Origin: Pseudomonadota bacterium | Lineage (GTDB): Bacteria > Desulfobacterota > Desulfuromonadia > Geobacterales > Pseudopelobacteraceae | Assembly: GCA_019352135.1 (NCBI GenBank) | Contig: JABBNX010000003.1 | Span: forward strand, 3,149-67,148 | Direction of reading: 5' to 3' | DNA length: 64,000 bases | In this document: in pieces, positions 1 through 64,000 of the stretch | How positions within the stretch are numbered: position 1 is the stretch's first letter | Layout of the letters: every line of letters begins with the position of its first letter | The notes under the pieces: model-generated | The model's input: only the letters and a program-made list of their open reading frames with translations | What the model was told of the DNA's origin: nothing | The model's database searches: none | Translations under genes and position numbers: made by a program

Positions 1-1
1 A

Positions 2-2191
2 AAGACCGGAACGGCCACGGGTATTGGCGGCTCTTTTGACGGGGTGAGCGCGATCGACGCCAACCCAATCAAGAACAACACAATGAGCGGCACCGGTCAA
101 ACCTACAACCTGACAGCGCCTGACGCTGGTAACAGTGGTGGGTTATTTTGGACATCATTCAAGAAGATTGCCGACAACGGCACGGGCACGATCGCGACGA
201 CCGATGGTCAGACGTACAACCTGACAGGTGCCAACGCAGGGAGCGTGGACAAGCTGTTGCCGGGTGGCTACACGAATATAGGCAATCTTACAGATACCGG
301 CGCAGGAGACTTCAAGTTTGGACCTGCCGGCGGAGTCTCCGGTAATATTAATGCGGCTAGTGGCACATTGGATTACACGGGTCGCAATGCCGATGTAGAC
401 ATTAACCTGGCTGGTACCGCCAAAAGTACCACCGGCATTGGCGGCGCTTGGAGCGGTATTGCCAATATAATCGGCAGTAGCGGGGCTGCGGACACGATGG
501 GCGGTATTAATACGACCTACAACCTGACTGGGCCCAATGCCGGCAACAGCAACGGGGTTTCCTGGACCTCGTTTGAGAACCTGCATGATACGGCTGCCGG
601 AATATTTAAGTTTGCAGATGCAGGTCGCGTATCGGGTGGAGTCATTGCAAATGGCGGCACGCTTGACTATTCTGACATCACGGGACCGGTCACGGTTGAT
701 CTGACCGCGCATAAGGCTCCCGGCATAGACGGCACCTGGAACGGCATTACAACGGTGGCCGGCAGCATACACTCCGATACGATCACCGGAAGCAACCAGA
801 CGTACAACCTGACCGGCGTCGACACGGGTAATAACGGCAGCACCAGCTGGAGTTCATTCGAAAATATCACCGGCGTGGCCGGAACCAATTCATACAGCGG
901 AGCCGTCGGGTCGCTTCTCTCCGGCGCGATTATCGACACCGGCAGTGGCGTAACCGTACAGGGAAATATACAGACCGGGGGGGAGCAGAGCTATTTAGGT
1001 CCGGTAAAGCTGGCAGCTGCGACAACCCTAACCTCAACCGGTTCCGGCGCCATTACCTTTGCCCGTACTGTGGCTAGTGACTCCACTCCCCGTGACCTTA
1101 CGGTTGGCACCTCCGGCGTGACGACATTCAATGGAGCCGTTGGAGCTACACCCCTGAATAGTCTGACCGTAAACCCCGGAGGCACGACCCATATCAACGG
1201 AGGTTCGGTCACTACGAGCGGCGCAGCCGGGCAAACGTACAACAATGCTGTCGTCCTTGGCGACGGCACCATACTAAACGCCGGTCCCGGCGCAATTACC
1301 GAGGGGAGCAGTGCCTCGCTGACCACAGCCGGGCTTCTGACCACGCTGTCAGGCAGCGGTCAAAACCTCGTCGGCAACGGAACCAACTCGGTTGCCGCTT
1401 TCAATGCCACCAACACCACCAGTGGCGACATTAACCTGACAAACCGTTCGCCACTGTTGACCATTACCGGCATTAACCAGACCGGCGGCGGATTGAGCAT
1501 CACAAACAGCGGGGCGATTACCAGTTCCGCACCCCTGACGGTTACCGGGGCGACCACTATCACCGCTGCCGGCCATTCGGTTACCCTGACCGATGCCGAT
1601 AATGATTTCAGCGGTTCCGTCACCGTAACAGCCGCAGCAACCGACATAAACGACCGGAACGATCTGACCGCCGTTCTCAATACGACCGGCCCGACAACCC
1701 TGACCGCCGGTGCGGATATGACTCTGTCCGGGACCAGTACCGATTCGGTCTCGGCAACTGCCGTTGATACGGTGACGCTATCCAACCCGGCTGCATCGAT
1801 ACTGCATATAACCGGCGCAACCATTGACGGGACCATGGACAATTCCAGTCCGATTGACCTTACGACAACGAGCCGTCAGACTCCCATTACCGTCAATCTG
1901 ACCGGAGGCCTCCCGTTCCTCACGTACGCCGGTGATGTTAAAACGAACATCCAGAGTTTAGGTACGTATAACGGCGCCGTTATTATGGGCACTGAACTGG
2001 ATCATTACAAAGCGACGATAGATGTGAAAGCAGCGACAACAGCTTTGATTGTTGCCACTGAAAGGATGGGAGTTTTGGGAATGCTGGCGCGTTTCGATGA
2101 ATACTTCAACATCGCGCCAATGGAGTCGATCATCGATGATACGGGGGCGTTTATTGCTCCTGAGGCGGAGCCGACATTAATTGATCGCTAA
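2..2191 (+). CDS. Large repeat-rich secreted/surface (adhesin-like) protein, C-terminal part; the 5' end lies upstream of the window
   Basis: The frame is open from nt 2: KTGTATGIGGSFDG precedes the listed GTG at 44 and already matches the internal GIGGAWSG / GIDGTWNG repeat segment. The product is Thr/Gly/Asn/Ser-rich with no Cys in 715 aa. Roughly 95-aa modules read QTYNLTGxNAGN..W.SFEN...G.FKF..AG.VSG.I.A.GTLDY. They are followed by degenerate TLTSTGSGAITF / LTVGTSGVTTFNG / LTVTGATTITA beta-helix-like repeats, as in filamentous-haemagglutinin-type proteins. Confidence 0.6.
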   Translation, partial: KTGTATGIGGSFDGVSAIDANPIKNNTMSGTGQTYNLTAPDAGNSGGLFWTSFKKIADNGTGTIATTDGQTYNLTGANAGSVDKLLPGGYTNIGNLTDTGAGDFKFGPAGGVSGNINAASGTLDYTGRNADVDINLAGTAKSTTGIGGAWSGIANIIGSSGAADTMGGINTTYNLTGPNAGNSNGVSWTSFENLHDTAAGIFKFADAGRVSGGVIANGGTLDYSDITGPVTVDLTAHKAPGIDGTWNGITTVAGSIHSDTITGSNQTYNLTGVDTGNNGSTSWSSFENITGVAGTNSYSGAVGSLLSGAIIDTGSGVTVQGNIQTGGEQSYLGPVKLAAATTLTSTGSGAITFARTVASDSTPRDLTVGTSGVTTFNGAVGATPLNSLTVNPGGTTHINGGSVTTSGAAGQTYNNAVVLGDGTILNAGPGAITEGSSASLTTAGLLTTLSGSGQNLVGNGTNSVAAFNATNTTSGDINLTNRSPLLTITGINQTGGGLSITNSGAITSSAPLTVTGATTITAAGHSVTLTDADNDFSGSVTVTAAATDINDRNDLTAVLNTTGPTTLTAGADMTLSGTSTDSVSATAVDTVTLSNPAASILHITGATIDGTMDNSSPIDLTTTSRQTPITVNLTGGLPFLTYAGDVKTNIQSLGTYNGAVIMGTELDHYKATIDVKAATTALIVATERMGVLGMLARFDEYFNIAPMESIIDDTGAFIAPEAEPTLIDR
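98..900 (+). repeat. Intragenic tandem repeats, anchored by (C/A)A(G/A)ACNTACAACCTGAC = (Q/T)TYNLT
   Basis: The anchor motif recurs at about 98, 209, 514 and 797 at the DNA level (spacings about 110, 305 and 285 nt). The protein segments that follow are similar: NAGNS..W.SFEN, GxFKF, GTLDY. Confidence 0.6.
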
Positions 2192-2197
2192 TTGAAA

Positions 2198-2221
2198 CAC
2201 CGCGCCGGAACCGGTGCGGTG
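2198..2221. terminator. Hairpin between convergent genes (possible bidirectional terminator)
   Basis: CACCGCGCCGG-AA-CCGGTGCGGTG forms an 11-bp stem with one G-T pair. It lies between the stop of the repeat protein (2191) and the stop of ispF (2236). There is no clear U-tract. Confidence 0.35.
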
Positions 2222-2235
2222 TAGTGAATGGCCTG

Positions 2236-2712
2236 TTACCCTTTTGGCAGCATAAGTACCACCGCATGGGCGGAGATGCCTTCCCCCGACCCGGTAAAGC
2301 CAAGTCCTTCCTCGGTGGTCGCCTTAACGTTTACCTGTCCGGCAGAGGCGTGCGCCACCCGGGCAATATTTTCCCGCATTGCCTGAATGTGGGGCGCCAT
2401 CTTGGGCATCTGGGCGATTATGGTGGCATCCAGATTACCCAGTTTAAACCCGCGTTCATCGGCCAGGCGCACGACATGCGCCAGCAGCTTCAGGCTGTCG
2501 GCCCCTTTGTAGGCGGGATCGCTATCGGGAAAATGCCTGCCGATATCCCCTTCCCCGATCGCCCCGAGAATACCGTCGGCAATGGCATGCAGCAGCACGT
2601 CGGCGTCGGAATGACCGAGCAACCCTTTCTCCCACGGGATGTCCACTCCTCCCATAATCAGCTTTCTTCCCTCAACCAGACGGTGGACGTCGTAGCCGTG
2701 ACCAATGCGCAT
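2236..2712 (-). CDS. ispF: 2-C-methyl-D-erythritol 2,4-cyclodiphosphate synthase
   Basis: 158 aa. [12 protein letters not shown]...[12 protein letters not shown]...[11 protein letters not shown] matches IspF over its full length. Confidence 0.95.
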
Positions 2713-2724
2713 AATCAGTTCCTT

Positions 2725-3762
2725 TTACTCTTCCGCTTTCAGATCCCGCGCCATCAGTTCTATAACCGCCTCGCGGGCCGGTTTGCCTTCGTGGAGAATC
2801 TGGTAGGTCTTCTCCACGATCGGCATATCCACACCCAGACGGAGGGCCAACTGATAGACCGATTCAGCACTCTTTACCCCTTCAGCCACCATGCGCATTT
2901 CGGCGAGAATATCTGCCAGCTTCATCCCCTGGCCAAGCTTGAACCCGACCGTACGATTGCGGGAAAGGTCTCCGGTGCAGGTCAGCACCAGATCGCCCAT
3001 GCCGGCCAGACCGGCAAAGGTGGCGGCCTGTGCCCCCATCGCCTGCCCGAGGCGATTCATTTCGGCCAGACCGCGAGTGATCAGGGCCGCCCGGGCATTG
3101 TGGCCGAACCCAAGCCCATCACAGATCCCAGCGGCAATGGCGATGACATTTTTGACCGCACCCCCCAGTTCAACACCAATGACATCACTGTTGGTGTAAA
3201 CCCGGAGACAGGGGCAGCTGAAGGCCGCCTGAATACGTTGGGCGGCAGTGAGGTCGCGTGATGCGGCCACGATAAGCGAGGGGAGTTCCTGGGCGACTTC
3301 ACGGGCAAAGGTCGGGCCGGAGAGCGCCACATATCGGGCCAGAGCCGCATCACCGAGCAGTTCTCCGCACGTCTGGGACACCGTCTGCAGTGTTTCGAGC
3401 TCAATCCCTTTGGAAGCATTGGCAATAATCGCCTGCGAAGAGATGTGCGGGGCAAGCTGTTTCAGTACGCCGCGCATTACCTGCACCGGCGTTACCAGCA
3501 AGAGGATGCTCCGCCCGGCCACCGCTTCTTCCAGATTTCCGGTGCAGGTGAGAGCAGGCGGCAGGGCAATGCCGGGAAGATACGCCGTGTTGGTGTGGCA
3601 GGTAGTGATCTCCGTCACCAGTTCCGGTTCATAGGCCCACAGCACCGTGTCGTTACCGTTGGCTGCCAGACGCCCAGCCAGAGCGGTCCCCCAGCTGCCG
3701 CCGCCGATAACTGCAACCCGTTCACTGCCAGCCGCCGTATCAGTCGTCAAATTCATCGTCAT
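2725..3762 (-). CDS. gpsA: NAD(P)H-dependent glycerol-3-phosphate dehydrogenase
   Basis: Rossmann motif VAVIGGGSWGTALA and GpsA-like sequence throughout. The listed ORF starts at 3819, but that extension overlaps the upstream gene, so I moved the start to ATG 3762 (MTMNL..). ATG 3756 is an alternative. Confidence 0.9.
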   Translation of the reverse strand: MTMNLTTDTAAGSERVAVIGGGSWGTALAGRLAANGNDTVLWAYEPELVTEITTCHTNTAYLPGIALPPALTCTGNLEEAVAGRSILLLVTPVQVMRGVLKQLAPHISSQAIIANASKGIELETLQTVSQTCGELLGDAALARYVALSGPTFAREVAQELPSLIVAASRDLTAAQRIQAAFSCPCLRVYTNSDVIGVELGGAVKNVIAIAAGICDGLGFGHNARAALITRGLAEMNRLGQAMGAQAATFAGLAGMGDLVLTCTGDLSRNRTVGFKLGQGMKLADILAEMRMVAEGVKSAESVYQLALRLGVDMPIVEKTYQILHEGKPAREAVIELMARDLKAEE

Positions 3763-5329
3763 CAAACCCTTCCTCCAGGCGCGGATCATACCCCTCAGCC
3801 AGCGTTTGCCGGGCGGCATCCACGCTATCCAACAACAGGCGACGGATGAACGGGTGGCGACAATCAGGCAAAAAACCGCCGACGAGGCTTAAGGCAGTTG
3901 CCAGCGTTCGTTGCACCGTGCTTTCATCAGCTTCAATCTGCTGCAGGTAATCTGCAGTCAGCAGCAGCCGCTTGATGATCTCGGCACGCCGCGGCACAAT
4001 CAGCTCTTCACAGCAGCGGGAAATCTCTCCCTCCAGAGCCTCCGGAGACATGGAATCCGTCCCGCCATCGGTTTCCAGGGCTTTGAAACGGTCAGCCGCG
4101 TCGTAGAGCGCTGCTTCGGTAAGCACCCATCCCTCAAGGCCCGGCTGGTCGAGCAGTTCGTTGCTGGTGGCAACATAGCCCGGAATCTTTTCCACAATAT
4201 CTTCCAGATGTTTGAGCTTGAACCGCGGAATGTATGCTTCCGGCTTGAGTGCATCAGGACGGAAGAGACGCATGTCGACATAGAAGTCGGGGGGGAGGTA
4301 AAAGCCTCCCTCGCGGCTGAGGTGGAGAGCATCGCGGAGCGAAGCCAGGGCATAATCGGCTTCAACCGGCGTCAGCATCTCACCGCCGGCCACATCTTTC
4401 AAAATATGGCCGTACTCCTTTTCATCCTTCATGCGATAGCTGATGGCGTTCAATATGCCATCAGTCTCACCGGTCAGGATCAGCATGGCGGCAAACGCCT
4501 CATCATCAAGCCGCCAGGAAAACCAGAGCGTGCGGGAGCCATAGAAATCGACCGGACCGGCATAGACCTCATGGAAGGGGAGCGGCTGCTGGAAGGAATG
4601 CGGCAATGCCGCAACATCACGGATTCCGGTGAATGCAAGCCGGCGGATGCTGCGCTGGATCAAGGCCGCCAATTCCCCCTCAAAGCGCGGTTCGGCACGC
4701 ATGAGAACATCGAGGGAATAGCCACTTCTCGTGCGCCCGAGGGCACGTATCGCTCCGCGCACGATCTCGTCTTTTTCGAACGAGAGCAGAATCTCCAGGA
4801 GGGCCACCGCTTCAGCGGAGGCATTATCGGCAAGCCGCTGCATCATCCGCTCGCGAAACTCATCGGCCATATCAAGAAAACTGTCAACGAATCGTACCAG
4901 ACCGCGCTCACCATCGCCGAGGCAGTCGTCAGCAAAGCCTTCCAGCGTCGGGGAGCCATAACCGGTCATGACGGCAAAGGGAGGGGCCGTCACGTCGATG
5001 CCGCTGTCATGTAGGACATCCAGCAGCGCCAGCTTGCCGTCTTCCTCCAGATCCTTGCGCTGCAACGTGATCTGGATCAGTTGATCCATCCAGGCCGAGG
5101 CGTCAAAAAAATCGAGCATGCAGGTGTAGCGGTAGAGGGCGGTACCGTTCTGCTCGCGCCAGAGTTTGCGCACGAGCGGTGAAAGCGCCCGTTTGCCGGA
5201 CTTTTGCAGTCTCCGGCCGATGCGCTCCATCTGCTCGCCGGTCAAGTCATCCCGCTTGAGAAAGTCCAGCAACCGGTTGATGCGGCGCCGTTCACGCAGG
5301 GTTTTGTCAAGTTTCATCACCATCGTCAT
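3740..5329 (-). CDS. Hypothetical protein, 529 aa, with an acidic C-terminal tail (EEGFDDDEFDD)
   Basis: Long ORF on the same strand as its neighbours. Its stop overlaps the gpsA start by about 20 nt. I recognise no motif. The 367-aa antisense ORF (3911-5014) looks like a high-GC artefact. Confidence 0.6.
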   Translation of the reverse strand: MTMVMKLDKTLRERRRINRLLDFLKRDDLTGEQMERIGRRLQKSGKRALSPLVRKLWREQNGTALYRYTCMLDFFDASAWMDQLIQITLQRKDLEEDGKLALLDVLHDSGIDVTAPPFAVMTGYGSPTLEGFADDCLGDGERGLVRFVDSFLDMADEFRERMMQRLADNASAEAVALLEILLSFEKDEIVRGAIRALGRTRSGYSLDVLMRAEPRFEGELAALIQRSIRRLAFTGIRDVAALPHSFQQPLPFHEVYAGPVDFYGSRTLWFSWRLDDEAFAAMLILTGETDGILNAISYRMKDEKEYGHILKDVAGGEMLTPVEADYALASLRDALHLSREGGFYLPPDFYVDMRLFRPDALKPEAYIPRFKLKHLEDIVEKIPGYVATSNELLDQPGLEGWVLTEAALYDAADRFKALETDGGTDSMSPEALEGEISRCCEELIVPRRAEIIKRLLLTADYLQQIEADESTVQRTLATALSLVGGFLPDCRHPFIRRLLLDSVDAARQTLAEGYDPRLEEGFDDDEFDD

Positions 5330-5450
5330 GTTGTTTAGATCGCCTCAAAAACTTCTTAAATTGGGGGCTCAGTTTATCACACGAACCGTATGAAGGCAAT
5401 GGCAGGAAGAGGTGAATACACTAAACCGTTCCTTACAAATGAACAAAAAA

Positions 5451-8006
5451 CTATTCCGCCTGATCGCATGGTGGACCGCGGCGCCGGATGAGCAGAACCA
5501 TCACGGCCGGCAATGTCACCAGCGCAAACAGGGCCGTAAATCCAACCCCGAAATTGGTGGCCCAGCCGATCGAGGCCAGTGCGGGGTAATCGGCTAACGC
5601 CAGGGAACCGAAGCCGGCGATGGTGGTAAGCGCCGAGAGCAGCACTGCACGCCCCGCCTGGATGAAGCGGGATTCTCTGTCATAACTATCCACGGTTTCT
5701 ACGCGGTGACGGACGTGCATGCCATAATCGCTCCCCATGCCGATAATCGTCACCAGCACCATGGCGTTCATGAAATTGAGCCCCATCCCGGACAGCGCCA
5801 TGGTCCCCAGCATTGCCAGTGAGCCGGCGATGACCGGGAACATGGAGTAAAAGATCCCGTCGGGCGATTTAAAATGGGCCAGGAGCAGAAACAGTACCAA
5901 AAGACCGCCGATCAGGAAACTCCAGAGAAAACTGTTCTTGACCGAAGCGGCCAGCTGCGAGCTTACCAGGTCGACACTGGTAACCCGCGCCGCGGGGTCG
6001 ATGCCGGCCAGTTCGCGCAGAAACGCGGCCTGGTCGAAACCGGTATTCTTGTAGTACAGGTACAGGAGCGCGTGGTAACCGGACGCATCCTTGACCAGGT
6101 GGCGATCCACAACCCCCCGCAGCGGTGAGGCCTTCAGGCGGGCGACCGCCTCTTCCTCGGGCACCGGCGTCATGGCGCTCCCCGCAGAGAGCGCGGCAAT
6201 GAACGGCTGAAATGGCCCCGGCTCGAACCCCTGCCTGTTCAGGGCGGCGTTCAGGCCCGCAAGCGGCAACTTCCCGCCCGTGCCGGCGGAAATGGCCCGA
6301 CTGACCTCACGCTGCCGGTCCCGGTTATTAATTATCTGCCCCAGCGAGGACCAGCTGCTGATGCTTCCCCTGCTCTGCCACCTTCGGGCGAGCCCGTCCA
6401 GACGTGCCGCACGGTGCAGCACCTCCGCCAGGTCCTTCCCGTCCACCGCCACCAGCAGCTGCTTTGGCGCCAGGCTCAGATGACGCTCGATCTTCTCCTG
6501 AGCCAGAAAGGCCTCGGAGTGCCGCGGCTGCAGATTTTTAAGCTCGCCGTCGAAGAAGGTTCGGCTGGAGGCCGCAGCCATGAAGATGATTATCAGAATT
6601 GAGATCGCCACCACCGCACGGGGGAAGCGTCCGGTCAGACGCCAGACGCGGCGCAGGCCAAGCTCCGGTATCGGACGGTAACTGGCGGGAAAGCGGCGTT
6701 CCATGTAGACCAGCAACGGCGGCAGAAAGAAAAGGGTTGTATAGAGCGAAAAAACCACCCCCAGTCCGACCAACAGGCCCAGCTCATAGAGGGCGCGCAC
6801 ATCGGAAATCATCAGGGCAAAAAACGGCACCGCCGTGGTGGTGGCAGCGGTAAAAAGCCTGTGGCCGGTGTCGACAACTGCCAGGTGCAGCGCCTCGTCC
6901 GCTCCTCTGCCGGCCGCTCGTTCACTGTGAAAACGGTCGTAGAGATGGATCGAATAGTCGGTCCCGAGGCCGATGATCAGCGCCATAAAGGCAAAAGAGA
7001 TGATGTGGATCGAGGGGAGCAGCAGCCCGGCGACTCCGAGCGCCAGCGCTACGCCGGCAGCGATGATCAGCGGCAGCAGCAGCGTGGGAAGGATGCGGCG
7101 GTAGACCAGATAAAAGATCGCCAGCACTACCGCCAGCGAAGAGAGGATGCAGGCGAGAATATTGGACTTCATTACCGCTTCATCCAGCACCGCGCTGATA
7201 TGGGCTCCGGCACAGGAAATGGCGACCTTTGACCCCTGACGTGCCGTGTTGATGCTCGCCACCAGGGCGCGGGCAAAGGCCATGTCCTGCACCGGCCGGG
7301 CCGGTTCGGCGATCATGATCAGCACTTTGCCGTCCCGGGAAATGAAGTAGGGTGAGGCGGGGTCCAGGTCGAGCGCCTGGCTTGCGGCCTTGAGGCGCGG
7401 CAGGATAAGGTCGCGCAGGTAGAGCGGATCGGCGCTGGCCAGCCCGGTCATGGCGCCGCCGAACTGGCCGGCCAGATCGCCCTGGAGTCGGCGCAGGGAG
7501 TTGTCCATCGAAGCTGGTGTAAAGCGCCGCAGCAGAACGGGGACATCTTCAGGCCCGATAAACAGTTGCGGGCGGGTCACGGCGTAGGCGATGAAGTCAG
7601 TAAAGGCGGCAGCCTCATTTTCGTCAAAAACCCTCCAGGTGATGCGCCGGAAGGCCGGTTTCCCGTCAACCTGCGCCGTACGGAGGCGTTCGGCAAAGCG
7701 TTCGGCCTCGCGGGGAAGCTCTTCCTTCTTCCCTTCCAGCAGGAAATAGGCATCATTGGCGCTGCCGCTCCACTGCAGTGAATCGAGCAGCAGCTTCAAC
7801 GCCGGTTGGCGCGTCGGGAAGAGCTGAAAGATATCGGTGTCGAAACGGGTGGTGGAGATCACCCCGGCCGAGATCAGCAGCGCGAGAAAAAAGACGCACA
7901 GTACGGTCCGGGGCCTGGTGGTCGTGGTCCGAAAGACCCATTCCAGGTGGCGACGAGTGAGGGAATTGAATCGGGATGTCAGACGGGAGACTATTTTTCG
8001 GGGCAT
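5451..8006 (-). CDS. MMPL/RND-superfamily lipid exporter
   Basis: 851 aa with two bundles of hydrophobic helices separated by soluble domains. The duplicated motifs GLGTDYSIHL and GMGSDYGMHV are typical of MMPL-type exporters. It is the last gene of the lipid operon. Confidence 0.85.
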   Translation of the reverse strand: MPRKIVSRLTSRFNSLTRRHLEWVFRTTTTRPRTVLCVFFLALLISAGVISTTRFDTDIFQLFPTRQPALKLLLDSLQWSGSANDAYFLLEGKKEELPREAERFAERLRTAQVDGKPAFRRITWRVFDENEAAAFTDFIAYAVTRPQLFIGPEDVPVLLRRFTPASMDNSLRRLQGDLAGQFGGAMTGLASADPLYLRDLILPRLKAASQALDLDPASPYFISRDGKVLIMIAEPARPVQDMAFARALVASINTARQGSKVAISCAGAHISAVLDEAVMKSNILACILSSLAVVLAIFYLVYRRILPTLLLPLIIAAGVALALGVAGLLLPSIHIISFAFMALIIGLGTDYSIHLYDRFHSERAAGRGADEALHLAVVDTGHRLFTAATTTAVPFFALMISDVRALYELGLLVGLGVVFSLYTTLFFLPPLLVYMERRFPASYRPIPELGLRRVWRLTGRFPRAVVAISILIIIFMAAASSRTFFDGELKNLQPRHSEAFLAQEKIERHLSLAPKQLLVAVDGKDLAEVLHRAARLDGLARRWQSRGSISSWSSLGQIINNRDRQREVSRAISAGTGGKLPLAGLNAALNRQGFEPGPFQPFIAALSAGSAMTPVPEEEAVARLKASPLRGVVDRHLVKDASGYHALLYLYYKNTGFDQAAFLRELAGIDPAARVTSVDLVSSQLAASVKNSFLWSFLIGGLLVLFLLLAHFKSPDGIFYSMFPVIAGSLAMLGTMALSGMGLNFMNAMVLVTIIGMGSDYGMHVRHRVETVDSYDRESRFIQAGRAVLLSALTTIAGFGSLALADYPALASIGWATNFGVGFTALFALVTLPAVMVLLIRRRGPPCDQAE

Positions 8007-8012
8007 CTGGTT

Positions 8013-8711
8013 CTATAATCCCTTGAGGGCGGAAAGGGGCAGGACCGTCAACCCATCAAGATGCGGCACGAACACGGCGTCATCAAGAGGCGTGTTGACC
8101 TCCGGTTCATCAAGCGTTATCCGGATCCGGTCGTCACGCTCGTTGCGCAGATCAAGCTGCGCTGCAACCGGGACACCGTTGACGACGGCATATTTGCTGT
8201 AGCGGACAAGATCGCCGCGGGCGGATTCCTTGGCTGTGATCAGGCCGTTTTCGTACGTTACCTTTTCAGAACATCCGAGCGTACCTGTGCGCTCCACCGT
8301 TCCGTTGATCGGCTGCCCGTCTTTTCCCGGGTCGGCATCCATAACCCAGCGCATCAAGCGCCACCCCTGCAAGCCCCCCTTGTCGGGCAGTTCATCGAAT
8401 CGTCCCACATACGCCGTTGATCGTGACGGATAGATCAGTGTCATGCGGTCCCCAAGGGCAAATGCTTCCATCATCGTCGTACCGAACGGTGAGAGCACCA
8501 CCAGATGGAGCTCATCGGGGCGGCGGAAGAGCAGGTAGCCGCTTCCCCCCATGCTTCCGCTCTGCGCGGCATGGATCGAGAGGGATACGGCGGATGAGAG
8601 CGTACTCATGACAGCCCCCGGGCGGTAGTCGATGGGCGGAGCAGGAACAGTGGCGCAGGCGGTGAGCAGCAGCAACGGCAGCAGATGTTTTACTAATCGA
8701 TACAACGGCAT
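8013..8711 (-). CDS. Lipoprotein, LolB/DUF3261-like by context
   Basis: Signal peptide with lipobox LLLTAC. It sits between the LolA-like gene and the MMPL gene, where aryl-polyene clusters carry a DUF3261 lipoprotein. The start is ATG 8711 (MPLYRL..) or 8729. Confidence 0.65.
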   Translation of the reverse strand: MPLYRLVKHLLPLLLLTACATVPAPPIDYRPGAVMSTLSSAVSLSIHAAQSGSMGGSGYLLFRRPDELHLVVLSPFGTTMMEAFALGDRMTLIYPSRSTAYVGRFDELPDKGGLQGWRLMRWVMDADPGKDGQPINGTVERTGTLGCSEKVTYENGLITAKESARGDLVRYSKYAVVNGVPVAAQLDLRNERDDRIRITLDEPEVNTPLDDAVFVPHLDGLTVLPLSALKGL

Positions 8712-8735
8712 AATATTTTCTTTCCTCATAACAAA

Positions 8736-9368
8736 CTATTCCAGCCGGAAATCCTTCTCCGTCAGGCCGACATTGCGGCGTACTTTTTTCAGGGTCATGG
8801 TGGCCCGGTCGCCGTTTCGTTCATTTATAACAAGCTTTCTGATGGTGCCGTTTCCCAGAAAAACAATGGAAATATCCTTTACCTGCCCTTTACCCTGGGG
8901 AGTGACCGTCAGGGTGTAGACGGAATTGGTCAGGTCAGCCTGGACTGTTACTCCGTCCGGCAGCGACGTGACCGGCGCTGCCAGTTTGGAAAACCACTGT
9001 TTCAGGCCCTGCTCCGGCGGAAGCGCAATTCTGGTGGGAGTCCTGTCTTTGCCTGAAATCTGTTCGATGATAGTGTCCCGCAGCAGCATGCGGCTGTTGA
9101 AGGGCGGGTTTATCTCCATAAAAAACAGATCGGGCTTTTTAAAGCGAAGCGAGCCGCTCATCACCATGGTCCGCTTCATCAGGGAGAGCCGTTTTTCCTG
9201 GGTGATGTCGGCGGTAAAATCGGAAATGCCGGCAAAGCCGCGACGAAAAGCCTCCAGTCCTTCAACAGGAGAGATTGTACGGGCAGAGCAGGGGGAGGTA
9301 GTCAGCAGGAGCGCCACCAGCAGAAAGAATAGCTGACGGAACGCTTTTACCTGATTAATTGACTTCAT
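8736..9368 (-). CDS. LolA-like periplasmic lipid/lipoprotein carrier
   Basis: 210 aa with an N-terminal signal peptide (..LLLTTSPCSA). F.A.F.Q........SG.L...KP..F... is a LolA-like pattern. ATGA overlap with the upstream dehydratase gene. Confidence 0.7.
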   Translation of the reverse strand: MKSINQVKAFRQLFFLLVALLLTTSPCSARTISPVEGLEAFRRGFAGISDFTADITQEKRLSLMKRTMVMSGSLRFKKPDLFFMEINPPFNSRMLLRDTIIEQISGKDRTPTRIALPPEQGLKQWFSKLAAPVTSLPDGVTVQADLTNSVYTLTVTPQGKGQVKDISIVFLGNGTIRKLVINERNGDRATMTLKKVRRNVGLTEKDFRLE

Positions 9369-9748
9369 AAATTTCCCACCCCGAGGGTCAGCTGCACGGA
9401 GAGGAGTTGATCCGCTCCGCTGAAAACATCCCCTTCTATCATGAACAAGCGCCCGAATGATTTTATCACCCTGGCTGAAACGGTGAGGACGGCCCCGACA
9501 TCCGGCCGGCCGGAAAATTCCGCATGATCTATTGACGCCATAAATCCTCCCTCCCCCTCTGCCTGCGCAACAACAATACCGGCTAACTGGGCAACAGCTT
9601 CGATCATGAGGATCTGGGGAAAGCCGCGGGAAGCGCCCACACCTCTCCGGGCAATTCCTCGCACTCCCTGTTCCAGCTCAATAATGCGGTCAAGAAGCAG
9701 AAACGGGTAGCGGTGGGGGAGATAGTGTGCCGGGTCGGGATTAAACAG
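9365..9748 (-). CDS. FabZ/FabA-like hot-dog fold (3R)-hydroxyacyl-ACP dehydratase
   Basis: LPHRYPFLLLDRIIEL...MIEAVAQLAGIV is the FabZ signature. The listed 231-aa ORF runs deep into the upstream KS-partner gene. There is no in-frame ATG/GTG/TTG after the upstream stop. The best candidate is CTG 9748, 5 nt downstream of an AGGGAGG Shine-Dalgarno, so the start is uncertain. Confidence 0.7.
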   Translation of the reverse strand: MFNPDPAHYLPHRYPFLLLDRIIELEQGVRGIARRGVGASRGFPQILMIEAVAQLAGIVVAQAEGEGGFMASIDHAEFSGRPDVGAVLTVSARVIKSFGRLFMIEGDVFSGADQLLSVQLTLGVGNL

Positions 9749-10784
9749 CGGGGCCTCCCTTAAATCGGATGGCGTAGTACGGACCTTCGGGTGAGGCCGC
9801 CAGGTGCAGGCCGGCCTGGTCAGGCTGGAGCGAAGCCAACAGTGCTGCCATGGCGGTGCCCCCCATGGCCAGCGAACGGCCGACAGTGCGCCCGATATCA
9901 ATCGTGGGGCTGAGGGCAACCCGCTCCAGAAGTCCCGGCATATCTGCTGCTGTACCGGAGAGCGATACAGGGCTGCAGGAATCGGGTGAACCGGTAAGAA
10001 GATCGAGAGCTTCACACTCACGTCCGGAAGCAAACATGCCGATAGTTGCGATCGCATCAACAGCTGCTTTTACAACAGCGCCACGCCGGGCGGCATGGGC
10101 CGCACTTTCGAGGACAATGATGCCGCACCCTTCTCCGAAAGGCGCGGAGGCGAGCGTCATCTGCCCCATGACATCAAACCCCTTGATTATGAGTGGAATG
10201 AGCTCATCCGCTCCTCCGGCCAGCATAATATCGGCACGCCCCTCTTCGATAAAACGGCATGCCATCATGAACGCGGATTCTGCCGAGCAGAAGCGCTGGA
10301 CCAGGGTAACATTGGGCCCCTTGAAGCCATGCTCGATGGAAGCATTACTGGCAGGGGAATTGGGGACGGTGTTGGGAAATATCATCGGGATCAATCCCTC
10401 GATTCCGCCCGTAAAGTACCCGGTCAAAAATTCCGCGGAATTTGATACTCCGCAAAAGCCGCTGCCAAGCGCGATGCCAACCCGTCCCGGAGGAAGCAGT
10501 TTCAGGTCGAGACCGGCATCTTTCAAGGCCAGGCCGGCCACCGCAACCGCAAACTGGCTGCAGCGGTCCATCTTGCGGGCTTTCATGGGCGGCATGAAGT
10601 CGGACGCCTTGAATCCGTTCACTTTCCCCCAGAAAAGTCCGTCCCTGCCGAGCACATCGCCGGGAATGGGCGTAACTGCATCACACCCGGTGCGCAGAAG
10701 ATCCTGAATGGCGGCTATCCCTGTTCCGGCAGCGGAGACAGCGGAGTAACCGGTTACAACGATTCCTGAGATCGGACTATTCAT
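9741..10784 (-). CDS. Ketosynthase-like partner subunit (chain-length-factor-like)
   Basis: 347 aa with a thiolase fold. It keeps a Cys (Cys166, QRFCSAES) at the position of the KS active-site Cys. It lacks the His dyad: SLSGTAAD replaces NAHGTGTP. ATGA overlap with the KS gene. Confidence 0.8.
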   Translation of the reverse strand: MNSPISGIVVTGYSAVSAAGTGIAAIQDLLRTGCDAVTPIPGDVLGRDGLFWGKVNGFKASDFMPPMKARKMDRCSQFAVAVAGLALKDAGLDLKLLPPGRVGIALGSGFCGVSNSAEFLTGYFTGGIEGLIPMIFPNTVPNSPASNASIEHGFKGPNVTLVQRFCSAESAFMMACRFIEEGRADIMLAGGADELIPLIIKGFDVMGQMTLASAPFGEGCGIIVLESAAHAARRGAVVKAAVDAIATIGMFASGRECEALDLLTGSPDSCSPVSLSGTAADMPGLLERVALSPTIDIGRTVGRSLAMGGTAMAALLASLQPDQAGLHLAASPEGPYYAIRFKGGPAV

Positions 10785-11986
10785 AGTGACAGCACCAGAG
10801 AGGTAATATTTCCGCCAAAGGCAAAGGAGTTGGACATGGCAATGGTACTATCGGTCGGCACACTGCCGGCATGGCAATACTCCAGGTCGCACTCCGGGTC
10901 ACGGCCGCGGTAATTGAGCGTCTGGGGAATAATTTTCTTATTGAGTGCCAGTACGGTTGCAACGACCTCGATAGCCCCCGCTGCCCCCAGACAGTGCCCG
11001 GTCATCCCTTTGGTAGAAATGAGCGGAACCTGGGGAGCGCGCTCACCGAAGACCAGTTTCATCGCATTCGACTCAACCACATCGTTGAGCGGGGTTCCGG
11101 TGCCGTGAGCGTTAACCCAGCCGACCTGCGAGGCATCAACAGCGGCCCGCTCAAGAGCCTGGAGCATGACACCCGCCGCCGCCGTACCGCCCGGTTCAGG
11201 TGCCGTCATGTGATACGCTTCGCCCGCCAGGGCATAGCCAAGCAGAGCGCCGTACATCCGGGCGCCACGAGCCAGGGCATCGTCCTCTCGCTCCAGCACA
11301 ACGAAGGCAGACCCCTCACCCAGGGAAATTCCCTGACGATCGAGACTGAAAGGCGCACAGGGTTGGGGGTCGACCACCCGCAGCGAATTGAATCCTGCAA
11401 ACGTCAGCATTGAAAGCGTATCCGCACCGCCTGCCACCATAAGCTTCTGACGGCCGCTGGCCACCAGGTCGGCCGCCCAGCCGATAGCGGTTGCGGAGGA
11501 GGAACAGGCGGTCGTCACCGTCCCCTGATAGCCGCACAGATTGTAGGTCCGGGCGATATCCGTCGAGGTCTGGTCCGGCAGGATGCCGCGCAGCAGCGAT
11601 GGGCGCTCCTCCCGTCCCTCAAGAAGGGCTTTCAGCCAGATCTCCCCCTGGAACATGCCGGCAGCGCCACCTCCCATGGAGACCCCCATGTCATATGGGG
11701 AATAGCGGTCGGTGACGCCGCTGTCCCGAAGCGCCTGGCCGGCGGCAATGACGCCGAACTGGTCAGAACGGGACAGTTTGCGGGCAGACCGGGAATCGAA
11801 ATAATTGAGCGGGTCATACCCTTTGATCTGCGCCCCTATTTTGGCCGGAAAGGGGGATACGTCAAAGAGGTCCAACGGCTGAATGCCGCACCTTCCTGCG
11901 CAGAGCGCATCGGTAAATTCCGTCACGCTCTTTCCGACGCTGCAGAAGACCCCCAGACCGGTGATGACAACGCGTTTTCCGGTCAT
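10781..11986 (-). CDS. Beta-ketoacyl-ACP synthase II-like (FabF family)
   Basis: 401 aa. Active-site Cys in TTACSSSATA (Cys161) and His residues in AYHMTAP and NAHGTGTPLND. C-terminal SNSFAFGG. Confidence 0.9.
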   Translation of the reverse strand: MTGKRVVITGLGVFCSVGKSVTEFTDALCAGRCGIQPLDLFDVSPFPAKIGAQIKGYDPLNYFDSRSARKLSRSDQFGVIAAGQALRDSGVTDRYSPYDMGVSMGGGAAGMFQGEIWLKALLEGREERPSLLRGILPDQTSTDIARTYNLCGYQGTVTTACSSSATAIGWAADLVASGRQKLMVAGGADTLSMLTFAGFNSLRVVDPQPCAPFSLDRQGISLGEGSAFVVLEREDDALARGARMYGALLGYALAGEAYHMTAPEPGGTAAAGVMLQALERAAVDASQVGWVNAHGTGTPLNDVVESNAMKLVFGERAPQVPLISTKGMTGHCLGAAGAIEVVATVLALNKKIIPQTLNYRGRDPECDLEYCHAGSVPTDSTIAMSNSFAFGGNITSLVLSL

Positions 11987-12729
11987 ACGATACCACCATC
12001 AACAATGATAGCCTGACCCGTGATATACGAAGCCCGCTCCGACGCAAGGAACATGACTGCGGCAGCAACCTCTTCAGCTGTACCGATCCTCCCGAGGGAC
12101 GACCTGCGGACAATCTGTTCCACCACATCCTGCTTCAGGGCAGCGGTCATCTCCGTCGCAATAATCCCGGCCACAACCGCGTTGACACGTATCCCCATCG
12201 GGCCGGCCTCGCGTGCCAGCGATTTTGTAAAGCTGATCGCAGCCCCCTTGGAGGCAGAATAGTTGCTCTGCCCCTGAGTGCCGATTATCCCGGAGATTGA
12301 AGAGATGTTGACAATACTGCCGCTGCGACGTCCCATCATCTTGCGCAGACCCCACTTGCTGCAGTGAAAAAGTGGATTGATATTTGAGCGGATGACCGCA
12401 TCCCAATCATCCTCCGACATCATGGCCAGGTAGCAGTCTCTGATAATGCCGGCGTTATTCACCAGGACATCAATATGCCCGGAGGCCGCAGCGACTGCGT
12501 TGATCAATCCGGTCGCGCCCTCAGAGGTAGACACGTCAGCCTTGAACGGTGTAATCGTCCCCGGCAGGCCGTCGGCCTCTTCGGTCACAGCCCGGGCAGC
12601 TTCGTCGTTGCTCAGATAGGCGGCGAACACGGTGGCGCCTTCACGGGCAAAAGCCAGGGAGATGGCCCGGCCGATCCCCCTCGTCCCGCCGGTAACAACA
12701 ACAATTGAATCCTTGAACTCCATAACCAC
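11983..12729 (-). CDS. 3-oxoacyl-ACP reductase (SDR, FabG-like)
   Basis: 248 aa. VVVTGGTRGIGRAI cofactor motif, NNAG, and YSASKGA catalytic Tyr/Lys. Confidence 0.9.
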   Translation of the reverse strand: MVMEFKDSIVVVTGGTRGIGRAISLAFAREGATVFAAYLSNDEAARAVTEEADGLPGTITPFKADVSTSEGATGLINAVAAASGHIDVLVNNAGIIRDCYLAMMSEDDWDAVIRSNINPLFHCSKWGLRKMMGRRSGSIVNISSISGIIGTQGQSNYSASKGAAISFTKSLAREAGPMGIRVNAVVAGIIATEMTAALKQDVVEQIVRRSSLGRIGTAEEVAAAVMFLASERASYITGQAIIVDGGIV

Positions 12730-12824
12730 CCCAATGAACTAATGTACTGCGTCAAGTATACCGGTCGCACCGAAAAATGTCCAGCGTGCGGCACCTGCCG
12801 AAGTTGCGGGTATCGGCAGAGTGA

Positions 12825-14207
12825 TCAGCTGAGCGGCCGGTGGTGGCTTCGCCCGAGACCCTTGATCATCTTCCAGAGCGGTCCCTTGACCTTGAACATG
12901 CGGATTGCGTCCAGCATGGCGGAACTGGCGTTGATCTCCAGGCCGGGCGCAATCCAGTTCCTCCGTTTCATCGCTTCGGCGGTGATCAGGTCGGCGAAAC
13001 CATCCCGGATCAGCGGAGAAATATAAAAAACCGGCTCCAGCATCGAGGCGGATTCCTGTATGAGCCCCTCGTCAATAGCGGTGCGGTACAGAGCGGTATG
13101 CGGGTAGATGCGGATACCGGTCATGGCGATGACCGCCGTCGGCTCCACCTCGTCCATCAGGTCGAACGTTTCCAAAATGGTGGCGCGAGTCTCGCCGGGA
13201 CCGCCAAAAAGCATATAGTGGGCAAAATCCAGGCCGAGATCCGTGCAGAGGCGTGACGCCCTGCGCAAGTCCTCGACGGTGAATGATTTGCGCATGTTTT
13301 CCAGCATCAGCGGCGATCCGGAATCGCTGCCGAACTCCACGGCATCGCACCCGGCCGCCAGCATCTCTTCCATCAGCCCGGCGGTGATGAAGTCAGGGTT
13401 GATAAAAGCCGACCAGTTGACCGGCAGCTTCGCCGCCGTCATGGCACGGCACAGGTGTGAGGCAAAATCAGGCGGATAATTAAAGATATCATCGACAAAG
13501 TAGAGATAGGAAACGCCAAAATCGTTCGCCAGGGCGCGGATCTCGGCGATGATCTCACCGATCGGACGCAGACGCATGTTCCGCCCCTCCAGCAGCGGAT
13601 AGGTGCAGTAGATGCAGCCGAACGGACAGCCGCGCTTGGTCTGAACATTGGCCATGCCCCCTTCACGGTAATAGCGGCCCACATCAAAGAGGGTGCGATC
13701 GGGAGTGCCGGGGTTCTCTACCGGAAGCGGCGGAATAAAATCGGGCCTGCCGGGCACGACTACCCCGGGCAGCAGTGAGGGGTCACCACCACTCTCCAGG
13801 CAGTCCAGAAGCCGGGGAAGCTGCTGTTCTCCCTCTCCTGTGATGCCGTAATCGGCGCCGACCGCGGCAAGGATTTCGACCGGCAGCAGTGAAAACCCGG
13901 AGCCGCCGATGATGCTCAGGGCTCTGCCATGGATCAGGGCGACGATATCCTTCACGCCGTCAAGATAGCTGCGCGTTCCCGGCCAGGTAACGTTGTCCAG
14001 GTTGCGCAGGGAGATGACAACGGCATCGGGGTGCTGGTCGGCAAGTGCGGTGGAAATGGCCTGCGGGGGATCGGATTCGAAACAGAGGTCAAGCACGGCC
14101 AGAACATGGCCGGCAGCTGCCAGCGGCCCGGCCAGGCAGGCGAGACCGATCGGGAAGACCGGGTAGGGGTCACGCTCACGGTTGGCAGAGATCAGCAACA
14201 GCTTCAT
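12825..14207 (-). CDS. Cobalamin-binding-domain radical SAM enzyme (paralogue A)
   Basis: N-terminal B12-binding-like domain (MKLLLISANRERDPYPVFPIGLACLAG). Radical SAM triad TKRGCPFGCIYCTYP. Start set at ATG 14207, directly abutting the upstream stop; the listed extension to 14324 overlaps the thioesterase gene. Confidence 0.85.
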   Translation of the reverse strand: MKLLLISANRERDPYPVFPIGLACLAGPLAAAGHVLAVLDLCFESDPPQAISTALADQHPDAVVISLRNLDNVTWPGTRSYLDGVKDIVALIHGRALSIIGGSGFSLLPVEILAAVGADYGITGEGEQQLPRLLDCLESGGDPSLLPGVVVPGRPDFIPPLPVENPGTPDRTLFDVGRYYREGGMANVQTKRGCPFGCIYCTYPLLEGRNMRLRPIGEIIAEIRALANDFGVSYLYFVDDIFNYPPDFASHLCRAMTAAKLPVNWSAFINPDFITAGLMEEMLAAGCDAVEFGSDSGSPLMLENMRKSFTVEDLRRASRLCTDLGLDFAHYMLFGGPGETRATILETFDLMDEVEPTAVIAMTGIRIYPHTALYRTAIDEGLIQESASMLEPVFYISPLIRDGFADLITAEAMKRRNWIAPGLEINASSAMLDAIRMFKVKGPLWKMIKGLGRSHHRPLS

Positions 14208-14626
14208 GGAACTTCCAGCCACGCCAGCAGGCGCGTGACCCGCTCGGCAATCACCGGCGGCATCTGAAACTGGAGCACGCCATTCATATCGGTCAGTGCG
14301 TGGGTTGTCACGCCGGTGGCACATTTTGTACCATCCGGGCCGATAATGGTGGAGATGAATTCAAGGGTGGCGGTGCTGGTGCGCCGCAGGGTGGTCTGGA
14401 TCGTCAGTACCTCGTTAAAACGGGCCGGACGCAGAAATTTCAACTCAAGAGCAACCACCGGCCCCAAAAAACCATCGGCAATCAGCTGGAGTGCATCGAG
14501 ATCGAACTGCCCTGCCAGAGCATTGCGGCCGATTTCCATCCAGGCGACATAATGGCCGTGCCACGCCACCCGGTAGGCATCAATTTCGTTGAAACGGACG
14601 GTTATGCTGGTTTCGTGATTTTTCAT
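14204..14626 (-). CDS. 4HBT/YbgC-type hot-dog acyl thioesterase
   Basis: 140 aa. RFNEIDAYRVAWHGHYVAWMEIGR matches the 4-hydroxybenzoyl-CoA thioesterase family N-terminal motif. Confidence 0.8.
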   Translation of the reverse strand: MKNHETSITVRFNEIDAYRVAWHGHYVAWMEIGRNALAGQFDLDALQLIADGFLGPVVALELKFLRPARFNEVLTIQTTLRRTSTATLEFISTIIGPDGTKCATGVTTHALTDMNGVLQFQMPPVIAERVTRLLAWLEVP

Positions 14627-15459
14627 GTCTCGCTATCAATCCAGCGGTTGAATTTGGCGAGCGCCGAGCCGGCTCCTACCTCTTGAAACCGCGTCACCCC
14701 TCGGGAGCGGAGCGTGCGGTAGGTTGTTTCCCAATACACCGGACGACAGAGTTCATCCACCAGAAACGCCGGAATAGCGGCGGCTGTCAGGGGCGTCTGG
14801 CCGATATGCTCTACCAGCGGAATCCGTGGTGCGGAAAAGCGGTATTCCGCCACGATCCGCCGCAGCTCTCCGGCAATTGTTTCTATCAGCGGCGTGTGGA
14901 GCGGGGCGTCACAGGAAAAAATGCTCACCGAAAAGGCGCCGGAAGCCGTGGCCTCAGCCAGAGCTGCCTCCACCTTTTCCCGTTCACCAGCCAGCAGAAA
15001 ATGGCGCGAGGTGTTGTGGTTGGCGAGATAAATGCCGTGGTTGGCCGCGATATCCGCCAGCGGCCCGGAGGTCAGGCCGATGACACATCCGAGCGCATAG
15101 TCCCTATGCAACCCCATGCCCGCCATGGCTACGCCGATACGGCATGTCAACGCAAGGGCCGCCCCGCTGTCGATCGAGCCGGATGCCGCCAGTGCGGCAT
15201 AGATCCCCATGCTATGCTCGGCAATCAGGTCCGGACCGCGCCCCTGGCTCATCAGCTGGCCGGAACGATACAGGCTGACACAGACGCCGTGCAGTTGGAG
15301 CCGCACACTCTGGGTGAGGCTTGAGGCTGACGTACCGCTTTCCATCGGATTGAAACCGGTCGTACCTTGGCAGAGCAGGGCGATCTTCTGAAATTCAGGG
15401 TCGTTACTGTACGTATCGGTAAAGGCTATCGGCTGGCCGGGGTACATCCAGCAGATCAT
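14623..15459 (-). CDS. FabD-like acyltransferase (malonyl-CoA:ACP transacylase family)
   Basis: 278 aa. Nucleophile elbow AEHSMGIYAA (GHSxG variant), with upstream ...Q..... and downstream ...APLHTP motifs like FabD. It is shorter than canonical FabD. Confidence 0.7.
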   Translation of the reverse strand: MICWMYPGQPIAFTDTYSNDPEFQKIALLCQGTTGFNPMESGTSASSLTQSVRLQLHGVCVSLYRSGQLMSQGRGPDLIAEHSMGIYAALAASGSIDSGAALALTCRIGVAMAGMGLHRDYALGCVIGLTSGPLADIAANHGIYLANHNTSRHFLLAGEREKVEAALAEATASGAFSVSIFSCDAPLHTPLIETIAGELRRIVAEYRFSAPRIPLVEHIGQTPLTAAAIPAFLVDELCRPVYWETTYRTLRSRGVTRFQEVGAGSALAKFNRWIDSET

Positions 15460-16742
15460 GCTCCGTTCCTCTTGCGCCGGATGGCAGCGCGGAAACCGAG
15501 ATTCATCGGCCCAAAGACCTGTACCGAGCGGTGCAGTTTAAAGAGCCGCCGATACATGGAAGGAAATGAATAAAATGAGCGGTTAAGCCAGTCGTACCCT
15601 TCCTGAAGCTGGGCAATCGTCATCCCCTTCGGCTGGAAGTTGATATGCTCCATGTCATAGTCGCTCCAGCTGCTGGGTATAATCCGCCCTTCCGCTTCCA
15701 GGCGGCGGCGGACAGCGGTGCCGGGGTAGGGGGTCAACAGCGGAAAAATGGCCGCTTCGAGACGCGCATCCTCACAGAAACGGAGCAGTTTCGGGAAAAT
15801 TTCGGGGGTCTCGCCGTCATAGCCGAGCACAAAGGAGCCGAGGATACCGATGCCGTGGTCACGGAAGGCCTGGGCGTTTGCCATGAATGACTGGGCCCGG
15901 TTGGTGACCTTGCCCATGGCGGCCAGGGATTCCTGGTTGAGCGATTCGAAACCGACGAACATCCCCAGGCAGCCGGACTCACCGGCGGCACGCAGCAGTT
16001 CGGGGTCAGCGGCAAAATCGATCGGCGCATGGGAGAGCCACTTGAGTCCCATCCCCTTCATCCCCTGGAAGAGCGGCAGGGAATAGGTGCGATCCGCGAC
16101 GATATTGTCATCGACGAAAAAGACGAAGGCGTTGTTTTTTTTCAAACCCTGCAACTCGGCCAGCACCTGCTCCACCGGGCGTTTCCGGTACTTGCGGCCG
16201 TAAAAGGCGGTTACCGAGCAGAATTCACAGTCAAAGGGGCAGCCGCGGGTCGTCTGGATGGTGTTGGTGAGCAGATACTTCTTGCCGGTGAATATCTCGC
16301 GACGGGCAAATGGAATATCGGCCATGCTCATCATCGCATCCGGCTTGTAGGTACGCTGGAGGCTCCCCCGGCGAAAATCCGCCAGAAGAAGGGGCCAGAC
16401 AACTTCTCCTTCCCCCACCACCACCGCATCAACGTTGGTGAGCGCCTCGTCCGGCAGATTGCTGGCGTGAAAGCCCCCCATGACCACGGTCTTGCCGCGG
16501 CTTTTGAAACCGGCGGCAATCTCGTAGGCGCGTGGAGCCTGGGGGGTCATGGCGGTCAGGCCAATGAGGTCGGCATCGGTGTCGTAGTCGATTTGTTCAA
16601 AATTGTCGTCGCACAACTCCACATCCCATTCCAGCGGGGTGACGGCGGCAATCGAAGCCAGTGAGAGGGAGGGAAACTTGAAGGCCAATTCCCCCCACAA
16701 CCTCCCCTTTGGCCACCCGGGGGAGATCAGGAGTACCTTCAT
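15456..16742 (-). CDS. Cobalamin-binding-domain radical SAM enzyme (paralogue B)
   Basis: 428 aa. MKVLLISPGWP... B12-like domain, triad TTRGCPFDCEFCSVT, FVGFESL. ATGA overlaps on both sides. Confidence 0.85.
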   Translation of the reverse strand: MKVLLISPGWPKGRLWGELAFKFPSLSLASIAAVTPLEWDVELCDDNFEQIDYDTDADLIGLTAMTPQAPRAYEIAAGFKSRGKTVVMGGFHASNLPDEALTNVDAVVVGEGEVVWPLLLADFRRGSLQRTYKPDAMMSMADIPFARREIFTGKKYLLTNTIQTTRGCPFDCEFCSVTAFYGRKYRKRPVEQVLAELQGLKKNNAFVFFVDDNIVADRTYSLPLFQGMKGMGLKWLSHAPIDFAADPELLRAAGESGCLGMFVGFESLNQESLAAMGKVTNRAQSFMANAQAFRDHGIGILGSFVLGYDGETPEIFPKLLRFCEDARLEAAIFPLLTPYPGTAVRRRLEAEGRIIPSSWSDYDMEHINFQPKGMTIAQLQEGYDWLNRSFYSFPSMYRRLFKLHRSVQVFGPMNLGFRAAIRRKRNGA

Positions 16743-16996
16743 TTCTGGTGTTCCCCGATATACCCGGCCATGCTGCGCACCGAGGCAAAGACCGTTGAAC
16801 CGGTGGCGGCATCAGGGACGACGACTCCGAATTCCTTCTCCATGGCTACCACGAGCTGCAGTGCATCGATGGAGTCAAGCCCGAGCCCTTCGCCGAACAG
16901 CGGGGCGTCAGCATCAATTTCATCGGGCGACATCCCCTCGATACGCAGGCTGTCAATGATCATCTGTTTAACCTTTTCAATCAACTCATCGCTCAT
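16739..16996 (-). CDS. Acyl carrier protein
   Basis: 85 aa. Phosphopantetheine site GLGLDSIDALQLV. It is the only ACP in the operon. Confidence 0.9.
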   Translation of the reverse strand: MSDELIEKVKQMIIDSLRIEGMSPDEIDADAPLFGEGLGLDSIDALQLVVAMEKEFGVVVPDAATGSTVFASVRSMAGYIGEHQK

Positions 16997-17053
16997 GAAC
17001 TATTCCTCTCTCTGGTCCACATTTTTAAATTGGGTTAAACGGTAGTTACCTGT

Positions 17054-18004
17054 TCATCTGCCCTTTGGTTTGCCTGATTCGGTACGTCTGCCGAAAAAAT
17101 CATATAAATTGTACCATTGGTCAGGGTACGCCCGGATATATCGCTCAAACACCGCCAGCAGTTTCTCCATGCCGGAGCGGATGGCATCGCCATGTCCCCC
17201 GTGACCGCTGCAGAAAATAATCGGCTCTTCCATGATGGTCGCGTAGCGCCCTTTATCCTCCAGCAGGACAAAAACCGGAATGACCGGCGCGCCGCTGGCC
17301 AGGGAGAGATGAGCGGCCCCCACCGGGATGTTGGTCGGCCGGCCAAAGAAATCGATCAGAATGGTGTGGGATGAGCCGTCCCGATCACCGAGTATCGCCA
17401 GCACCTCGTTACGCCTCAGTGCGTTAACCGCCTCGATTATGGCAAATGGCGAGGAATCATCCCGGTCGACATAAATGAAACGGACGCCGCGTTCCTGCCT
17501 GACAGCCTCACGCAGCTCATTTACCTTTTCATCCGGCTCGCGGAACGTCAGCATGTTGATCGTATAGCCCAAATCCGCCAGACCCAACCCGCCCAGTTCC
17601 CAGCTGCCGAGATGGGGCGAAACAAGGATCGCGCCGTTACCGGCCGCCAGCGCCTGATCGAGCGTGTCACTGCTGCTGCGCCGCCCGATCATCGCCTGGA
17701 GTTTTTCTCCCTTGAGCCGCATAAACAGCATCTCATCACACCAGTTATGGCTGAACGTGCGGAAGGTTGAAAACACCAGCCGCTCCACATCATCCCTGCC
17801 GGTGACCACCTGCAGATTGGAACGCACTCCCCTCCGGGTATCAGTCAGCAGGAGGTAAAACAGGCCGCCCCAGAAAAAAGTGAACGGCGGGAACAGCCAC
17901 CGTGGTACCAGGATCGTGAACAGTTTGATAAGGAACAGATTGAAATTGCTGTAAAAGGTCACTGATATAACTCGGTATCGGCACGATAGTAGTAAGTAGC
18001 ACAT
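17054..18004 (-). CDS. LpxL/HtrB-family (lipid A late / lysophospholipid) acyltransferase
   Basis: N-terminal membrane anchor. AILVSPHLGSWELGG is the family H(x)4E/D motif. ..GDRD....IL.DFFGRP...P.G.A.L is typical of Lip_A_acyltransferases. The start is ATG 18004 (MCYLL..) or 18040. Confidence 0.8.
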   Translation of the reverse strand: MCYLLLSCRYRVISVTFYSNFNLFLIKLFTILVPRWLFPPFTFFWGGLFYLLLTDTRRGVRSNLQVVTGRDDVERLVFSTFRTFSHNWCDEMLFMRLKGEKLQAMIGRRSSSDTLDQALAAGNGAILVSPHLGSWELGGLGLADLGYTINMLTFREPDEKVNELREAVRQERGVRFIYVDRDDSSPFAIIEAVNALRRNEVLAILGDRDGSSHTILIDFFGRPTNIPVGAAHLSLASGAPVIPVFVLLEDKGRYATIMEEPIIFCSGHGGHGDAIRSGMEKLLAVFERYIRAYPDQWYNLYDFFGRRTESGKPKGR

Positions 18005-18017
18005 GCTGTGTTCATGG

Positions 18018-19373
18018 TTAAAAAAAGAGCTCCCACGCACAGAGCGCCAGCTTCCGGAACGTTAGCTTGCCCCTGCCGGCAGCCTGCTTGAACCCCTGGG
18101 TGGCCTCGTGCGAACGCCGATAAAATTTCACAAAAGCCTTGATGAGCAGAAACTGCAGGTAATGACGATTTATCAGGGGATGACGGAAAACAATGTGCAA
18201 ACCATCGTAAAACTTCCAGCGCCGGCAGAAGATGCGATCCTTGATCTCCTCATAGAGCTGTGTACCGGGATACGGGGTCAGGATGGTAAACTGGGCAATG
18301 TTGGTATTGAGCCGTACCGCCAGGTCAATCGTACTTTCCACGTCAGCGGCGGTTTCGTTCAGGTTGCCGATGATGTAGCTGCCATAGGATTCGATCCCGT
18401 TTTGCCGCAAAATATCCACTGCCCGGGTAACATCGCTGGCCGTGGTGTTCTTCCCGAGGGAGTTCAGCGTATCCTCATTACCGCTTTCAATGCCGAGATA
18501 GATGGTTGTGGAACCGGCCGCCGCCATTTTGGTGACCATGGCCGGATTTTTCACTATGGTATCAACCCGTGAAAAGTTCCACCATTTCAGGTCATAGCCA
18601 CGATCGATGATGCCGGCGGCAATCTGTTCGACCCGCGGCGGCGCAAGGGTAAAGTTGTCATCCATGAAGCAGACGGCCCGGAAACCATAGCGGTTATAGA
18701 CCTCATCCAGCTCGGCCAGCACCGATCCGGCACTGCGGAAACGCCACCCCCTGCCGAAAAAGCTTGAAGATGAACAGAAATGACAGGCGCCGGGACAACC
18801 GCGACTGGTAACAATAGGGGTGATGGGACGGCCGTCCATGCTGGCCCGGTACCGATGGAGATCCACCAGGTGCCGGGCGGGAAACGGGAGGGTTTCGACG
18901 TCAATCGGATCGGCGGCAGGGGTTTCAATCTGGTGACGCCCATCCTTGATGATCAACCCTTTTACCGCGGCAACACTATCCCGGTTTTGAAGAGCGGTCA
19001 GAAGGTTGGGAAAGGTGAATTCCCCCTCTCCCCTGACGATGTAATCAACATACCCGGAAGCAAAAATATCAGCCGCCATGAATTGGGGATGGGGACCACC
19101 CATGACCACCGGCCGGCCGGCAGCAGATACTCTGCGGGCAACGGCAAGCGCCTTGTTCGCCCTGGTCGTATCAGCCGAAATCCCGACCACATCGGCACGC
19201 CGGATATCGGCATCATCCAGATGTCCGTCATCGGCAGCCAAGTCCCGTACAACCACGCTGTGGCCAGCCTGTTCAAGGGTGGCAGCGACATAGAGCAGGC
19301 CGATGGGGGGGAGACTCAGGCCAAATGTGTTAAATACGCTGGATGATGGAGGGTTTACCAGCAGTACATTCAT
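18018..19373 (-). CDS. Cobalamin-binding-domain radical SAM enzyme (paralogue C)
   Basis: 451 aa. MNVLLVNPPSS..PPIGLLYVAA B12-like domain and triad TSRGCPGACHFCSSS. The start overlaps the upstream stop (TGATG). Confidence 0.85.
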   Translation of the reverse strand: MNVLLVNPPSSSVFNTFGLSLPPIGLLYVAATLEQAGHSVVVRDLAADDGHLDDADIRRADVVGISADTTRANKALAVARRVSAAGRPVVMGGPHPQFMAADIFASGYVDYIVRGEGEFTFPNLLTALQNRDSVAAVKGLIIKDGRHQIETPAADPIDVETLPFPARHLVDLHRYRASMDGRPITPIVTSRGCPGACHFCSSSSFFGRGWRFRSAGSVLAELDEVYNRYGFRAVCFMDDNFTLAPPRVEQIAAGIIDRGYDLKWWNFSRVDTIVKNPAMVTKMAAAGSTTIYLGIESGNEDTLNSLGKNTTASDVTRAVDILRQNGIESYGSYIIGNLNETAADVESTIDLAVRLNTNIAQFTILTPYPGTQLYEEIKDRIFCRRWKFYDGLHIVFRHPLINRHYLQFLLIKAFVKFYRRSHEATQGFKQAAGRGKLTFRKLALCAWELFF

Positions 19374-20749
19374 CAGTTGCTGCCCCTTTTTTTCGTCTTT
19401 GGCTGAAGGCCTTTGAACTCGTTTTCCCAGACCGGATCGGCAATCTCACCATAGGCGCGGGAGTAGTCATCCATGCTGTCCGCCAGTCCGGTGAAGATTT
19501 CATCTGCCCCATCATGGGTTGGATAGGCACCCTCCGAGGCGAACAGCTCCCGTCCGGCAGCAGGCTGGTCTATCAGCATGCAGGGGCGCAGCAGGTTCTC
19601 GTGTTCGCCCTGCTTTGCGCGGATTTTAGTGAAAAAGGGAGATGCCAGCGCCTCATGAATGGTTGTCCGGCGAATATTATCAACGGCAAAATGGCAGAAG
19701 ACACACGGCTCGATGTCGCCGTTGGCATTGATATGAAAATACTTGCGCCCGCCGGCCAGACAGCCGGAGATCATCGGCCCGTCGTTCCAGAAATCGATGA
19801 ACAGCATCGGCTTGGTGGCACGGTAGTCGATAACGGTTCGGCGCAGGCCATCGCGCTGTTCCGGGGTCGGCATCAGTTCCGGCTCAGGCTTGCGCCCTAC
19901 CGGTACATAGGAAAAGAGCCACATCGCAAAGACCCCTTTTTTCAGGAGCATGTCGATATAGTCGCCATTGGTGATGATGTCGGAGTTTTTGCGGGAATGG
20001 GTGAATGAACCGCAGAAAGACAGCCCCCCCTCCCTCATCAGGTCCATGGCATGCATAACCTTTTTGAAATGTCCCGCGCCGCGGCGTTCGTCGGTTTCCT
20101 GCTCATACCCTTCCAGCGAAAATGACGGCATGACGTTTCCGACCTCGGTCAGCTTCTCCACCATTTTTTCATCGATCAAGCCGCCGTGGGTAAAGACCAG
20201 GAAGGCCATGTCGCTATGCTTTTTGAATATCTCGAAAATGCCTTCCATATAAAACGGCTCACCGCCGGATATTACCGCAAAATAGACCCCCATCTCCTTC
20301 ATCTGGAGCAAGATGGAATCAACCTCCTCCAGAGAGAGCTCCAGCGACTTGTCATAATCACCGGCGTAACAGCCGTAGCAGTTCAGATTGCAGCGCATGG
20401 TAGGGCTGATGACTACGGTTGAAGGGGGATAGTAACCGTGCGCGTCGCTCCACTCCTTGCGTTTGTTGGTGCCGTTGAGCAGGTGATTGACCAACAGATT
20501 ACTGATCCATTTGTCACGCTGGTTAGGGTGCAGATCACGCAAAATACGGCGCGGGAACTCGATACTCGGATGCTTGTCCCGCACCAGACCGCGAATCCAG
20601 CGGATGCGTTCCTTGTAGTAGTCTTTCTTGGGAATCCTCTCCATCAGATGGGTCATGCGGATCAGGGTCTCATCCGATGAATTTATCGCCAGTTCCAGGA
20701 GATAGGAAAGCACCTTATCTTTGGTATAATTTTTCAGAGTGTTGATCAT
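19373..20749 (-). CDS. Radical SAM enzyme with a C-terminal Cys-rich SPASM/twitch-like domain
   Basis: 458 aa. Triad PTMRCNLNCYGCYAG after an N-terminal extension of about 100 aa. Downstream cluster GCLAGGRKYFHINANGDIEPCVFCHF. No B12 domain. Confidence 0.8.
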   Translation of the reverse strand: MINTLKNYTKDKVLSYLLELAINSSDETLIRMTHLMERIPKKDYYKERIRWIRGLVRDKHPSIEFPRRILRDLHPNQRDKWISNLLVNHLLNGTNKRKEWSDAHGYYPPSTVVISPTMRCNLNCYGCYAGDYDKSLELSLEEVDSILLQMKEMGVYFAVISGGEPFYMEGIFEIFKKHSDMAFLVFTHGGLIDEKMVEKLTEVGNVMPSFSLEGYEQETDERRGAGHFKKVMHAMDLMREGGLSFCGSFTHSRKNSDIITNGDYIDMLLKKGVFAMWLFSYVPVGRKPEPELMPTPEQRDGLRRTVIDYRATKPMLFIDFWNDGPMISGCLAGGRKYFHINANGDIEPCVFCHFAVDNIRRTTIHEALASPFFTKIRAKQGEHENLLRPCMLIDQPAAGRELFASEGAYPTHDGADEIFTGLADSMDDYSRAYGEIADPVWENEFKGLQPKTKKRGSN

Positions 20750-20764
20750 ATGAAAAGTGCCTCG

Positions 20765-21427
20765 TCACATATTACGTAAAAATGTCATGCTGATAGTAAA
20801 TGTATCGTTTATGGGCCGGTAGTGGCTGGTTGCGCGTCCATCGGCAACCCGTGCGGCAACCGGGAGGGAACCAATCGTAAAACCGCTCTTCCAGGCCTTC
20901 AGCAGGATTTCCATCTCCAGAGCGTATCCGTTTGCCTCCAGCGACAGTTTTTTCACCACGTCACCTGAATAGTACCTGAAACCGGACTGACTGTCGGTGA
21001 TCTCAAAACCGGTACGTTTCCATATGCACCAGACACCGATTCGATTCCAGAATTTACGGAGCCCGGCCATCTGTTCGAACTGATCGTGGCGGGACGCAAT
21101 CAATATACCCCACTTGCCGCTTTGTGCAAAAGTGACCAGCCTCGGGATAGCTGACATATCATGTTGGCCGTCCGCATCGATGGTGACCACGGCATCAAAA
21201 CCGGACTCGATCGCCCAGGCAAAACCGGTTTTCAGCGCAGCACCCTTACCACGGTTTTGCTCGTGTCGGAGCAGCGTCACCGGTAATCCGGCAACCAAAG
21301 CAGACGTAGCGTCGGTTGAACCATCATCCACCAGTACGACCGGCACGCCATGTTCCAGACTCTCCCGCACCACTGCCAGAATGGTTTTCTCAGCGTTATA
21401 TGCAGGAATCAGGATACATGCTGCCAC
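20765..21427 (-). CDS. Family 2 glycosyltransferase
   Basis: 220 aa. ILIPAYNAEKTI...VLVDDGSTDAT...TIDADGQHD are the GT2 (DxD) signatures. Confidence 0.85.
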   Translation of the reverse strand: MAACILIPAYNAEKTILAVVRESLEHGVPVVLVDDGSTDATSALVAGLPVTLLRHEQNRGKGAALKTGFAWAIESGFDAVVTIDADGQHDMSAIPRLVTFAQSGKWGILIASRHDQFEQMAGLRKFWNRIGVWCIWKRTGFEITDSQSGFRYYSGDVVKKLSLEANGYALEMEILLKAWKSGFTIGSLPVAARVADGRATSHYRPINDTFTISMTFLRNM

Positions 21428-22281
21428 GTGTTCAGTAACTCCTTGATGGTGGTAAATCGATACCGTTGTAACAGCCCGCTCAACCGGATGGACGCATCCG
21501 TTCGGGTTCCATAGGAGACGAACCGTTTCGGGAAGTGGAGATCAAGCCGGGGGCCGGCAGGGTCCACCTCTCGGGGATGAAGATACAGAACAGCAGGTTG
21601 ATGGGACCGGTTCAGCCCATCGATAGTCGTACAAATGGTCCTGAACGGAAAAAACCTGAATCCCCATCCGCCACCGGTCGGCAGGTTGCCGCCCCACAAT
21701 CGCGTCACCATCGGCGGGATTTCCCACAGGTCCGCTCCTTCACCGAGAAGACGGTAGGGGGTACGGCTGCCGCGGGAATTACCCACAAACGGAAGCGGGT
21801 TGAGACTTGAATCGTAGAGATACCCCTCTTCCCGCAGGATGGCAAAGGGCCAGCCGGTCTGTGCAGACAAAGACCATTGCGGCGCCCGGTATCCAAACGG
21901 GCGCTGCCCGGTCTGCTCCACCAGAATCCGTTCGGTGAGTTGCAGTTCATCCCGGAACTGCTGTGGTGTCAGATCAGACACCAGACGATGTGAATAGCCA
22001 TGGGAGGCTATTTCATGACCTGCCGAACAGATCATTCGTGCCAAATCCGGATCGTTTTCCGCCACGGAACCAAGCATGAAAAACGTGCCCTTCTGGTCAT
22101 GCCGAGAAAGCAGCGCCAGAATTCTCTCCAAGTTTCTCCGCACCCGCCATGTCCCGCGTGAAGGCACAGCCACCCCAGGCGCGCAGACATGGTACCAATC
22201 CTCCACATCGACTGTTAAAACATTGTGCGTCGTAACGTCACTCCGAGACCTGAAGATAAAGAAATAAACATTACATAACAA
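21409..22281 (-). CDS. NodB-type polysaccharide/glycolipid deacetylase
   Basis: 290 aa. LTVDVEDWYH and EIASHGYSH motifs of the carbohydrate esterase 4 family, similar to the PEP-CTERM-locus subfamily. Confidence 0.8.
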   Translation of the reverse strand: MLCNVYFFIFRSRSDVTTHNVLTVDVEDWYHVCAPGVAVPSRGTWRVRRNLERILALLSRHDQKGTFFMLGSVAENDPDLARMICSAGHEIASHGYSHRLVSDLTPQQFRDELQLTERILVEQTGQRPFGYRAPQWSLSAQTGWPFAILREEGYLYDSSLNPLPFVGNSRGSRTPYRLLGEGADLWEIPPMVTRLWGGNLPTGGGWGFRFFPFRTICTTIDGLNRSHQPAVLYLHPREVDPAGPRLDLHFPKRFVSYGTRTDASIRLSGLLQRYRFTTIKELLNTWQHVS

Positions 22282-22287
22282 ATGATA

Positions 22288-23034
22288 TCAAGTCAATACA
22301 CCGTGTTCCTCAGAAGCCCCGGTCCGCTTGCGGCACACCAGAACAATCTCATCAACACCTGCCGTGTCGGCCAGTCCAGCGACGAATTTCAATCGCTTTT
22401 GAATGAGCATCCCCAGCGGCATGAGAACCTTGTTATAGCACCACATTGCTTCCCGCCGGTGATGTTTAAGCCACCAGACCCCGAGGTCCAACAGCAGTGG
22501 GTTAGCCGGTTGCATGCCGTATACGGCACTTTTTTCGATGGCCAGACCATGGGCGGCAAGCAATGCCAGCAAATCCGCAGGATCATACCTGCGCACATGG
22601 CCCACGAATTCGTCGAATTTTGTCCAGAATCTTGTATGCAGGGGGACGGAAAAAACAAAGTAACCTCCCTCCTTAAGCACGCGACTCACCTCACCAAAAA
22701 CCCGCCGGTCATCTTCGGCATGCTCGATGACATCAAAAGCGCAGACAAGTTCAAATTTCCCAGCGCCAAACGGTAAATCACCGATGCCACCGGTGACCGC
22801 GATGCCGCCGCACTCTGTCAGCCGTTCGATCACCGGTGGGCTGATGTCAACGAAACTGGTGCCGTGGATTGGCAGGCGCGGGCGCAGACCTGGCCCTATT
22901 TCCAAGCGCGCCGGGGCAAGCGGCAGCAACGCGGAAATCAGCGGCCAGGTATTGAAACGATCAGGCCGCTGAAGATGAGACTCCGCCCAGAGAACATCAT
23001 AGAAGTCGCGGTTGACGATGGTGCTATTACGCAT
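22288..23034 (-). CDS. Class I SAM-dependent methyltransferase
   Basis: LEIGPG...FELVCAFDVIEHAEDD..VF.EVSRVLKEGGYFVFSVP is a Methyltransf_11/23-like pattern. Start ATG 23034 or 23073; the listed 23205 start overlaps the upstream rSAM gene. Confidence 0.7.
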   Translation of the reverse strand: MRNSTIVNRDFYDVLWAESHLQRPDRFNTWPLISALLPLAPARLEIGPGLRPRLPIHGTSFVDISPPVIERLTECGGIAVTGGIGDLPFGAGKFELVCAFDVIEHAEDDRRVFGEVSRVLKEGGYFVFSVPLHTRFWTKFDEFVGHVRRYDPADLLALLAAHGLAIEKSAVYGMQPANPLLLDLGVWWLKHHRREAMWCYNKVLMPLGMLIQKRLKFVAGLADTAGVDEIVLVCRKRTGASEEHGVLT

Positions 23035-24448
23035 GGTACTGGTCCTGGCGGCATTTTGCACCGTCGACTTCATGTATTGACTCCTGAAATGGTTGCTGAA
23101 AAGAACATTCATCCACATCGGAGGCCTTAAGGCGGTCATTAGGCCCCTTGCGGAGAATGTTGTAAGCCAGGTTTGTAAAGCGGCGGCCCGGATTTTTCCA
23201 GACACGGGACAGGATGGAAGGCCAGGTATACGCCTCCTTGCGCGCCTCCAGCCACCCCCGGTAGAGCTGTTCAGGCGACATCAGCTTCGGCCGGAAGACG
23301 ACTTCCGAGTGGTTGTAACGGTTCCACTCCGTGTGCAGAAGGCGCCCCTCCTGCTCGAACTGTTGAAAAAGCTTTGTTCCCGGATACGGGGTCAGCAGGT
23401 TGAATGTGGGAACACTCGCAGAACACTCCTCAACGAAGCGGAGCGTTTTTTCGAAGATGCTTTGGTCATGGTCGTCAAAACCGAAAATAAGAGACGTTTC
23501 GAGGATAATACCGGCATCACTGACCCGCTTCATAAGTTCTGCCTGAGATGTCTGCCCCGCCGATTTGGCAAGCAGGGAATACGGTCCCGTTATCGACTCG
23601 ATCCCGACGAAGAGGCCGATGCAACCGGAACGGGCGACGAGTTTGAGCAGCTCCCGGTCTTCGGCAAAACGCAGACTTGTCTGGGAGCCCCATCGTATCC
23701 CCATCTCTGCCATCCCTTCAAGGATCGGCCGTGCCTTCGCGGGATCCCCCAACAGATTGTCATCCAGAAATATCACCAGCTTGCGGGGGAAAGCGCCGAT
23801 TTCGGCGAGGATATCGGCAGGGTCGCGGTAGCGGAAACGGTTTCCGAAATAGTGCGTAACGGTGCAAAAAGCGCAGTCGTACGGGCAGCCACGGCTGGCC
23901 TGGACGGTCTGGGTTGTAAGGTACCGCTTGCCGGCCAGGATTTCTCGGCGCGGCCAGGGGACTTGGAGTTTATCATCCTGCGATATGGGTGCGCGGTATA
24001 CCTTTTCCAGCCGGCCGCCGAGAAAATCATCGAGAAGCGTGGCCATGACCGGCTCAGCCTCGCCAATGACCACTGCATCCGCATGGGTAAGAGCCTCTTC
24101 CGGCATGACCGTCGGGTGCATCCCCCCCATGATGACCGGAACCCCTTCTGCCCTGAATTGGTCGGCTATTTCGTAGGCCCGGGTCGCCTGGTGGGTCATG
24201 GCGGTGATTCCAACAAGGTCGAAATCTCTGCCGCATGGAATCGGGTCTTGGCTTTCATCGACGAGGGTCACCTCCCACTGCGAAGGTGTCACTGCAGCAA
24301 CCTGCTGGAGAGAGAGGGAAGGAAGCTGAAAATATTTTGCCCAGCCGAGCTTGTGCGTCGCAGGATAAATGAGAAGGAGTTTCGGACGAGCCTGGTGGGT
24401 GAGGCGGGATTGCGAAAGCCGTGCTTGTTTTGACGATTCTTCTGACAT
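23027..24448 (-). CDS. Cobalamin-binding-domain radical SAM enzyme (paralogue E); first gene of the operon
   Basis: Triad ASRGCPYDCAFCTVT with a B12-like N-terminal domain. ATG 24448 (MSEESSK..) is preceded by AAGGGAA at a spacing of 6-7 nt. The listed 24520 start has no RBS. Confidence 0.85.
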   Translation of the reverse strand: MSEESSKQARLSQSRLTHQARPKLLLIYPATHKLGWAKYFQLPSLSLQQVAAVTPSQWEVTLVDESQDPIPCGRDFDLVGITAMTHQATRAYEIADQFRAEGVPVIMGGMHPTVMPEEALTHADAVVIGEAEPVMATLLDDFLGGRLEKVYRAPISQDDKLQVPWPRREILAGKRYLTTQTVQASRGCPYDCAFCTVTHYFGNRFRYRDPADILAEIGAFPRKLVIFLDDNLLGDPAKARPILEGMAEMGIRWGSQTSLRFAEDRELLKLVARSGCIGLFVGIESITGPYSLLAKSAGQTSQAELMKRVSDAGIILETSLIFGFDDHDQSIFEKTLRFVEECSASVPTFNLLTPYPGTKLFQQFEQEGRLLHTEWNRYNHSEVVFRPKLMSPEQLYRGWLEARKEAYTWPSILSRVWKNPGRRFTNLAYNILRKGPNDRLKASDVDECSFQQPFQESIHEVDGAKCRQDQYHA

Positions 24449-24785
24449 TCCGATTCCCTTAGCTGCCCGAGCGGTACCATATTTAGATAGCCTTGCCAAT
24501 AGATGGCGAGCTAAAATCATTCACGCATTGTGCCAGAGAACAGCAGAAACTACAAGAGTGCAACAGCTTGATTGTACTGGAAAAACAAATCTGGCAGGGT
24601 GCACGTCCATGGGCAAGCAGTAGCGGTATCCGTCATACGCAACATATCCGCCATATATGACGGGGTGGATTGAGGTGCAGCCAGATAATCGCACCTGCTT
24701 TTCCAACAACTTTATGCTATAGATATGTGCGCGTTCTCTCGAGTCGCATGAAACCGGAAAACACCTTTTATCGCGGAGTTTACGA

Positions 24786-25894
24786 GTGAAAGTCATTCTC
24801 CTGCACCCTTACGGCAGCAACTGGCTCGGAGGGATGAAAGACATCAGCACGGTGTTCAACCTGATGCCGCCGCTCGGTATGATGAGCATTGCCGCCGTAC
24901 TTGAACGGGCGGGCATCGACGTTGAAATAATCGACTGTTATGCAACACCACGGCCGCTTGCTGAACTGGTTGATGAAATAATCCGGCGCAGGCCGGACTG
25001 CCTCGGCATATCCACGACAACCTCCTCATTCAATGAGGGGTATCGAATCGCCGCCTCGGTAAAGGAAAAAGCGCCGCACATATTCACCCTCTTTGGCGGA
25101 GCCCACGCCTGTACCATCGGCGCGCCGCTTCTGGATTCATTTCCGGCCATTGATTGCCTGGTGATCGGCGAAGGCGAAAATACCATGCTGGAGCTGGCTC
25201 AAGCCGGTTTCAAAGGGATCGGCCAGATTCCCGGCGTCGCCTACCGCGGTGCAGACGGCAAAGGGTGGCAGAGTTCTGCGCAATCAAAGAACGCAAGGGA
25301 TTGAAGGTTACCTACAACTGCATTGCCCGCCTGGAGCATGTGGACCTGGAGCTGCTGGCGCTCCTCAAACGCTCCGGGTGCTGGCAGGTCAATTTCGGTA
25401 TCGAGTCGGGTGATCCGGAAATAGTAAAACAACATCGGAAATTTTTAGGATTGGATGAAGTGGGGCGGAAGCTGCTCATGGTGAAGGAGGCCGGCATGCG
25501 GGTCAAGGGGCTCTTTATGGTCGGCCTGCCGGGCGAGACCGAGGCAGCTATCCGCCGCACCATCGATTATGCCCTGTCTCTTCCGCTGGACGAGATCAAT
25601 GTCACGAAATTCACCCCATTTCCCGGCGCGCCGGTCTATGCCACGACCAGAGAGCGGGGAGAGTTCGAGGAGAACTGGGATCTGATGAATTGCCTGAACT
25701 TCGTTTTTGTGCCACACGGCATGACCAAACAGCAGCTGGAAGATCTCTACAACGAGTTCATCCGGCGCTTCTACCACCGCCACCGCATCCAATGGGGCTA
25801 TACTCGGATGCTGTGGAAATCCCCCCACAGTATCATGTCATTTATGCGCCATCTGCCAGAAATACTGGCTTTTGAGAAAAAACAAAAGTGGTAA
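24786..25894 (+). pseudogene. Decayed cobalamin-domain radical SAM paralogue (internal deletion plus frameshift; CxxxCxxC motif lost)
   Basis: ORF 24786-25304 encodes only the B12-like domain (MKVILLHPYG..IGEGENTMLEL..GVAYRGADGK). ORF 25154-25894, in another frame, becomes homologous only from about 25265 (VAEFCAIKERKGLKV..FGIESGD..). The roughly 85-90 aa that carry the radical SAM Cys triad in paralogues A/B/C/E are absent. Confidence 0.7.
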
Positions 25895-25926
25895 CATCAA
25901 TGCACCAATTCCACAGGAGCACTATA

Positions 25927-26517
25927 ATGAAAAATTGGAAAAAAGCCTTCATTTTTGTAGTGCTGATCATTTTTTCACGGGCATTGCCGGCGTCAGCAGA
26001 TAACACCGCCTCCACTGCGTCGGGGGAATACGGCGTCCTCACCGGTTACGGCATTTCACATATCGGCTTCGGTGCAACCCGCCATCAGGTTCAGACGTGG
26101 GACTTCATCCTGCGGGCCGGTTTTTTTCTTTCGGATGAGGTCGGCAAAGGGAGCTGGTATCAAGGTCGACATGAGATTTTACTTGAGCTCCCTTACCACA
26201 TGGCGGTAGACCATGGCGACCGCTCCATGGTGGGGGGATACGTGCTCGGCCACTGGAGATTCACCAGCATGGACAAGTTTGTACCCTACGTGTTTGCCGG
26301 AGGCGGCCCGTTGTACGTGGACCTGGGACTGCCGACGATGGGCACGAAACTCTGCTTCAGCTACCAAGGGGGAACCGGGCTGCAGTATTTCATAGACAAG
26401 AAAACCGCACTGAATTTTGAGTACCGCTATCATCACATCTCAAATGCCGGCACAGCTGAGCCTAATGAACCGATCAACTCAAGCAAGATATTGGTGGGAG
26501 TGTCATTTTACCACTAA
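25927..26517 (+). CDS. PagL-like outer-membrane acyloxyacyl hydrolase (lipid A 3-O-deacylase family)
   Basis: Signal peptide MKNWKKAFIFVVLIIFSRALPASA and alternating beta-barrel-like sequence. C-terminal FEYRYHHISNAG...ILVGVSFYH contains the family His-x-Ser catalytic pair. Start set at ATG 25927 inside the listed ORF. Confidence 0.7.
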   Translation: MKNWKKAFIFVVLIIFSRALPASADNTASTASGEYGVLTGYGISHIGFGATRHQVQTWDFILRAGFFLSDEVGKGSWYQGRHEILLELPYHMAVDHGDRSMVGGYVLGHWRFTSMDKFVPYVFAGGGPLYVDLGLPTMGTKLCFSYQGGTGLQYFIDKKTALNFEYRYHHISNAGTAEPNEPINSSKILVGVSFYH

Positions 26518-26541
26518 AAGGACTTGTACCATTTCGACGCT

Positions 26542-26591
26542 ATAAACAGAACCGGGACGCACCTGATTGGCCGCGTCCCGGTTCTGTTTAT
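26542..26591. terminator. Perfect 19-bp inverted repeat between the convergent pagL-like gene and gyrA (bidirectional terminator candidate)
   Basis: ATAAACAGAACCGGGACGC (26542-26560), a 12-nt loop, then GCGTCCCGGTTCTGTTTAT (26573-26591). A/T runs flank both arms. Confidence 0.6.
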
Positions 26592-26618
26592 ATTCTGTTC
26601 GCGAACTGAAGTTTTTTG

Positions 26619-29183
26619 CTACACCTCTTCTTCAGTCCCTTCCATATCTTCTTCCATATTTTCTTCGTCCTCATCCTTTTCAGCCAGACGGGCGACAGCC
26701 ACAACCTTCTCATTATCTTCGGTGTTCATCAGCGTGACACCCTGGGTATTCCGCCCGATGACCGAGAACCCGGAAACCGGCACCCGCAGGATCTTCCCCT
26801 GATCGGTAATTACCATCAGATCGTGGTCGTCCGCAACCTGCATGACGTTGACCACGCAACCGTTCCGCTCGGTGGTTTTTATCGTAATGATTCCCTTGCC
26901 GCCACGCGACTGATCGCGGTATTCGTCCAGATCGGTACGCTTGCCGAAGCCGTTTTCGCAGACAGTGAAGATGGTCGAGCCGACCGCCGTATTATCAACG
27001 ATCTCCATGCCGATCACCCGGTCGTCCTTGGCAAGGTTCATGCCGCGCACCCCGCGGGTGACACGTCCCATGGAGCGCACATCTTCCTCGTTGAAGCGAA
27101 TGGCTTTGCCGCCCCGCGAAGCAAGGAAGATGTCCTTGCTGCCATCGGTCAGCGCCACGGAGATCAGCTTGTCACCATCATCCAGATTAACGGCGATAAT
27201 GCCGCCAGAGCGGACGTTGGAGTAGTCCACCAGAGGAGTCTTTTTGACGACGCCATTCTGGGTGGCCATGAAGAGGTACGTGTTCTCGCTGAACTCCTTG
27301 ACCGGCAGGATCGTGGTAATCTTTTCTCCGGCCGCGACGTTGACCAGGTTAACGACCGCCTTTCCTTTGGTGGTGCGGCTCCCCTCCGGAATCTCGTAGA
27401 CCTTGAGCCAGTACATCCGCCCGGCATCGGTGAAGCAGAGCAGGTAATCCTTGGTCGAGGCGATGAAGAGCTGCTCGACGAAATCCTCCTCTTTGGTCTT
27501 CATGCCGGTCTTGCCTTTGCCGCCGCGACGCTGCGAGCGATAGAGGTCAACGGCGCTCCGCTTGATGTAACCGGTGTGCGAAATGGTGACAACCATCTCT
27601 TCATCTTCGATGGTGTCCTCCAATGAAATATCGGCGCTCTTGTCGGCGATTTCGGAGCGGCGTTTGTCGCCGAACCGTTCCCGGATCTCGGACAGCTCGG
27701 CGACGATTATCTTGAATATTTCGGTATCGGACGCCAGGATCTCGCGCAGACGGGCGATCAGCTTCATAATCTCTTCATACTCAGCGATGATCTTGTCCCG
27801 CTCGAGGCCGGTCAGGCGCTGCAGGCGCATCTCCAGAATTGCCTGGGCCTGGATCTCGGATAACTGCACCGAACTTTCAAAACCGACAGGGCGGGGCAGA
27901 TTGAGCCGCGCCAGGAATTCGGGATCGGCGAACTTGCCTTCCATCAGGGCCAATTTGGCTTCGGGAGGGGTTTTGGACTCACGGATCATTTCAATCACGG
28001 CATCCAGCCAGTCCAGGGCAATCTTGAGACCTTCCAGAATATGAGCGCGGGCCAGCGCCTTCTTCAGCTCAAAGTTGGTGCGACGAGTTACGACTTCGCT
28101 GCGATGCTCGATAAAGCAATCCATCATCTCGCGCAGGGTCAACACGCGGGGACGATTGTGGACAATGGCCAGCATGATGATACCGAACGACACCTGTAAC
28201 TGGGATTGTTTGTAGAGCTGGTTGAGCAGCACCTCCGCATTTTCGTCCCGTTTGACTTCGATAACGATCCGCATCCCCTGGCGGTCGGACTCGTCGCGGA
28301 TCTCGGTAATCCCCTCGACCTTCTTCTCCTTGACCAACTCGGCGATTTTTTCGATCAGGCGGGCCTTGTTGACCTGGTAGGGAAGCTCGGTAACGATGAT
28401 CGCCTGGCGCTCTGAACGTTTTGAGGCTTCGACGTGGGCCTTGGCACGGATCTGGATAATGCCGCGACCGGTACGGTACGCATCCCTGATACCCTGGCGG
28501 CCGTAGATGGTGGCACCGGTCGGAAAGTCCGGCCCCGGGACCATTGCCAGCAGCTCTTCAAAATCTATCTCCGGATTCTGGATCACGGCAATGATGCCGT
28601 CAATCACTTCGCCCAGATTGTGGGGTGGAATGTTGGTGGCCATGCCGACCGCAATGCCGGTCGAGCCGTTTACCAGCAGATTCGGGAACTTGGACGGGAG
28701 CACCGTCGGCTCGAGCATCTCCTCGTTGTAGTTCGGGACCATGATGACGGTTTCTTTGTCCAGATCGGCCAGCAGTTCATGGGAAAGCTGGCGCAGGCGG
28801 ATCTCGGTATAACGCATTGCAGCCGGGCGGTCGCCATCCACTGAACCAAAGTTACCCTGGCCATCCACCAGCATGTAGCGGAGCGAAAAATCCTGGGCCA
28901 TACGCACGATGGTGTCGTACGCGGCCGTGTCGCCGTGCGGATGATACTTACCGATAACATCACCGACCACACGGGCCGATTTTTTGTACGGCTTGTTATA
29001 GTCATTGCTCATGTCGTACATGGCGTAGAGGCAGCGCCGGTGAACCGGCTTGAGACCATCGCGCACGTCCGGAAGGGCACGGCCGATAATGACCGACATG
29101 GCATAATCCATGTAGGAACGCTTCATTTCATCTTCAATATTAACCGCTACCTTGTTCGTTGCGATTTCCGCTGGGATCTGCAT
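26619..29183 (-). CDS. gyrA: DNA gyrase subunit A
   Basis: 854 aa. ..[24 protein letters not shown].. and a full-length GyrA pattern, with C-terminal beta-pinwheel repeats and an acidic tail. Confidence 0.97.
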
Positions 29184-29403
29184 TAGTACCTCGTATCAGC
29201 AATTAACGCGTTATTTCTACATCAAATTCAGGGGAAAATTTCGAGATTTCAGAAAAAATGTCCTGCAAAACAGCAGTGGATACTACCATAAATTCTCCGA
29301 CAAGAGAACCCTATTTATACCATCTATTTTATCGGCATCGTGGCCCGACAAGCGTCAGCCTGCAACAGTCCGCCGGAACAATTTGTGCCGGCCCGCGGCT
29401 TGG

Positions 29404-29919
29404 TCAGGTTTTATCTCTCAACATGTTCAAAATATGCGCACAAACAGCATCTTGCGTCAGCCCGGCAGAGCGGATAGTTATATCCGCGTACTTTGTGTAC
29501 AGAGTGAAGCGTTCGTGAAATAAGTCCGCCAAGTCCTGATCGGATCTTTTTGCAATACCTCGCGTGCGGAAGTCGTGAATCCTCGCTTCAAGTGTGAGCA
29601 GGTCCACATCCAGAAAAATGACAATGCCGCCCGCTTTGAGATGCGCCATGGCACTGGCACTGTAAACAGCGCTGCCGCCAGTGGCAATAACGCAGTTCGT
29701 GGCAGAAATTTCCTGCAGAACATCTCCCTCTATTTCCCGCAATGCAGCATACCCTTCAGAATCAACAATATCCTGCAACGTCCGTTTCTGTGAGGTCTGA
29801 ATGAGCACGTCCGTATCCACGAAGCCACGTAATGTTTGCTTCGCCAGAATAACCCCGACGGTGCTTTTGCCTGCGCCCGGCATTCCGATCAGAATTATAT
29901 TTGAACGTTTTCGGTTCAT
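29404..29919 (-). CDS. aroK: Shikimate kinase
   Basis: P-loop IILIGMPGAGKSTVG, DTD motif and GGGAV-like ATGGSAV. Start moved to ATG 29919 (MNRKRSN..). Confidence 0.85.
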   Translation of the reverse strand: MNRKRSNIILIGMPGAGKSTVGVILAKQTLRGFVDTDVLIQTSQKRTLQDIVDSEGYAALREIEGDVLQEISATNCVIATGGSAVYSASAMAHLKAGGIVIFLDVDLLTLEARIHDFRTRGIAKRSDQDLADLFHERFTLYTKYADITIRSAGLTQDAVCAHILNMLRDKT

Positions 29920-30282
29920 GTATTCTCGAAAGCTGATGACGCGCTTCACAGCACGCCATTCCATGTAAAGAGGATACTGTCAATTAAATACGCTACTTCA
30001 GTCGCCGGTCTCGTCCGTAATACGATCTCCCAAGTGCAACAGCGTATTATGTTGTTGATCTGCGTCGAGTTTAACACACTTTCAACATACGTGGTGCCCA
30101 ACGTGGGCTGTCTCCAGCAGCACATTCTGGCTTTCCTATGTGGACAGGCTGTGCAAAATGTTCTACCCGACCATAAAGATCAAGTTTTTGCTACTATGAC
30201 TATATAAAAGTGGTAAAATAGCTCTGTAAGTTGAATAGCAACGCATTAAAAGGTTTTTGACTGCAGGGGAAAGGAGAGTGCG

Positions 30283-30770
30283 ATGAACATCCTCGAATGT
30301 ACCATAAAGATGAAAAAGAGACGCAGGCTCATTACGAACGCCTCTCGGAAGCTGTTGCACATGAAGAGATGAAACGTCTGTTTTCACTATTTGCATCTGC
30401 AGAAGGTGAACATGTGGAAAAATTGATGGCGTTGAAAAAAAGCATAAAAATATCTGGCGCGCGGGACCTCGAAGGACTGAAAGAAAATATGTGCGTATTT
30501 AGTCCGCAGAGCGATCTGGACCATCTGGCAAAGACCATGAAAGACGATCCGGATGTTTGCCGCTTTGCTGAGCAGGAAGAAAAGGAAACAATCGATTTTC
30601 TGGATCAGCTGAACAGGCAGGCGGAGAGCGAGCAACTGAGGGACATCTGCCGGTTGCTGGCAGACAAAGAACGCGATCATTTAAAAATGCTGGAAGAGAT
30701 TTATTTATTTGTTGAAGAGCCAAAAACGTATCTGGAGTGGGGCGAATTCAGCAATCTCAAAAGCCTCTAG
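30283..30770 (+). CDS. Ferritin-like/rubrerythrin-type diiron four-helix-bundle protein; reading frame broken at an A5 run (30313-30317)
   Basis: ATG 30283 has a strong RBS (GGGGAAAGGAGAG, 30267-30279) and encodes MNILECTIKM.., a typical N-terminus of this family, but it stops after 29 codons. The long ORF (listed from ATG 30297, no RBS) lies 2 nt ahead of that frame (one inserted A would restore it) and carries E..ExxH twice (AEGEHVEKL, KERDHLKML). One extra A would fuse them. Confidence 0.55.
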
Positions 30771-30791
30771 CACAAAAAGGAGGTGAGTTTT

Positions 30792-30998
30792 GTGACTACG
30801 ACTAAATTTGAACAGGTATGCTACCGGACAGAACAGAGAGATGAGCACGTCTCGCTGTTTAATATGAAAAGCGGCGAGGTGGGCTATTCGTTTGGATGTA
30901 CCCAGGAAGGAGTGACCGTACAGGTAAAACTGACTAACGGTAATTTGGACTCATGGAGCCGCGATGAGTGTACAGAGAATTATTCTGTACCTCTTTAA
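30792..30998 (+). CDS. Small hypothetical protein (68 aa)
   Basis: GTG 30792 lies 8 nt after AAGGAGG (30777-30783), immediately downstream of the ferritin-like gene. No recognisable motif. Confidence 0.35.
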   Translation: MTTTKFEQVCYRTEQRDEHVSLFNMKSGEVGYSFGCTQEGVTVQVKLTNGNLDSWSRDECTENYSVPL

Positions 30999-31051
30999 CG
31001 TGTTCCGGTTCTCTGAATACTGGATATCACAAGTTCAGGGTTTTGCTAACT

Positions 31052-31216
31052 TCAGATGCAGTGTGTACACCTGTCGGTATCGGTGTCGGCCAACTCGCTT
31101 CCACAAGCTACGCAGGCGTTGACCCATTCAGGGTGCCCGGCGTTGATGGCTCGCATTTTGGCCTCAAGGCGTTTCACTTCGGCTTCCATCTCGTCGTTGT
31201 ATTGAGATTCAAACAT
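31052..31216 (-). CDS. Small zinc-ribbon-type protein (54 aa, CxxC-x11-CxxC); not in the ORF track (<60 aa)
   Basis: Reverse-strand translation by hand: MFESQYNDEMEAEVKRLEAKMRAINAGHPEWVNACVACGSELADTDTDRCTHCI*. ATG 31216 is preceded by GAGGGA at a spacing of about 4 nt. It converges on the 68-aa ORF. Confidence 0.4.
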   Translation of the reverse strand: MFESQYNDEMEAEVKRLEAKMRAINAGHPEWVNACVACGSELADTDTDRCTHCI

Positions 31217-31507
31217 GACATCCCTCTTCTCAGTGCCCGGTTTAGACGGCTTAATGTGGAAGTAATATACTGGAGCCGGTGTTTTTGCGTCCTCTGTTGC
31301 AGAAAATCATCGTAAGAACTAAAACCGACTCCGTATCCATCAAAGCAATCGATTTCATCTTATCGTTGATCCTGCTATTGCCATATCGATTATGCGTGAT
31401 AACATTTTAAAAAACACCACAGGTGGCATTGTCATGATTGTCCGTACCCTCAGGGAATCCGTTAATTTGGGGGGAATAACTTCATAAACACCGGAAAGAG
31501 AAATAAC

Positions 31508-32134
31508 ATGACCTATACCAGCTATACAAAGGAACAGACGGCCCTGCTCGTGGTGGATTCCTATAATGATTTCTTGTCCAATGGCGGCAAGCTTTGGCCA
31601 CTGGTTGAAGCTGTTGCCACGGAGGTCGGACTTCTCGACAACCTGCGAAACGTCATCTCCAAGACCCGCATGGCTGGCATCCGTATCTTCTTCGTTCCCC
31701 ATCGTCGCTGGGAACCGGGCGACTATGAAAGCTGGGCTCATCCGAGTCCGGACCAGGTTGCCGTTGGCAGGAGGCAGGTTTTTGCAAAGGGTGCATGGGG
31801 CGGCGAATGGCATCCCGACTTCATGCCCCAACCAGGCGACATCGTCATTAAGGAACACTGGGCTCAGAACGGTTTTGCGAATACCGATCTTGACTTCCTG
31901 CTCAAACAGCACGGGATCGACAAGGTAATTCTGGTTGGCATGCTTGCCAATACCTGTATTGAGGCCACCGGCCGTTATGCCATGGAACTCGGCTACCACG
32001 TAACACTGCTGAAGGATGCAACTGCAGCCTTTTCTATGGATCGGATGCATGCAGCGCACGCACTGAATGGCCCCAATTTTGCCCATGCAATCCTGACAAC
32101 GGCCGAACTCATTGCCGTGCTGCCACAGGCGTGA
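31508..32134 (+). CDS. Isochorismatase-family cysteine hydrolase
   Basis: ALLVVDSYNDF.., KVILVGMLANTCIEATGRYAMELGY (catalytic Cys context). An RBS (GGAAAGAG) precedes the ATG. The antisense 243-aa ORF is rejected. Confidence 0.85.
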   Translation: MTYTSYTKEQTALLVVDSYNDFLSNGGKLWPLVEAVATEVGLLDNLRNVISKTRMAGIRIFFVPHRRWEPGDYESWAHPSPDQVAVGRRQVFAKGAWGGEWHPDFMPQPGDIVIKEHWAQNGFANTDLDFLLKQHGIDKVILVGMLANTCIEATGRYAMELGYHVTLLKDATAAFSMDRMHAAHALNGPNFAHAILTTAELIAVLPQA

Positions 32135-32158
32135 TCACTTTCGCGCTGTGTCGCGACG

Positions 32159-33184
32159 CTAATCTTCATCCTCGGCAGGCTCATCATCCAACTGATCCAT
32201 TAGCTCAGGGTCCGGGAAGTTCGGGATTTTCATTCCAAAGCATAGCCCCATCCCGCCGAGAAGATCTTTCATCTCGGTTAGTGAGTTCCGGCCGAAATTC
32301 TTTGTTTTCAGCATCTCGGATTCAGATTTTATGACCAACTCGCCAATAACCGTAATCCCGGCGTTTTTAAGAGCGTTGCCTGACCGGACCGACAGTTCGA
32401 AGTCCGTGACTTTGCGATACAGGTATTCATTTAAGTCGGCAGCAGCTTCTTGAAGATCTTCACCTACTGGCGGCACGTATTCCTCATCAAAGTTAACGAA
32501 TATAGTCAGCTGTTCCTTCAGAATCTTAGCTGCATACGCAACAGCGTCTTCAGGTGTGACACTGCCGTCAGTCCAGACCTCAAGAGTTAAGTTGTCATAA
32601 TCGGTCAATTGTCCGGCACGTGATGTGCTGACTGAAAAATTAACTTTTTTGATCGGTGTATAAATTGAATCTATCGCGATAGCATCAACTGGATCGCTTT
32701 CACTTCGATTACGCTCAGCAGGTACATACCCGCGACCAATTTTTATAGCCATCTCGATATCAAGATTAGCATCAGCCCCACAGGTGGCGATGTATTTGTT
32801 AGGATTCATTACATCAACATTATGCCCGGTAATAATATTGCCTGCGGTGACAACTCCGGCTCCTTTGCACTTAATGTGAACAATGGCCTGTTCAGTAGAA
32901 TGCAATTTAAACCGGACTGCTTTCAGGTTTAAGATTATTTCAGTGACATCCTCGGTGACACCTTGAATAGCCGAGAACTCATGCAGTACCCCTTTGATTC
33001 GCAAAGAGGTAATTGCGGCCCCCCGAATAGATGAGAGCAGAACACGTCTTAGTGAGTTGCCGAGTATAGTTCCAAAACCTTTTTCAAACGGTTCAGCGTA
33101 AAACTTGCCATACGTTGCGGTAAGCGTATCTTTGTCAGCTTGCAGTTGAGAGGGCTTAATTTGATCATGCCAATTGTTATACAT
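32159..33184 (-). CDS. rpoA: DNA-directed RNA polymerase alpha subunit, located outside any ribosomal-protein operon
   Basis: 341 aa. [48 protein letters not shown] (N-terminal domain). C-terminal domain [34 protein letters not shown], plus an acidic tail. Confidence 0.9.
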
Positions 33185-33482
33185 TCGGAATCCCCAAAAA
33201 TAGTAATGTTAATTGTCGGTATGTAAGTATCAAGGTTCCAGAACCACAGTGGCAGGGGAACAGTCGTAATAATCGAGTCGGTAACTACTTGGCGCACAAA
33301 GGTTTCTCTTGTCACGTATTCTGGAGATCCACTCCCAGCGGATTTCACGGCAACTGCTCCTATTACAGCGGCTTCAGAAGCTGTAGCGTCTCAATATTGG
33401 AGTCCCACTTTATCGGGGCGACTCCTCAAAGCAGGCATACACGTAGTAATCGCATCCCATTGGCGATACGAAAATGATCTTA

Positions 33483-34178
33483 TTAGCGCCGATCTCCTGT
33501 AAAATTCAGCAACATGAGAAAGAGGTTGATAAAGTCCAGATACAGTGTCAGTGCGCCAAGGATCGCTGGTTTTCTGCCCTCGGTTCCCTGGGCTGCCATT
33601 GCTTTGATCTTCCAGGTGTCATAAGCAGTCAGACCGGTGAAGACAAGCACTCCAATCCCGGAGATGACCCATGAAACGGCACTGCTGCCAACGAAGATAT
33701 TGACAACAGAGGCAATCACCACACCAATCAGACCCATAAACAGGAAATTACCCCATGAGGTCAGGTCACGTTTGGTCATAAAACCATAGATGCTCATGGC
33801 TCCGAACATACCTGCAGTGGTAACGAAGGTGGAGGTAATCGAAGTGGCGGTGTAAACCAGAGCTACACTGGACAAGGTGATGCCGTTAAGCGCCGAATAG
33901 GCAATGAATATTAGCGTTGCCGTCGTCGCACTAAACTTGTTGATTGCGCCGACCAGGGTGAATACTAAAACCAGTTCGCCGATCATCAGGCCATAGAAAA
34001 CCACCTTGTTCCCTAACACGGCACTGAGAAGAACAGGTGAGGAGAGCGTGATGAGCGACATGAAAGCTGTGAGTGCCAACCCTGCTCCCATCCAGGCGTA
34101 AACCTGACGCACAAGGGTATTTTGCCTCACGACTACCTGGGTTGCGGTTCGAGGATACGGGGTATTAATTTCATGCAT
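33483..34178 (-). CDS. BAX inhibitor-1/YccA-family membrane protein
   Basis: 231 aa with seven hydrophobic segments. The C-terminal ..GALTLYLDFINLFLMLLNF.G.R is the family signature. Confidence 0.9.
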   Translation of the reverse strand: MHEINTPYPRTATQVVVRQNTLVRQVYAWMGAGLALTAFMSLITLSSPVLLSAVLGNKVVFYGLMIGELVLVFTLVGAINKFSATTATLIFIAYSALNGITLSSVALVYTATSITSTFVTTAGMFGAMSIYGFMTKRDLTSWGNFLFMGLIGVVIASVVNIFVGSSAVSWVISGIGVLVFTGLTAYDTWKIKAMAAQGTEGRKPAILGALTLYLDFINLFLMLLNFTGDRR

Positions 34179-34350
34179 AATAAATCTCCTTTATGGTAAT
34201 TCTTTTGCTGCTTCGGTCAACACTGCTCGTAAAAACGGGATCGACTGCTGATAAATTATTTACTCTCTCTTGTACCTGCCACGTTTGCAATCAGTATATC
34301 ATTTTTTTAAGCCATTGCGTGACTGTTTCCGGTTTTGGACGTTCATTCAT

Positions 34351-34388
34351 CCAAAAGCACGACCAGACGCGGCTTGCCGTGCTTTTGG
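34351..34388. other. Perfect 11-bp-stem hairpin in the gyrB-yccA intergenic region
   Basis: CCAAAAGCACG, a 16-nt loop, then CGTGCTTTTGG. Confidence 0.5.
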
Positions 34389-34470
34389 GCATACTGCTCT
34401 GTCATTTTGGTGCCGCCGGTAAGCTCGCCTCTTTTGCCATACAATTTCAAACTGTGAGGTTCACAGCATT

Positions 34471-34520
34471 AATAAGAGAGGGGTTTGCCATTAATTAATA
34501 GCAACCCCTCTCTTATTTTT
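34471..34520. terminator. Perfect 15-bp-stem hairpin downstream of gyrB; the T-run lies on the plus-strand side
   Basis: AATAAGAGAGGGGTT (34471-34485), a 17-nt loop, AACCCCTCTCTTATT (34503-34517), then TTT. On the minus strand (gyrB sense) it is followed by AAUGCUG, so there is no U-tract. Confidence 0.5.
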
Positions 34521-34568
34521 CAAACTTCGATTGTAACTTTTGCAGGATAACAGCAGTATGTGGGTCAA

Positions 34569-38076
<3,508 letters not shown>

Positions 38077-38085
38077 CAGCCGTTT

Positions 38086-39207
38086 TTAGAGTCTCATCGG
38101 CATAATGACCGCTAGAAAGCTGTCAGAATTTTCAGGCACAATGATCGAAGGGGAAAGCTCATCCTTGAATTTCATCTCGACTCGTTCGGTTTCTGCCACG
38201 GAAAGAACATCAAGGAGATAGCGGGCATTAAACCTTACCGAAAAGGGTTCTCCGTTATATGCTACATCCAGCTCTTCCATGGCATCCCCCAGCTCGGGGT
38301 TGCTGGAAGAAATTCTAATTCCACCGGATGATATCTCAAGCATGATTCCTTTAAATTTTTCACTGGAAAGAATCGCCATACGCCGCACGGAATGACTGAA
38401 GTCTTCTTTGCTGACGGTCACTACCTGGGTGTTAGCGGTAGGTATGACGCGGTTATAATCGGGAAATTCACCATCAACAAGACGCATGACCATATATGAA
38501 TCGCCCCGTTTGATGACGGCACTATTATCCATAAAACCAAACATCAGAGTTCCGCCTTCTTCATCGGTGATCTTCTTCATCTCGTAGACACCTTTTTTCG
38601 GCAGGATAACTCCTTTCAGGAGTTCCGGACCGGCGGAGCCTTTGAGATTACCAGAAGCTATCGAGAGGCGATGACCGTCTGTAGATACCATTTTAAGACC
38701 GTTACTGCCGTCTGGATGGACTTCCACTTTAATAAAAATGCCGTTGAGATTATATTTTGTTTCATCCGTACAAATGGCATACGAAGTTCTTTCAATCATT
38801 CCTCGGAGCAGAGAGGTTTCAATTTCAAAGAGGTTTTCTTCTTTTACATCAGGAAAATAAGGAAATTCATCCGGTGATAGCCCCACAATGTTAAATTGAA
38901 CTTTGCCGCATTTTATTTCTACCCAATCATTATCTTTCGTTGAAAATAAAATAGGTTGATTCGGAAGTTCCTTTACAATTTCGTATAATTTTTTTGCTGA
39001 AACCGTGATTTTTCCAGGGGTGATAACTTCGGCAGTGTAGCTGCTTTTCATCCCTACTTCCAGGTCAGTTGCAGTAACAAGAAGCGATGTTTCGGTAGCT
39101 TCAAGAAGAACGTTAGATAAAATAGGCATTGAAGTTCTTTTTTCTACAATACCCTGAATTTTTTGCAGCGACTTCAGGAATTGCTCTTTTTCAATTTTGA
39201 ATTCCAT
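38086..39207 (-). CDS. dnaN: DNA polymerase III beta sliding clamp
   Basis: 373 aa. MEFKIEKEQFLKSLQKIQGIVEKRTSMPILSNVLLEA.. ..VIMPMRL C-terminus. Confidence 0.97.
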   Translation of the reverse strand: MEFKIEKEQFLKSLQKIQGIVEKRTSMPILSNVLLEATETSLLVTATDLEVGMKSSYTAEVITPGKITVSAKKLYEIVKELPNQPILFSTKDNDWVEIKCGKVQFNIVGLSPDEFPYFPDVKEENLFEIETSLLRGMIERTSYAICTDETKYNLNGIFIKVEVHPDGSNGLKMVSTDGHRLSIASGNLKGSAGPELLKGVILPKKGVYEMKKITDEEGGTLMFGFMDNSAVIKRGDSYMVMRLVDGEFPDYNRVIPTANTQVVTVSKEDFSHSVRRMAILSSEKFKGIMLEISSGGIRISSSNPELGDAMEELDVAYNGEPFSVRFNARYLLDVLSVAETERVEMKFKDELSPSIIVPENSDSFLAVIMPMRL

Positions 39208-39427
39208 GTACGCCTCCTTTTATTACAAATAAGATGTATGTTTATATTATATTAAAAACCTTGTAGTACGTTGTTGGTGCTGTGGAAACTAGGTATAATC
39301 CGGTAACATACTTTATTATAACGGGTAATTTTATTCCGTGCCTGTGCATACTGTGCAGAATAAATTGTACTTTTACACACCGGCACATGTTACCAACAGT
39401 TATTCACAATGAATCAACAGGTTTTCC
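39208..39427. other. AT-rich dnaA-dnaN spacer with DnaA-box-like 9-mers (secondary oriC / dnaN-promoter candidate)
   Basis: TGTGGAAAC (39281-39289; 2 mismatches to TGTGGATAA) and TTATTCACA (39400-39408; 1 mismatch to TTATCCACA). AT-rich run TATGTTTATATTATATTAAAAA at about 39236-39257. Confidence 0.4.
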
Positions 39428-40777
39428 TTACTTGAGGAGTAAACGTTTTATTTCATCCATAATTCTGGATAGTTTTGGATCATTTTCCAGTGTTTTGTCA
39501 ATTTTTTTGTAGGAATGAATGATTGTTGAATGATCTTTGCCACCAAACTTCAATCCAATGTCGGGATAGGATGCTTTTGTCATATCTCTGCAGAACCAGA
39601 TGGCAATCTGCCGGGCATGCACAATATTCTTCAGCCTTTTTTCCGACTTCAGGTCAGTCATTTTCACATCAAAATATTCAGCAACTGTTTTTTGGATCAA
39701 TTCAACGGTAATTTCTTTGTGCCTGTCCCCGATAATGTCCTTAAGATTTTCCTTTGCCATTTCCAGCGTAACGGGAATGTTCTGAAGGCTGCTGAAAGCT
39801 CCGAGCCGAATGAGCATTCCTTCCAGTTCACGGATGTTTCTGGTATCACTTGAGGCAAGAAAGTAGTAAACGTCCTCAGGAAAAAAAACTCTGGTGATTT
39901 CTGATTTTTTTTTCAGAATAGCAATTTTTGTTTCCACATCGGGTTGTTGAATATCAGCAATGAGACCCCACTCAAATCTGGACCTCAGCCGTTCTTCCAG
40001 GTCTGAAATTTCTCGAGGAAATTTGTCTGACGTAATAACAATCTGCTTATGGGCATCATGAAGAGCATTAAATGTGTGAAAAAACTCTTCCTGAGTTCCG
40101 GTTTTCCCGGAGATGAACTGGATGTCGTCCACTAAGAGCACATCAACTGTTCTGAAACGATTCCTGAAAACATCCATCTTTTTTAAACGGAGATGATTCA
40201 CCATTTCATACATGAACTTTTCTGCTGAACAGTAACATACATTCAACTCTGGTGAGTTTTCACGGATAGTGTGACCTATCGAGTTTAACAGGTGACTTTT
40301 GCCAAGTCCGACTCCACCGTAAATAAAAAGAGGATTATAGGTATCAGCCGGATTATTGGCTACTGCCATTGCAGCAGCATGAGCAAATTGATTGCCGGTT
40401 CCACTCACAAAAAGATCAAACGTATATTTTTGGTTGAGAGGAGTAAATACCTGATCAAGAGATGTGTTTTTTGATGCGGTTGGTTCAGCCTCATTTTTTT
40501 CAATAAAATCTTCTGAAATGTAGGGGTGGTGCTCTTCATCTGCTCTTACAACAAAGTTAAGAGAGACTGCTTGTCCGGATGTGGCAGTGAGTGCTCCGGT
40601 CAAAACCTTGAGATAATGTTCTTCCAGCCACTCTTTTATAAACGAGTTGGGAACAGACAAAAAAACGGCTGAGCCATCATGGTGGCTGTAATGAACCGGT
40701 TTTATCCAGGTGTCAAAATCAGCTTCCGACATAACTTTTTCTATATTTTCAGTTGCTTGTTGCCACGCATCTAACAT
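39428..40777 (-). CDS. dnaA: Chromosomal replication initiator protein DnaA
   Basis: LNQKYTFDLFV.G..N.FA.AAA.AVA..P...YNPLFIYGGVGLGKSHLL, VLLVDDIQF, and C-terminal DNA-binding ..HSTI.HSYKKI. Start set at ATG 40777 (MLDAWQQ..); the listed ORF begins 22 codons upstream. Confidence 0.95.
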   Translation of the reverse strand: MLDAWQQATENIEKVMSEADFDTWIKPVHYSHHDGSAVFLSVPNSFIKEWLEEHYLKVLTGALTATSGQAVSLNFVVRADEEHHPYISEDFIEKNEAEPTASKNTSLDQVFTPLNQKYTFDLFVSGTGNQFAHAAAMAVANNPADTYNPLFIYGGVGLGKSHLLNSIGHTIRENSPELNVCYCSAEKFMYEMVNHLRLKKMDVFRNRFRTVDVLLVDDIQFISGKTGTQEEFFHTFNALHDAHKQIVITSDKFPREISDLEERLRSRFEWGLIADIQQPDVETKIAILKKKSEITRVFFPEDVYYFLASSDTRNIRELEGMLIRLGAFSSLQNIPVTLEMAKENLKDIIGDRHKEITVELIQKTVAEYFDVKMTDLKSEKRLKNIVHARQIAIWFCRDMTKASYPDIGLKFGGKDHSTIIHSYKKIDKTLENDPKLSRIMDEIKRLLLK

Positions 40778-41131
40778 CGGGAAAATCACAATCACTAATA
40801 GTATTTGGTTATCAACATCAAAGAAGGCATGTAACGTGTGCAAGAGTAAGAGTATTATGTATACGTATGATATATATTTGAAAAGTTTTCAACACTATTG
40901 TTAACAGCTGTGGAAAACTTTTTAAATAAACAAAATCAATATGTTTAGTCATAATTCGGATAGTAATTGGACATGATGAAGGACTTGGAAGATAGCAGAG
41001 ACGACCCTCTTTTTCAAGGCAAATCAATGGGTGTAGTTGCGTGAGTAGATATAATATAAAACTTGACACATCTCAGGAGTTGTGTTTAATAACTCATTTC
41101 CTGAAAAATAATTTTGTAGAGGTAGATCAAC
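40778..41131. other. Primary oriC candidate: 354-bp AT-rich dnaA|rpmH divergent spacer at the coding-strand switch
   Basis: DnaA-box-like TTATCAACA (40809-40817; 1 mismatch), TGTGGAAAA (40909-40917; 1 mismatch) and TTTTCAACA (40886-40894; 2 mismatches). AT-rich stretches at about 40855-40885 and 40918-40955. Gene orientation flips here. Confidence 0.5.
41063..41090 (+). promoter_or_regulatory. Sigma70-type promoter candidate for rpmH-rnpA
   Basis: TTGACA (41063-41068), a 16-nt spacer, then TTTAAT (41085-41090), about 40 nt upstream of the rpmH ATG. Confidence 0.4.
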
Positions 41132-41281
41132 ATGAAAAGAACATATCAGCCAAGTAATACTTCACGCAAGCGTACCCATGGTTTTCTGGTAAGAATGGCC
41201 ACAAAGAACGGCCGGCTCGTCATTAAGCGCAGACGAGCAAAAGGGCGTAAAAGCCTGTCTGTAAAAATCGCAACAAAATAA
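41132..41281 (+). CDS. rpmH: 50S ribosomal protein L34 (49 aa; not in the ORF track)
   Basis: Hand translation: [49 protein letters not shown]. Confidence 0.95.
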
Positions 41282-41294
41282 TATAAATTTTTGC

Positions 41295-41675
41295 GTGAGT
41301 ATCGACACGGTAGCCACATTTCCAAAAACAGCACGTTTGCGGAAGCGAGCCGAATTTCTTCAGCTCGCTTCCGCACAGCATAAAACGACAGTGCGTGGGT
41401 TTCTTGTTGTGTGGCGTGAGAATGACCTTCAAACAGCTCGGCTGGGTATTACTGCCAGCAAGAAAATTGGATGCTCAGTTGTTCGTAACCGGGTTAAGCG
41501 CTATCTCCGGGAATTTTTCAGGCATAACCGCATTGGGATGACGGCTGTGGATGTAAATGTTATTCCCCGTCGTGAATCGGCACAGATGGCGTATCCCGAT
41601 ATTGAACGGGAACTAAGCAAAGCTTTCCGATATATAGGCATATCCGCATGCTCAAGAGCTCCTTGCTCCTTGTAA
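41295..41675 (+). CDS. rnpA: Ribonuclease P protein component
   Basis: 126 aa with a GTG start. [13 protein letters not shown].., [19 protein letters not shown] motif. Position after rpmH. Confidence 0.9.
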
Positions 41676-41860
41676 TCAGGTTTTATCAGAAGATAATTTC
41701 TCCGCTTCTTCCTCAGACCTGTCGTTTTTACCCCTCCTGTTCTGAGTATTCCCGTGAGTCCTTAATTCGGCATGGTGTCGCCAGGGGTATGTTGCTTACC
41801 TTTATCAGAATATGTAAGTGTCATCCGTTTCATCCGGGCGGCCACGATCCGGTACCCTAA
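41648..41860 (+). CDS. yidD: Membrane protein insertion efficiency factor YidD
   Basis: 70 aa. YQK.ISPLLP..CRF.PSCSEY...........G..L...RI.KCHPF..GG.DPVP. Confidence 0.9.
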
Positions 41861-41889
41861 CACAATAAATATAGTATTTAGGAGCCTCG

Positions 41890-43497
41890 ATGGAAAAGCG
41901 CGCTTTTATAGCGGTAGGTCTCTCAATCGCAGTTTTTTATTTGTTCTCCATGCTGTTTGGCCCAGAGAAACACAAGGTCGAACCGTCTGCTCCTCAGACC
42001 GTCTCTTCCGTGGCAGAAACCCCGGCTGTGAATGCTCAACAGCCATCTGTGCCGCAAAATTCTGCTCAGGCTGCAGGGCAATCGCCTGTTGAAAGTGCTC
42101 CTCTAAAAGACGTCAGTGTAGAAACGGATCTCTATACGGCGGTGTTTTCTTCTCGCGGAGCAAGTCTTAAGAGCCTGACCCTTAAAAACTACCACGAAGA
42201 AAATACCCCTGACGCAAAAAAAGTTACCCTGGAAAATGACGCCGATCCTAAACTTCTGTCGTTTTCAACGACAGCAACCGGTTTCAATCTTCCCGCTAAT
42301 ACGGTGTTCTCAACGGATGTTGACGGCCTCAAGATTGATAAAACCGGATCCCGCCAACTAACCTTTAACTATATTTCCGGCCAAGGGTTTACCGTTCGTA
42401 AAACGTATACTTTCACTTCGGGAAAATATGGCATTAATCTCGATACTCAAATTTTCAACAACGCTACTACTCCTTTGGTAGGTTCTATACAGCATGTCAT
42501 GACCTACCCGGAAGCACCGAAAGTTAAAGATAACCGTTTTAACACTGCCGGTTCATATCTTTTTTCAGATAACAGCCTTCAATTTAACGTAGCCAAAGAT
42601 GTTTCCGCCGCCTCAAAGCGATATGACAAAACAATTCTCTGGTCAGGTTTTGCAGACAAGTTTTTTTTGAGTGCGATTCTTTCCGAAAATAACAACATTG
42701 CATCAGTCGAATTAAAGAAGAATACTGACGGCTATTTGGAATCTATTGTTTCATCCCCCCAGTTTACCGTTAACCCCGGCCAGTCGGTTAAAGTTGATTA
42801 TCGTCTGTTTGTCGGTCCCAAGGATATTGATATTCTGAAAGCGCAGGGGAACTCTCTGGTACAGTCTCTCAACCTGGGCTGGTTTACCGTTATTGCCAAG
42901 CCGATGCTCTATTCACTGAAGTTCTTTTATCGATATGTCGGTAACTACGGCATCGCAATCATAATCCTGACAGTTATACTGAAGGCGCTGTTTTTCCCGT
43001 TAACCAACAAGAGCTACAAGTCAATGAAGGCTATGCAGAAAATTCAGCCCGAAATGACGAAGCTTCGGGAAAAATATAAAGATGACAAAGATGCCATGAA
43101 CAAGGCGGTTATGGAGTTGTATCGTGAACACAAGGTTAACCCTATGGGTGGGTGCCTGCCCATGGTCGTTCAGATACCGGTGTTCTTTGCGCTCTACAAA
43201 TCACTGATGTTTTCCATAGAACTCCGCCATGCTCCTTTCTTTTTTTGGGTTACGGATCTTGCCGATAAAGACCCCTATTACGTTATGCCGGTTATTATGG
43301 GCATCACGATGTTTCTTCAGCAGAAAATGACCCCATCAAATATGGATCCGATGCAGCAGAAAATGATGCTGGCCCTGCCGGTTGTTTTTACATTCATGTT
43401 TCTCAGTTTTCCTTCCGGTCTCGTTTTGTACTGGTTGGTAAATAACGTGTTAACGATCGGTCAGCAGCTGTATATCAACAAACTGGTTAAAGATTAG
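41890..43497 (+). CDS. yidC: Membrane protein insertase YidC
   Basis: 535 aa. N-terminal TM, large periplasmic domain, and conserved C-terminal core ..[13 protein letters not shown]....PL..KSYKSM..MQ..QPEM..LRE.YKDD......ELY.......GGCLP...Q.PVF.ALY.. Confidence 0.95.
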
Positions 43498-43521
43498 TCT
43501 GCGGGTCCGGAGTAATATTTT

Positions 43522-44889
43522 ATGTATATCCGTGATACGATAGCGGCGGTCAGCACCCCTCCTGGTAATGGCGGTATTGGAATAATCCGGGTGAGCGGGG
43601 ATCTGGCCGCAGTAGTCGGAAATACTCTTTTTAAACCTGTTTCTGACGGTGGCCTTGTGAGCCACCGTTTTTCTTTTGGCACCATCTGTGATGCGTCAAC
43701 CGGAGATGTTGTTGATGAAGCAATGGCAGTGTATATGCGCGCTCCTCGTTCGTATACCCGAGAAGATGTTCTTGAAATCCATTGTCATGGTGGTTGGCTG
43801 GTTGTCGAAAGGGTATTGGCGCTTGTTCTTTCATGCGGTGTTCGGTTGGCTGACCCCGGTGAGTTTACACGGCGTGCGTTTCTTAATGGTCGTATTGATT
43901 TAATACAGGCTGAAGCGGTTATGGATATTATCGCGTCAAAGAGCGAATCTGCTTTGCAGCTTGCGCAGAGACAGCGTGAGGGGGTTCTTTCAAAGCGTAT
44001 TGATGATATACGTACCTGTTTACTCCGTGCGCTTGCATTGGTTGAGGCGTATATTGATTTTCCTGATGACGACCTTGGAGAGACAGATAGTGCCTCCATA
44101 CTTGCCTCTGTTGGCGAGGCCCGGAGCATCATTGCCGACCTTTTATTTACATTTGAAGATGGGCGGGTCATACGGGACGGCATATCGGTCCTGATTGTAG
44201 GCAAACCCAATGCAGGCAAATCTAGTCTGCTTAATTGCCTGTTGAACGAAAACCGTGCGATTGTAACCCATATACCCGGTACAACCCGTGACATTATTGA
44301 GGAAACGGTAAGTTTTGGTGGGTTGTCTGTTCGGTTGCTTGATACTGCGGGTATTCGTCATACGGATGACTTTGTAGAACAGGAAGGCATTACAAGGGCA
44401 TTAGCCAAGATACCTCAGGCGGACCTGATTCTTGCTGTTTTCGATGCTTCCAAAGAATTCAGCCGTGAAGATCAGTTGATCTTGGATGCGCTGGGTGACC
44501 ATAAGGCGATTGCGGTACTTAACAAAACAGATCTTCATCAGCGTTTTGTCTTGCCTTGTGAAGGGCGCTTTGTTGCTCTGGTTCGCATCGCTGCACTTTC
44601 AGGTGATGGAATCGATGTACTCAAACAGACGGTCTGCAAGCAGTTTCTTCACACGGCAGTAACCGACTCTCGTGAATTTGTAGCGCTTTCACGGGCTCGT
44701 CACCGTGATGCGCTTGTTTCAGCAGAACAGAATCTGCAGCAATTTGCCGGTGGACTTCCGGATAGCAATCTTGAACTGCTGGCTTTGGATCTTCGCGATG
44801 CACTCCGGGTGGTGGGATCGGTCACCGGCCAGACCGCCACGGATGAGGTTCTTGATCTCATATTCTCTTCGTTCTGTATCGGGAAATGA
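43522..44889 (+). CDS. mnmE: tRNA uridine-5-carboxymethylaminomethyl(34) synthesis GTPase MnmE
   Basis: 455 aa. [22 protein letters not shown]-domain [12 protein letters not shown] / DTAG, C-terminal FCIGK. Confidence 0.95.
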
Positions 44890-44937
44890 CCTCATGTTTC
44901 ACGTGAAACATGAACGCGGGTAGTGGCCGCTTTTGCT

Positions 44938-46824
44938 ATGATGACTTATGATCAGATATACGACGTAATAGTTGTCGGTGCCGGGCATGCCGGGTGTGAA
45001 GCTGCTCTTGCAGCTGCTCGCATGGGCTGCCGGACTATGTTGTTGACAATCAATCTGGACGCAATTGCCCTTATGTCCTGCAATCCTTCGATAGGAGGAT
45101 TGGCTAAGGGGCATCTCGTTAAGGAAATTGATGCTCTCGGTGGGGAGATGGCAAAGAATATCGACGCAACCGGTATCCAGTTTCGAATTCTGAATACGAA
45201 AAAAGGGCCTGCAGTCCGTGCTTCACGTGCCCAGGCAGACAAGCAGCTTTACCGGCTCCGAATGAAGCGGGTACTCGAGCAGCAGCAGGATCTCGACCTT
45301 AAGCAGGGGGAAGTTACGTCTCTGTATCTTGAGGGCGAAAATCTCCGCGGAGTTGAGTTGCGGTCCGGCATCCGGTACCTGGCAAAAACGGTTATTATAA
45401 CCACTGGTACCTTCATGCGCGGCCTTATCCATATTGGACTGAATCATTATCCCGGTGGCCGTGCCGGTGATCAGCCATCAGTCGGGCTTTCGGATCAAAT
45501 GCGGTCACTCGGATTTCGCGTCGGCAGACTTAAGACCGGCACTCCGGCACGGCTGGATGCCCGCTCCATTGATTTTTCAAAACTCGAGACCCAGTACGGT
45601 GATGACCCTCCTCTGCCCTTTTCGCTTTCAACCAGCAGGATTGTCATGCCACAAATCCCCTGCCACATCGCGTATACAAATCAGCGTTCACATGACATTA
45701 TCCGATCCGGCCTGGATCGGTCGCCGTTATATTCCGGCATCATTGAGGGTGTTGGGCCTCGCTACTGTCCATCAATAGAAGACAAGGTCGTGCGCTTTCC
45801 TGACAAAGACCGCCACCAGACATTTATTGAGCCGGAAGGACTTGATACAATAGAAGTTTATCCGAGCGGCATGTCAACGTCATTACCGATAGACATCCAA
45901 ATAGCCTTTTACCGATCGATCATTGGTCTTGAACGCGTTGAAATAATGCGTCCGGCATATGCAATTGAATATGATTATGTTGATCCGATTCAGCTGCATA
46001 GTTCCCTTGAAACGAAAGCGATCGCAAATTTGTATCATGCCGGCCAAATTAATGGCACTTCCGGTTATGAGGAGGCTGCCGGCCAGGGGCTTATTGCCGG
46101 CATAAATGCCGCTCTCCGGGTGAAGGGGCGTGACCCGCTTGTGCTAACGAGAAGCCAGGCCTATATTGGCGTCATGATTGATGATCTGGTGACGCTTGGT
46201 ACACAAGAGCCGTATCGTATGTTCACATCACGTGCTGAATATCGGCTGTTATTGCGTGAGGACAATGCTGATTTGCGCCTGCGTGACATTGGATATCAGC
46301 TTGGCCTTGTGCCAGAAGCTGAATTCGCACGGTTTAGTCAAAAACGGGATATGATTGCCAGGGAGTTGGAGCGTATTGCGGGTACTCGCTTGATACATTC
46401 TGCCAAACAGGTTGACGTGCTGTCCCGACGCGGACTTGTAGATGTCCAGAAGGGCACGACACTGGAGCATCTGCTCAAGAGGTCCGATATCAGTTATACC
46501 GATCTGGCTGAGCTGGACACTGTTTCACGTGAAACATCCGCAGAAATACGTGAACAGGTTGAAATACAGACAAAATATAAGGGCTATATAGATCGGCAGT
46601 TAGAGCAGGTAGAGCAATCGAAAAAGTTGGAATCAACATGTATTCCTGAAAATCTGGACTATGCCTCAATTAAAAGCCTGACAACAGAAGTTCGTGAAAA
46701 GCTGGCTAAAAACAGGCCTGATACTCTTGGTCAGGCATCGCGAATACCCGGCATTACACCGGCAGCCATTTCAATCCTGTCGATTGCCTTGAAGTCGTCT
46801 TCCTGGAAAGGACTTGCAGAATAA
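44938..46824 (+). CDS. mnmG: tRNA uridine 5-carboxymethylaminomethyl modification enzyme MnmG (GidA)
   Basis: YDVIVVGAGHAGCEAALAAARMG FAD motif and a full-length GidA pattern. ATG 44938 is preferred over the listed GTG 44923. Confidence 0.95.
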   Translation: MMTYDQIYDVIVVGAGHAGCEAALAAARMGCRTMLLTINLDAIALMSCNPSIGGLAKGHLVKEIDALGGEMAKNIDATGIQFRILNTKKGPAVRASRAQADKQLYRLRMKRVLEQQQDLDLKQGEVTSLYLEGENLRGVELRSGIRYLAKTVIITTGTFMRGLIHIGLNHYPGGRAGDQPSVGLSDQMRSLGFRVGRLKTGTPARLDARSIDFSKLETQYGDDPPLPFSLSTSRIVMPQIPCHIAYTNQRSHDIIRSGLDRSPLYSGIIEGVGPRYCPSIEDKVVRFPDKDRHQTFIEPEGLDTIEVYPSGMSTSLPIDIQIAFYRSIIGLERVEIMRPAYAIEYDYVDPIQLHSSLETKAIANLYHAGQINGTSGYEEAAGQGLIAGINAALRVKGRDPLVLTRSQAYIGVMIDDLVTLGTQEPYRMFTSRAEYRLLLREDNADLRLRDIGYQLGLVPEAEFARFSQKRDMIARELERIAGTRLIHSAKQVDVLSRRGLVDVQKGTTLEHLLKRSDISYTDLAELDTVSRETSAEIREQVEIQTKYKGYIDRQLEQVEQSKKLESTCIPENLDYASIKSLTTEVREKLAKNRPDTLGQASRIPGITPAAISILSIALKSSSWKGLAE

Positions 46825-47486
46825 TGGGCTCAGTAATACGTGACATCCTGGGGCTTGAGGCGTCGTCAATGCCGCTGGCGCTTTCGAGCCACGAGGTTGA
46901 GTTGTTTGAACGCTATGCTGCAGAGCTTAAAAAATGGAATAAAAAGGTTAATTTGACCGCGATAACAAAAGACAATGAGATTGCAATCAAGCATTTTGTT
47001 GACTCCCTCAGTCTTGCTTCATATATATCCGGTTGTGATCGTCTGCTTGATATCGGGTCGGGTGCCGGCCTTCCAATAATTCCATTGAAAATAATCAGAC
47101 CTGAGATACCGATGGTGTCTGTCGATGCTGTTGCAAAGAAGATTCATTTCCAACGACATATTATTCGTATTCTTGAATTGCAAAATATTGAAGCGATTCA
47201 TGCGCGAATTGAAGATCTTCATGTGACTCACCATCACATGTTCAGCGTTATTACATCGCGAGCGTTTACCCGGCTTGACCGTTTCGTGTCCTTGGCGGCG
47301 CCGCTGCTTTCCGAGAGTGGTGTGTTGATCGCCATGAAGGGGGATCACGCCGAAGGAGAAATCGCTGCCAGTGATGAGGTTTTTATGGCCGATGGATTTA
47401 CGGTTACGTCGGTACAGCGTTACACATTGCCGCAAAACATGGGTGAGCGGGTTTTGACATTCATAAAACGGAGCAAAGCTGCATAG
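46824..47486 (+). CDS. rsmG: 16S rRNA (guanine527-N7)-methyltransferase RsmG (GidB)
   Basis: 220 aa. ..W N.K.NLTAI......I.KHF.DSL..., LDIGSGAGLPIIPLKI. TAATG overlap with mnmG. Confidence 0.9.
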   Translation: MGSVIRDILGLEASSMPLALSSHEVELFERYAAELKKWNKKVNLTAITKDNEIAIKHFVDSLSLASYISGCDRLLDIGSGAGLPIIPLKIIRPEIPMVSVDAVAKKIHFQRHIIRILELQNIEAIHARIEDLHVTHHHMFSVITSRAFTRLDRFVSLAAPLLSESGVLIAMKGDHAEGEIAASDEVFMADGFTVTSVQRYTLPQNMGERVLTFIKRSKAA

Positions 47487-47721
47487 AATAAGGGCTCAGA
47501 AGGCTCTGCTTCAAAAATTGCTTCTGAGGCGTAAACGGGTGACCTGAAATAGTAAGGTATAGATAAATCGTAATTTAGCGCCATGTACGTTTTTTGGGCT
47601 TTTGCGGCCTAAGGTTATGTTTTTAACTTGAATTTACCGAGAATAAGTTGCAGATGAATAGAATCTGCTCTAGAGTGAACCATTCAAGGTGTCAATACGT
47701 ATCAAGAGGGTATAACGGCAA

Positions 47722-48123
47722 ATGAACGTCAGAATATATTATGAGGACACCGATGCCGGTGGCGTTGTGTATCATGCCAATTACATTAAATATATGGAAC
47801 GCGCTCGAACTGAATATTTTCGGGATCACGGTTTTCTCGTGGCGGAACTCGCCCGCGATGGTTTTGTGTTCCCGGTTGTAAAACTGGACATTGATTTTAA
47901 GTCTCCAGCTCTTCACGATGATTTTCTTTCGGTTATAACAACTCCGGTGCGTGTTGGCGGATCCTCCGTTACGCTCTGTCAAAAAATAGTACGGGTAAGC
48001 GACGATAAACTGCTGGTTCAGGGACTGGTTACTCTTGCTTGTATAAGCCCGGCCTTCAAAGCACGGCGGATACCGCTGGAAATTCGCACCATGCTCGAAA
48101 CAGAACTTGATACCGCCGAATGA
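47722..48123 (+). CDS. YbgC/4HBT-family acyl-CoA thioesterase
   Basis: 133 aa. VRIYYEDTDAGGVVYHANYIKYMERARTEYFR is the canonical YbgC motif. Confidence 0.8.
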   Translation: MNVRIYYEDTDAGGVVYHANYIKYMERARTEYFRDHGFLVAELARDGFVFPVVKLDIDFKSPALHDDFLSVITTPVRVGGSSVTLCQKIVRVSDDKLLVQGLVTLACISPAFKARRIPLEIRTMLETELDTAE

Positions 48124-48142
48124 AAATAATCAGGATTACATT

Positions 48143-49195
48143 ATGAAAAAAACAGCTGCTGAGAGAATTGATCGTGCTGCGGCTCTTGATCTTTTTATGA
48201 ACGAGGATCTACTGTCTCTCGGGAAAAGCGCCGACCAAATCAGGCGGAAACTTCATCCTGACAACATTGTTACGTTTGTAGTTGATCGCAATGTAAACTA
48301 TACTAATATTTGTGACTCGAAATGTTCATTTTGTGCTTTTTACCGAACGAAAGATGCTGAAGATGCATATATTCTGCCCCGTGAGCAGATTTACGAAAAG
48401 ATAGCCGAACTTGTGGCTCAGGGAGGGACTCAGCTGCTGATGCAGGGCGGGCTTAACCCTGACCTGAAAATCGGTTATTTTGAAGAACTCTTCAGAGAAA
48501 TAAAGAAGCGCTTTCCGGCAGTACAGAACCACTCCCTCTCTCCGGCGGAAGTGACATGTATTGCAGCCAATTCGTCACTGACACTCGATGAAACGCTGGT
48601 ACGTCTCAAGAATGCCGGTCTCGACTCGATTCCGGGAGGCGGGGCGGAGATCCTGGTTGACGAGGTGCGCAACAAAATATCTCCCAAAAAAATCGGCTGG
48701 AAACAGTGGGGCGAGGTAATGCTTAAAGCGGCCCGCCTTGGTATGCCGACAACGGCCACGATGATGTTTGGGAGCAGTGAAAACCCGGAAGACATTGTCG
48801 AACATCTGTTCCGGATACGCGAAATTCAGGACCAGGGAGGCTCTTTTACGGCATTTATTCCCTGGACCTACCAACCCGGTAATACGGAACTCGGGGGGAT
48901 TACAGCTACCGGTGTCGATTATTTGAAGGTACTTGCGTTATCGCGGATCGTATTGGATAATATTCCCAATATTCAAGCCAGTTGGGTTACTCAAGGAGCA
49001 AAAATGGCCTCAGTGTCTCTCTTCTTCGGTGGTAACGATCTGGGCGGCACAATGCTGGAAGAGAATGTCGTTGCAGCGGCAGGCTGCAGTTTCTGCATGT
49101 CACAAGAAGAAATGATCACTCTGATACACGGTGCCGGATTTCGGGCGGCGCAGCGTACCACGACATATTCAATTATTAGGGAGTTTCCGGTTTGA
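48143..49195 (+). CDS. Radical SAM enzyme of the MqnC/MqnE/CofH family (futalosine-type menaquinone biosynthesis-like)
   Basis: DRNVNYTNICDSKCSFCAFYR triad context and ..GGTQLLMQGGLNP.. . The length and sequence resemble dehypoxanthinyl-futalosine cyclase/aminofutalosine synthase. I cannot assign the subfamily by eye. Confidence 0.7.
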   Translation: MKKTAAERIDRAAALDLFMNEDLLSLGKSADQIRRKLHPDNIVTFVVDRNVNYTNICDSKCSFCAFYRTKDAEDAYILPREQIYEKIAELVAQGGTQLLMQGGLNPDLKIGYFEELFREIKKRFPAVQNHSLSPAEVTCIAANSSLTLDETLVRLKNAGLDSIPGGGAEILVDEVRNKISPKKIGWKQWGEVMLKAARLGMPTTATMMFGSSENPEDIVEHLFRIREIQDQGGSFTAFIPWTYQPGNTELGGITATGVDYLKVLALSRIVLDNIPNIQASWVTQGAKMASVSLFFGGNDLGGTMLEENVVAAAGCSFCMSQEEMITLIHGAGFRAAQRTTTYSIIREFPV

Positions 49196-50340
49196 GTTCT
49201 TTCCATAGGCAGGCTGGAACCTGCGAAATAATTACCACCACGGCGCGCTTAGACGAAGTTGCTACTATACTCTCGCAGCAGACAGAAATTGCTGTTGATC
49301 TGGAGATGGATTCTCTCCATCACTATCGGGAAAAGGTCTGTCTTGCCCAGGTATCAACCCGTCACCAGAGCTGGTTGATAGACCCGCTTGCGTTGCCAAC
49401 CCTTTCTCCGCTGGCAGCTCCGCTTGCGAATCCGGATATTGTCGTTGTTATGCATGGGGCTGATTATGACATCCGTTCATTACATAGAGATTTTGGCATC
49501 GAGGTTTCGAATCTGTTTGATACCATGATTTCCGCACGATTTCTGAATATTGCGGAGTTTGGTCTGGCGGCACTTCTGAAGATGCGTTTCGGAATTGAAT
49601 TGGATAAAAAATATCAGAAGGCTGATTGGAGCAAACGCCCCTTAAGTCGTGAGATGTGTGCATATGCAGTTGCTGACACATCGGATCTGCTCCCCTTATA
49701 TGATCAATTTCGGGTAGAGTTGGAACAAAAGGGCCGTTTGACATGGCTTGAAGAAGAATGCCGACTGATCTGTCAGGCGCGGGTAACTGAAAAAGGTGGT
49801 CCGTTATTTCTGTATTGCAAAGGTGCCAGCAAGTTAAGAGGGCATAGTCTGGCAATTCTGGAAGAATTGCTGCAGCTTCGGGATCGTCAGTCAGAACTCC
49901 TGGATCGCCCACCATTCAAAGTCTTGTCAGCAGATACCCTGATTGAAATAGCGGAGAGCAAACCTCGTTCGCTCCATGAGCTGTCACTTGTCAAGGGTAT
50001 GACATCGGGCCAGCTTCAGCGCCATGGCGCTGGAATATTGGCTGCAGTTGAACATGGATTGACAACTCCTGAAAGCAGACTCCCCAGTTTCCCGCGCAAC
50101 GGGAAAAAAGAGGTACAGGAACGGGTCAAGGAACGCTTGAAAAACCTTAAAACATGGCGGGAAAAATACAGTCTCGATCTGGGGCTTGATCCCGGTGTTA
50201 TGGCCCCCAACTGGTTGTTGGAAGCGGTTGCCGATACTCAGAATGGGGTAAAGGAAGAGCTCGACGGCATACCCGGCATGAGGGATTGGCAAAAGGGGCT
50301 CTTCAGTAAAGAGCTGATGCGCATACTTGCAATGGCCTAA
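49192..50340 (+). CDS. rnd: Ribonuclease D (DEDDy 3'-5' exonuclease plus HRDC domain)
   Basis: IAVDLEMDS, VVVMHGADYDIRSL, YAVADTSDLLPLY exonuclease motifs, followed by an HRDC-like segment (..LRDRQSELLDRPPFKVLSADTLIEIA..). Confidence 0.8.
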   Translation: MSSFHRQAGTCEIITTTARLDEVATILSQQTEIAVDLEMDSLHHYREKVCLAQVSTRHQSWLIDPLALPTLSPLAAPLANPDIVVVMHGADYDIRSLHRDFGIEVSNLFDTMISARFLNIAEFGLAALLKMRFGIELDKKYQKADWSKRPLSREMCAYAVADTSDLLPLYDQFRVELEQKGRLTWLEEECRLICQARVTEKGGPLFLYCKGASKLRGHSLAILEELLQLRDRQSELLDRPPFKVLSADTLIEIAESKPRSLHELSLVKGMTSGQLQRHGAGILAAVEHGLTTPESRLPSFPRNGKKEVQERVKERLKNLKTWREKYSLDLGLDPGVMAPNWLLEAVADTQNGVKEELDGIPGMRDWQKGLFSKELMRILAMA

Positions 50341-50344
50341 GCAG

Positions 50345-50899
50345 ATGAGACGCGCTCCTGACATTGGTTCGGATGCACCGCTGCTGTATCGGAAAAACCG
50401 TATTCAGGCAGGTTTTACACTGATCGAGATTATGGTGGTATTGGCCATTATCAGTATGGTGATGCTGCTTGTCATCCCGCGTCTCCCCTCGTCGGACCAG
50501 GAAAATCTGAAGACGTCCGCCCTGACTTTTGCCTCGACTCTTCGCTATATCCAGGAGAGGGCGGCAACGTCTCAAACCGGCTATTATATTACTCTCGAAC
50601 CGGGAACAGATTCAGTAAAGATTTATGAGATCGGTGCGGACGGGAGCGGTAAAGAGCCTTCTGATCCTTTCTTGCAGAAATCGCCGGTTAAAGAGGGAAT
50701 AATAGTCGCAGACGTGAGTATACCGCGGTTGGGGAAAGTCAGTGATGGTCAGGTGCGACTCGATGTTGGTCCCGCAGGTGTGCGTGATTTTATCATCATT
50801 CATCTTCGTTCTGCTGCGGGAAAGTTCTGGACTGTTATGGCTTTTCCCTCGGGTGGCAAGGTAAAGGAGTACGAGGGAAATTTAGAGGCTCCGCCATGA
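50345..50899 (+). CDS. Type II secretion minor pseudopilin, GspH-like
   Basis: Prepilin cleavage/methylation motif QAG|FTLIEIMVVLAIISMV. Size and position are GspH-like. Confidence 0.7.
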   Translation: MRRAPDIGSDAPLLYRKNRIQAGFTLIEIMVVLAIISMVMLLVIPRLPSSDQENLKTSALTFASTLRYIQERAATSQTGYYITLEPGTDSVKIYEIGADGSGKEPSDPFLQKSPVKEGIIVADVSIPRLGKVSDGQVRLDVGPAGVRDFIIIHLRSAAGKFWTVMAFPSGGKVKEYEGNLEAPP

Positions 50900-51228
50900 G
50901 AGGATTTACGCTTCTTGAAGTAATGGTGTCCCTAGCGATCATGGCGAGCGTAATTCTGACCCTGCTGGCATCAGTTAATTACCACCTCGGAATCATTGCC
51001 AATGAACGCGATAGAACCACGCTGACGCTGCTGGCCCGTTATCGGATAGACGAGTTGGCACAGGCGCCTGCCAAAGGCGAAGGAACGTTTGCTCCTTCCC
51101 ATCCGGAATTAAGCTGGAAAGCGGATATACAGCCTTCAGATCTGCCCGGCCTGCAGAAACTTGTTGTCACGGTGCGGCGTGGCAGTGATGGCAAGGAGGT
51201 GTCGCTTGTCAGCTTTTTCGCGAAATAG
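50896..51228 (+). CDS. Type II secretion minor pseudopilin, GspI-like
   Basis: MRG|FTLLEVMVSLAIMASV, 110 aa. ATGA overlap with the preceding gene. Confidence 0.7.
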   Translation: MRGFTLLEVMVSLAIMASVILTLLASVNYHLGIIANERDRTTLTLLARYRIDELAQAPAKGEGTFAPSHPELSWKADIQPSDLPGLQKLVVTVRRGSDGKEVSLVSFFAK

Positions 51229-51823
51229 CGGTTTCACCCTCCTAGAAGTACTGATTGCGGTAGTTTTGCTTGGCATTCTCACCGCAGCGCTTTATGGCAG
51301 CTACTTTACCGTCATACGGGCGAGGGATCGCGCTTCAAGCGGGATGGAATCTCGACGGGAGCTGGGAGCTACCCTTGATTTAATCCGCCGCGAAATATCG
51401 TCTGCCGAGTTTAACCGCAACGATAAGCGTCTCCGGTTTGTGGTGGAAGACCGTGACAATTTTGGAGTCCAGTCATCGACCCTGGAGTTGACGACACTGG
51501 CACCGCCTGATGGACAGGGCCGCAGCGAGTCAGGTATCGTGACCGTCAGGTACCAGATTGACGAGAAGGATAAAAAAAGCATCCTGTCACGCCAGGAAAA
51601 GGATCTTTTTTCCGAAGAGACTACGATTCCAGCCTACCCGCAGATGGAGCATATCAGCTCCTTTCTGGTGGAGTGTTATGACGGGTCCAAGTGGGTTAAA
51701 ACCTGGGATACCGCCATAAACAATAAGTTGCCTGCGAGTGTGCGGGTGACCGTGCAGATTGAGGAGGAAGGGAAACCGGTACCATTTGCGATGCTCTCTG
51801 TTCCGCGGGTGAGCGGCCTATGA
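51206..51823 (+). CDS. Type II secretion minor pseudopilin, GspJ-like
   Basis: ..SRNSG|FTLLEVLIAVVLLGIL. Start proposed at TTG 51206, 6 nt after AAGGAGG (51193-51199). The listed ATG 51161 / 51188 starts overlap gspI more deeply. Confidence 0.65.
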   Translation: MSAFSRNSGFTLLEVLIAVVLLGILTAALYGSYFTVIRARDRASSGMESRRELGATLDLIRREISSAEFNRNDKRLRFVVEDRDNFGVQSSTLELTTLAPPDGQGRSESGIVTVRYQIDEKDKKSILSRQEKDLFSEETTIPAYPQMEHISSFLVECYDGSKWVKTWDTAINNKLPASVRVTVQIEEEGKPVPFAMLSVPRVSGL

Positions 51824-52752
51824 TGGGACGGCTGAAAAACGAATCCGGCTTTGCGCTGATTTTAACATTGGTTATAACGGCGTTGATGGTTGCTATAGTT
51901 GTCGAGATGATCCATCAGGTGTATGTGGATACTTCAATCAGCCGCGGATTTCGTGATGGACAGCAGGCTTCGATACTTGCGGCATCAGGTGTGACGGGGG
52001 CCGCGAAACTTTTGCAGATTGGCCTCACCGGCCGTACCTATACATCGCTGTCCGACAGCTGGGCAGCGCCGATCAAACTCGATGACGATGCCGGTTCGCT
52101 GGAAATTACAATCAGCGATGAAAGTGGTAAAATCAACATTAATGGTTTGGTTCAACAGAATGGAGAATATGAACCATTCACACTGAGTGTGTTGAAGCGA
52201 CTCGGCACGCGACTGCAACTGCCGGAAGAAATCTGGAGTTCAGTAGCGGACTGGATTGACACGGATGATCTTCCCCGTTCCGGTGGTGCTGAAACACCCT
52301 ATTACCGTACGTTGAAACCGGCGTATAGCGCCCGCAACAGTGCGCTGATGACGCTGACGGAACTGTCGCTGGTCAAGGGGATTACACCCGACATAGTTGG
52401 TCAGCTGCGGCCGTACCTGACGATATTTTCAAATCAGGCCGGCTCGCCGTTAGCATTAGTCAATATAAATACAGCACCGAAAGAGGTCCTGGAGGCGCTG
52501 GACGATCGTATTGATGACCGGATGGCAGAGCGAATCATGGAAGAACGGCGTTTGCAGCCGTTCAAATCGACGGGGGAACTTGCGCGGGTACCCGGGATGG
52601 AAACGATTATCGGGAATCTACTCGCCCATATCACCGTCAAAGGTGATATTTTTAAAATTACCGCCGTGGCCAGGGTGAAGGATACCGCCCGGACGGTTGA
52701 GGCTGTTGCGCGCTTGTCAGGCGGCACGTTTTTGTCCTGGCAGGAATACTGA
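51820..52752 (+). CDS. Type II secretion minor pseudopilin, GspK-like
   Basis: 310 aa. NESGFALILTLVITALMV (no Glu5, as in GspK) and helix-hairpin-helix-like VNINTAPKEVLEAL. Confidence 0.7.
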   Translation: MMGRLKNESGFALILTLVITALMVAIVVEMIHQVYVDTSISRGFRDGQQASILAASGVTGAAKLLQIGLTGRTYTSLSDSWAAPIKLDDDAGSLEITISDESGKININGLVQQNGEYEPFTLSVLKRLGTRLQLPEEIWSSVADWIDTDDLPRSGGAETPYYRTLKPAYSARNSALMTLTELSLVKGITPDIVGQLRPYLTIFSNQAGSPLALVNINTAPKEVLEALDDRIDDRMAERIMEERRLQPFKSTGELARVPGMETIIGNLLAHITVKGDIFKITAVARVKDTARTVEAVARLSGGTFLSWQEY

Positions 52753-52791
52753 GAACAGAACACATTACAGCAGGTGAGGGTACAGCGTACC

Positions 52792-54102
52792 ATGGACTAT
52801 CTGATACTGCAGACTGAAGAGAAGCGGCTGACCGTTGCCCATTTCGAGGTGTCGCGCCGCTCCACAGAACTGATTGGAGCCGCATCAATCGATCTGGATG
52901 AAGAGCATCTGCTGGCTGATGCCGTGTGGAATGTCGCTCAAAAAATGAGCGGTTCCCCGCGAGTGGTGCTCTGTCTTCCACCGTCACTGTTTGCGCACCG
53001 TACCGTATCGCTTCAGTTAAACGACCTCCGTAAGGTGCGCGAGGTTATTCCGGCGCTTTTACAGGGTGACGTTGCGCTGCCGGTCGAAGAACTTACGCTG
53101 GATGTACTTCCGGCCGGTGAACATCAGTTTCTCGCCTTATGGGCGCGCAAGAGCGACATCAGTGCGGCAATAGCACAGTTCGCGGAAGCCGGCATCGAGC
53201 CTCATGTTGTCAGTTCGCTCCCTTTTGCGCTGCCGAAACTCCCGGGAGTACCCCCGGACTGTGCCGTATGCGACGGAAAAACGCTGGCGCTGCTGAAGGG
53301 TGGACAGCTGACCTATTTCCGGGCGTTTGATTCCGCTTTGAGCGCTCAAATGATAACGGCGACGCTGTCGGCACTGGAACTTTCCGGTGAGGCGCTGCCA
53401 CCGCGACTCTGTCTGGTTGGAGCAGGGAAAGAACTTGCCGATGCCACTACCCTGCCGTTACCGGTTGAGGTGCTGGAAGTACCGCCGGAGCTGGGGCCGC
53501 TGTTCAAAAATGATGAAACGTTTCACCAGCTGGCAGAGTTTTACGCCGTGGCACACGCCAGCTATGCCGGAACACTCCCCAATTTCCGGCAGGGTGAGCT
53601 GGCCTGGACCGCCGGAGATGCCAAGCTGCGCAAGAAGCTGATGTTGACCGGAATACTCGCGCTGGTCATCATTATGTTGCTGTTTATAAACAAAGGGATG
53701 CAGTATCGTGCCGCAGCAACGGATATATCTTCTCTGAACAAATCTATTGCAGAGATTTACCACGGGATTTTTCCAACCCGGGCCAAAGCGGTTGATGAAA
53801 TTTCAGAAATCAAAGGTGAAATCAGGAAGCTCGTCGGAATTGATACCACGAGTGGATATCTGGATGTATTGAAAAAACTGGCAGAGGCAAAAGGAAATAC
53901 CATCAATGGACTGTATGAAGCCGAGTTGGAGGGGAACGAACTGCGGATAAAAGGCGATGCCCGTTCCGCTCAGGCGGTCAATGAATTCAAGTCTGCACTT
54001 GCACCGCTGCTGACGACATCAGAATTAGGTGAAATCAAGAGTCGCCCGGATGGCACGTTTACGTTTAGATTAACGGGAACACTCAAGGAGGGGGCGAAAT
54101 GA
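52792..54102 (+). CDS. GspL/PilM-like assembly-platform protein
   Basis: Cytoplasmic domain of about 290 aa, a single TM (LTGILALVIIMLLFI), then a periplasmic domain. The call rests on topology and on its position after gspK. Confidence 0.5.
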   Translation: MDYLILQTEEKRLTVAHFEVSRRSTELIGAASIDLDEEHLLADAVWNVAQKMSGSPRVVLCLPPSLFAHRTVSLQLNDLRKVREVIPALLQGDVALPVEELTLDVLPAGEHQFLALWARKSDISAAIAQFAEAGIEPHVVSSLPFALPKLPGVPPDCAVCDGKTLALLKGGQLTYFRAFDSALSAQMITATLSALELSGEALPPRLCLVGAGKELADATTLPLPVEVLEVPPELGPLFKNDETFHQLAEFYAVAHASYAGTLPNFRQGELAWTAGDAKLRKKLMLTGILALVIIMLLFINKGMQYRAAATDISSLNKSIAEIYHGIFPTRAKAVDEISEIKGEIRKLVGIDTTSGYLDVLKKLAEAKGNTINGLYEAELEGNELRIKGDARSAQAVNEFKSALAPLLTTSELGEIKSRPDGTFTFRLTGTLKEGAK

Positions 54103-54647
54103 GACCTCTGGAGATTATTCGAGAATGGTGGCAGGATCTTGATGCCCGGACACGCCTCTGGATCGGGTATGCTTTGATTGCGGTGCTGGTTGCAGCTGTC
54201 GGGTGGTCGGCACTCAACAGTAAAGTGAGCGCGCTTGAAAAAAAACGTGACGCCCGCGAAGCCGTGCTGAAAGAACTGATTCCGCTCAAAGTGGCATATT
54301 TTTCAGCCCGGCAGTCATCAGACCAGCTTAAAGGCCGCATGGCTTCTCTCCGCCCGGATGACTCACCGGCTAAAATAATTGAAGATACCGGGATCAAGGG
54401 GAAATCTGTTAAAATAGTGCCGCTTAAAAGTGAAGAACGGAACGGTTTTATAGCGGATACGGCTGATATTCGCATTGAAGGATTGACGCTCAACGAAGCG
54501 GTTAATCTGCTCTATCGACTCGAAAAGGGCAGTCGGCCCCTGGTTATTAACAAATGCAATCTGCGGGTCCGTATTGATGATCCATCCCGTTGCGACCTGT
54601 CACTCATTATGGCGCTGCTTAAGCCGGCACCCGGTCAGCCGAAGTGA
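54099..54647 (+). CDS. GspM-like protein
   Basis: 182 aa with one N-terminal TM (LWIGYALIAVLVAAVGWSAL). ATGA overlap with the gspL-like gene. Positional call. Confidence 0.5.
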   Translation: MRPLEIIREWWQDLDARTRLWIGYALIAVLVAAVGWSALNSKVSALEKKRDAREAVLKELIPLKVAYFSARQSSDQLKGRMASLRPDDSPAKIIEDTGIKGKSVKIVPLKSEERNGFIADTADIRIEGLTLNEAVNLLYRLEKGSRPLVINKCNLRVRIDDPSRCDLSLIMALLKPAPGQPK

Positions 54648-55486
54648 TGAAAGGTGCGGTGCTGGCACGGCGAATCGCTCTTCTGGCTGCAGGCCTGGTC
54701 CTGTTCATATCCTTCTGTTACCTGTTTTTTCCCACGACGAAGATTGATGCCATGATTGCAGCGGCTCTGTCACGGCAGAGCCTTACGCTTTCACCTCCGG
54801 TTCACAAGATGGTGCTACCGGGGCTGTCATGGGACAACCTGGTATTGTCATCAGGCCAGGGCCCGCTACTAAGCAGTGAACGGACGCGGATCAGAGTGCT
54901 GTTGCTCCCGCTTTTAGCAGGGCGGGCGGTCATCTCCGGAGTGGCCACTATCGGAAAGGGGCATCTTGACCTTACCTATGCCCTGAATGGTGCAGATGCC
55001 TTGGACCTTGATGCAAACGGCATATCACTTGCCGACATACCCTTTTTCAAGAGTGTTCTCGGTGCACAGGTGTCCGGGAATCTCTGGAGCAAGGGGTCAC
55101 TTCAGCGCGGAAAGAAAGGCTTGAGCGGCGATCTGAAACTGGAGGTGAAGCAGCTCGCGTTTTCAGGGGTCAAACTGGGTGCTTTTCCGCTTCCCGATGT
55201 TGCCAATCTTAAAACGCAGGGAATGGTGAGAGTAACTGACGGAATGGCCCGCCTGGAGAGTTTTTCCCTTGAAGGAGACGGCATTTACATGCGGCTTTCC
55301 GGCGCTATCCCCTCAGGTGCCAATGCCGCGCAGACCCCGCTTGACATGCGTCTTGATATTATGCCGAAACCAGAATTTCTTGAAAAGCAGAAGGTGGTTT
55401 TCATGCTGCTGGCCAAGTTTATGACCTCGCCGGGAGTGTATTCGGTGCCAATCAGGGGAACGATGCTGAAGCCGCAAATACTGTAA
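54644..55486 (+). CDS. GspN-like protein
   Basis: 280 aa with an N-terminal TM (IALLAAGLVLFISFCYLFF). Positional call only. Confidence 0.4.
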   Translation: MMKGAVLARRIALLAAGLVLFISFCYLFFPTTKIDAMIAAALSRQSLTLSPPVHKMVLPGLSWDNLVLSSGQGPLLSSERTRIRVLLLPLLAGRAVISGVATIGKGHLDLTYALNGADALDLDANGISLADIPFFKSVLGAQVSGNLWSKGSLQRGKKGLSGDLKLEVKQLAFSGVKLGAFPLPDVANLKTQGMVRVTDGMARLESFSLEGDGIYMRLSGAIPSGANAAQTPLDMRLDIMPKPEFLEKQKVVFMLLAKFMTSPGVYSVPIRGTMLKPQIL

Positions 55487-55509
55487 GTTGTCTGCAATAG
55501 AGGAAGAAA

Positions 55510-56637
55510 ATGGCCGCCAGACTCGGTGAACTGCTGCTGAATGAAAACCTGATTACTCCGGATCAGCTTGATGAGGCGCTTGAAAATCAGGCCATATTCG
55601 GCATAAAACTCGGAAGCAGCCTGATTGAGCTGGGGGTCATAACTGATGCACAGTTATGCCGTTTTCTGAGTGAGAAGCTTGGAGTTCCTGCGGTTTCTCC
55701 CCGTGTTATGTCATCAGTTCCTCCGAAAGTGATCGCTCTGGTTTCGGCTCAATTGGCAGGCAAACACCGGGTGGTGCCGATCAGCATCGATGGGAAAAAA
55801 CTGGCGCTCGCCATGACGGATCCGACCGATTTTGAAGCGATAGATGAAGTGGCCTTTGTTACCGGATGCGTCATACACCCGCATATTGTTCCTGACGTGC
55901 GGATTACCTCGGCTCTTTCGAAATATTATCAGATACGGGGAGATATTCGCTATCTGCGGATCGAAGAGGAGCTTTCAAGCAAACGGCGAACCTCTCACAG
56001 TACTGAGGCGGGCACCAAAGCTGCTAAAATTGACTTTCCGATGATGAATGAAAGCGGGGAACTACGTACTGTTGAAATACCGCTTGAATTCGAAGGGTTT
56101 GCCAACCTTCCGGACGATATTCTTGCAACAGAATTAAATGAAGTGGTACGGTATTCGGTCGATCAACTTTCAATCGAGTTTGCCTCTGCAAAGAACCGTG
56201 ATCAGATTGCATCCGTTTTTATAAAATATCTGGGACAGGAATTCAGTGTTGGAGCTCTGTTTATTATTCGGGGCACCATGGCGGTTGGCTGGCGCGGCGC
56301 CGCTGCTGGAAAACGCCTTGAAGAGCTCGTGAACCTGACTATTCTCCTCAGCAAGCCGTCCGTCATGAGGGATGTACTCGAAACACGGCAATTTTCAATG
56401 GGCACGTTGATTCAGACACCTGAGAACATGCAAATTCTTAAAACCTTGCGGACCTTGTCGATGACACCGCTTTTGGTAGTGCCGATTATCATGCTCAATA
56501 AAGTCGTGGCTGTCGTGGTTGTTTCGGGCGAAATGGAAGCGCTTGGAAAGCGGTTGCCTGAGCTTCAGAGGGTGGTTTACAAGGCGTCGCTGGCGTTTGA
56601 AATGCTGATACTAAAAAACAAGATTTTGATGACATGA
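55510..56637 (+). CDS. Stand-alone T2SSE_N/MshEN-domain protein (no ATPase domain) with a GAF-like C-terminal half
   Basis: Residues 4-56 are RLGELLLNENLITPDQLDEALENQ-AIFGI-KLGSSLIELGVITDAQLCRFLSEK. That is two tandem 24-residue MshEN-type motifs separated by 5 residues. No Walker A/B motif anywhere in the 375 aa. Confidence 0.7.
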   Translation: MAARLGELLLNENLITPDQLDEALENQAIFGIKLGSSLIELGVITDAQLCRFLSEKLGVPAVSPRVMSSVPPKVIALVSAQLAGKHRVVPISIDGKKLALAMTDPTDFEAIDEVAFVTGCVIHPHIVPDVRITSALSKYYQIRGDIRYLRIEEELSSKRRTSHSTEAGTKAAKIDFPMMNESGELRTVEIPLEFEGFANLPDDILATELNEVVRYSVDQLSIEFASAKNRDQIASVFIKYLGQEFSVGALFIIRGTMAVGWRGAAAGKRLEELVNLTILLSKPSVMRDVLETRQFSMGTLIQTPENMQILKTLRTLSMTPLLVVPIIMLNKVVAVVVVSGEMEALGKRLPELQRVVYKASLAFEMLILKNKILMT

Positions 56638-57284
56638 GAATCGGCGTGCTGGGGGGAAGTTTCAATCCGGTTCACAATGCCCATCTGCGCATTGCCGGAG
56701 AGGCCCAGGCTGCATGCCTGCTCGATAGGGTTATTTTTATCCCGGCGGCTGACCCACCGCATAAACTCGTGGCAGGCGATGTTTCATTTGAGAAGCGCTC
56801 CTTAATGGTCAGTATGGCTATTGCCGGGAAGCAAAATTTTGAGATGTCAACGATCGAGGCGGAACGTGGCGGCAAGTCATATTCCATCGACACAATCCGG
56901 ACTTTCCGGGAACGGTGTCCGGACGATGAGCTGTTTTTTATCATCGGTGGTGATTCGTTTCTGGAGTTAAGCACGTGGCATCGCTACACCGAAATATTCA
57001 GCTTGTGTAATTTGATCGTCGTCCAGCGTCCCGGATGTCAGGTTCTCAACCCCCTTGAATCTCTGTCTGCTGCCGTCAGGGGATCATTTACCTTGGACAG
57101 GAAATCCGGTTGCCTGGCACATGAGTCGGGCAACAGGATTTCCTTTATCACCGGCTCGCCGCTGGATATCTCATCAACTGAAATCCGCCGGCTCGCCGCC
57201 GCTGGAAAAGAAATAACTCACTATGTACCACCTGACGTAGCCGCATACATTTCGCATCAAAGGATCTACAACAAATGCCAGTAA
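56634..57284 (+). CDS. nadD: Nicotinate-nucleotide adenylyltransferase
   Basis: IGVLGGSFNPVHNAHL (HxGH-type motif) and ..ISSTEIR.. near the C-terminus. Confidence 0.9.
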   Translation: MRIGVLGGSFNPVHNAHLRIAGEAQAACLLDRVIFIPAADPPHKLVAGDVSFEKRSLMVSMAIAGKQNFEMSTIEAERGGKSYSIDTIRTFRERCPDDELFFIIGGDSFLELSTWHRYTEIFSLCNLIVVQRPGCQVLNPLESLSAAVRGSFTLDRKSGCLAHESGNRISFITGSPLDISSTEIRRLAAAGKEITHYVPPDVAAYISHQRIYNKCQ

Positions 57285-57688
57285 AAAAAACCGAAGCTGC
57301 TGAAAAAACGACCCTGACCCCGGCTGAGCGGGCACTAAAATGCGCCGAGCTGGCATATGACAAAAAAGCATATGATATCTGTGTCCGTGATATCTCCCGG
57401 GTCTCGTCAATTGCCGATTATATGGTGATTATTTCCGGTTCATCGGACAAACAGAACCAGGCCATCGCTGACAATATCCGTACCGGATTGAAAAAATACG
57501 GCAAAGTCAACGATATCGAAGGCGCTGTTGACGGCAAGTGGATCGTCATGGATTATGGTGATGTGCTGGTGCATATCTTCCATGACCAGATCCGCCGTTA
57601 TTATGATCTGGACGGCCTGTGGGGCATGGCACCCGAACTTGAATTGCCGCCTGAAATCAAAGCAAGCCGCAAGGAAGCTGATTTTTGA
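57275..57688 (+). CDS. rsfS: Ribosome silencing factor RsfS (Iojap family)
   Basis: 137 aa. ..KKA.DI.V.D......ADY.VI.SG.S..Q..AIADNI......., WI..DYGDV.VHIF....R..Y.L..LW. Confidence 0.9.
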   Translation: MPVKKTEAAEKTTLTPAERALKCAELAYDKKAYDICVRDISRVSSIADYMVIISGSSDKQNQAIADNIRTGLKKYGKVNDIEGAVDGKWIVMDYGDVLVHIFHDQIRRYYDLDGLWGMAPELELPPEIKASRKEADF

Positions 57689-58143
57689 AAATCAAGGTAC
57701 TCTGGGTCGGAAAAAGCCGTGACCCGTGGGTAAAGGATGCGATCAACGAATATGCAGGTCGCATCCTGCGCTACGCTCCACTGGACCTGATCGATATCCG
57801 GGACGAAAAGGGGGCCGTCGCCGAGGAAATGCGCCGCCGGGAATGCGAACGGTTGGAGAAGCAGATTCCCCCCGGCGCGACTCTGGTTTTGCTGGATGAA
57901 CGGGGCGAACAGATGGACTCTCCCGGATTGGCGGCCTTTGTCGGCAAACAGCGTGACAGCGGCACCGGCGAACTGATCTTTGCCATTGGCGGCGCCTACG
58001 GTTTCTCTGAAGAATTCCGCCGGCGTGGCATGTTGCTGTCTCTGTCAAGAATGACCTTCACTCACCAGATGGTGCGGGCCTTCCTGTTGGAACAGATTTA
58101 CCGGGCGTTTACTATTTTGAACAAAGAGCCGTATCATCATTGA
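57685..58143 (+). CDS. rlmH: 23S rRNA (pseudouridine1915-N3)-methyltransferase RlmH
   Basis: 152 aa. [10 protein letters not shown]......AI.EY..R......L..I.., [10 protein letters not shown], ..LSLS.MTF.HQM.R..L.EQ.YRA. Confidence 0.9.
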
Positions 58144-58160
58144 TCCGAAAGGGCGTACCC

Positions 58161-59681
58161 ATGAAAAAACCACTGCTTCTGATGATCCTTGACGGCTGGG
58201 GGATCAACCCCAACCCCGCCCACAATGCCGTTGCCCTGGCAAAAACTCCCAATCTGAATAAATATATCGCGGAATACCCGCACGTTGCCATTCGTACCTC
58301 CGGCATGGCGGTTGGTCTGCCAGAGGGACAGATGGGCAACTCCGAGGTAGGGCATCTGAATCTGGGGGCCGGCCGGGTTGTCTACCAGGAATTGACCCGC
58401 GTTACCAAATCAATCCTTGATGGCGACTTCTTCACCAATCCGACCTTGCTCGACTGCATCGCCAAAGTCAAAGCGTCCGGGGGGAGGCTGCACCTCTCAG
58501 GACTCCTTTCGGATGGCGGGGTGCATTCCCATAATACCCACCTTTATGCTCTGCTGGAGCTGGCCAAACGGGAGGGTTTGACAGATGTCTTCGTGCACTG
58601 CCTGCTGGATGGCCGTGATACGCCGCCACAGAGTGGTGCCGACTATCTGGCGCAACTGGAGGCGGAGATGGTACGGATCGGCGTCGGAAAAATCGCCACG
58701 GTGATGGGACGCTATTACGCCATGGACCGCGACAATCGCTGGGACAGGGTGGAGAAGGCCTATGATGCGATCGTCTGTGGTGAAGGGGAGTCACGAGCCT
58801 CCGCAAAAGAGGCGATTGAGCAGAGTTATGCCGCCGGGGTACATGATGAATTTGTCGTGCCGGTTGTGGTTGCCAAAAATGCCACGCTGGATGACGGCGA
58901 CGGCTTTATTTTTTTCAATTTCCGCTCCGATCGGGCCCGTGAAATTACCCGGGCCATCGCTCTGGATAACTTCGACGGTTTTGAACGCCGGAAGCGGCCG
59001 AATTTGGCAGGTTATGTCTGCCTGACTGAATACGACGCAACCTTCGGTTTGCCGATTGCGTTCGGTTCCACGGAGTTGACCAACATTCTTGGCGGAGTGC
59101 TGGCTAATGCCGGGCTGAAGCAGCTGCGCATTGCCGAAACCGAGAAATACGCCCACGTTACTTTTTTCTTTAACGGGGGGATGGAAATTCCTTTTACGGG
59201 CGAGGATCGCGCCCTGATCCCGTCACCGAAAGAGGTTGCCACCTACGACCAGAAGCCGGAGATGAGCGCCTATAAGGTGACCGACGAGTTGCTGGCACGG
59301 CTGGAGAGCGGCACGTACGACGTCATCATTCTCAATTTTGCCAACTGCGACATGGTTGGTCACACCGGGATCGAGGCGGCGGCAATCAAGGCGGTAGAGG
59401 CGGTGGATGCCTGTGTCGGTAAGATTGTTGCCACGGTGCGGGATATGGGTGGCGCAGTGCTGATCACCGCCGACCACGGCAACGCCGAGCAGATGCAGGA
59501 TGAAAACGGCGAACCGTTCACCGCCCATACCACTAATCCGGTCTGGCTCGTGCTGGTGGATGACAGCCGCATGGGTATTACCCTGCGTGAGGGAGGACGG
59601 CTTGCCGATATTGCCCCGACCATGCTGAAAATGCTGGGGCTGGCGCAGCCGCAGGAGATGACCGGGGAGAGTTTGTTGTAA
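58161..59681 (+). CDS. gpmI: 2,3-bisphosphoglycerate-independent phosphoglycerate mutase
   Basis: [52 protein letters not shown]. Start ATG 58161 (MKKPLL..). Confidence 0.95.
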
Positions 59682-59714
59682 TGGTTGGTTAATTCACGTC
59701 GTTTGAAACATTAC

Positions 59715-59756
59715 AAAGCCGCCTAGTTCAGTGTTTGTCTGATTGGGTGGCTTTTT
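59715..59756 (+). terminator. Candidate intrinsic terminator after gpmI
   Basis: AAAGCCGCC ... GGTGGCTTT forms a 9-bp stem with one G-U pair. The loop is long (22 nt), and TTTTT partly overlaps the 3' arm. Confidence 0.35.
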
Positions 59757-59850
59757 GATTTAAGCGAATAGGCGAGGTTAAAATGGTGGCGCGTGTGGCG
59801 GGGTGTGGTGTATACATGTGGCTGTAAATGTGATGGGAGATAACACCACC

Positions 59851-62634
59851 ATGACTGAAAACCAGAACCCCGAACAAAAAGCGCGTGATTCTATCGACGC
59901 CCTGTTGAAACAGGCGGGTTGGCAGGTTCAGCACAAGAAAAAGATAGACTTGAATATTGGTCTCGGTCAGGCGGTACGCGAGTATCAAACCGATATCGGT
60001 CCGGCAGATTATGTGTTGTTTGTCGATAAAAAAGCTGTCGGGGTTATTGAGGCCAAGCGTGAAGAAGAAGGGCAGCGTCTGACCGCCCATGAACCGCAGA
60101 CTGAGGGATACGCGGCAGCCCGGTTGAAATGGGTAAACAATAAAGAACCTTTGCCATTTCTGTATGAGAGCACCGGCATCATCACCCGCTTCACCGACCA
60201 GCGTGACCCGCATCCCCGCTCCCGCGAGCTGTTTAATTTTCATCGCCCTGAAACCCTGAAAGAATGGCTCACGCAGGCAGACGCTCTGCGTGCGCGTTTG
60301 CAACAGATTCCGTCACTCAACCCGCAGAAAATCCCCGCCAAAGAACTCGGTTTACGCGACTGCCAGGAAATTGCGATCACCAATCTTGAAATATCATTCA
60401 AAGCTGATCGGCCACGGGCACTGATCCAGATGGCAACCGGCGCGGGCAAGACTTACACCGCCATCACTGCCATGTATCGCCTGCTCAAGTATGCCAACAA
60501 TAAGCGTATCCTCTTTCTGGTGGACACCAAAAACCTGGGGGAGCAGGCCGAGCAGGAGATGATGTCCTTTGTGCCGCTTGACGATAACCGCAAATTTACT
60601 GAGCTGTACAACGTGCAGCGCCTCAAATCATCATTCATCGCCAAGGATAGCCAGGTTTGCATCAGCACTATCCAGCGGCTGTACTCTATTTTGAAGGATA
60701 AGGAACTGGACGAAGCAACGGAAGAAATCAATCCGGCGGAACTGGTACTGCCCAAGGAACCGCTGCCGGTGGTGTATAACGAAAAAGTGCCGCCCGAGTT
60801 TTTTGACTTTATCTTCATCGACGAATGTCACCGCTCCATCTACAACATCTGGCAACAGGTGCTTGATTACTTTGACGCCAGCCTGATCGGCCTGACCGCC
60901 ACCCCTGACAACCGCACCTACGGCTTTTTCAAAAAGAACGTGGTTAGTGATTATAGCCATGAAAAAGCTGTTGCTGATGGAGTGAACGTCGGTAATGAGG
61001 TCTACGTCATTGAAACCGAGGTGACCGGCAAGGGTGCCCGAATCAAGACACGGCAGCAGGTGGAAAAGCGGGAGAAGCTGACGCGCCGGAAACGCTGGGA
61101 ACTGCAGGACGAAGATGTTGTCTATTCCTCAAAGCAACTCGACCAGGACATCGTCAACCCGGATCAGATCCGCACCGTCATCCGTGCTTTCCGTGACAAT
61201 CTGCCGGAAATTTTCCCCGGTCGCCGTGAGGTGCCGAAAACCTTGATCTTTGCCAAAACCGACAGCCATGCCGATGACATCATTCAAATCGTGCGTGAAG
61301 AGTTCGGCGAGGGGAACGCCTTCTGTAAAAAGCTTACCTACAAGACTGAGGAAGACCCAAAATCAGTTCTGGCCCAGTTTCGTAACGACTATCATCCGCG
61401 CATCGCCGTCACCGTGGATATGATTGCTACCGGCACCGATGTAAAACCGCTTGAATGCCTGCTGTTCATGCGGGATGTGAAGAGTCGCAACTACTTCGAA
61501 CAGATGAAAGGGCGCGGTACCCGCACCCTCGACATGGACGACTTGAGAAAAGTCACCCCTTCGGCCATGACGGCCAAAACCCACTATGTCATTGTGGATG
61601 CCATCGGGGTCACCAAATCCCTGAAAACCGCCAGCCAGCCGCTGATCACCAAGCCGACCGTGCCGCTGAAGGATCTGGCTATGGGCGTGATGATGGGCGT
61701 TCATGATGAAGATACGGTGGCATCGCTGGCCGGGCGTCTGGCCAGGCTCAACAAACAGCTCACAGCGGAAGAACAGCAGCGAGTCGCTTTGGCGGCTGGC
61801 GGGGTTGAGCTTACTGCCATCGTCGGCAATCTGTTAGCCGCCATCGATGCAGACATTATTGAAATAAAGGCACTGGAACTGGCCGGCCAGCTAAACGGAA
61901 CCGACCCCGGAGATGCCTGCCGCAACAAGGCGCAGGAACTGCTTGTGGGCGAGGCTGCCAAGGTCTTCACCGGCGAACTGGTGAACCTGCTGGAGAGCAT
62001 CCGGCGCGATAAGGAACAGACCATTGATCACGACAATCTGGATCATCTCCAGCGAGCCGAATGGGACAAGGATGCGGCTGTCAACGCGCAGGCTCTGGCG
62101 GATGAGTTTGCCGGGTATCTGCGCGAGCATAAAGATGCCATCGAAGCTCTGACGATCTTTTTCGATCAGCCGTACCGGCGGCGTGAAGTGACCTTTGCGA
62201 TGATACGGCAGGTGCTGGAGCAGCTGAAGAGTGATCGTCCCAAGTTGGCGCCGTTGCGGGTCTGGCAGGCGTACAGCCGTTTGGATGATTACCAGGGAAA
62301 GCAACCGACCGGCGAGCTGACCGCATTGGTGGCGCTGATCCTCCGTGTCTGCGGTCTGGACGGCAAGCTGGCGCTCTATGACGATGTTGTGCGTCGCAAT
62401 TTCCAGAACTGGATCATGAAGCGCCATGCCGGGACGACGGAGAAGTTCAACGAAGAGCAGATGGCATGGCTGCGCATGATTCGCGACCATGTCACCGGTT
62501 CGTTTCACATTGAGCGCGACGATCTGGAGATGGCTCCGTTTGACGCCCAGGGCGGATTGGGGAAGGTGTGTCAGTTGTTTGGCGACCGGGTGGATGGCTT
62601 GCTGGATGAGTTGAATGAGGTGTTGGCTGCATGA
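59851..62634 (+). CDS. hsdR: Type I restriction enzyme, R (HsdR) subunit
   Basis: N-terminal PD-(D/E)xK nuclease (GPADYVLFVD..VGVIEAKRE). SF2 motor motifs QMATGAGKT and FIFIDECHRS, then ..TATP.., ..MIATGTDV... Long helical C-terminal domain. Start ATG 59851 (MTENQ..). Confidence 0.9.
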   Translation: MTENQNPEQKARDSIDALLKQAGWQVQHKKKIDLNIGLGQAVREYQTDIGPADYVLFVDKKAVGVIEAKREEEGQRLTAHEPQTEGYAAARLKWVNNKEPLPFLYESTGIITRFTDQRDPHPRSRELFNFHRPETLKEWLTQADALRARLQQIPSLNPQKIPAKELGLRDCQEIAITNLEISFKADRPRALIQMATGAGKTYTAITAMYRLLKYANNKRILFLVDTKNLGEQAEQEMMSFVPLDDNRKFTELYNVQRLKSSFIAKDSQVCISTIQRLYSILKDKELDEATEEINPAELVLPKEPLPVVYNEKVPPEFFDFIFIDECHRSIYNIWQQVLDYFDASLIGLTATPDNRTYGFFKKNVVSDYSHEKAVADGVNVGNEVYVIETEVTGKGARIKTRQQVEKREKLTRRKRWELQDEDVVYSSKQLDQDIVNPDQIRTVIRAFRDNLPEIFPGRREVPKTLIFAKTDSHADDIIQIVREEFGEGNAFCKKLTYKTEEDPKSVLAQFRNDYHPRIAVTVDMIATGTDVKPLECLLFMRDVKSRNYFEQMKGRGTRTLDMDDLRKVTPSAMTAKTHYVIVDAIGVTKSLKTASQPLITKPTVPLKDLAMGVMMGVHDEDTVASLAGRLARLNKQLTAEEQQRVALAAGGVELTAIVGNLLAAIDADIIEIKALELAGQLNGTDPGDACRNKAQELLVGEAAKVFTGELVNLLESIRRDKEQTIDHDNLDHLQRAEWDKDAAVNAQALADEFAGYLREHKDAIEALTIFFDQPYRRREVTFAMIRQVLEQLKSDRPKLAPLRVWQAYSRLDDYQGKQPTGELTALVALILRVCGLDGKLALYDDVVRRNFQNWIMKRHAGTTEKFNEEQMAWLRMIRDHVTGSFHIERDDLEMAPFDAQGGLGKVCQLFGDRVDGLLDELNEVLAA

Positions 62635-62648
62635 GAGCTTTTGACGTC

Positions 62649-62674
62649 GTAGGGGCGTGGTCTCAGACCCGCCC
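62649..62674 (+). repeat. REP copy 1
   Basis: GTAGGGGCGTGGTCTCAGACCCGCCC, 15 nt after the hsdR stop. Confidence 0.85.
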
Positions 62675-62730
62675 TGGTTGCAATAGACAAAAATATTGGA
62701 TATTGCATCGTTAAGACCAGGATCAAAGGC

Positions 62731-62756
62731 GGGCGGGTCACAGACCGCGCCCCTAC
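62731..62756 (-). repeat. REP copy 2 (inverted)
   Basis: The plus strand reads GGGCGGGTCACAGACCGCGCCCCTAC, whose reverse complement is GTAGGGGCGCGGTCTGTGACCCGCCC. Confidence 0.85.
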
Positions 62757-62765
62757 AGAGATGAA

Positions 62766-63281
62766 ATGACATTCAATCCGGACATTCATCATCGTAGATC
62801 AATTCGGTTGAAGGAATACAATTATGCCGAGGGTGGAGCATATTTTGTGACCATCTGCGCGTTTCAGCGGGAATGCCTGTTCGGTGACGTGGTGGATGGC
62901 GAAATGCAGTTGAATGAAATCGGGATGATCGCACAGGATGCGTGGGATGATTTACCCAAACATTACAGCCATGTTGAATTGGATCAATTTGTAATCATGC
63001 CGAATCATGTGCATGGTATTGTGGTTTTAAATGCGGCGGTAGAAATATCACCAAAACGGCATGGATTCCCGGAAATCGTGCGGGCATTCAAATCATTTTC
63101 TGCAAAACGAGTCAATCAGTTGCGCGTCAATCCGGGTTGCCCCATGTGGCAGCGGAATTATTTCGAGCGGGTGATACGCAACGAAGACGATTTGTCAAAA
63201 GCGCGGGAATACATCGTCAATAATCCGATGAAATGGGAATTGGATAAGGAAAACCCCGCGAACGTAACGGATGGTGGATGA
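62766..63281 (+). CDS. REP-associated tyrosine transposase (RAYT; IS200/IS605 TnpA-like)
   Basis: 171 aa. YFVTICAF.R...F, HUH motif MPNHVHGIVVL, and catalytic Tyr context WQRNYFERVIRNEDD...Y I.NNP.KW. Confidence 0.85.
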   Translation: MTFNPDIHHRRSIRLKEYNYAEGGAYFVTICAFQRECLFGDVVDGEMQLNEIGMIAQDAWDDLPKHYSHVELDQFVIMPNHVHGIVVLNAAVEISPKRHGFPEIVRAFKSFSAKRVNQLRVNPGCPMWQRNYFERVIRNEDDLSKAREYIVNNPMKWELDKENPANVTDGG

Positions 63282-63282
63282 T

Positions 63283-63308
63283 GTAGGGGCGCGGTCTCAG
63301 ACCCGTCC
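63283..63308 (+). repeat. REP copy 3
   Basis: GTAGGGGCGCGGTCTCAGACCCGTCC, starting 2 nt after the RAYT stop. Confidence 0.85.
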
Positions 63309-63329
63309 GATTTCAGCAGTTCAGGTTGT

Positions 63330-63355
63330 GTAGGGGCGCGGTCTCAGACCCGCCC
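63330..63355 (+). repeat. REP copy 4
   Basis: GTAGGGGCGCGGTCTCAGACCCGCCC, followed by TAGTTGCGATAGACA. Copy 1 is followed by the similar TGGTTGCAATAGACA. Confidence 0.85.
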
Positions 63356-63465
63356 TAGTTGCGATAGACATATAGGTAGCAATTTCAGGAAAAACGTCAA
63401 AGGCAAGATCAAAGGCTGGCGGGTTTTTAGGTCGCACATGGCAAATATGGTGGTTATTGCAACAA

Positions 63466-63491
63466 GGGCGGGTCACAGACCGCGCCCCTAC
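63466..63491 (-). repeat. REP copy 5 (inverted)
   Basis: The plus strand reads GGGCGGGTCACAGACCGCGCCCCTAC, identical to copy 2. Confidence 0.85.
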
Positions 63492-63523
63492 GAAAACCAA
63501 ATGAATGATGGATTGGCGGCGGG

Positions 63524-64000
63524 ATGAAGGATTTTGAGAAAACAGATTTGCCGGTTGGGTGGGTGAAATCCGATGTTAATTCGGTTGCAGCGGAGATTCT
63601 CTCAGGCTCAGGTTTTCCAAAAGAGTATCAGGGAGAATTAACTGGCGAGTATCCTTTTGCCAAAGTTGGTACTATTTCAAAAGCGTTTCGTGCAGGTCAC
63701 AAAACAATGAATAGTGCTGACAATTATATTTCTGAGGATATCAGAGTTAAAATAAAGGCTAAATCTTTTCCAAAGGGGACTATTGTTTTCCCGAAGATTG
63801 GCGAGGCTCTTAAAAACAACTATCGTGTAATTACCAGTCGAGAAATGATTTTCGATAACAATGTGATGGGAATCGTTCCTGATTCGCGTTGTATAAATGG
63901 CGATTATTTCTATTTTTTCCTGACTACCAAAGATTTTGGTGAGTTTGCTGTAGCTACGGCAGTTCCATCAGTACGAAGAGGTGACGTTGCAAGTATATCT
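63524..64000 (+). CDS. hsdS: Type I restriction-modification specificity subunit (HsdS), 3'-truncated by the window end; not in the ORF track
   Basis: Hand translation from ATG 63524 is open to nt 64000: MKDFEKTDLPVGWVKSDVNSVAAEILSGSGFPKEYQGELTGEYPFAKVGTIS...GTIVFPKIGEALKNN...MGIVPD... This is the typical HsdS target-recognition-domain pattern (LP.GW....L......G..P). It is markedly AT-rich. Confidence 0.8.
   Translation, partial: MKDFEKTDLPVGWVKSDVNSVAAEILSGSGFPKEYQGELTGEYPFAKVGTISKAFRAGHKTMNSADNYISEDIRVKIKAKSFPKGTIVFPKIGEALKNNYRVITSREMIFDNNVMGIVPDSRCINGDYFYFFLTTKDFGEFAVATAVPSVRRGDVASIS

Follow-up and report, generated by a model that had tools for sequence, protein, structure and literature searches.

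A conserved two-module gene cluster with five radical-SAM enzymes in a relative of Geobacter and its possible role in making an exported envelope glycolipid

Gene clusters of the type considered here were noted in Geobacter, as orphans, by Rattray et al. (2009), who grouped them with clusters of Kuenenia. An earlier note on the present DNA had pointed to such a ladderane literature, with related clusters in deltaproteobacteria, and this was borne out by the 2009 paper and by one of the radical-SAM proteins of the locus, rB4, passing the family model TIGR04072. The note's description of the pathway as undescribed was overstated, since it has been known as an orphan cluster since 2009, has a curated family (TIGR04072) and belongs to a cluster type that antiSMASH labels “ladderane” in Desulfobacterota. 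A remotely similar system is the aryl-polyene (APE) cluster of E. coli CFT073, in which GT2 and LpxL-like domains are fused in one protein of 558 aa.

The window, a stretch of DNA of 64,000 nucleotides, comes from a Geobacter relative and carries a dedicated set of genes for building fatty acids and, presumably, for export to the outer membrane, joined to genes for five radical-SAM enzymes. The cluster comprises 19 co-directional minus-strand genes (24448..5451), all of which had significant Pfam matches, with domains exactly as named in the earlier note. Four of the proteins have B12-binding and Radical_SAM domains and one has Radical_SAM and SPASM domains. Regulator, transposase, ammonia-lyase and adenylating ligase domains were absent inside the 19-gene cluster by Pfam. 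The features are listed below in order of transcription, followed by the divergent flank, with core and accessory status as determined from the locus comparison.

23027..24448, minus strand: rB1, B12-binding radical-SAM protein with DUF4070 (Pfam; start 24448), accessory
22288..23034, minus strand: class I SAM-dependent methyltransferase (Methyltransf_11/23), accessory
21409..22281, minus strand: NodB-type polysaccharide deacetylase with DUF3473 (Pfam Polysacc_deac_1 + DUF3473), core
20765..21427, minus strand: small GT2 of polyprenyl-phosphate sugar transferase type (Pfam Glycos_transf_2), core
19373..20749, minus strand: rSP, radical-SAM protein with SPASM/twitch-like C-terminal domain (Pfam), core
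18018..19373, minus strand: rB2, B12-binding radical-SAM protein, BchE/HpnR-like (Pfam), accessory
17054..18004, minus strand: LpxL-family acyltransferase (Pfam Lip_A_acyltrans, 102.8 bits), core
16739..16996, minus strand: dedicated ACP of APE type (Pfam PP-binding), core
15456..16742, minus strand: rB3, B12-binding radical-SAM protein with DUF4070 (Pfam), core
14623..15459, minus strand: FabD/MdcH-like malonyl transacylase (AT; Acyl_transf_1), core
14204..14626, minus strand: 4HBT/YbgC-type thioesterase (TE; Pfam 4HBT), core
12825..14207, minus strand: rB4, “lipid biosynthesis B12-binding/radical SAM protein” (TIGR04072 rSAM_ladder_B12), core
12730..12824, minus strand: 95-nt gap at the module junction, with the best sigma-70-like match of the region
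11983..12729, minus strand: FabG-like ketoreductase (KR; Pfam adh_short/KR), core
10781..11986, minus strand: FabF-like ketosynthase (KS; ketoacyl-synt N+C), core
9741..10784, minus strand: truncated KS partner (CLF; ketoacyl-synt N-terminal domain only), core
9365..9747, minus strand: FabZ-like hot-dog protein (FabZ-like hot-dog domain), core
8736..9368, minus strand: LolA-like periplasmic carrier with signal peptide (PF03548, 43.8 bits), core
8013..8729, minus strand: LolB-like lipoprotein (PF03550, 26.2 bits; lipobox LLTAC), core
5451..8006, minus strand: MMPL/HAE3-type RND transporter (Pfam MMPL), core
24786..25891, plus strand: sixth B12-rSAM, a pseudogene (internal deletion relative to the intact orthologue in locus L041)
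25888..26517, plus strand: PagL-family outer-membrane deacylase, intact (PF09411, 78 bits)

The spacing at the gene junctions, in order of transcription, was -8, +6, -19, +15, -1, +13 (or -23), +57, -4, -4, -4, -4, +95, -4 and -4 nt, then the junction of the hot-dog gene, which has no canonical start, and finally -4, +6 and +6 nt. These recomputed values agree with those first described, including 57 and 95 nt as the two largest gaps. The proposal of a single operon was overstated: the 19 genes are co-directional and tightly spaced, but the 95-nt gap holds a promoter-like match and the halves on either side of it are separate in other loci. This match (12783..12755, TGGACA-17-TATACT, 10 of 12 positions) was the top-scoring sigma-70-like site in the region and is a hint only, the total count of such sites being not above that in shuffles; its location inside the gap makes two transcription units possible.

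The locus as delimited in the earlier note (to 26517) also took in the divergent plus-strand pair. Relative to its intact 473-aa orthologue (L041, 19465-20883), the sixth B12-rSAM has a deletion of about 97 codons that takes out the CxxxCxxC motif, with residues 1-167 of the orthologue aligning to 24786-25286 and residues 265-473 to 25265-25891 in a different frame. In L041 and in a further locus, L057, the PagL gene adjoins that of the sixth rSAM and shares its strand, and PagL flanks the cluster, upstream or downstream, in 7 of 39 loci.

The same gene order was found again in dozens of species-level genomes, and the arrangement is therefore not due to chance. Among 80 fetched loci, nearly all Geobacterales had a 16-gene core in fixed order: deacetylase, GT2, rSAM-SPASM (rSP), LpxL-like protein, ACP, rB3, AT, TE, rB4, KR, KS, KS partner, hot-dog protein, LolA-like protein, LolB-like protein and MMPL. 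Conservation was counted over the 39 loci that reach from the deacetylase gene to that of the KS, in all of which the deacetylase is present by selection and rB4, as the query, by construction. The genes for the GT2, rSP, LpxL-like protein, ACP, AT, TE, KR, CLF, hot-dog protein and LolA-like protein were likewise each present in 39/39 loci, and that for rB3 in 37/39, compared with 18/39 for rB1, 7/39 for rB2 and 4/39 for the methyltransferase. Three of the five radical-SAM genes (rSP, rB3 and rB4) are thus core, and rB1, rB2 and the methyltransferase gene are accessory; conservation of radical-SAM genes together with the KS and ACP genes, on which the earlier note had staked its reading, holds for the core three but not for rB1 and rB2. 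Mean identity across loci was highest among the cluster products for the ACP (83%), rSP (80%), the best conserved of the enzymes, and rB3 (76%), which argues for central, not decorative, roles.

The cluster is built of two modules, A (deacetylase to rB4) and B (KR to MMPL). In G. sulfurreducens the first nine core genes, which make up module A, are present without the KR-to-MMPL half, and about 11 other Geobacterales loci also have module A with no module B nearby; the commonest state is the joined one, seen in 39 of about 56 informative Geobacterales loci. In Acidobacteriota, rB3 lies next to an rB4 homologue (66-68% identity), the pair being accompanied by an esterase and without ACP, KS or other FAS genes, and rB3 also adjoins an rB4 homologue in a Thermodesulfobacteriota MAG. 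A GH13-family gene lies between LolA and LolB in one locus (L034), and the LolA-LolB spacing is equally wide in about eight others; an insertion of this kind fits a carbohydrate-bearing product.

Among the radical-SAM proteins, rB4 (460 aa, a length fixed by homologues) passes TIGR04072 (rSAM_ladder_B12) with 378.9 bits against a cut-off of 360. GTDB species genomes contain at least 557 relatives of it, 1121 representatives of clusters at 50% identity match it at E<=1e-30, and TsrM and AprD4 are closest to it among solved structures. The protein rSP, 76% identical to its G. sulfurreducens counterpart, is extended at its N-terminus by about 100 aa, has only four Cys after the radical-SAM core and is nearest to SkfB and BlsE among solved structures. 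A paralogue of rB3 (41% identity), rB1 varies in position, its gene lying between rB3 and AT in many loci and divergently upstream in G. sulfurreducens. The BchE match of rB2 (193 bits) is below cut-off, and no specific PDB or NCBIfam relative was found for the methyltransferase.

Several of the remaining proteins matched NCBIfam models below cut-off: the deacetylase (TIGR03006, 227 bits, cut-off 276), the GT2 (best matches PpgS, AglJ, dolichyl-P hexose transferase and ArnC), the LpxL-like protein (best match PIM acyltransferase PRK07920), the AT (MdcH, 125 bits; FabD, 100 bits), the KR (TIGR01830, 265 bits, cut-off 298), the LolA-like protein (flexirubin LolA2, 46 bits) and the MMPL protein (best matches HpnN, HAE3 and BstA). 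The ACP passes NF006617/PRK09184 (71.9 bits, cut-off 70), whose product name is the RefSeq name of the matching E. coli APE carrier protein. The AT has the EHSMG serine motif and its R and H, and the KS has an intact Cys-His-His triad (TTACSSS, HGTGT, GHCLGAAG). Among solved structures, the KS scores best against canonical FabF (275 bits) and lower against 9s5h_B (262), the ishigamide KS 6kxd (234) and the APE KS 6smo_B (189). In the KS partner Phe replaces the active-site Cys (RFCSAES) and the C-terminal His-His is absent; the same deviation, Phe163, was tabulated for G. sulfurreducens NP_951518 (Rattray et al. 2009). The hot-dog gene has no ATG, GTG or TTG near its conserved N-terminus; most orthologues have an ATG 19 codons before the PHRYPF motif, where the window has ACG. 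The catalytic His of the FabZ “GHFP” motif is not conserved in this family, being missing in the window protein and most orthologues, and no enoyl reductase is encoded in the cluster (Pfam); the chain may therefore be saturated (with help from the host), 3-hydroxylated or a polyene. The Pfam match of the lipoprotein is to LolB (26.2 bits) and not to DUF3261, though it may still be related to the E. coli DUF3261 protein, and Cys25 of its lipobox is invariant in 16 orthologues.

The likeness to APE clusters proposed in the earlier note is real but remote. By BLASTP, identity to the E. coli CFT073 proteins was 42% for the ACP (C_RS05630), 35% for the KR, 33% for the KS, 30% for the GT2 (against the N-terminal half of C_RS05605), 27% for the TE and 23% for the MMPL protein. 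The E. coli GT2/LpxL-like fusion corresponds to two separate proteins in the window, the GT2 matching its N-terminal half and the LpxL-like protein its C-terminal half, which argues that the window GT2 and LpxL-like protein act on the same molecule. Unlike APE clusters, the window cluster has no ammonia-lyase or adenylating ligase for starter supply.

From this gene content we propose, with roughly an even chance of being correct, that the cluster is a two-module orphan pathway for a glycolipid that bears an amino sugar and an acyl chain tailored by radical-SAM enzymes and that is sent to the outer membrane. In module A, the polyprenyl-phosphate-type GT2 and NodB-type deacetylase would make a lipid-linked amino sugar, following the logic of ArnC/ArnD, NodC/NodB and HpnI/HpnK. 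The APE-type ACP, malonyl transacylase and thioesterase (for editing or release) would form a private carrier system, from which the LpxL-family acyltransferase would move the ACP-bound chain onto the glycolipid. Tailoring would fall to rSP and the rB3/rB4 pair, joined in the window's clade by the accessory rB1, rB2 and methyltransferase; the chemistry may be methylation, hydroxylation, C-C bond formation in the chain or sugar rearrangement. Module B would extend the chain with the FabF-like KS, its inactive partner, the KR and the hot-dog protein, and would provide a route to the outer membrane from the RND/MMPL pump through the periplasmic LolA-like carrier to the LolB-like lipoprotein. The glycolipid reading is supported by the likeness of the GT2 to polyprenyl-phosphate sugar transferases, by the APE-type ACP (NF006617 passed; 42% identity to the E. 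coli APE carrier protein) and by the transport trio of RND pump, signal-peptide LolA-like protein and lipobox LolB-like protein. The repeated linkage of PagL, of a lipid A deacylase family, counts against it. The earlier placing of the radical chemistry on the acyl chain did not hold up as the sole reading, as the combination of GT2, deacetylase and B12-rSAM also fits head-group chemistry (HpnI/K/J, AprD4), and the rB3/rB4 pair without ACP or KS in Acidobacteriota implies that the substrate need not be an ACP-bound chain.

The main rival, possible but unlikely, is remodelling of lipid A or LPS. A special secondary acyl chain would then be built on the dedicated ACP by the KS pair, KR and hot-dog protein for the LpxL-type enzyme to load onto lipid A, the GT2 and deacetylase would supply an undecaprenyl-phosphate amino sugar for lipid A (like ArnC/ArnD, LgmA/LgmC and FlmF2/NaxD), the radical-SAM enzymes would alter the chain anaerobically, e.g., by mid-chain hydroxylation or methylation, and PagL would trim the remodelled lipid A. 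The rhizobial acpXL-fabZXL-fabF2XL-fabF1XL-lpxXL system, which places 27-hydroxyoctacosanoate on lipid A, offers a precedent by analogy, and Geobacter LPS reportedly contains unusual 9- and 10-hydroxy-16:0. Because LpxL-family enzymes are lipid A or PIM O-acyltransferases, the acceptor could be lipid A, and the Lip_A_acyltrans domain, the PagL-family gene linked at either end in the window and 7/39 loci, the ArnC/PpgS-type GT2 and the ArnD-like NodB-type deacetylase all point this way. However, the cluster lacks a GT-C transferase like ArnT that could pass the amino sugar to lipid A, and LPS needs no MMPL pump, LolA-like carrier or LolB-like lipoprotein, all of which are kept in the cluster. 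Moreover, the ACP, TE, KR, KS, GT2 and MMPL protein are homologous to those of the APE cluster, which makes something other than lipid A, and the acyltransferase best matches a PIM acyltransferase, not LpxL/LpxM.

The missing enoyl reductase, the pairing of a KS with an inactive partner as in APE and ishigamide systems, the APE-type ACP and the remote homology to six APE proteins would also suit an aryl-less, APE-like or ishigamide-like pigment lipid, in which a conjugated polyene formed on the ACP would be methyl-branched by the radical-SAM enzymes, lipid-anchored and exported as an antioxidant. We consider this improbable, as the KS is nearer to housekeeping FabF than to the polyene KSs, APE systems have dedicated dehydratase genes instead of a single hot-dog protein mostly lacking the FabZ His, the starter ligase is absent and we know of no pigment. 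The occurrence of module A without module B nearby means that the halves may not make one molecule. Module B could then be a self-contained APE-like lipid export set beside radical-SAM enzymes of module A that act on a sugar, a cofactor or bulk membrane lipid, as the rB3/rB4 pair with its esterase in Acidobacteriota and the promoter-like match at the junction might suggest. This we also judge improbable: module A has an ACP, AT, TE and acyltransferase but no condensing enzyme, and module B a KS, partner and KR but no ACP, so that each half is missing what the other supplies, and most informative Geobacterales loci have the two joined. A genuine ladderane, or another cyclobutane lipid, as the “rSAM_ladder_B12” and “ladderane” labels, the TIGR04072 match of rB4 and the grouping with Kuenenia by Rattray et al. 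(2009) would have it, is highly improbable. Ladderanes are reported only from anammox Planctomycetota, Desulfotalea has a syntenic cluster yet no ladderanes, the window cluster lacks the phytoene-desaturase-like gene found in that of anammox bacteria, and its KS pair and hot-dog protein resemble the presumed anammox structures (9s5h, 8ayb-d) no more closely than they do ordinary FabF and FabZ.

The cluster is thus an orphan of a type already flagged as ladderane-like and kept across Geobacter relatives. On our best reading, the window cluster would be the Geobacterales version of a widespread orphan envelope-glycolipid pathway.

Between 24520 and 5451 the ORF list of the window has 19 ORFs, all on the minus strand and co-directional. 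All 19 products had a significant Pfam match that agreed with the labels assigned in the earlier note, which had read these genes as a candidate pathway for an undescribed modified envelope lipid. In transcription order, and with the short labels used below, the genes are:

23027-24448, minus strand: rB1, B12-binding/radical-SAM protein
22288-23034, minus strand: MT, methyltransferase
21409-22281, minus strand: DAc, NodB-type deacetylase with DUF3473
20765-21427, minus strand: GT2, GT2 glycosyltransferase
19373-20749, minus strand: rSP, radical-SAM/SPASM protein
18018-19373, minus strand: rB2, B12-binding radical-SAM protein
17054-18004, minus strand: LpxL, LpxL-family acyltransferase
16739-16996, minus strand: ACP, acyl carrier protein
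15456-16742, minus strand: rB3, B12-binding radical-SAM protein
14623-15459, minus strand: AT, FabD/MdcH-like acyltransferase
14204-14626, minus strand: TE, 4HBT thioesterase
12825-14207, minus strand: rB4, B12-binding radical-SAM protein (460 aa)
11983-12729, minus strand: KR, FabG-like ketoreductase
10781-11986, minus strand: KS, ketosynthase
9741-10784, minus strand: CLF, KS partner
about 9365-9747, minus strand: DH, FabZ-like hot-dog protein
8736-9368, minus strand: LolA, LolA-like protein
8013-8729, minus strand: LolB, LolB-like lipoprotein
5451-8006, minus strand: MMPL, MMPL transporter

The ORF list and the Pfam matches thus confirmed the 19-gene co-directional array and its named domains, and the recomputed junctions confirmed the tight coupling reported for it, with largest gaps of 57 and 95 nt. 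In transcription order the junctions were -8, +6, -19, +15, -1, +13, +57, -4, -4, -4, -4, +95, -4, -4, (hot-dog gene), -4, +6 and +6. As also claimed, no regulator, transposase, ligase or ammonia-lyase domain was found within the 19-gene array, and the window contained no cobalamin riboswitch or other Rfam element. Between rB4 and KR, the 95-nt gap held the top-scoring sigma-70-like match of the whole region, which suggests that two transcription units are possible; we treat it only as a hint because the promoter and terminator scan of the region gave counts no higher than those in shuffled sequence.

The finding as delimited in the earlier note ended at 26517 and so took in a divergent plus-strand pair, a sixth B12-binding radical-SAM gene followed by an intact PagL-family gene (25888-26517, plus strand). 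The sixth radical-SAM gene had been called as a B12-binding ORF (24786-25304) and a Radical_SAM ORF (25154-25894), which are two ends of one gene on the plus strand. Residues 1-167 of the intact 473-aa orthologue from another locus (L041) aligned to 24786-25286 and residues 265-473 to 25265-25891 in another frame, so that approximately 97 codons, the CxxxCxxC motif among them, are gone from the window copy, which is a pseudogene.

The window also spans a chromosomal replication origin region (29404-47486), with dnaA (39428-40843), dnaN, recF, gyrB and gyrA on the minus strand and yidC, mnmE, mnmG and rsmG on the plus strand. The stretch from 38 to 42 kb is AT-rich (GC about 0.41) and the cumulative GC skew has its minimum near 40 kb; these genes and this minimum place the lipid cluster 15-35 kb from the origin, co-oriented with replication. 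Beyond the origin lie a CofH/MqnC-type radical-SAM gene (48107-49195), which probably serves menaquinone synthesis by the futalosine route and has no connection with the cluster, then an RNase D-like gene, a run of type II secretion/pseudopilin genes (50327-56637; N_methyl, T2SSJ, T2SSK and MshEN domains) that includes two ORFs lacking a Pfam match (52774-54102 and 54644-55486), and HsdR, a type I restriction enzyme R subunit (59803-62634; ResIII, EcoEI_R_C). The left edge of the window is occupied by a 715-aa protein with DUF5649 repeats (44-2191), and a 529-aa HEAT-repeat protein (3740-5329) is encoded in the interval from gpsA to the MMPL gene; L005 and L011, both close relatives, likewise have the HEAT gene and gpsA on the downstream side of the cluster.

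Homologues of rB4, up to 91% identical, were found in Desulfuromonadaceae and Geobacteraceae metagenome-assembled genomes (MAGs), and a scan in which each GTDB species was represented by a single genome recovered at least 557 relatives. We examined the best 80 of these loci, nearly all of which were from Geobacterales; their cultured carriers included Geobacter argillaceus, Pelotalea chapellei, Trichlorobacter thiogenes, Oryzomonas japonica and strains of Geomonas and Geotalea. ORFs were called in the fetched loci and each was given to its best-matching window protein. The order DAc-GT2-rSP-LpxL-ACP-rB3-AT-TE-rB4-KR-KS-CLF-DH-LolA-LolB-MMPL was kept across loci.

Gene counts were taken over the 39 loci that spanned DAc to KS, with rB4 as the query. 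The earlier note had treated five radical-SAM genes as one set, and this held in part: rSP (39/39), rB3 (37/39) and rB4 (39/39) were kept, and rB1 (18/39) and rB2 (7/39) were sporadic, as was MT with 4/39. Mean identity over these loci was highest for ACP (83%), rSP (80%) and rB3 (76%). The placement of rB1 and MT upstream of DAc was seen only in the window's closest relatives (L001, L009, L011 and L012); elsewhere rB1, a paralogue of rB3 at 41% identity, lay between rB3 and AT or was divergent upstream. The nearest locus, in a Desulfuromonadaceae MAG (L001), had the same order at 75-96% identity through LolA, where its contig ends. The neighbouring gyrA, HEAT-repeat gene and gpsA were common to close relatives, which indicates that the cluster has been vertically inherited.

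The comparison also divided the array into two modules, DAc to rB4 (module A) and KR to MMPL (module B). Geobacter sulfurreducens has, at CP010430.1 2,268,587-2,289,963 (L081), orthologues of all nine module A genes in the order DAc-GT2-rSP-LpxL-ACP-rB3-AT-TE-rB4, with its rSP 76% identical to that of the window. The KR-to-MMPL half was absent at this locus, where module A is followed by MaoC- and DCC1-like genes and then by unrelated genes, and approximately 11 further Geobacterales loci also ended after rB4. A KS paralogue of G. sulfurreducens was tabulated by Rattray et al. (2009) with Phe at the active-site position (Phe163), and as the KS partner of the window has the same deviation, module B is presumably located elsewhere in the G. 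sulfurreducens genome. Upstream of the G. sulfurreducens module A are two divergent B12-binding radical-SAM genes (L081 5543-8292), one being the rB1 orthologue (76% identical); the other is 28% identical to rB2 and represents a seventh type in the cluster family. Module A has a carrier protein, a loader, a thioesterase and an acyltransferase and no condensing enzyme, and module B has condensing and reducing enzymes and the export trio and no carrier. Each module supplies what the other is without, which makes the two halves complementary.

A smaller unit was found within module A. Five loci from Holophagales/Thermoanaerobaculia (L070, L073, L074, L075 and L079) carried adjacent homologues of rB3 (66-68% identical) and rB4 (52-56%), and no ACP, KS, FAS or export genes were near the pair in the Acidobacteriota loci examined. 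In two of these loci the pair was followed by an esterase/TPR gene (L070 8540-12757 and L074 3440-9574), the rB3 homologue of L074 being fused to a long TPR region, and in L073 and L079 another radical-SAM gene was present a few kb upstream. This distribution looks like horizontal transfer of a two-enzyme unit. In addition, a Thermodesulfobacteriota MAG (L078) had an rB3-like gene, rB4, KR and KS in a row. The rB3/rB4 pair is an invariant unit across three phyla, and since it occurs without FAS genes, its substrate cannot be assumed to be a chain bound to the private ACP.

The proteins rB1-rB4 each carry PF02310 and PF04055 and a visible CxxxCxxC motif, and by domain content are class B radical-SAM enzymes with predicted use of cobalamin; the homologue AprD4 has a B12-binding domain and yet is cobalamin-independent. 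Scored as the longest ORF (12825-14324), which is longer than the 460-aa product starting at 14207, rB4 reached 378.9 bits against a cut-off of 360 for TIGR04072 (rSAM_ladder_B12, "lipid biosynthesis B12-binding/radical SAM protein"), and none of rB1, rB2, rB3 or rSP passed a curated family cut-off. For rB4 alone there were at least 1121 clusters at 50% identity, and over 150 relatives matching along their full length, 34-50% identical, came from a representative search. Two cluster look-ups for rB4 returned only names such as Deltaproteobacteria, Ca. Schekmanbacteria and Paenibacillus, none of them referring to anammox organisms; the link of rB4 to anammox proteins rests on the NCBIfam model and the literature. 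The nearest solved structures were TsrM and AprD4 for rB4; 9ccb, AprD4 and CysS for rB3; and SkfB and the sugar decarboxylase BlsE for rSP, which has only four Cys after its core and a C-terminal domain that looks twitch-like. As these relatives include methylases, an amino-sugar diol dehydratase, and enzymes of thioether formation and of decarboxylation, homology does not reveal the chemistry.

The ketosynthase has an intact Cys-His-His triad and matched Bacillus subtilis FabF best (275 bits), followed by 9s5h_B (262), the ishigamide KS (234) and the APE (aryl-polyene) KS (189). Its partner has Phe at the Cys position, is missing the C-terminal domain, and scored higher with FabF N-termini (90 bits) than with the APE partner 6smo_C (56 bits). 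The hot-dog protein was closer to ordinary FabZ (E = 7e-7) than to 8ayb-d (E of at least 5.6e-4). The structures 9s5h and 8ayb-d are probably anammox proteins, 9s5h as a heterodimer, and with FabF and FabZ outscoring them the FAS parts of the window were not specially related to the anammox versions. An anammox methyltransferase structure considered as a relative of MT was rejected, there being no specific PDB match. The ACP passed NF006617/PRK09184 (71.9 bits, cut-off 70), and the LpxL-like protein passed no curated LpxL, LpxM or LpxXL cut-off. The glycosyltransferase resembled polyprenyl-phosphate sugar transferases (PpgS, AglJ, dolichyl-P hexose transferase and ArnC), the deacetylase was NodB-type and the pump HAE3/HpnN/BstA-like; NodB and NodG families were among the weak NCBIfam matches.

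The hot-dog gene was unusual in two respects. There is no in-frame ATG, GTG or TTG between 9901 and 9664; most orthologues have an ATG 19 codons ahead of the PHRYPF motif, where the window has ACG with a strong AGGGAGG just downstream (9741-9760 region). At least six other loci (L005, L011, L018, L022, L064 and L072) also had no nearby start, and non-canonical initiation, coupling to the KS-partner gene and decay are all possible explanations. Across the family the His of the FabZ "GHFP" motif was replaced by variable residues, which makes ordinary FabZ-type dehydration by this protein doubtful.

We compared the window protein by protein, using BLAST, with the APE cluster of E. coli CFT073 (C_RS05565-C_RS05645). 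Identities to the E. coli counterparts were 42% for ACP (C_RS05630), 35% for KR, 33% for KS, 27% for TE and 23% for MMPL; GT2 matched the N-terminal half of C_RS05605 (30%) and the LpxL-like protein its C-terminal half (26%). These two domains are fused in C_RS05605, a 558-aa protein, and separate in the window, and the fusion argues that both act on one molecule in the window too. The APE-like chassis proposed in the earlier note therefore stood at the level of remote homology (23-42% identity). Both clusters have an APE-type ACP of their own, a KS with an inactive partner, a KR resembling FabG, a 4HBT thioesterase and a hot-dog protein, along with GT2 and LpxL-like domains; each also encodes an MMPL pump, a small lipoprotein and a protein placed in the LolA family. 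The defining aryl-starter feature was absent: none of the 19 genes encodes an AMP-binding or ammonia-lyase domain, and C_RS05615 gave no match by BLAST. Unlike the APE cluster, the window has no acyl-CoA synthetase/ligase for an aryl starter, second KS, PlsC-type acyltransferase or COG4648-type membrane protein, and one ACP rather than two; it has in addition a malonyl transacylase and a deacetylase, together with three to six radical-SAM enzymes, and its KS is nearer to FabF than to the APE KS. Neither the LolA-like protein, assigned from Pfam, nor the LolB-like protein had a BLAST match to the E. coli cluster. The lipoprotein has a Pfam LolB match and an invariant lipobox Cys and appears LolB-like rather than DUF3261; a profile comparison by hhalign with the E. 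coli DUF3261 protein gave a probability of only 14%.

A 1163-aa alpha-amylase-family (GH13) gene lies between LolA and LolB in Geobacter sp. AOG1 (L034 15740-19231), and the same wide spacing was seen in about eight further loci; the GH13 insertion fits a carbohydrate-bearing product.

Several other systems combine similar parts. The rhizobial AcpXL-FabZXL-FabF2XL-FabF1XL-LpxXL cluster, which makes the very-long-chain fatty acid of lipid A, has, like the window, its own ACP together with two KS-type proteins, plus a hot-dog dehydratase and an acyltransferase of the LpxL family, but is without radical-SAM enzymes, the GT2/deacetylase pair and the MMPL/LolA/LolB trio. The Nod-factor pathway (NodC GT2, NodB deacetylase, NodA acyltransferase, NodF ACP, NodE KS, NodG KR, NodS methyltransferase and an exporter) has a comparable logic, in which a HexNAc unit with a freed amine receives a special acyl chain made by ACP, KS and KR through a joining acyltransferase, with an optional methyltransferase. 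It differs in having a processive NodC rather than a small polyprenyl-phosphate GT2, NodA rather than an LpxL-type enzyme, the NodIJ ABC exporter rather than an RND pump, and no radical-SAM enzyme. The side-chain pathway of hopanoids combines a glycosyltransferase (HpnI), a deacetylase (HpnK), a B12-binding radical-SAM enzyme for ring contraction (HpnJ) and an RND pump that exports lipid to the outer membrane (HpnN), a set of parts like that of the window, and HpnJ and HpnN were among the best NCBIfam matches for rB3 and the MMPL protein. The hopanoid pathway (HpnH/I/J/K/N/P/R) was rejected, as scores were far below the cut-offs (HpnJ 89 against 578, HpnN 192 against 752); its deacetylase is YdjC-type rather than NodB-type, and the ACP and KS of the window point to an acyl lipid, not a hopanoid.

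Based on the observed parts list, conservation, modularity and APE homology, we infer a specialised envelope glycolipid pathway, a reading to which we give about an even chance. GT2 would move a HexNAc onto a lipid phosphate or other lipid acceptor, and the NodB-type enzyme would take off the acetyl group, as in ArnC/ArnD, NodC/NodB and HpnI/HpnK. AT would load malonate onto the private ACP, the KS/partner pair and KR would lengthen the chain, perhaps helped by the hot-dog protein and host enzymes, the thioesterase would edit or release it, and the LpxL-type enzyme would hand it to the glycolipid. The chain or sugar would be tailored by rSP and rB3/rB4 and, in the window's clade, by rB1, rB2 and MT too. 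The MMPL pump, LolA-like carrier and LolB-like lipoprotein would carry the product to the outer membrane, as HpnN, BstABC and APE systems are thought to do with theirs.

Remodelling of lipid A would account for the LpxL family membership of the acyltransferase, the repeated linkage of PagL to the cluster and the ArnC/ArnD-like GT2/deacetylase pair, and has a precedent in rhizobial AcpXL/LpxXL; with no ArnT-type transferase in the cluster and a conserved Lol-like/MMPL trio, we consider it unlikely. A polyene pigment lacking the aryl group would be consistent with the absence of an enoyl reductase from the cluster, but the KS is FabF-like and the hot-dog protein crippled, and this explanation appears improbable. 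Equally improbable, in our view, is the proposal that the array is two unrelated adjacent units, which the modularity fits and the complementarity of the halves opposes.

A further rival is true ladderane synthesis. Like the window, the candidate "ladderane" clusters of anammox bacteria and their deltaproteobacterial look-alikes have type II FAS-like genes among which radical-SAM genes, B12-binding and other, are interspersed along with genes for a deacetylase and a methyltransferase, and they include a KS paralogue without the active-site Cys. They differ in having phytoene-desaturase-like and phenylacetyl-CoA-ligase-like genes, and in the window the export trio and LpxL-like/GT2 pair are prominent. 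"Cluster I" (KustE3603-3608) contains a phytoene-desaturase-like flavoprotein, amxACP, amxFabZ, a FabF2/FabFmut pair and a B12-radical-SAM enzyme, whereas no amine-oxidase or phytoene-desaturase domain was found in the cluster of the window. Ladderanes have been reported only in anammox Planctomycetota, and non-anammox carriers of such clusters make none. Taxonomy and the absence of the desaturase-like gene both contradict ladderane synthesis, which is scarcely credible here.

The earlier note's interpretation was thus supported in part, and the cluster type itself is not undescribed. Rattray et al. (2009) identified FAS/radical-SAM clusters in Kuenenia and similar ones in Desulfotalea, Geobacter species and Pelobacter carbinolicus, with no product assigned, and detected no ladderanes in Desulfotalea itself; in Desulfobacterota and other phyla, "ladderane" calls by antiSMASH have since been reported as unexplained. 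Full-text searches turned up Rattray et al., anammox structural papers and genome-mining surveys, and we found no paper in which a product was assigned to the Geobacter cluster. The cluster type is thus already known as an orphan, and the window adds little beyond another member with clade-specific rB1, MT and rB2, and no new principle; what our analysis adds is the distinction between core and accessory genes, the division into two modules and the recognition of rB3/rB4 as a portable pair.

According to a 2026 review, ladderanes and jawsamycin are the only acyl lipids, isoprenoid lipids being set apart, for which tailoring by radical-SAM enzymes has been proposed to date. The inability to manipulate anammox bacteria genetically has kept ladderane biosynthesis unsolved for over 20 years, and reports from 2023-2026 describe the pathway as still unsolved and heterologous production of its radical-SAM enzyme as having failed. 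We tentatively raise the rather doubtful possibility that rSP and rB3/rB4 act on a fatty-acyl or glycolipid substrate by a novel radical reaction whose mechanism would be akin to that of the missing ladderane step; C-C bond formation/cyclisation, iterative alkylation or anaerobic mid-chain functionalisation would be candidates. Since tractable G. sulfurreducens has orthologues of all nine module A genes, the chemistry could be solved there, unlike in anammox bacteria.

The cluster family is strongly conserved in an order whose bacteria are of environmental importance, can be cultivated and are genetically tractable, and many carriers have up to six radical-SAM enzymes in one co-directional array with the likely substrate-carrier and export machinery. 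It is a tractable entry to acyl-lipid radical-SAM chemistry, if an unsurprising one to specialists. The identity of its product would explain many "ladderane" false positives in genome-mining surveys, give functions to several large uncharacterised radical-SAM families and define a new envelope lipid of metal-reducing bacteria.

Follow-up and report, generated by a model that had tools for sequence, protein, structure and literature searches.

Five radical SAM genes in a putative 19-gene lipid operon of a Geobacterales bacterium

The window analysed here, a stretch of 64,000 nucleotides from a Geobacterales genome (contig JABBNX010000003.1), carries 19 genes on the minus strand in the order rE, MT, deacetylase, GT2, rD, rC, LPLAT, ACP, rB, AT, TE, rA, KR, KS, CLF, DH, LolA, LolB-like and MMPL. 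Five of these encode radical SAM (rSAM) proteins, and both their positions and their CxxxCxxC motifs are exactly those given by an initial annotation of this DNA. They are rA (12825-14207, 460 aa, RGCPFGCIYC), rB (15456-16742, 428 aa, RGCPFDCEFC), rC (18018-19373, 451 aa, RGCPGACHFC), rD (19373-20749, 458 aa, RCNLNCYGC plus GC...PCVFC) and rE (23027-24448, RGCPYDCAFC). The last has 473 aa when counted from the first plausible ATG, and since its orthologues have 412-428 aa, its true start may lie further downstream.

The Pfam domains of the surrounding genes confirm the lipid setting that had been proposed, namely a type II FAS/PKS-like operon. The acyl carrier protein, acyltransferase and thioesterase genes reported to alternate with the rSAM genes are a dedicated ACP with a GLDSID motif (16739..16996; domain and family profiles), which is 75-93% identical across Geobacterales, a FabD/MdcH-like AT (14623..15459; Pfam, NCBIfam) and a hotdog (4HBT/YbgC-like) TE (14204..14626; Pfam, NCBIfam). 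Domain searches further identify a FabG-type ketoreductase (KR, 11983..12729), a FabF-like ketosynthase with Cys/His/His present in its sequence (KS, 10781..11986) and a KS-like chain-length-factor partner (CLF, 9741..10784), in which the N-terminal KS domain alone is recognised and both catalytic His are replaced. A FabZ/ApeP-like dehydratase (DH, 9365..9772; NCBIfam) has an orthologue in one related locus (L002) with an ApeP-like Pfam match. The LpxL/PIM-type lysophospholipid acyltransferase (LPLAT, 17054..18040) matches Lip_A_acyltrans (PF03279) with 102.8 bits and the PIM acyltransferase family with 106 of 209 bits. A polysaccharide-deacetylase family protein with DUF3473 (21409..22281; XrtA-type deacetylase, 227 of 276 bits) is kept in both the Geobacterales and the Brocadiaceae cluster; its neighbour is a short GT2 protein, a glycosyltransferase of the kind that makes polyprenyl-phosphate sugars (20765..21427; domain search). 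None of its top NCBIfam matches (PpgS, AglJ, dolichyl-P hexose transferase, ArnC) reaches the cut-off. Domain searches also recognise a LolA-like periplasmic lipid carrier (8736..9368), a LolB-like lipoprotein (8013..8729) and an MMPL/RND (HpnN-like) lipid exporter (5451..8006). A class I SAM-dependent methyltransferase (MT, 22288..23073; Methyltransf_11, Methyltransf_23) is a rare accessory, found in just two of 41 related loci; its start is uncertain, as the ORF reaches 23205 and the L001 copy was called as 261 aa. The operon encodes neither an enoyl reductase nor any isoprenoid or hopanoid genes, and no cobalamin genes or riboswitch were found within the window.

The genes are tightly coupled. 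By their coordinates, 4-nt (ATGA-type) overlaps join ACP/rB/AT/TE/rA, KR/KS/CLF and DH/LolA, and rD and rC overlap by 1 nt. The 96 nt upstream of KR, which separate it from rA, contain a promoter-like site, compatible with two transcription units. On the plus strand, reading frames and homology reveal a sixth, divergently placed and degenerate B12-rSAM gene (24786..25894), a pseudogene that has lost ∼85-90 aa, the CxxxCxxC motif among them, and whose two ends, N- and C-terminal, do not share a reading frame. It is followed by a PagL-like lipid A 3-O-deacylase/outer-membrane beta-barrel gene (25888..26517, plus strand; domain search), which adjoins the cluster in three of the 41 related loci as well (L002, L018 and L020).

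All five rSAM proteins exceed the Pfam threshold for Radical_SAM (PF04055; E 5e-20 to 6e-11). The B12-binding N-termini suspected in four of them are borne out by profile HMM, as PF02310 scores 48.3, 45.4, 85.7 and 52.0 bits in rA, rB, rC and rE, respectively, against a gathering score of 32.1 bits. These domain matches are far beyond chance. By sequence the four proteins are putative cobalamin binders; the rSAM enzymes AprD4 and ArsL, which group by sequence with class B and have remotely Rossmann-related domains, bind no cobalamin, so that domains of such kind can be cobalamin-free (PMC12931638). For rB and rE, support for the B12 domain comes from Pfam and NCBIfam matches only, the PDB matches spanning the rSAM core alone. 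The label "paralogues" given earlier to the four proteins is misleading: they share 24-41% identity with one another versus 62-93% with their orthologues in other genomes. On pairwise identity and orthologue comparison they are three or four old subfamilies and not the product of a recent local duplication. An origin in an unrelated pathway, also considered earlier, finds no echo in NCBIfam, where all five rSAM proteins score below the cut-off of every characterised equivalog, BchE, HpnR, HpnJ, PhpK, NirJ and AhbD among them, nor in other genomes, where the syntenic genes are again lipid genes.

Three of the rSAM genes, rA, rB and rD, form the core of the cluster type, being present in 41, 37 and 34 of 41 Geobacterales loci (∼25 of them complete), versus 16 for rE and four for rC, which are accessory. 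The signature gene is rA, which belongs to TIGR04072, "lipid biosynthesis B12-binding/radical SAM protein" (NCBIfam; 379.3 bits, cut-off 360); its second-best NCBIfam match is BzaD (184 bits), which it resembles as well as TsrM. The rA family profile aligns over its full length to TsrM (residues 5-425; 259 bits, E 7e-76), with the invariant R68 corresponding to TsrM R69, I/V opposite TsrM E273 and Y203 opposite TsrM E236. Given the roles of the TsrM residues (PMC12931638), the two proteins have the lower-axial Arg in common, but rA is without the cluster-blocking Glu of TsrM. The second core protein, rB, carries DUF4070 (Pfam), as does rE, to which it is 41% identical; it is 66-90% identical across the 37 Geobacterales loci and accompanies rA even in Acidobacteriota (65-68% identity). 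The initial annotation had described rD as a SPASM/twitch protein, and a SPASM domain (PF13186, 31.0 bits, cut-off 21.5; Pfam) is indeed present, but the full seven-Cys SPASM motif is not. Behind an N-terminal extension of 110 aa and the rSAM domain, four cysteines (C330, C349, C352 and C390), kept in 38-39 of 39 orthologues, point to one auxiliary cluster of a twitch-like or partial SPASM kind; rD is 73-93% identical across Geobacterales, and a Foldseek search with its AF2 model places SkfB and SuiB on top, the closest folds being SkfB, SuiB and anSME. Among the accessory proteins, rC has the strongest B12-binding match of the four. BchE (193 of 481 bits), followed by ApyD and HpnR, are its top NCBIfam matches, all below cut-off, and it is closest to BchE and HpnR; outside the four Geobacterales loci with true orthologues, copies of 42-49% identity occur in Syntrophales. 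Orthologues of rE (62-85%) vary in position, and no NCBIfam family is matched above cut-off, the top one, BchE, reaching 95 of 481 bits.

The five rSAM genes are real, and the cluster is a typical example and no new kind of system. The initial annotation considered four successive modifications of one acyl chain unusual for a bacterial lipid pathway; at the level of genomes the gene arrangement is not unusual: a 2009 in silico study already reported this cluster type from Geobacter and Pelobacter (PMC2649909), the rA family is curated in NCBIfam and annotated in public genomes, and complete Geobacterales loci have three (11 loci), four (7) or five (7) rSAM genes, G. sulfurreducens likewise having four B12 proteins and one SPASM protein. 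The order DAc-GT2-rD-LPLAT-ACP-rB-AT-TE-rA-KR-KS-CLF-DH-LolA-LolB-MMPL is common to the ∼25 complete Geobacterales loci, the best-conserved genes by median identity being ACP (81%), rD (77%) and rB (75%), and related clusters occur in Syntrophales, Desulfobacterales and Brocadiaceae. We consider it reasonably likely that the region is one 19-gene operon belonging to this widespread and uncharacterised "ladderane-type" class of type II FAS/PKS lipid clusters ("ladderane" being the antiSMASH name), and that its product arises as follows. An aryl-polyene-like type II FAS/PKS would build an acyl chain, with AT as loader and KS/CLF, ketoreductase and dehydratase lengthening it on the cluster's own ACP. 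Lacking an enoyl reductase of its own, the cluster would yield intermediates of enoyl or polyenoyl type, unless it draws on a housekeeping reductase. The rSAM proteins would then tailor the chain. Most likely, rA uses cobalamin to methylate an sp2 carbon or one next to it, or to form a C-C bond there; rB and the lineage-specific extras rE and rC would be further cobalamin-dependent C-methylases or rearranging enzymes; and rD, with its one auxiliary cluster, would perform a dehydrogenation or cross-link. For the individual proteins, sequence does not discriminate between methylation, cyclisation and desaturation. Thioesterase and LPLAT may pass the finished acyl group to an anchor lipid, whose aminosugar would probably be supplied by the ArnC/PpgS-like GT2 and the deacetylase, and the MMPL pump with the LolA/LolB-like proteins would carry the product to the outer membrane.

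One may also speculate that the operon remodels lipid A, with an rSAM-tailored secondary acyl chain placed on lipid A by an LpxL-family transferase, GT2 and deacetylase decorating it with an undecaprenyl-phosphate aminosugar (Arn/Flm-like), and PagL stripping a primary chain. The LPLAT match to PF03279, the resemblance of GT2 to PpgS, ArnC and dolichyl-P sugar synthases, the ArnD-type family of the deacetylase and the adjoining PagL gene are consistent with this, and aryl polyenes too have been suggested to be lipid A-anchored (PMC8253772). However, the GT2, deacetylase and LPLAT matches are well under equivalog cut-offs, the top-scoring LPLAT family is the PIM acyltransferase and not LpxL, PagL is divergently transcribed and rarely adjacent, and lipid A moves via MsbA and Lpt, with no need for a dedicated MMPL/LolA/LolB-like export, which together render this rather unlikely.

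It is distinctly unlikely that the rSAM proteins act on something other than the neighbouring KS/CLF product, such as ordinary membrane or isoprenoid lipids or a non-lipid, their clustering reflecting co-regulation only. Isoprenoid lipids are the target of almost all characterised lipid-modifying rSAM enzymes (PMC13459092), but the operon has no genes for them. The KR-KS-CLF-DH-LolA module is not adjacent in G. sulfurreducens AM-1, so the rSAM module may use chains made elsewhere, and the rB-rA pairs of Acidobacteriota (Holophagales, Thermoanaerobaculia) have no FAS, ACP or LPLAT genes nearby, suggesting that an ACP context is not obligatory. Against this, the conserved and translationally coupled ACP-rB-AT-TE-rA block, kept in Geobacterales and rearranged in Syntrophales, argues for an ACP-bound substrate, and ACP itself is one of the cluster's most conserved genes.

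The cluster is kin to both the anammox and the aryl-polyene clusters. Its anammox counterpart in Brocadiaceae (L066, L071) has DAc, KS/CLF, SPASM rSAM, an rA orthologue (41-44% identity), ACP, DH, MMPL and GT2 in common with it. A ladderane (concatenated cyclobutane) product, suggested by this kinship, by how antiSMASH labels the cluster and by what TIGR04072 was first called, is nevertheless highly improbable, as that family has since been given a generic name by NCBI, the anammox locus is without rB, rC, rE, AT, TE, LPLAT and LolA/LolB, the window is without the phytoene-desaturase-like amine oxidase and AMP-ligase of the Brocadiaceae locus, and ladderanes are known from anammox Planctomycetota only, none having been found in Desulfotalea despite a syntenic cluster (PMC2649909, PMC9902471). 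No product has been reported from any member of the cluster type, and anammox genes expressed heterologously yielded nothing (PMC10139942). The APE system of E. coli consists of ApeC/D/E/I/J/K/L/M/N/O/P/Q, with a proposed attachment and export route (PMC8253772) that the transport step suggested here would follow. The present LPLAT is ApeD-like, TE ApeK-like, DH ApeP-like, LolA ApeL-like, the LolB-like protein ApeN-like and MMPL ApeM-like.

The lipid operon of the window is a five-rSAM variant of a cluster type that is already named in public annotation. Four of its proteins combine a B12-binding domain with a radical-SAM (rSAM) core, and are here called rA (12825-14207), rB (15456-16742), rC (18018-19373) and rE (23027-24448); the fifth, rD (19373-20749), is an rSAM protein with a SPASM domain (PF13186, 31.0 bits, cut-off 21.5). 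All five reading frames lie on the minus strand at the positions proposed by the initial annotation, and the CxxxCxxC strings quoted there were each found verbatim. In the four B12 proteins, PF02310 exceeds its gathering score of 32.1 bits (48.3 in rA, 45.4 in rB, 85.7 in rC and 52.0 in rE) and is fused N-terminally to the rSAM core (PF04055, 72.8 bits in rA), which is the class B architecture; rB and rE also carry DUF4070. The start of rA at 14207 is backed by orthologue lengths of 459-460 aa, while that of rE is less certain (orthologues of 412-428 aa). Pfam domains and gene context also make the annotation's reading of a lipid pathway with B12-type rSAM enzymes a reasonable one.

Read on the minus strand from 24448 to 5451, the operon begins with rE, a SAM methyltransferase, a DUF3473 polysaccharide deacetylase, a GT2 glycosyltransferase, rD, rC, an LpxL/PIM-type acyltransferase (LPLAT), an acyl carrier protein (ACP) with a GLDSID phosphopantetheine site, rB, a FabD/MdcH-like acyltransferase (AT), a hotdog thioesterase (TE) and rA. 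These are followed by a FabG-type ketoreductase (KR), a FabF-like ketosynthase (KS), its chain-length-factor partner (CLF), which is KS-like without the catalytic His pair, a FabZ/ApeP-like dehydratase (DH), LolA-like and LolB-like proteins and an MMPL/RND exporter. Domain searches found no enoyl reductase encoded in the operon. Four-nucleotide overlaps run through ACP/rB/AT/TE/rA, KR/KS/CLF and DH/LolA, and rD and rC overlap by 1 base according to their coordinates. The sole sizeable gap inside the operon, 96 nt between rA and KR, contains a sigma-70-like site (12755-12783, minus strand; TGGACA-17-TATACT, 10/12 match to the consensus), which is weak evidence; the site falls on the boundary of two modules that are separate in Geobacter sulfurreducens. 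Downstream of the exporter (2725-5329, minus strand) are a protein of 529 aa, whose sole match is a weak one to HEAT repeats, and gpsA (glycerol-3-phosphate dehydrogenase), whose position is kept only in L005, the locus of the closest relative examined.

The four B12 proteins had been described as paralogues, with local duplication as a possible origin. This was not borne out, and recent local duplication can be dismissed: the copies are 24-41% identical to one another, against 62-93% to their orthologues elsewhere. The highest of the former values is that of rB and rE (41%), every other pair being 24-28% identical. Within the Geobacterales, orthologues are 55-76% identical for rA, 66-90% for rB, 67-86% for rC, 73-93% for rD and 62-85% for rE. 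When all B12-rSAM reading frames of 84 related loci were clustered by single linkage at 36% identity, the alternative raised in the initial annotation, distinct subfamilies, was what emerged: A, B together with E, C, and two more, termed rG, of which the window has no copy. Geobacter (G. sulfurreducens among them) has one of these, Syntrophales the other.

Genes related to rA are common. The family comprises at least 1121 clusters at 50% identity (E ≤ 1e-30), and a scan of one genome per species, seeded with a 12-sequence rA alignment (a 43-sequence alignment was too divergent as a seed), found relatives in at least 585 species genomes, of which the best 80 loci were analysed by BLAST of all their reading frames against the window proteins. 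A metagenome contig of 26.8 kb encodes the exact rA protein together with the same genes, and close homologues (67-91%) occur in Desulfuromonadaceae and Geobacteraceae. Loci of Geobacterales (Geobacter, Trichlorobacter, Oryzomonas, Geomonas, Geomobilimonas and others) share the order deacetylase-GT2-rD-LPLAT-ACP-rB-AT-TE-rA-KR-KS-CLF-DH-LolA-LolB-MMPL. Of 41 loci of this kind, many of which are truncated, all 41 have rA, 37 have rB, 34 rD, 16 rE and 4 a true rC; where the locus spans the whole rSAM module, there are three rSAM genes in 11 loci, four in 7 and five in 7. rA, rB and rD are therefore the core of the module, and rC, rE and others are accessory, a split that points to the first targets for knock-out. 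The varying accessory set (rC, rE, the two rG types and a pseudogene described below) looks like the variation of tailoring enzymes among natural-product clusters, and predicts lineage-specific variants of one lipid scaffold.

In G. sulfurreducens AM-1 (CP010430.1, 2268587-2289963), rE (74%) and a divergent rG precede deacetylase-GT2-rD-LPLAT-ACP-rB-AT-TE-rA, so that this strain has four B12 enzymes and one SPASM enzyme, as in the window. There, rA is followed by a MaoC dehydratase and unrelated genes, and KR-KS-CLF-DH-LolA are not adjacent; the cluster thus consists of two separable modules. The 120 best matches of a CLF homologue search for the KS/CLF module of G. sulfurreducens were all at least 60% identical, and none came from that species. 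In eight loci of Holophagales and Thermoanaerobaculia, an adjacent rB-rA pair (rB 65-68%, rA 52-55%) has no ACP, KS, AT, TE or LPLAT nearby, and the surrounding genes are unrelated (in L037, a Ser/Thr kinase and unannotated reading frames); rA and rB thus seem to form a self-contained functional unit. Elsewhere, Syntrophales loci contain rC- or rD-like genes, LPLAT, ACP, AT, TE, rG, rB, rA, KR and KS, and those of Desulfobacterales are simpler, with rA and in some cases also rD.

A sixth B12-rSAM gene, on the plus strand and divergent from the operon (24786-25894), is a pseudogene. Its B12 domain is intact (85 bits), and lies in a different frame from the C-terminal half of the rSAM domain; about 85-90 aa between them, including the CxxxCxxC motif, are gone, and with them the first ~58 positions of the Radical_SAM profile. 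The orthologue in L005 (87%) also looks frameshifted, after about residue 175. The gene belongs to a family distinct from rA-rE and rG, and with only ~29% identity it is not a remnant of the 478-487-aa rG subfamily of other Geobacter. Directly after it lies a PagL-like lipid A 3-O-deacylase/beta-barrel gene (25888-26517, plus strand), which is also found beside the cluster in three other Geobacter loci (at 16420-17007 in L002, and in L018 and L020) and hints at a link of the cluster product to lipid A or the outer membrane.

The remainder of the window comprises housekeeping genes of an oriC region, type II secretion (T2SS) pseudopilins, a further rSAM gene and a restriction enzyme. The origin region (26619-40843, minus strand, and about 38000-42000) carries gyrA, shikimate kinase, rpoA-like, gyrB, recF, dnaN and dnaA on the minus strand, then yidC, mnmE, mnmG and rsmG on the plus strand. 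Its G+C content falls as low as 0.41, the cumulative GC skew is lowest near 38-40 kb, and the lipid cluster is about 15 kb from dnaA. The CofH/MqnC-type rSAM gene (48107-49195, plus strand) probably belongs to futalosine-pathway menaquinone synthesis and is unrelated to the lipid cluster. A T2SS/pseudopilin-like set (50327-56637, plus strand) comprises N-methyl motif proteins, T2SS J and K and an MshEN-domain protein, with three reading frames without a Pfam match at 52774-55486, and is followed by the R subunit of a type I restriction enzyme (59803-62634, plus strand).

Among the five enzymes, rA can be placed best. It scores 379.3 bits against NCBIfam TIGR04072, 'lipid biosynthesis B12-binding/radical SAM protein' (model short name and former name rSAM_ladder_B12; cut-off 360), its residues 2-447 covering positions 1-440 of the 443 in the profile, and homologues in public genomes already carry that name. 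C194, C198 and C201 are invariant among 43 family members. The association of TIGR04072 with a FabF-like KS, an ACP and other lipid-synthesis genes is found in the window operon and in loci of Geobacterales, Syntrophales, Desulfobacterales and Brocadiaceae, with the Acidobacteriota as the exception. The next-best NCBIfam matches, BzaD (184 bits, cut-off 450) and the TsrM type (132 bits, cut-off 500), are far under their equivalog cut-offs, and the context of rA is lipid rather than tryptophan or benzimidazole. Nevertheless, a profile of the 43 rA members aligns over its full length with the tryptophan 2-C-methyltransferase TsrM (PDB 6WTE; residues 5-425, 259 bits, E 7e-76), and the invariant S-L-R68-N-L-D-N of rA falls on V-R69-N-T-D of TsrM, sharing the RNxD motif. 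In TsrM, R69 lies beneath the cobalt, the unique cluster iron has E273 as a ligand and E236 stands between corrin and cluster (PMC12931638, a 2026 review). Glu273, which blocks the unique iron, is replaced by I or V in rA, and Glu236 by a nearly invariant Tyr. We thus read rA as having a predicted TsrM-like cobalamin pocket and a free SAM-binding iron, that is, as a cobalamin-dependent enzyme which, unlike TsrM, would be expected to cleave SAM reductively and to use the 5'-deoxyadenosyl radical. Since rA is related to TsrM and BzaD, the two known cobalamin enzymes that methylate Csp2 centres, the most economical guess is that rA would act on an unsaturated intermediate, methylating an sp2 or adjacent carbon or forming a C-C bond there.

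The other B12 enzymes are more isolated. None of rA, rB, rC and rE reaches the equivalog cut-off of BchE, HpnR, HpnJ, PhpK, BzaD, the TsrM type or MgmA. BchE, HpnR, HpnJ and MgmA/QCMT (9CCB; PMC11796369) share the B12-binding and rSAM architecture and provide the best named matches of rB, rC and rE, but the scores are only 15-40% of the family cut-offs (rC-BchE 193/481, rB-HpnJ 89/578 and rE-BchE 95/481 bits), so that none is a member, and the operon has no hopanoid or bacteriochlorophyll genes. The nearest solved structures are MgmA/QCMT and AprD4, and for rC also OxsB, TokK and CysS, all of them distant. For rB and rE, PDB matches span the rSAM core only, which leaves their cobalamin binding to the Pfam and NCBIfam domain matches alone; AprD4 and ArsL group with class B by sequence, with remotely Rossmann-related domains, and yet bind no cobalamin (PMC12931638). 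Cobamide binding by rA, rB, rC and rE is a prediction, with indirect support for rA only, from the conserved Arg equivalent to R69 of TsrM.

In rD, the match to PF13186 is joined by best Foldseek matches to SkfB, SuiB and anSME, although the full seven-Cys SPASM motif is absent. C330, C349, C352 and C390 are the only Cys conserved after the rSAM motif (kept in 38-39 of 39 orthologues), and fit a single auxiliary cluster of a twitch-like or partial SPASM kind. An AlphaFold2 model (mean pLDDT 65, with the core well predicted) matches SkfB, SuiB, anSME and viperins, the first three by the same fold (Foldseek E 1e-15, TM ~0.5-0.6). rD differs from these three in being only 19-22% identical to them, in its 110-aa N-terminal helical extension and four C-terminal Cys only, and in having no peptide substrate gene nearby; scores against named families are low (NirJ2/AhbD ~84 bits against cut-offs of 500; SkfB E 9e-13). 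A lipid C-C coupling enzyme like Tes/GDGT-MAS is ruled out by PDB sequence and fold searches, GDGT-MAS giving no sequence match and its structure 7TOM ranking 48 by fold (TM 0.39/0.36, rmsd 17.8). One of the best-conserved proteins of Geobacter, the 'radical SAM domain protein' GSU3454 (PMC2825233), is not rD, as it adjoins hemE (GSU3453).

These assignments suggest a pathway. KS/CLF, KR and DH would extend a chain on the dedicated ACP, and because the cluster encodes no enoyl reductase, the intermediates would be enoyl or polyenoyl unless a housekeeping reductase intervenes. The rSAM enzymes would then tailor the chain, and the conserved, translationally coupled ACP-rB-AT-TE-rA block suggests that they act on ACP-bound substrates; rB, rC and rE would probably serve as additional C-methylating or rearranging enzymes, and rD probably catalyses a dehydrogenation or a cross-link. 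Finally, TE and LPLAT would move the acyl group to an anchor, for which the PpgS/ArnC-like GT2 and the deacetylase could provide an aminosugar, and MMPL with the LolA/LolB-like proteins would bring the product to the outer membrane. Several facts speak against this scheme: the acidobacterial rB-rA pairs stand outside any ACP or fatty-acid synthesis context, G. sulfurreducens has its rSAM module apart from the KS module, none of the clusters of this type has a product to its name, cobalamin use is predicted from sequence only, and the window has no cobalamin genes and no riboswitch (no Rfam match at the gathering threshold).

We put forward only tentatively, as a combined reading that we consider possible rather than likely, that the product is an outer-membrane (glyco)lipid of a class not yet described; that its polyketide-like acyl chain carries several radical-installed changes, such as methyl branches, rings or C-C cross-links; that rA, rB and rD have chemistry in common with the first steps of anammox ladderane synthesis; and that lineages differ in this lipid through their accessory B12-rSAMs (rC, rE, the rG types, the degenerate sixth gene). 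Geobacter, including G. sulfurreducens, is generally regarded as genetically tractable. [quoted passage not shown] The rA family, by its size, represents a large block of unsolved anaerobe lipid biochemistry.

The non-rSAM half of the operon matches the parts list of aryl polyene (APE) clusters almost one-to-one. Compared with apeA-R of E. coli (PMC8253772), it shares KS and CLF (ApeO/C), KR (ApeQ), DH (ApeI/P; the orthologue in L002 has an ApeP-like Pfam match), ACP (ApeE/F), TE (ApeK), LPLAT (ApeD), glycosyltransferase (ApeJ), LolA-like (ApeL), RND/MMPL (ApeM) and LolB-like (ApeN) proteins and a SAM methyltransferase (ApeB), and, like APE clusters, it has no enoyl reductase. APE are proposed to be attached to an anchor lipid of the outer membrane and exported by a Lol-like route (PMC8253772). 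Unlike the APE cluster, the window has no ApeH, ApeG or ApeA, and no AMP-binding or lyase domain for aryl-starter activation (ApeH acyl-ACP synthetase or ammonia lyase) was found in the operon, which has an extra AT, a deacetylase and the five rSAM genes; flexirubin/APE-specific NCBIfam models matched below cut-off only.

The other relative is the ladderane-type cluster of anammox bacteria (Kuenenia kuste3335-3352 and kuste3603-3608 types; PMC2649909). Two Brocadiaceae loci carry the deacetylase, KS, CLF, a second KS, an AMP-ligase, a 376-aa SPASM rSAM, an rA orthologue (41-44%), ACP, a FabA-like DH, a methyltransferase, MMPL, a phytoene-desaturase-like amine oxidase and GT2. Shared with the window are thus the TIGR04072 enzyme, KS with a catalytically dead partner, a dedicated ACP, a FabZ/FabA-like dehydratase, a second rSAM of SPASM type, the DUF3473 deacetylase, GT2 and MMPL. 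In contrast, amine oxidase and AMP-ligase domains, both present in the Brocadiaceae locus L066, are absent from 5451-24448; rB, rC, rE, AT, TE, LPLAT and the LolA/LolB-like genes are additions of the window, and rD is just 26-27% identical to the anammox SPASM enzyme. Nor are ladderanes known from hosts of window-type clusters: according to the literature they occur only in anammox Planctomycetota, and Desulfotalea was found to have none (PMC2649909, PMC9902471). The anammox enzymes are uncharacterised, the rSAM enzyme could not be produced heterologously and anammox bacteria have no genetic system (PMC10139942); literature searches found no experimental work on the Geobacter cluster. The kinship itself has been on record since Rattray et al. 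(2009), who described the Kuenenia FASII clusters with SAM-radical enzymes and similar clusters in D. psychrophila, Geobacter species and Pelobacter carbinolicus (PMC2649909), and the antiSMASH 'ladderane' label is applied, with function unknown, in Desulfobacterota and many other phyla (PMC9902471). The cluster of the window is a typical, if rSAM-rich, member of this known, annotated and widespread type, and not a new kind of system.
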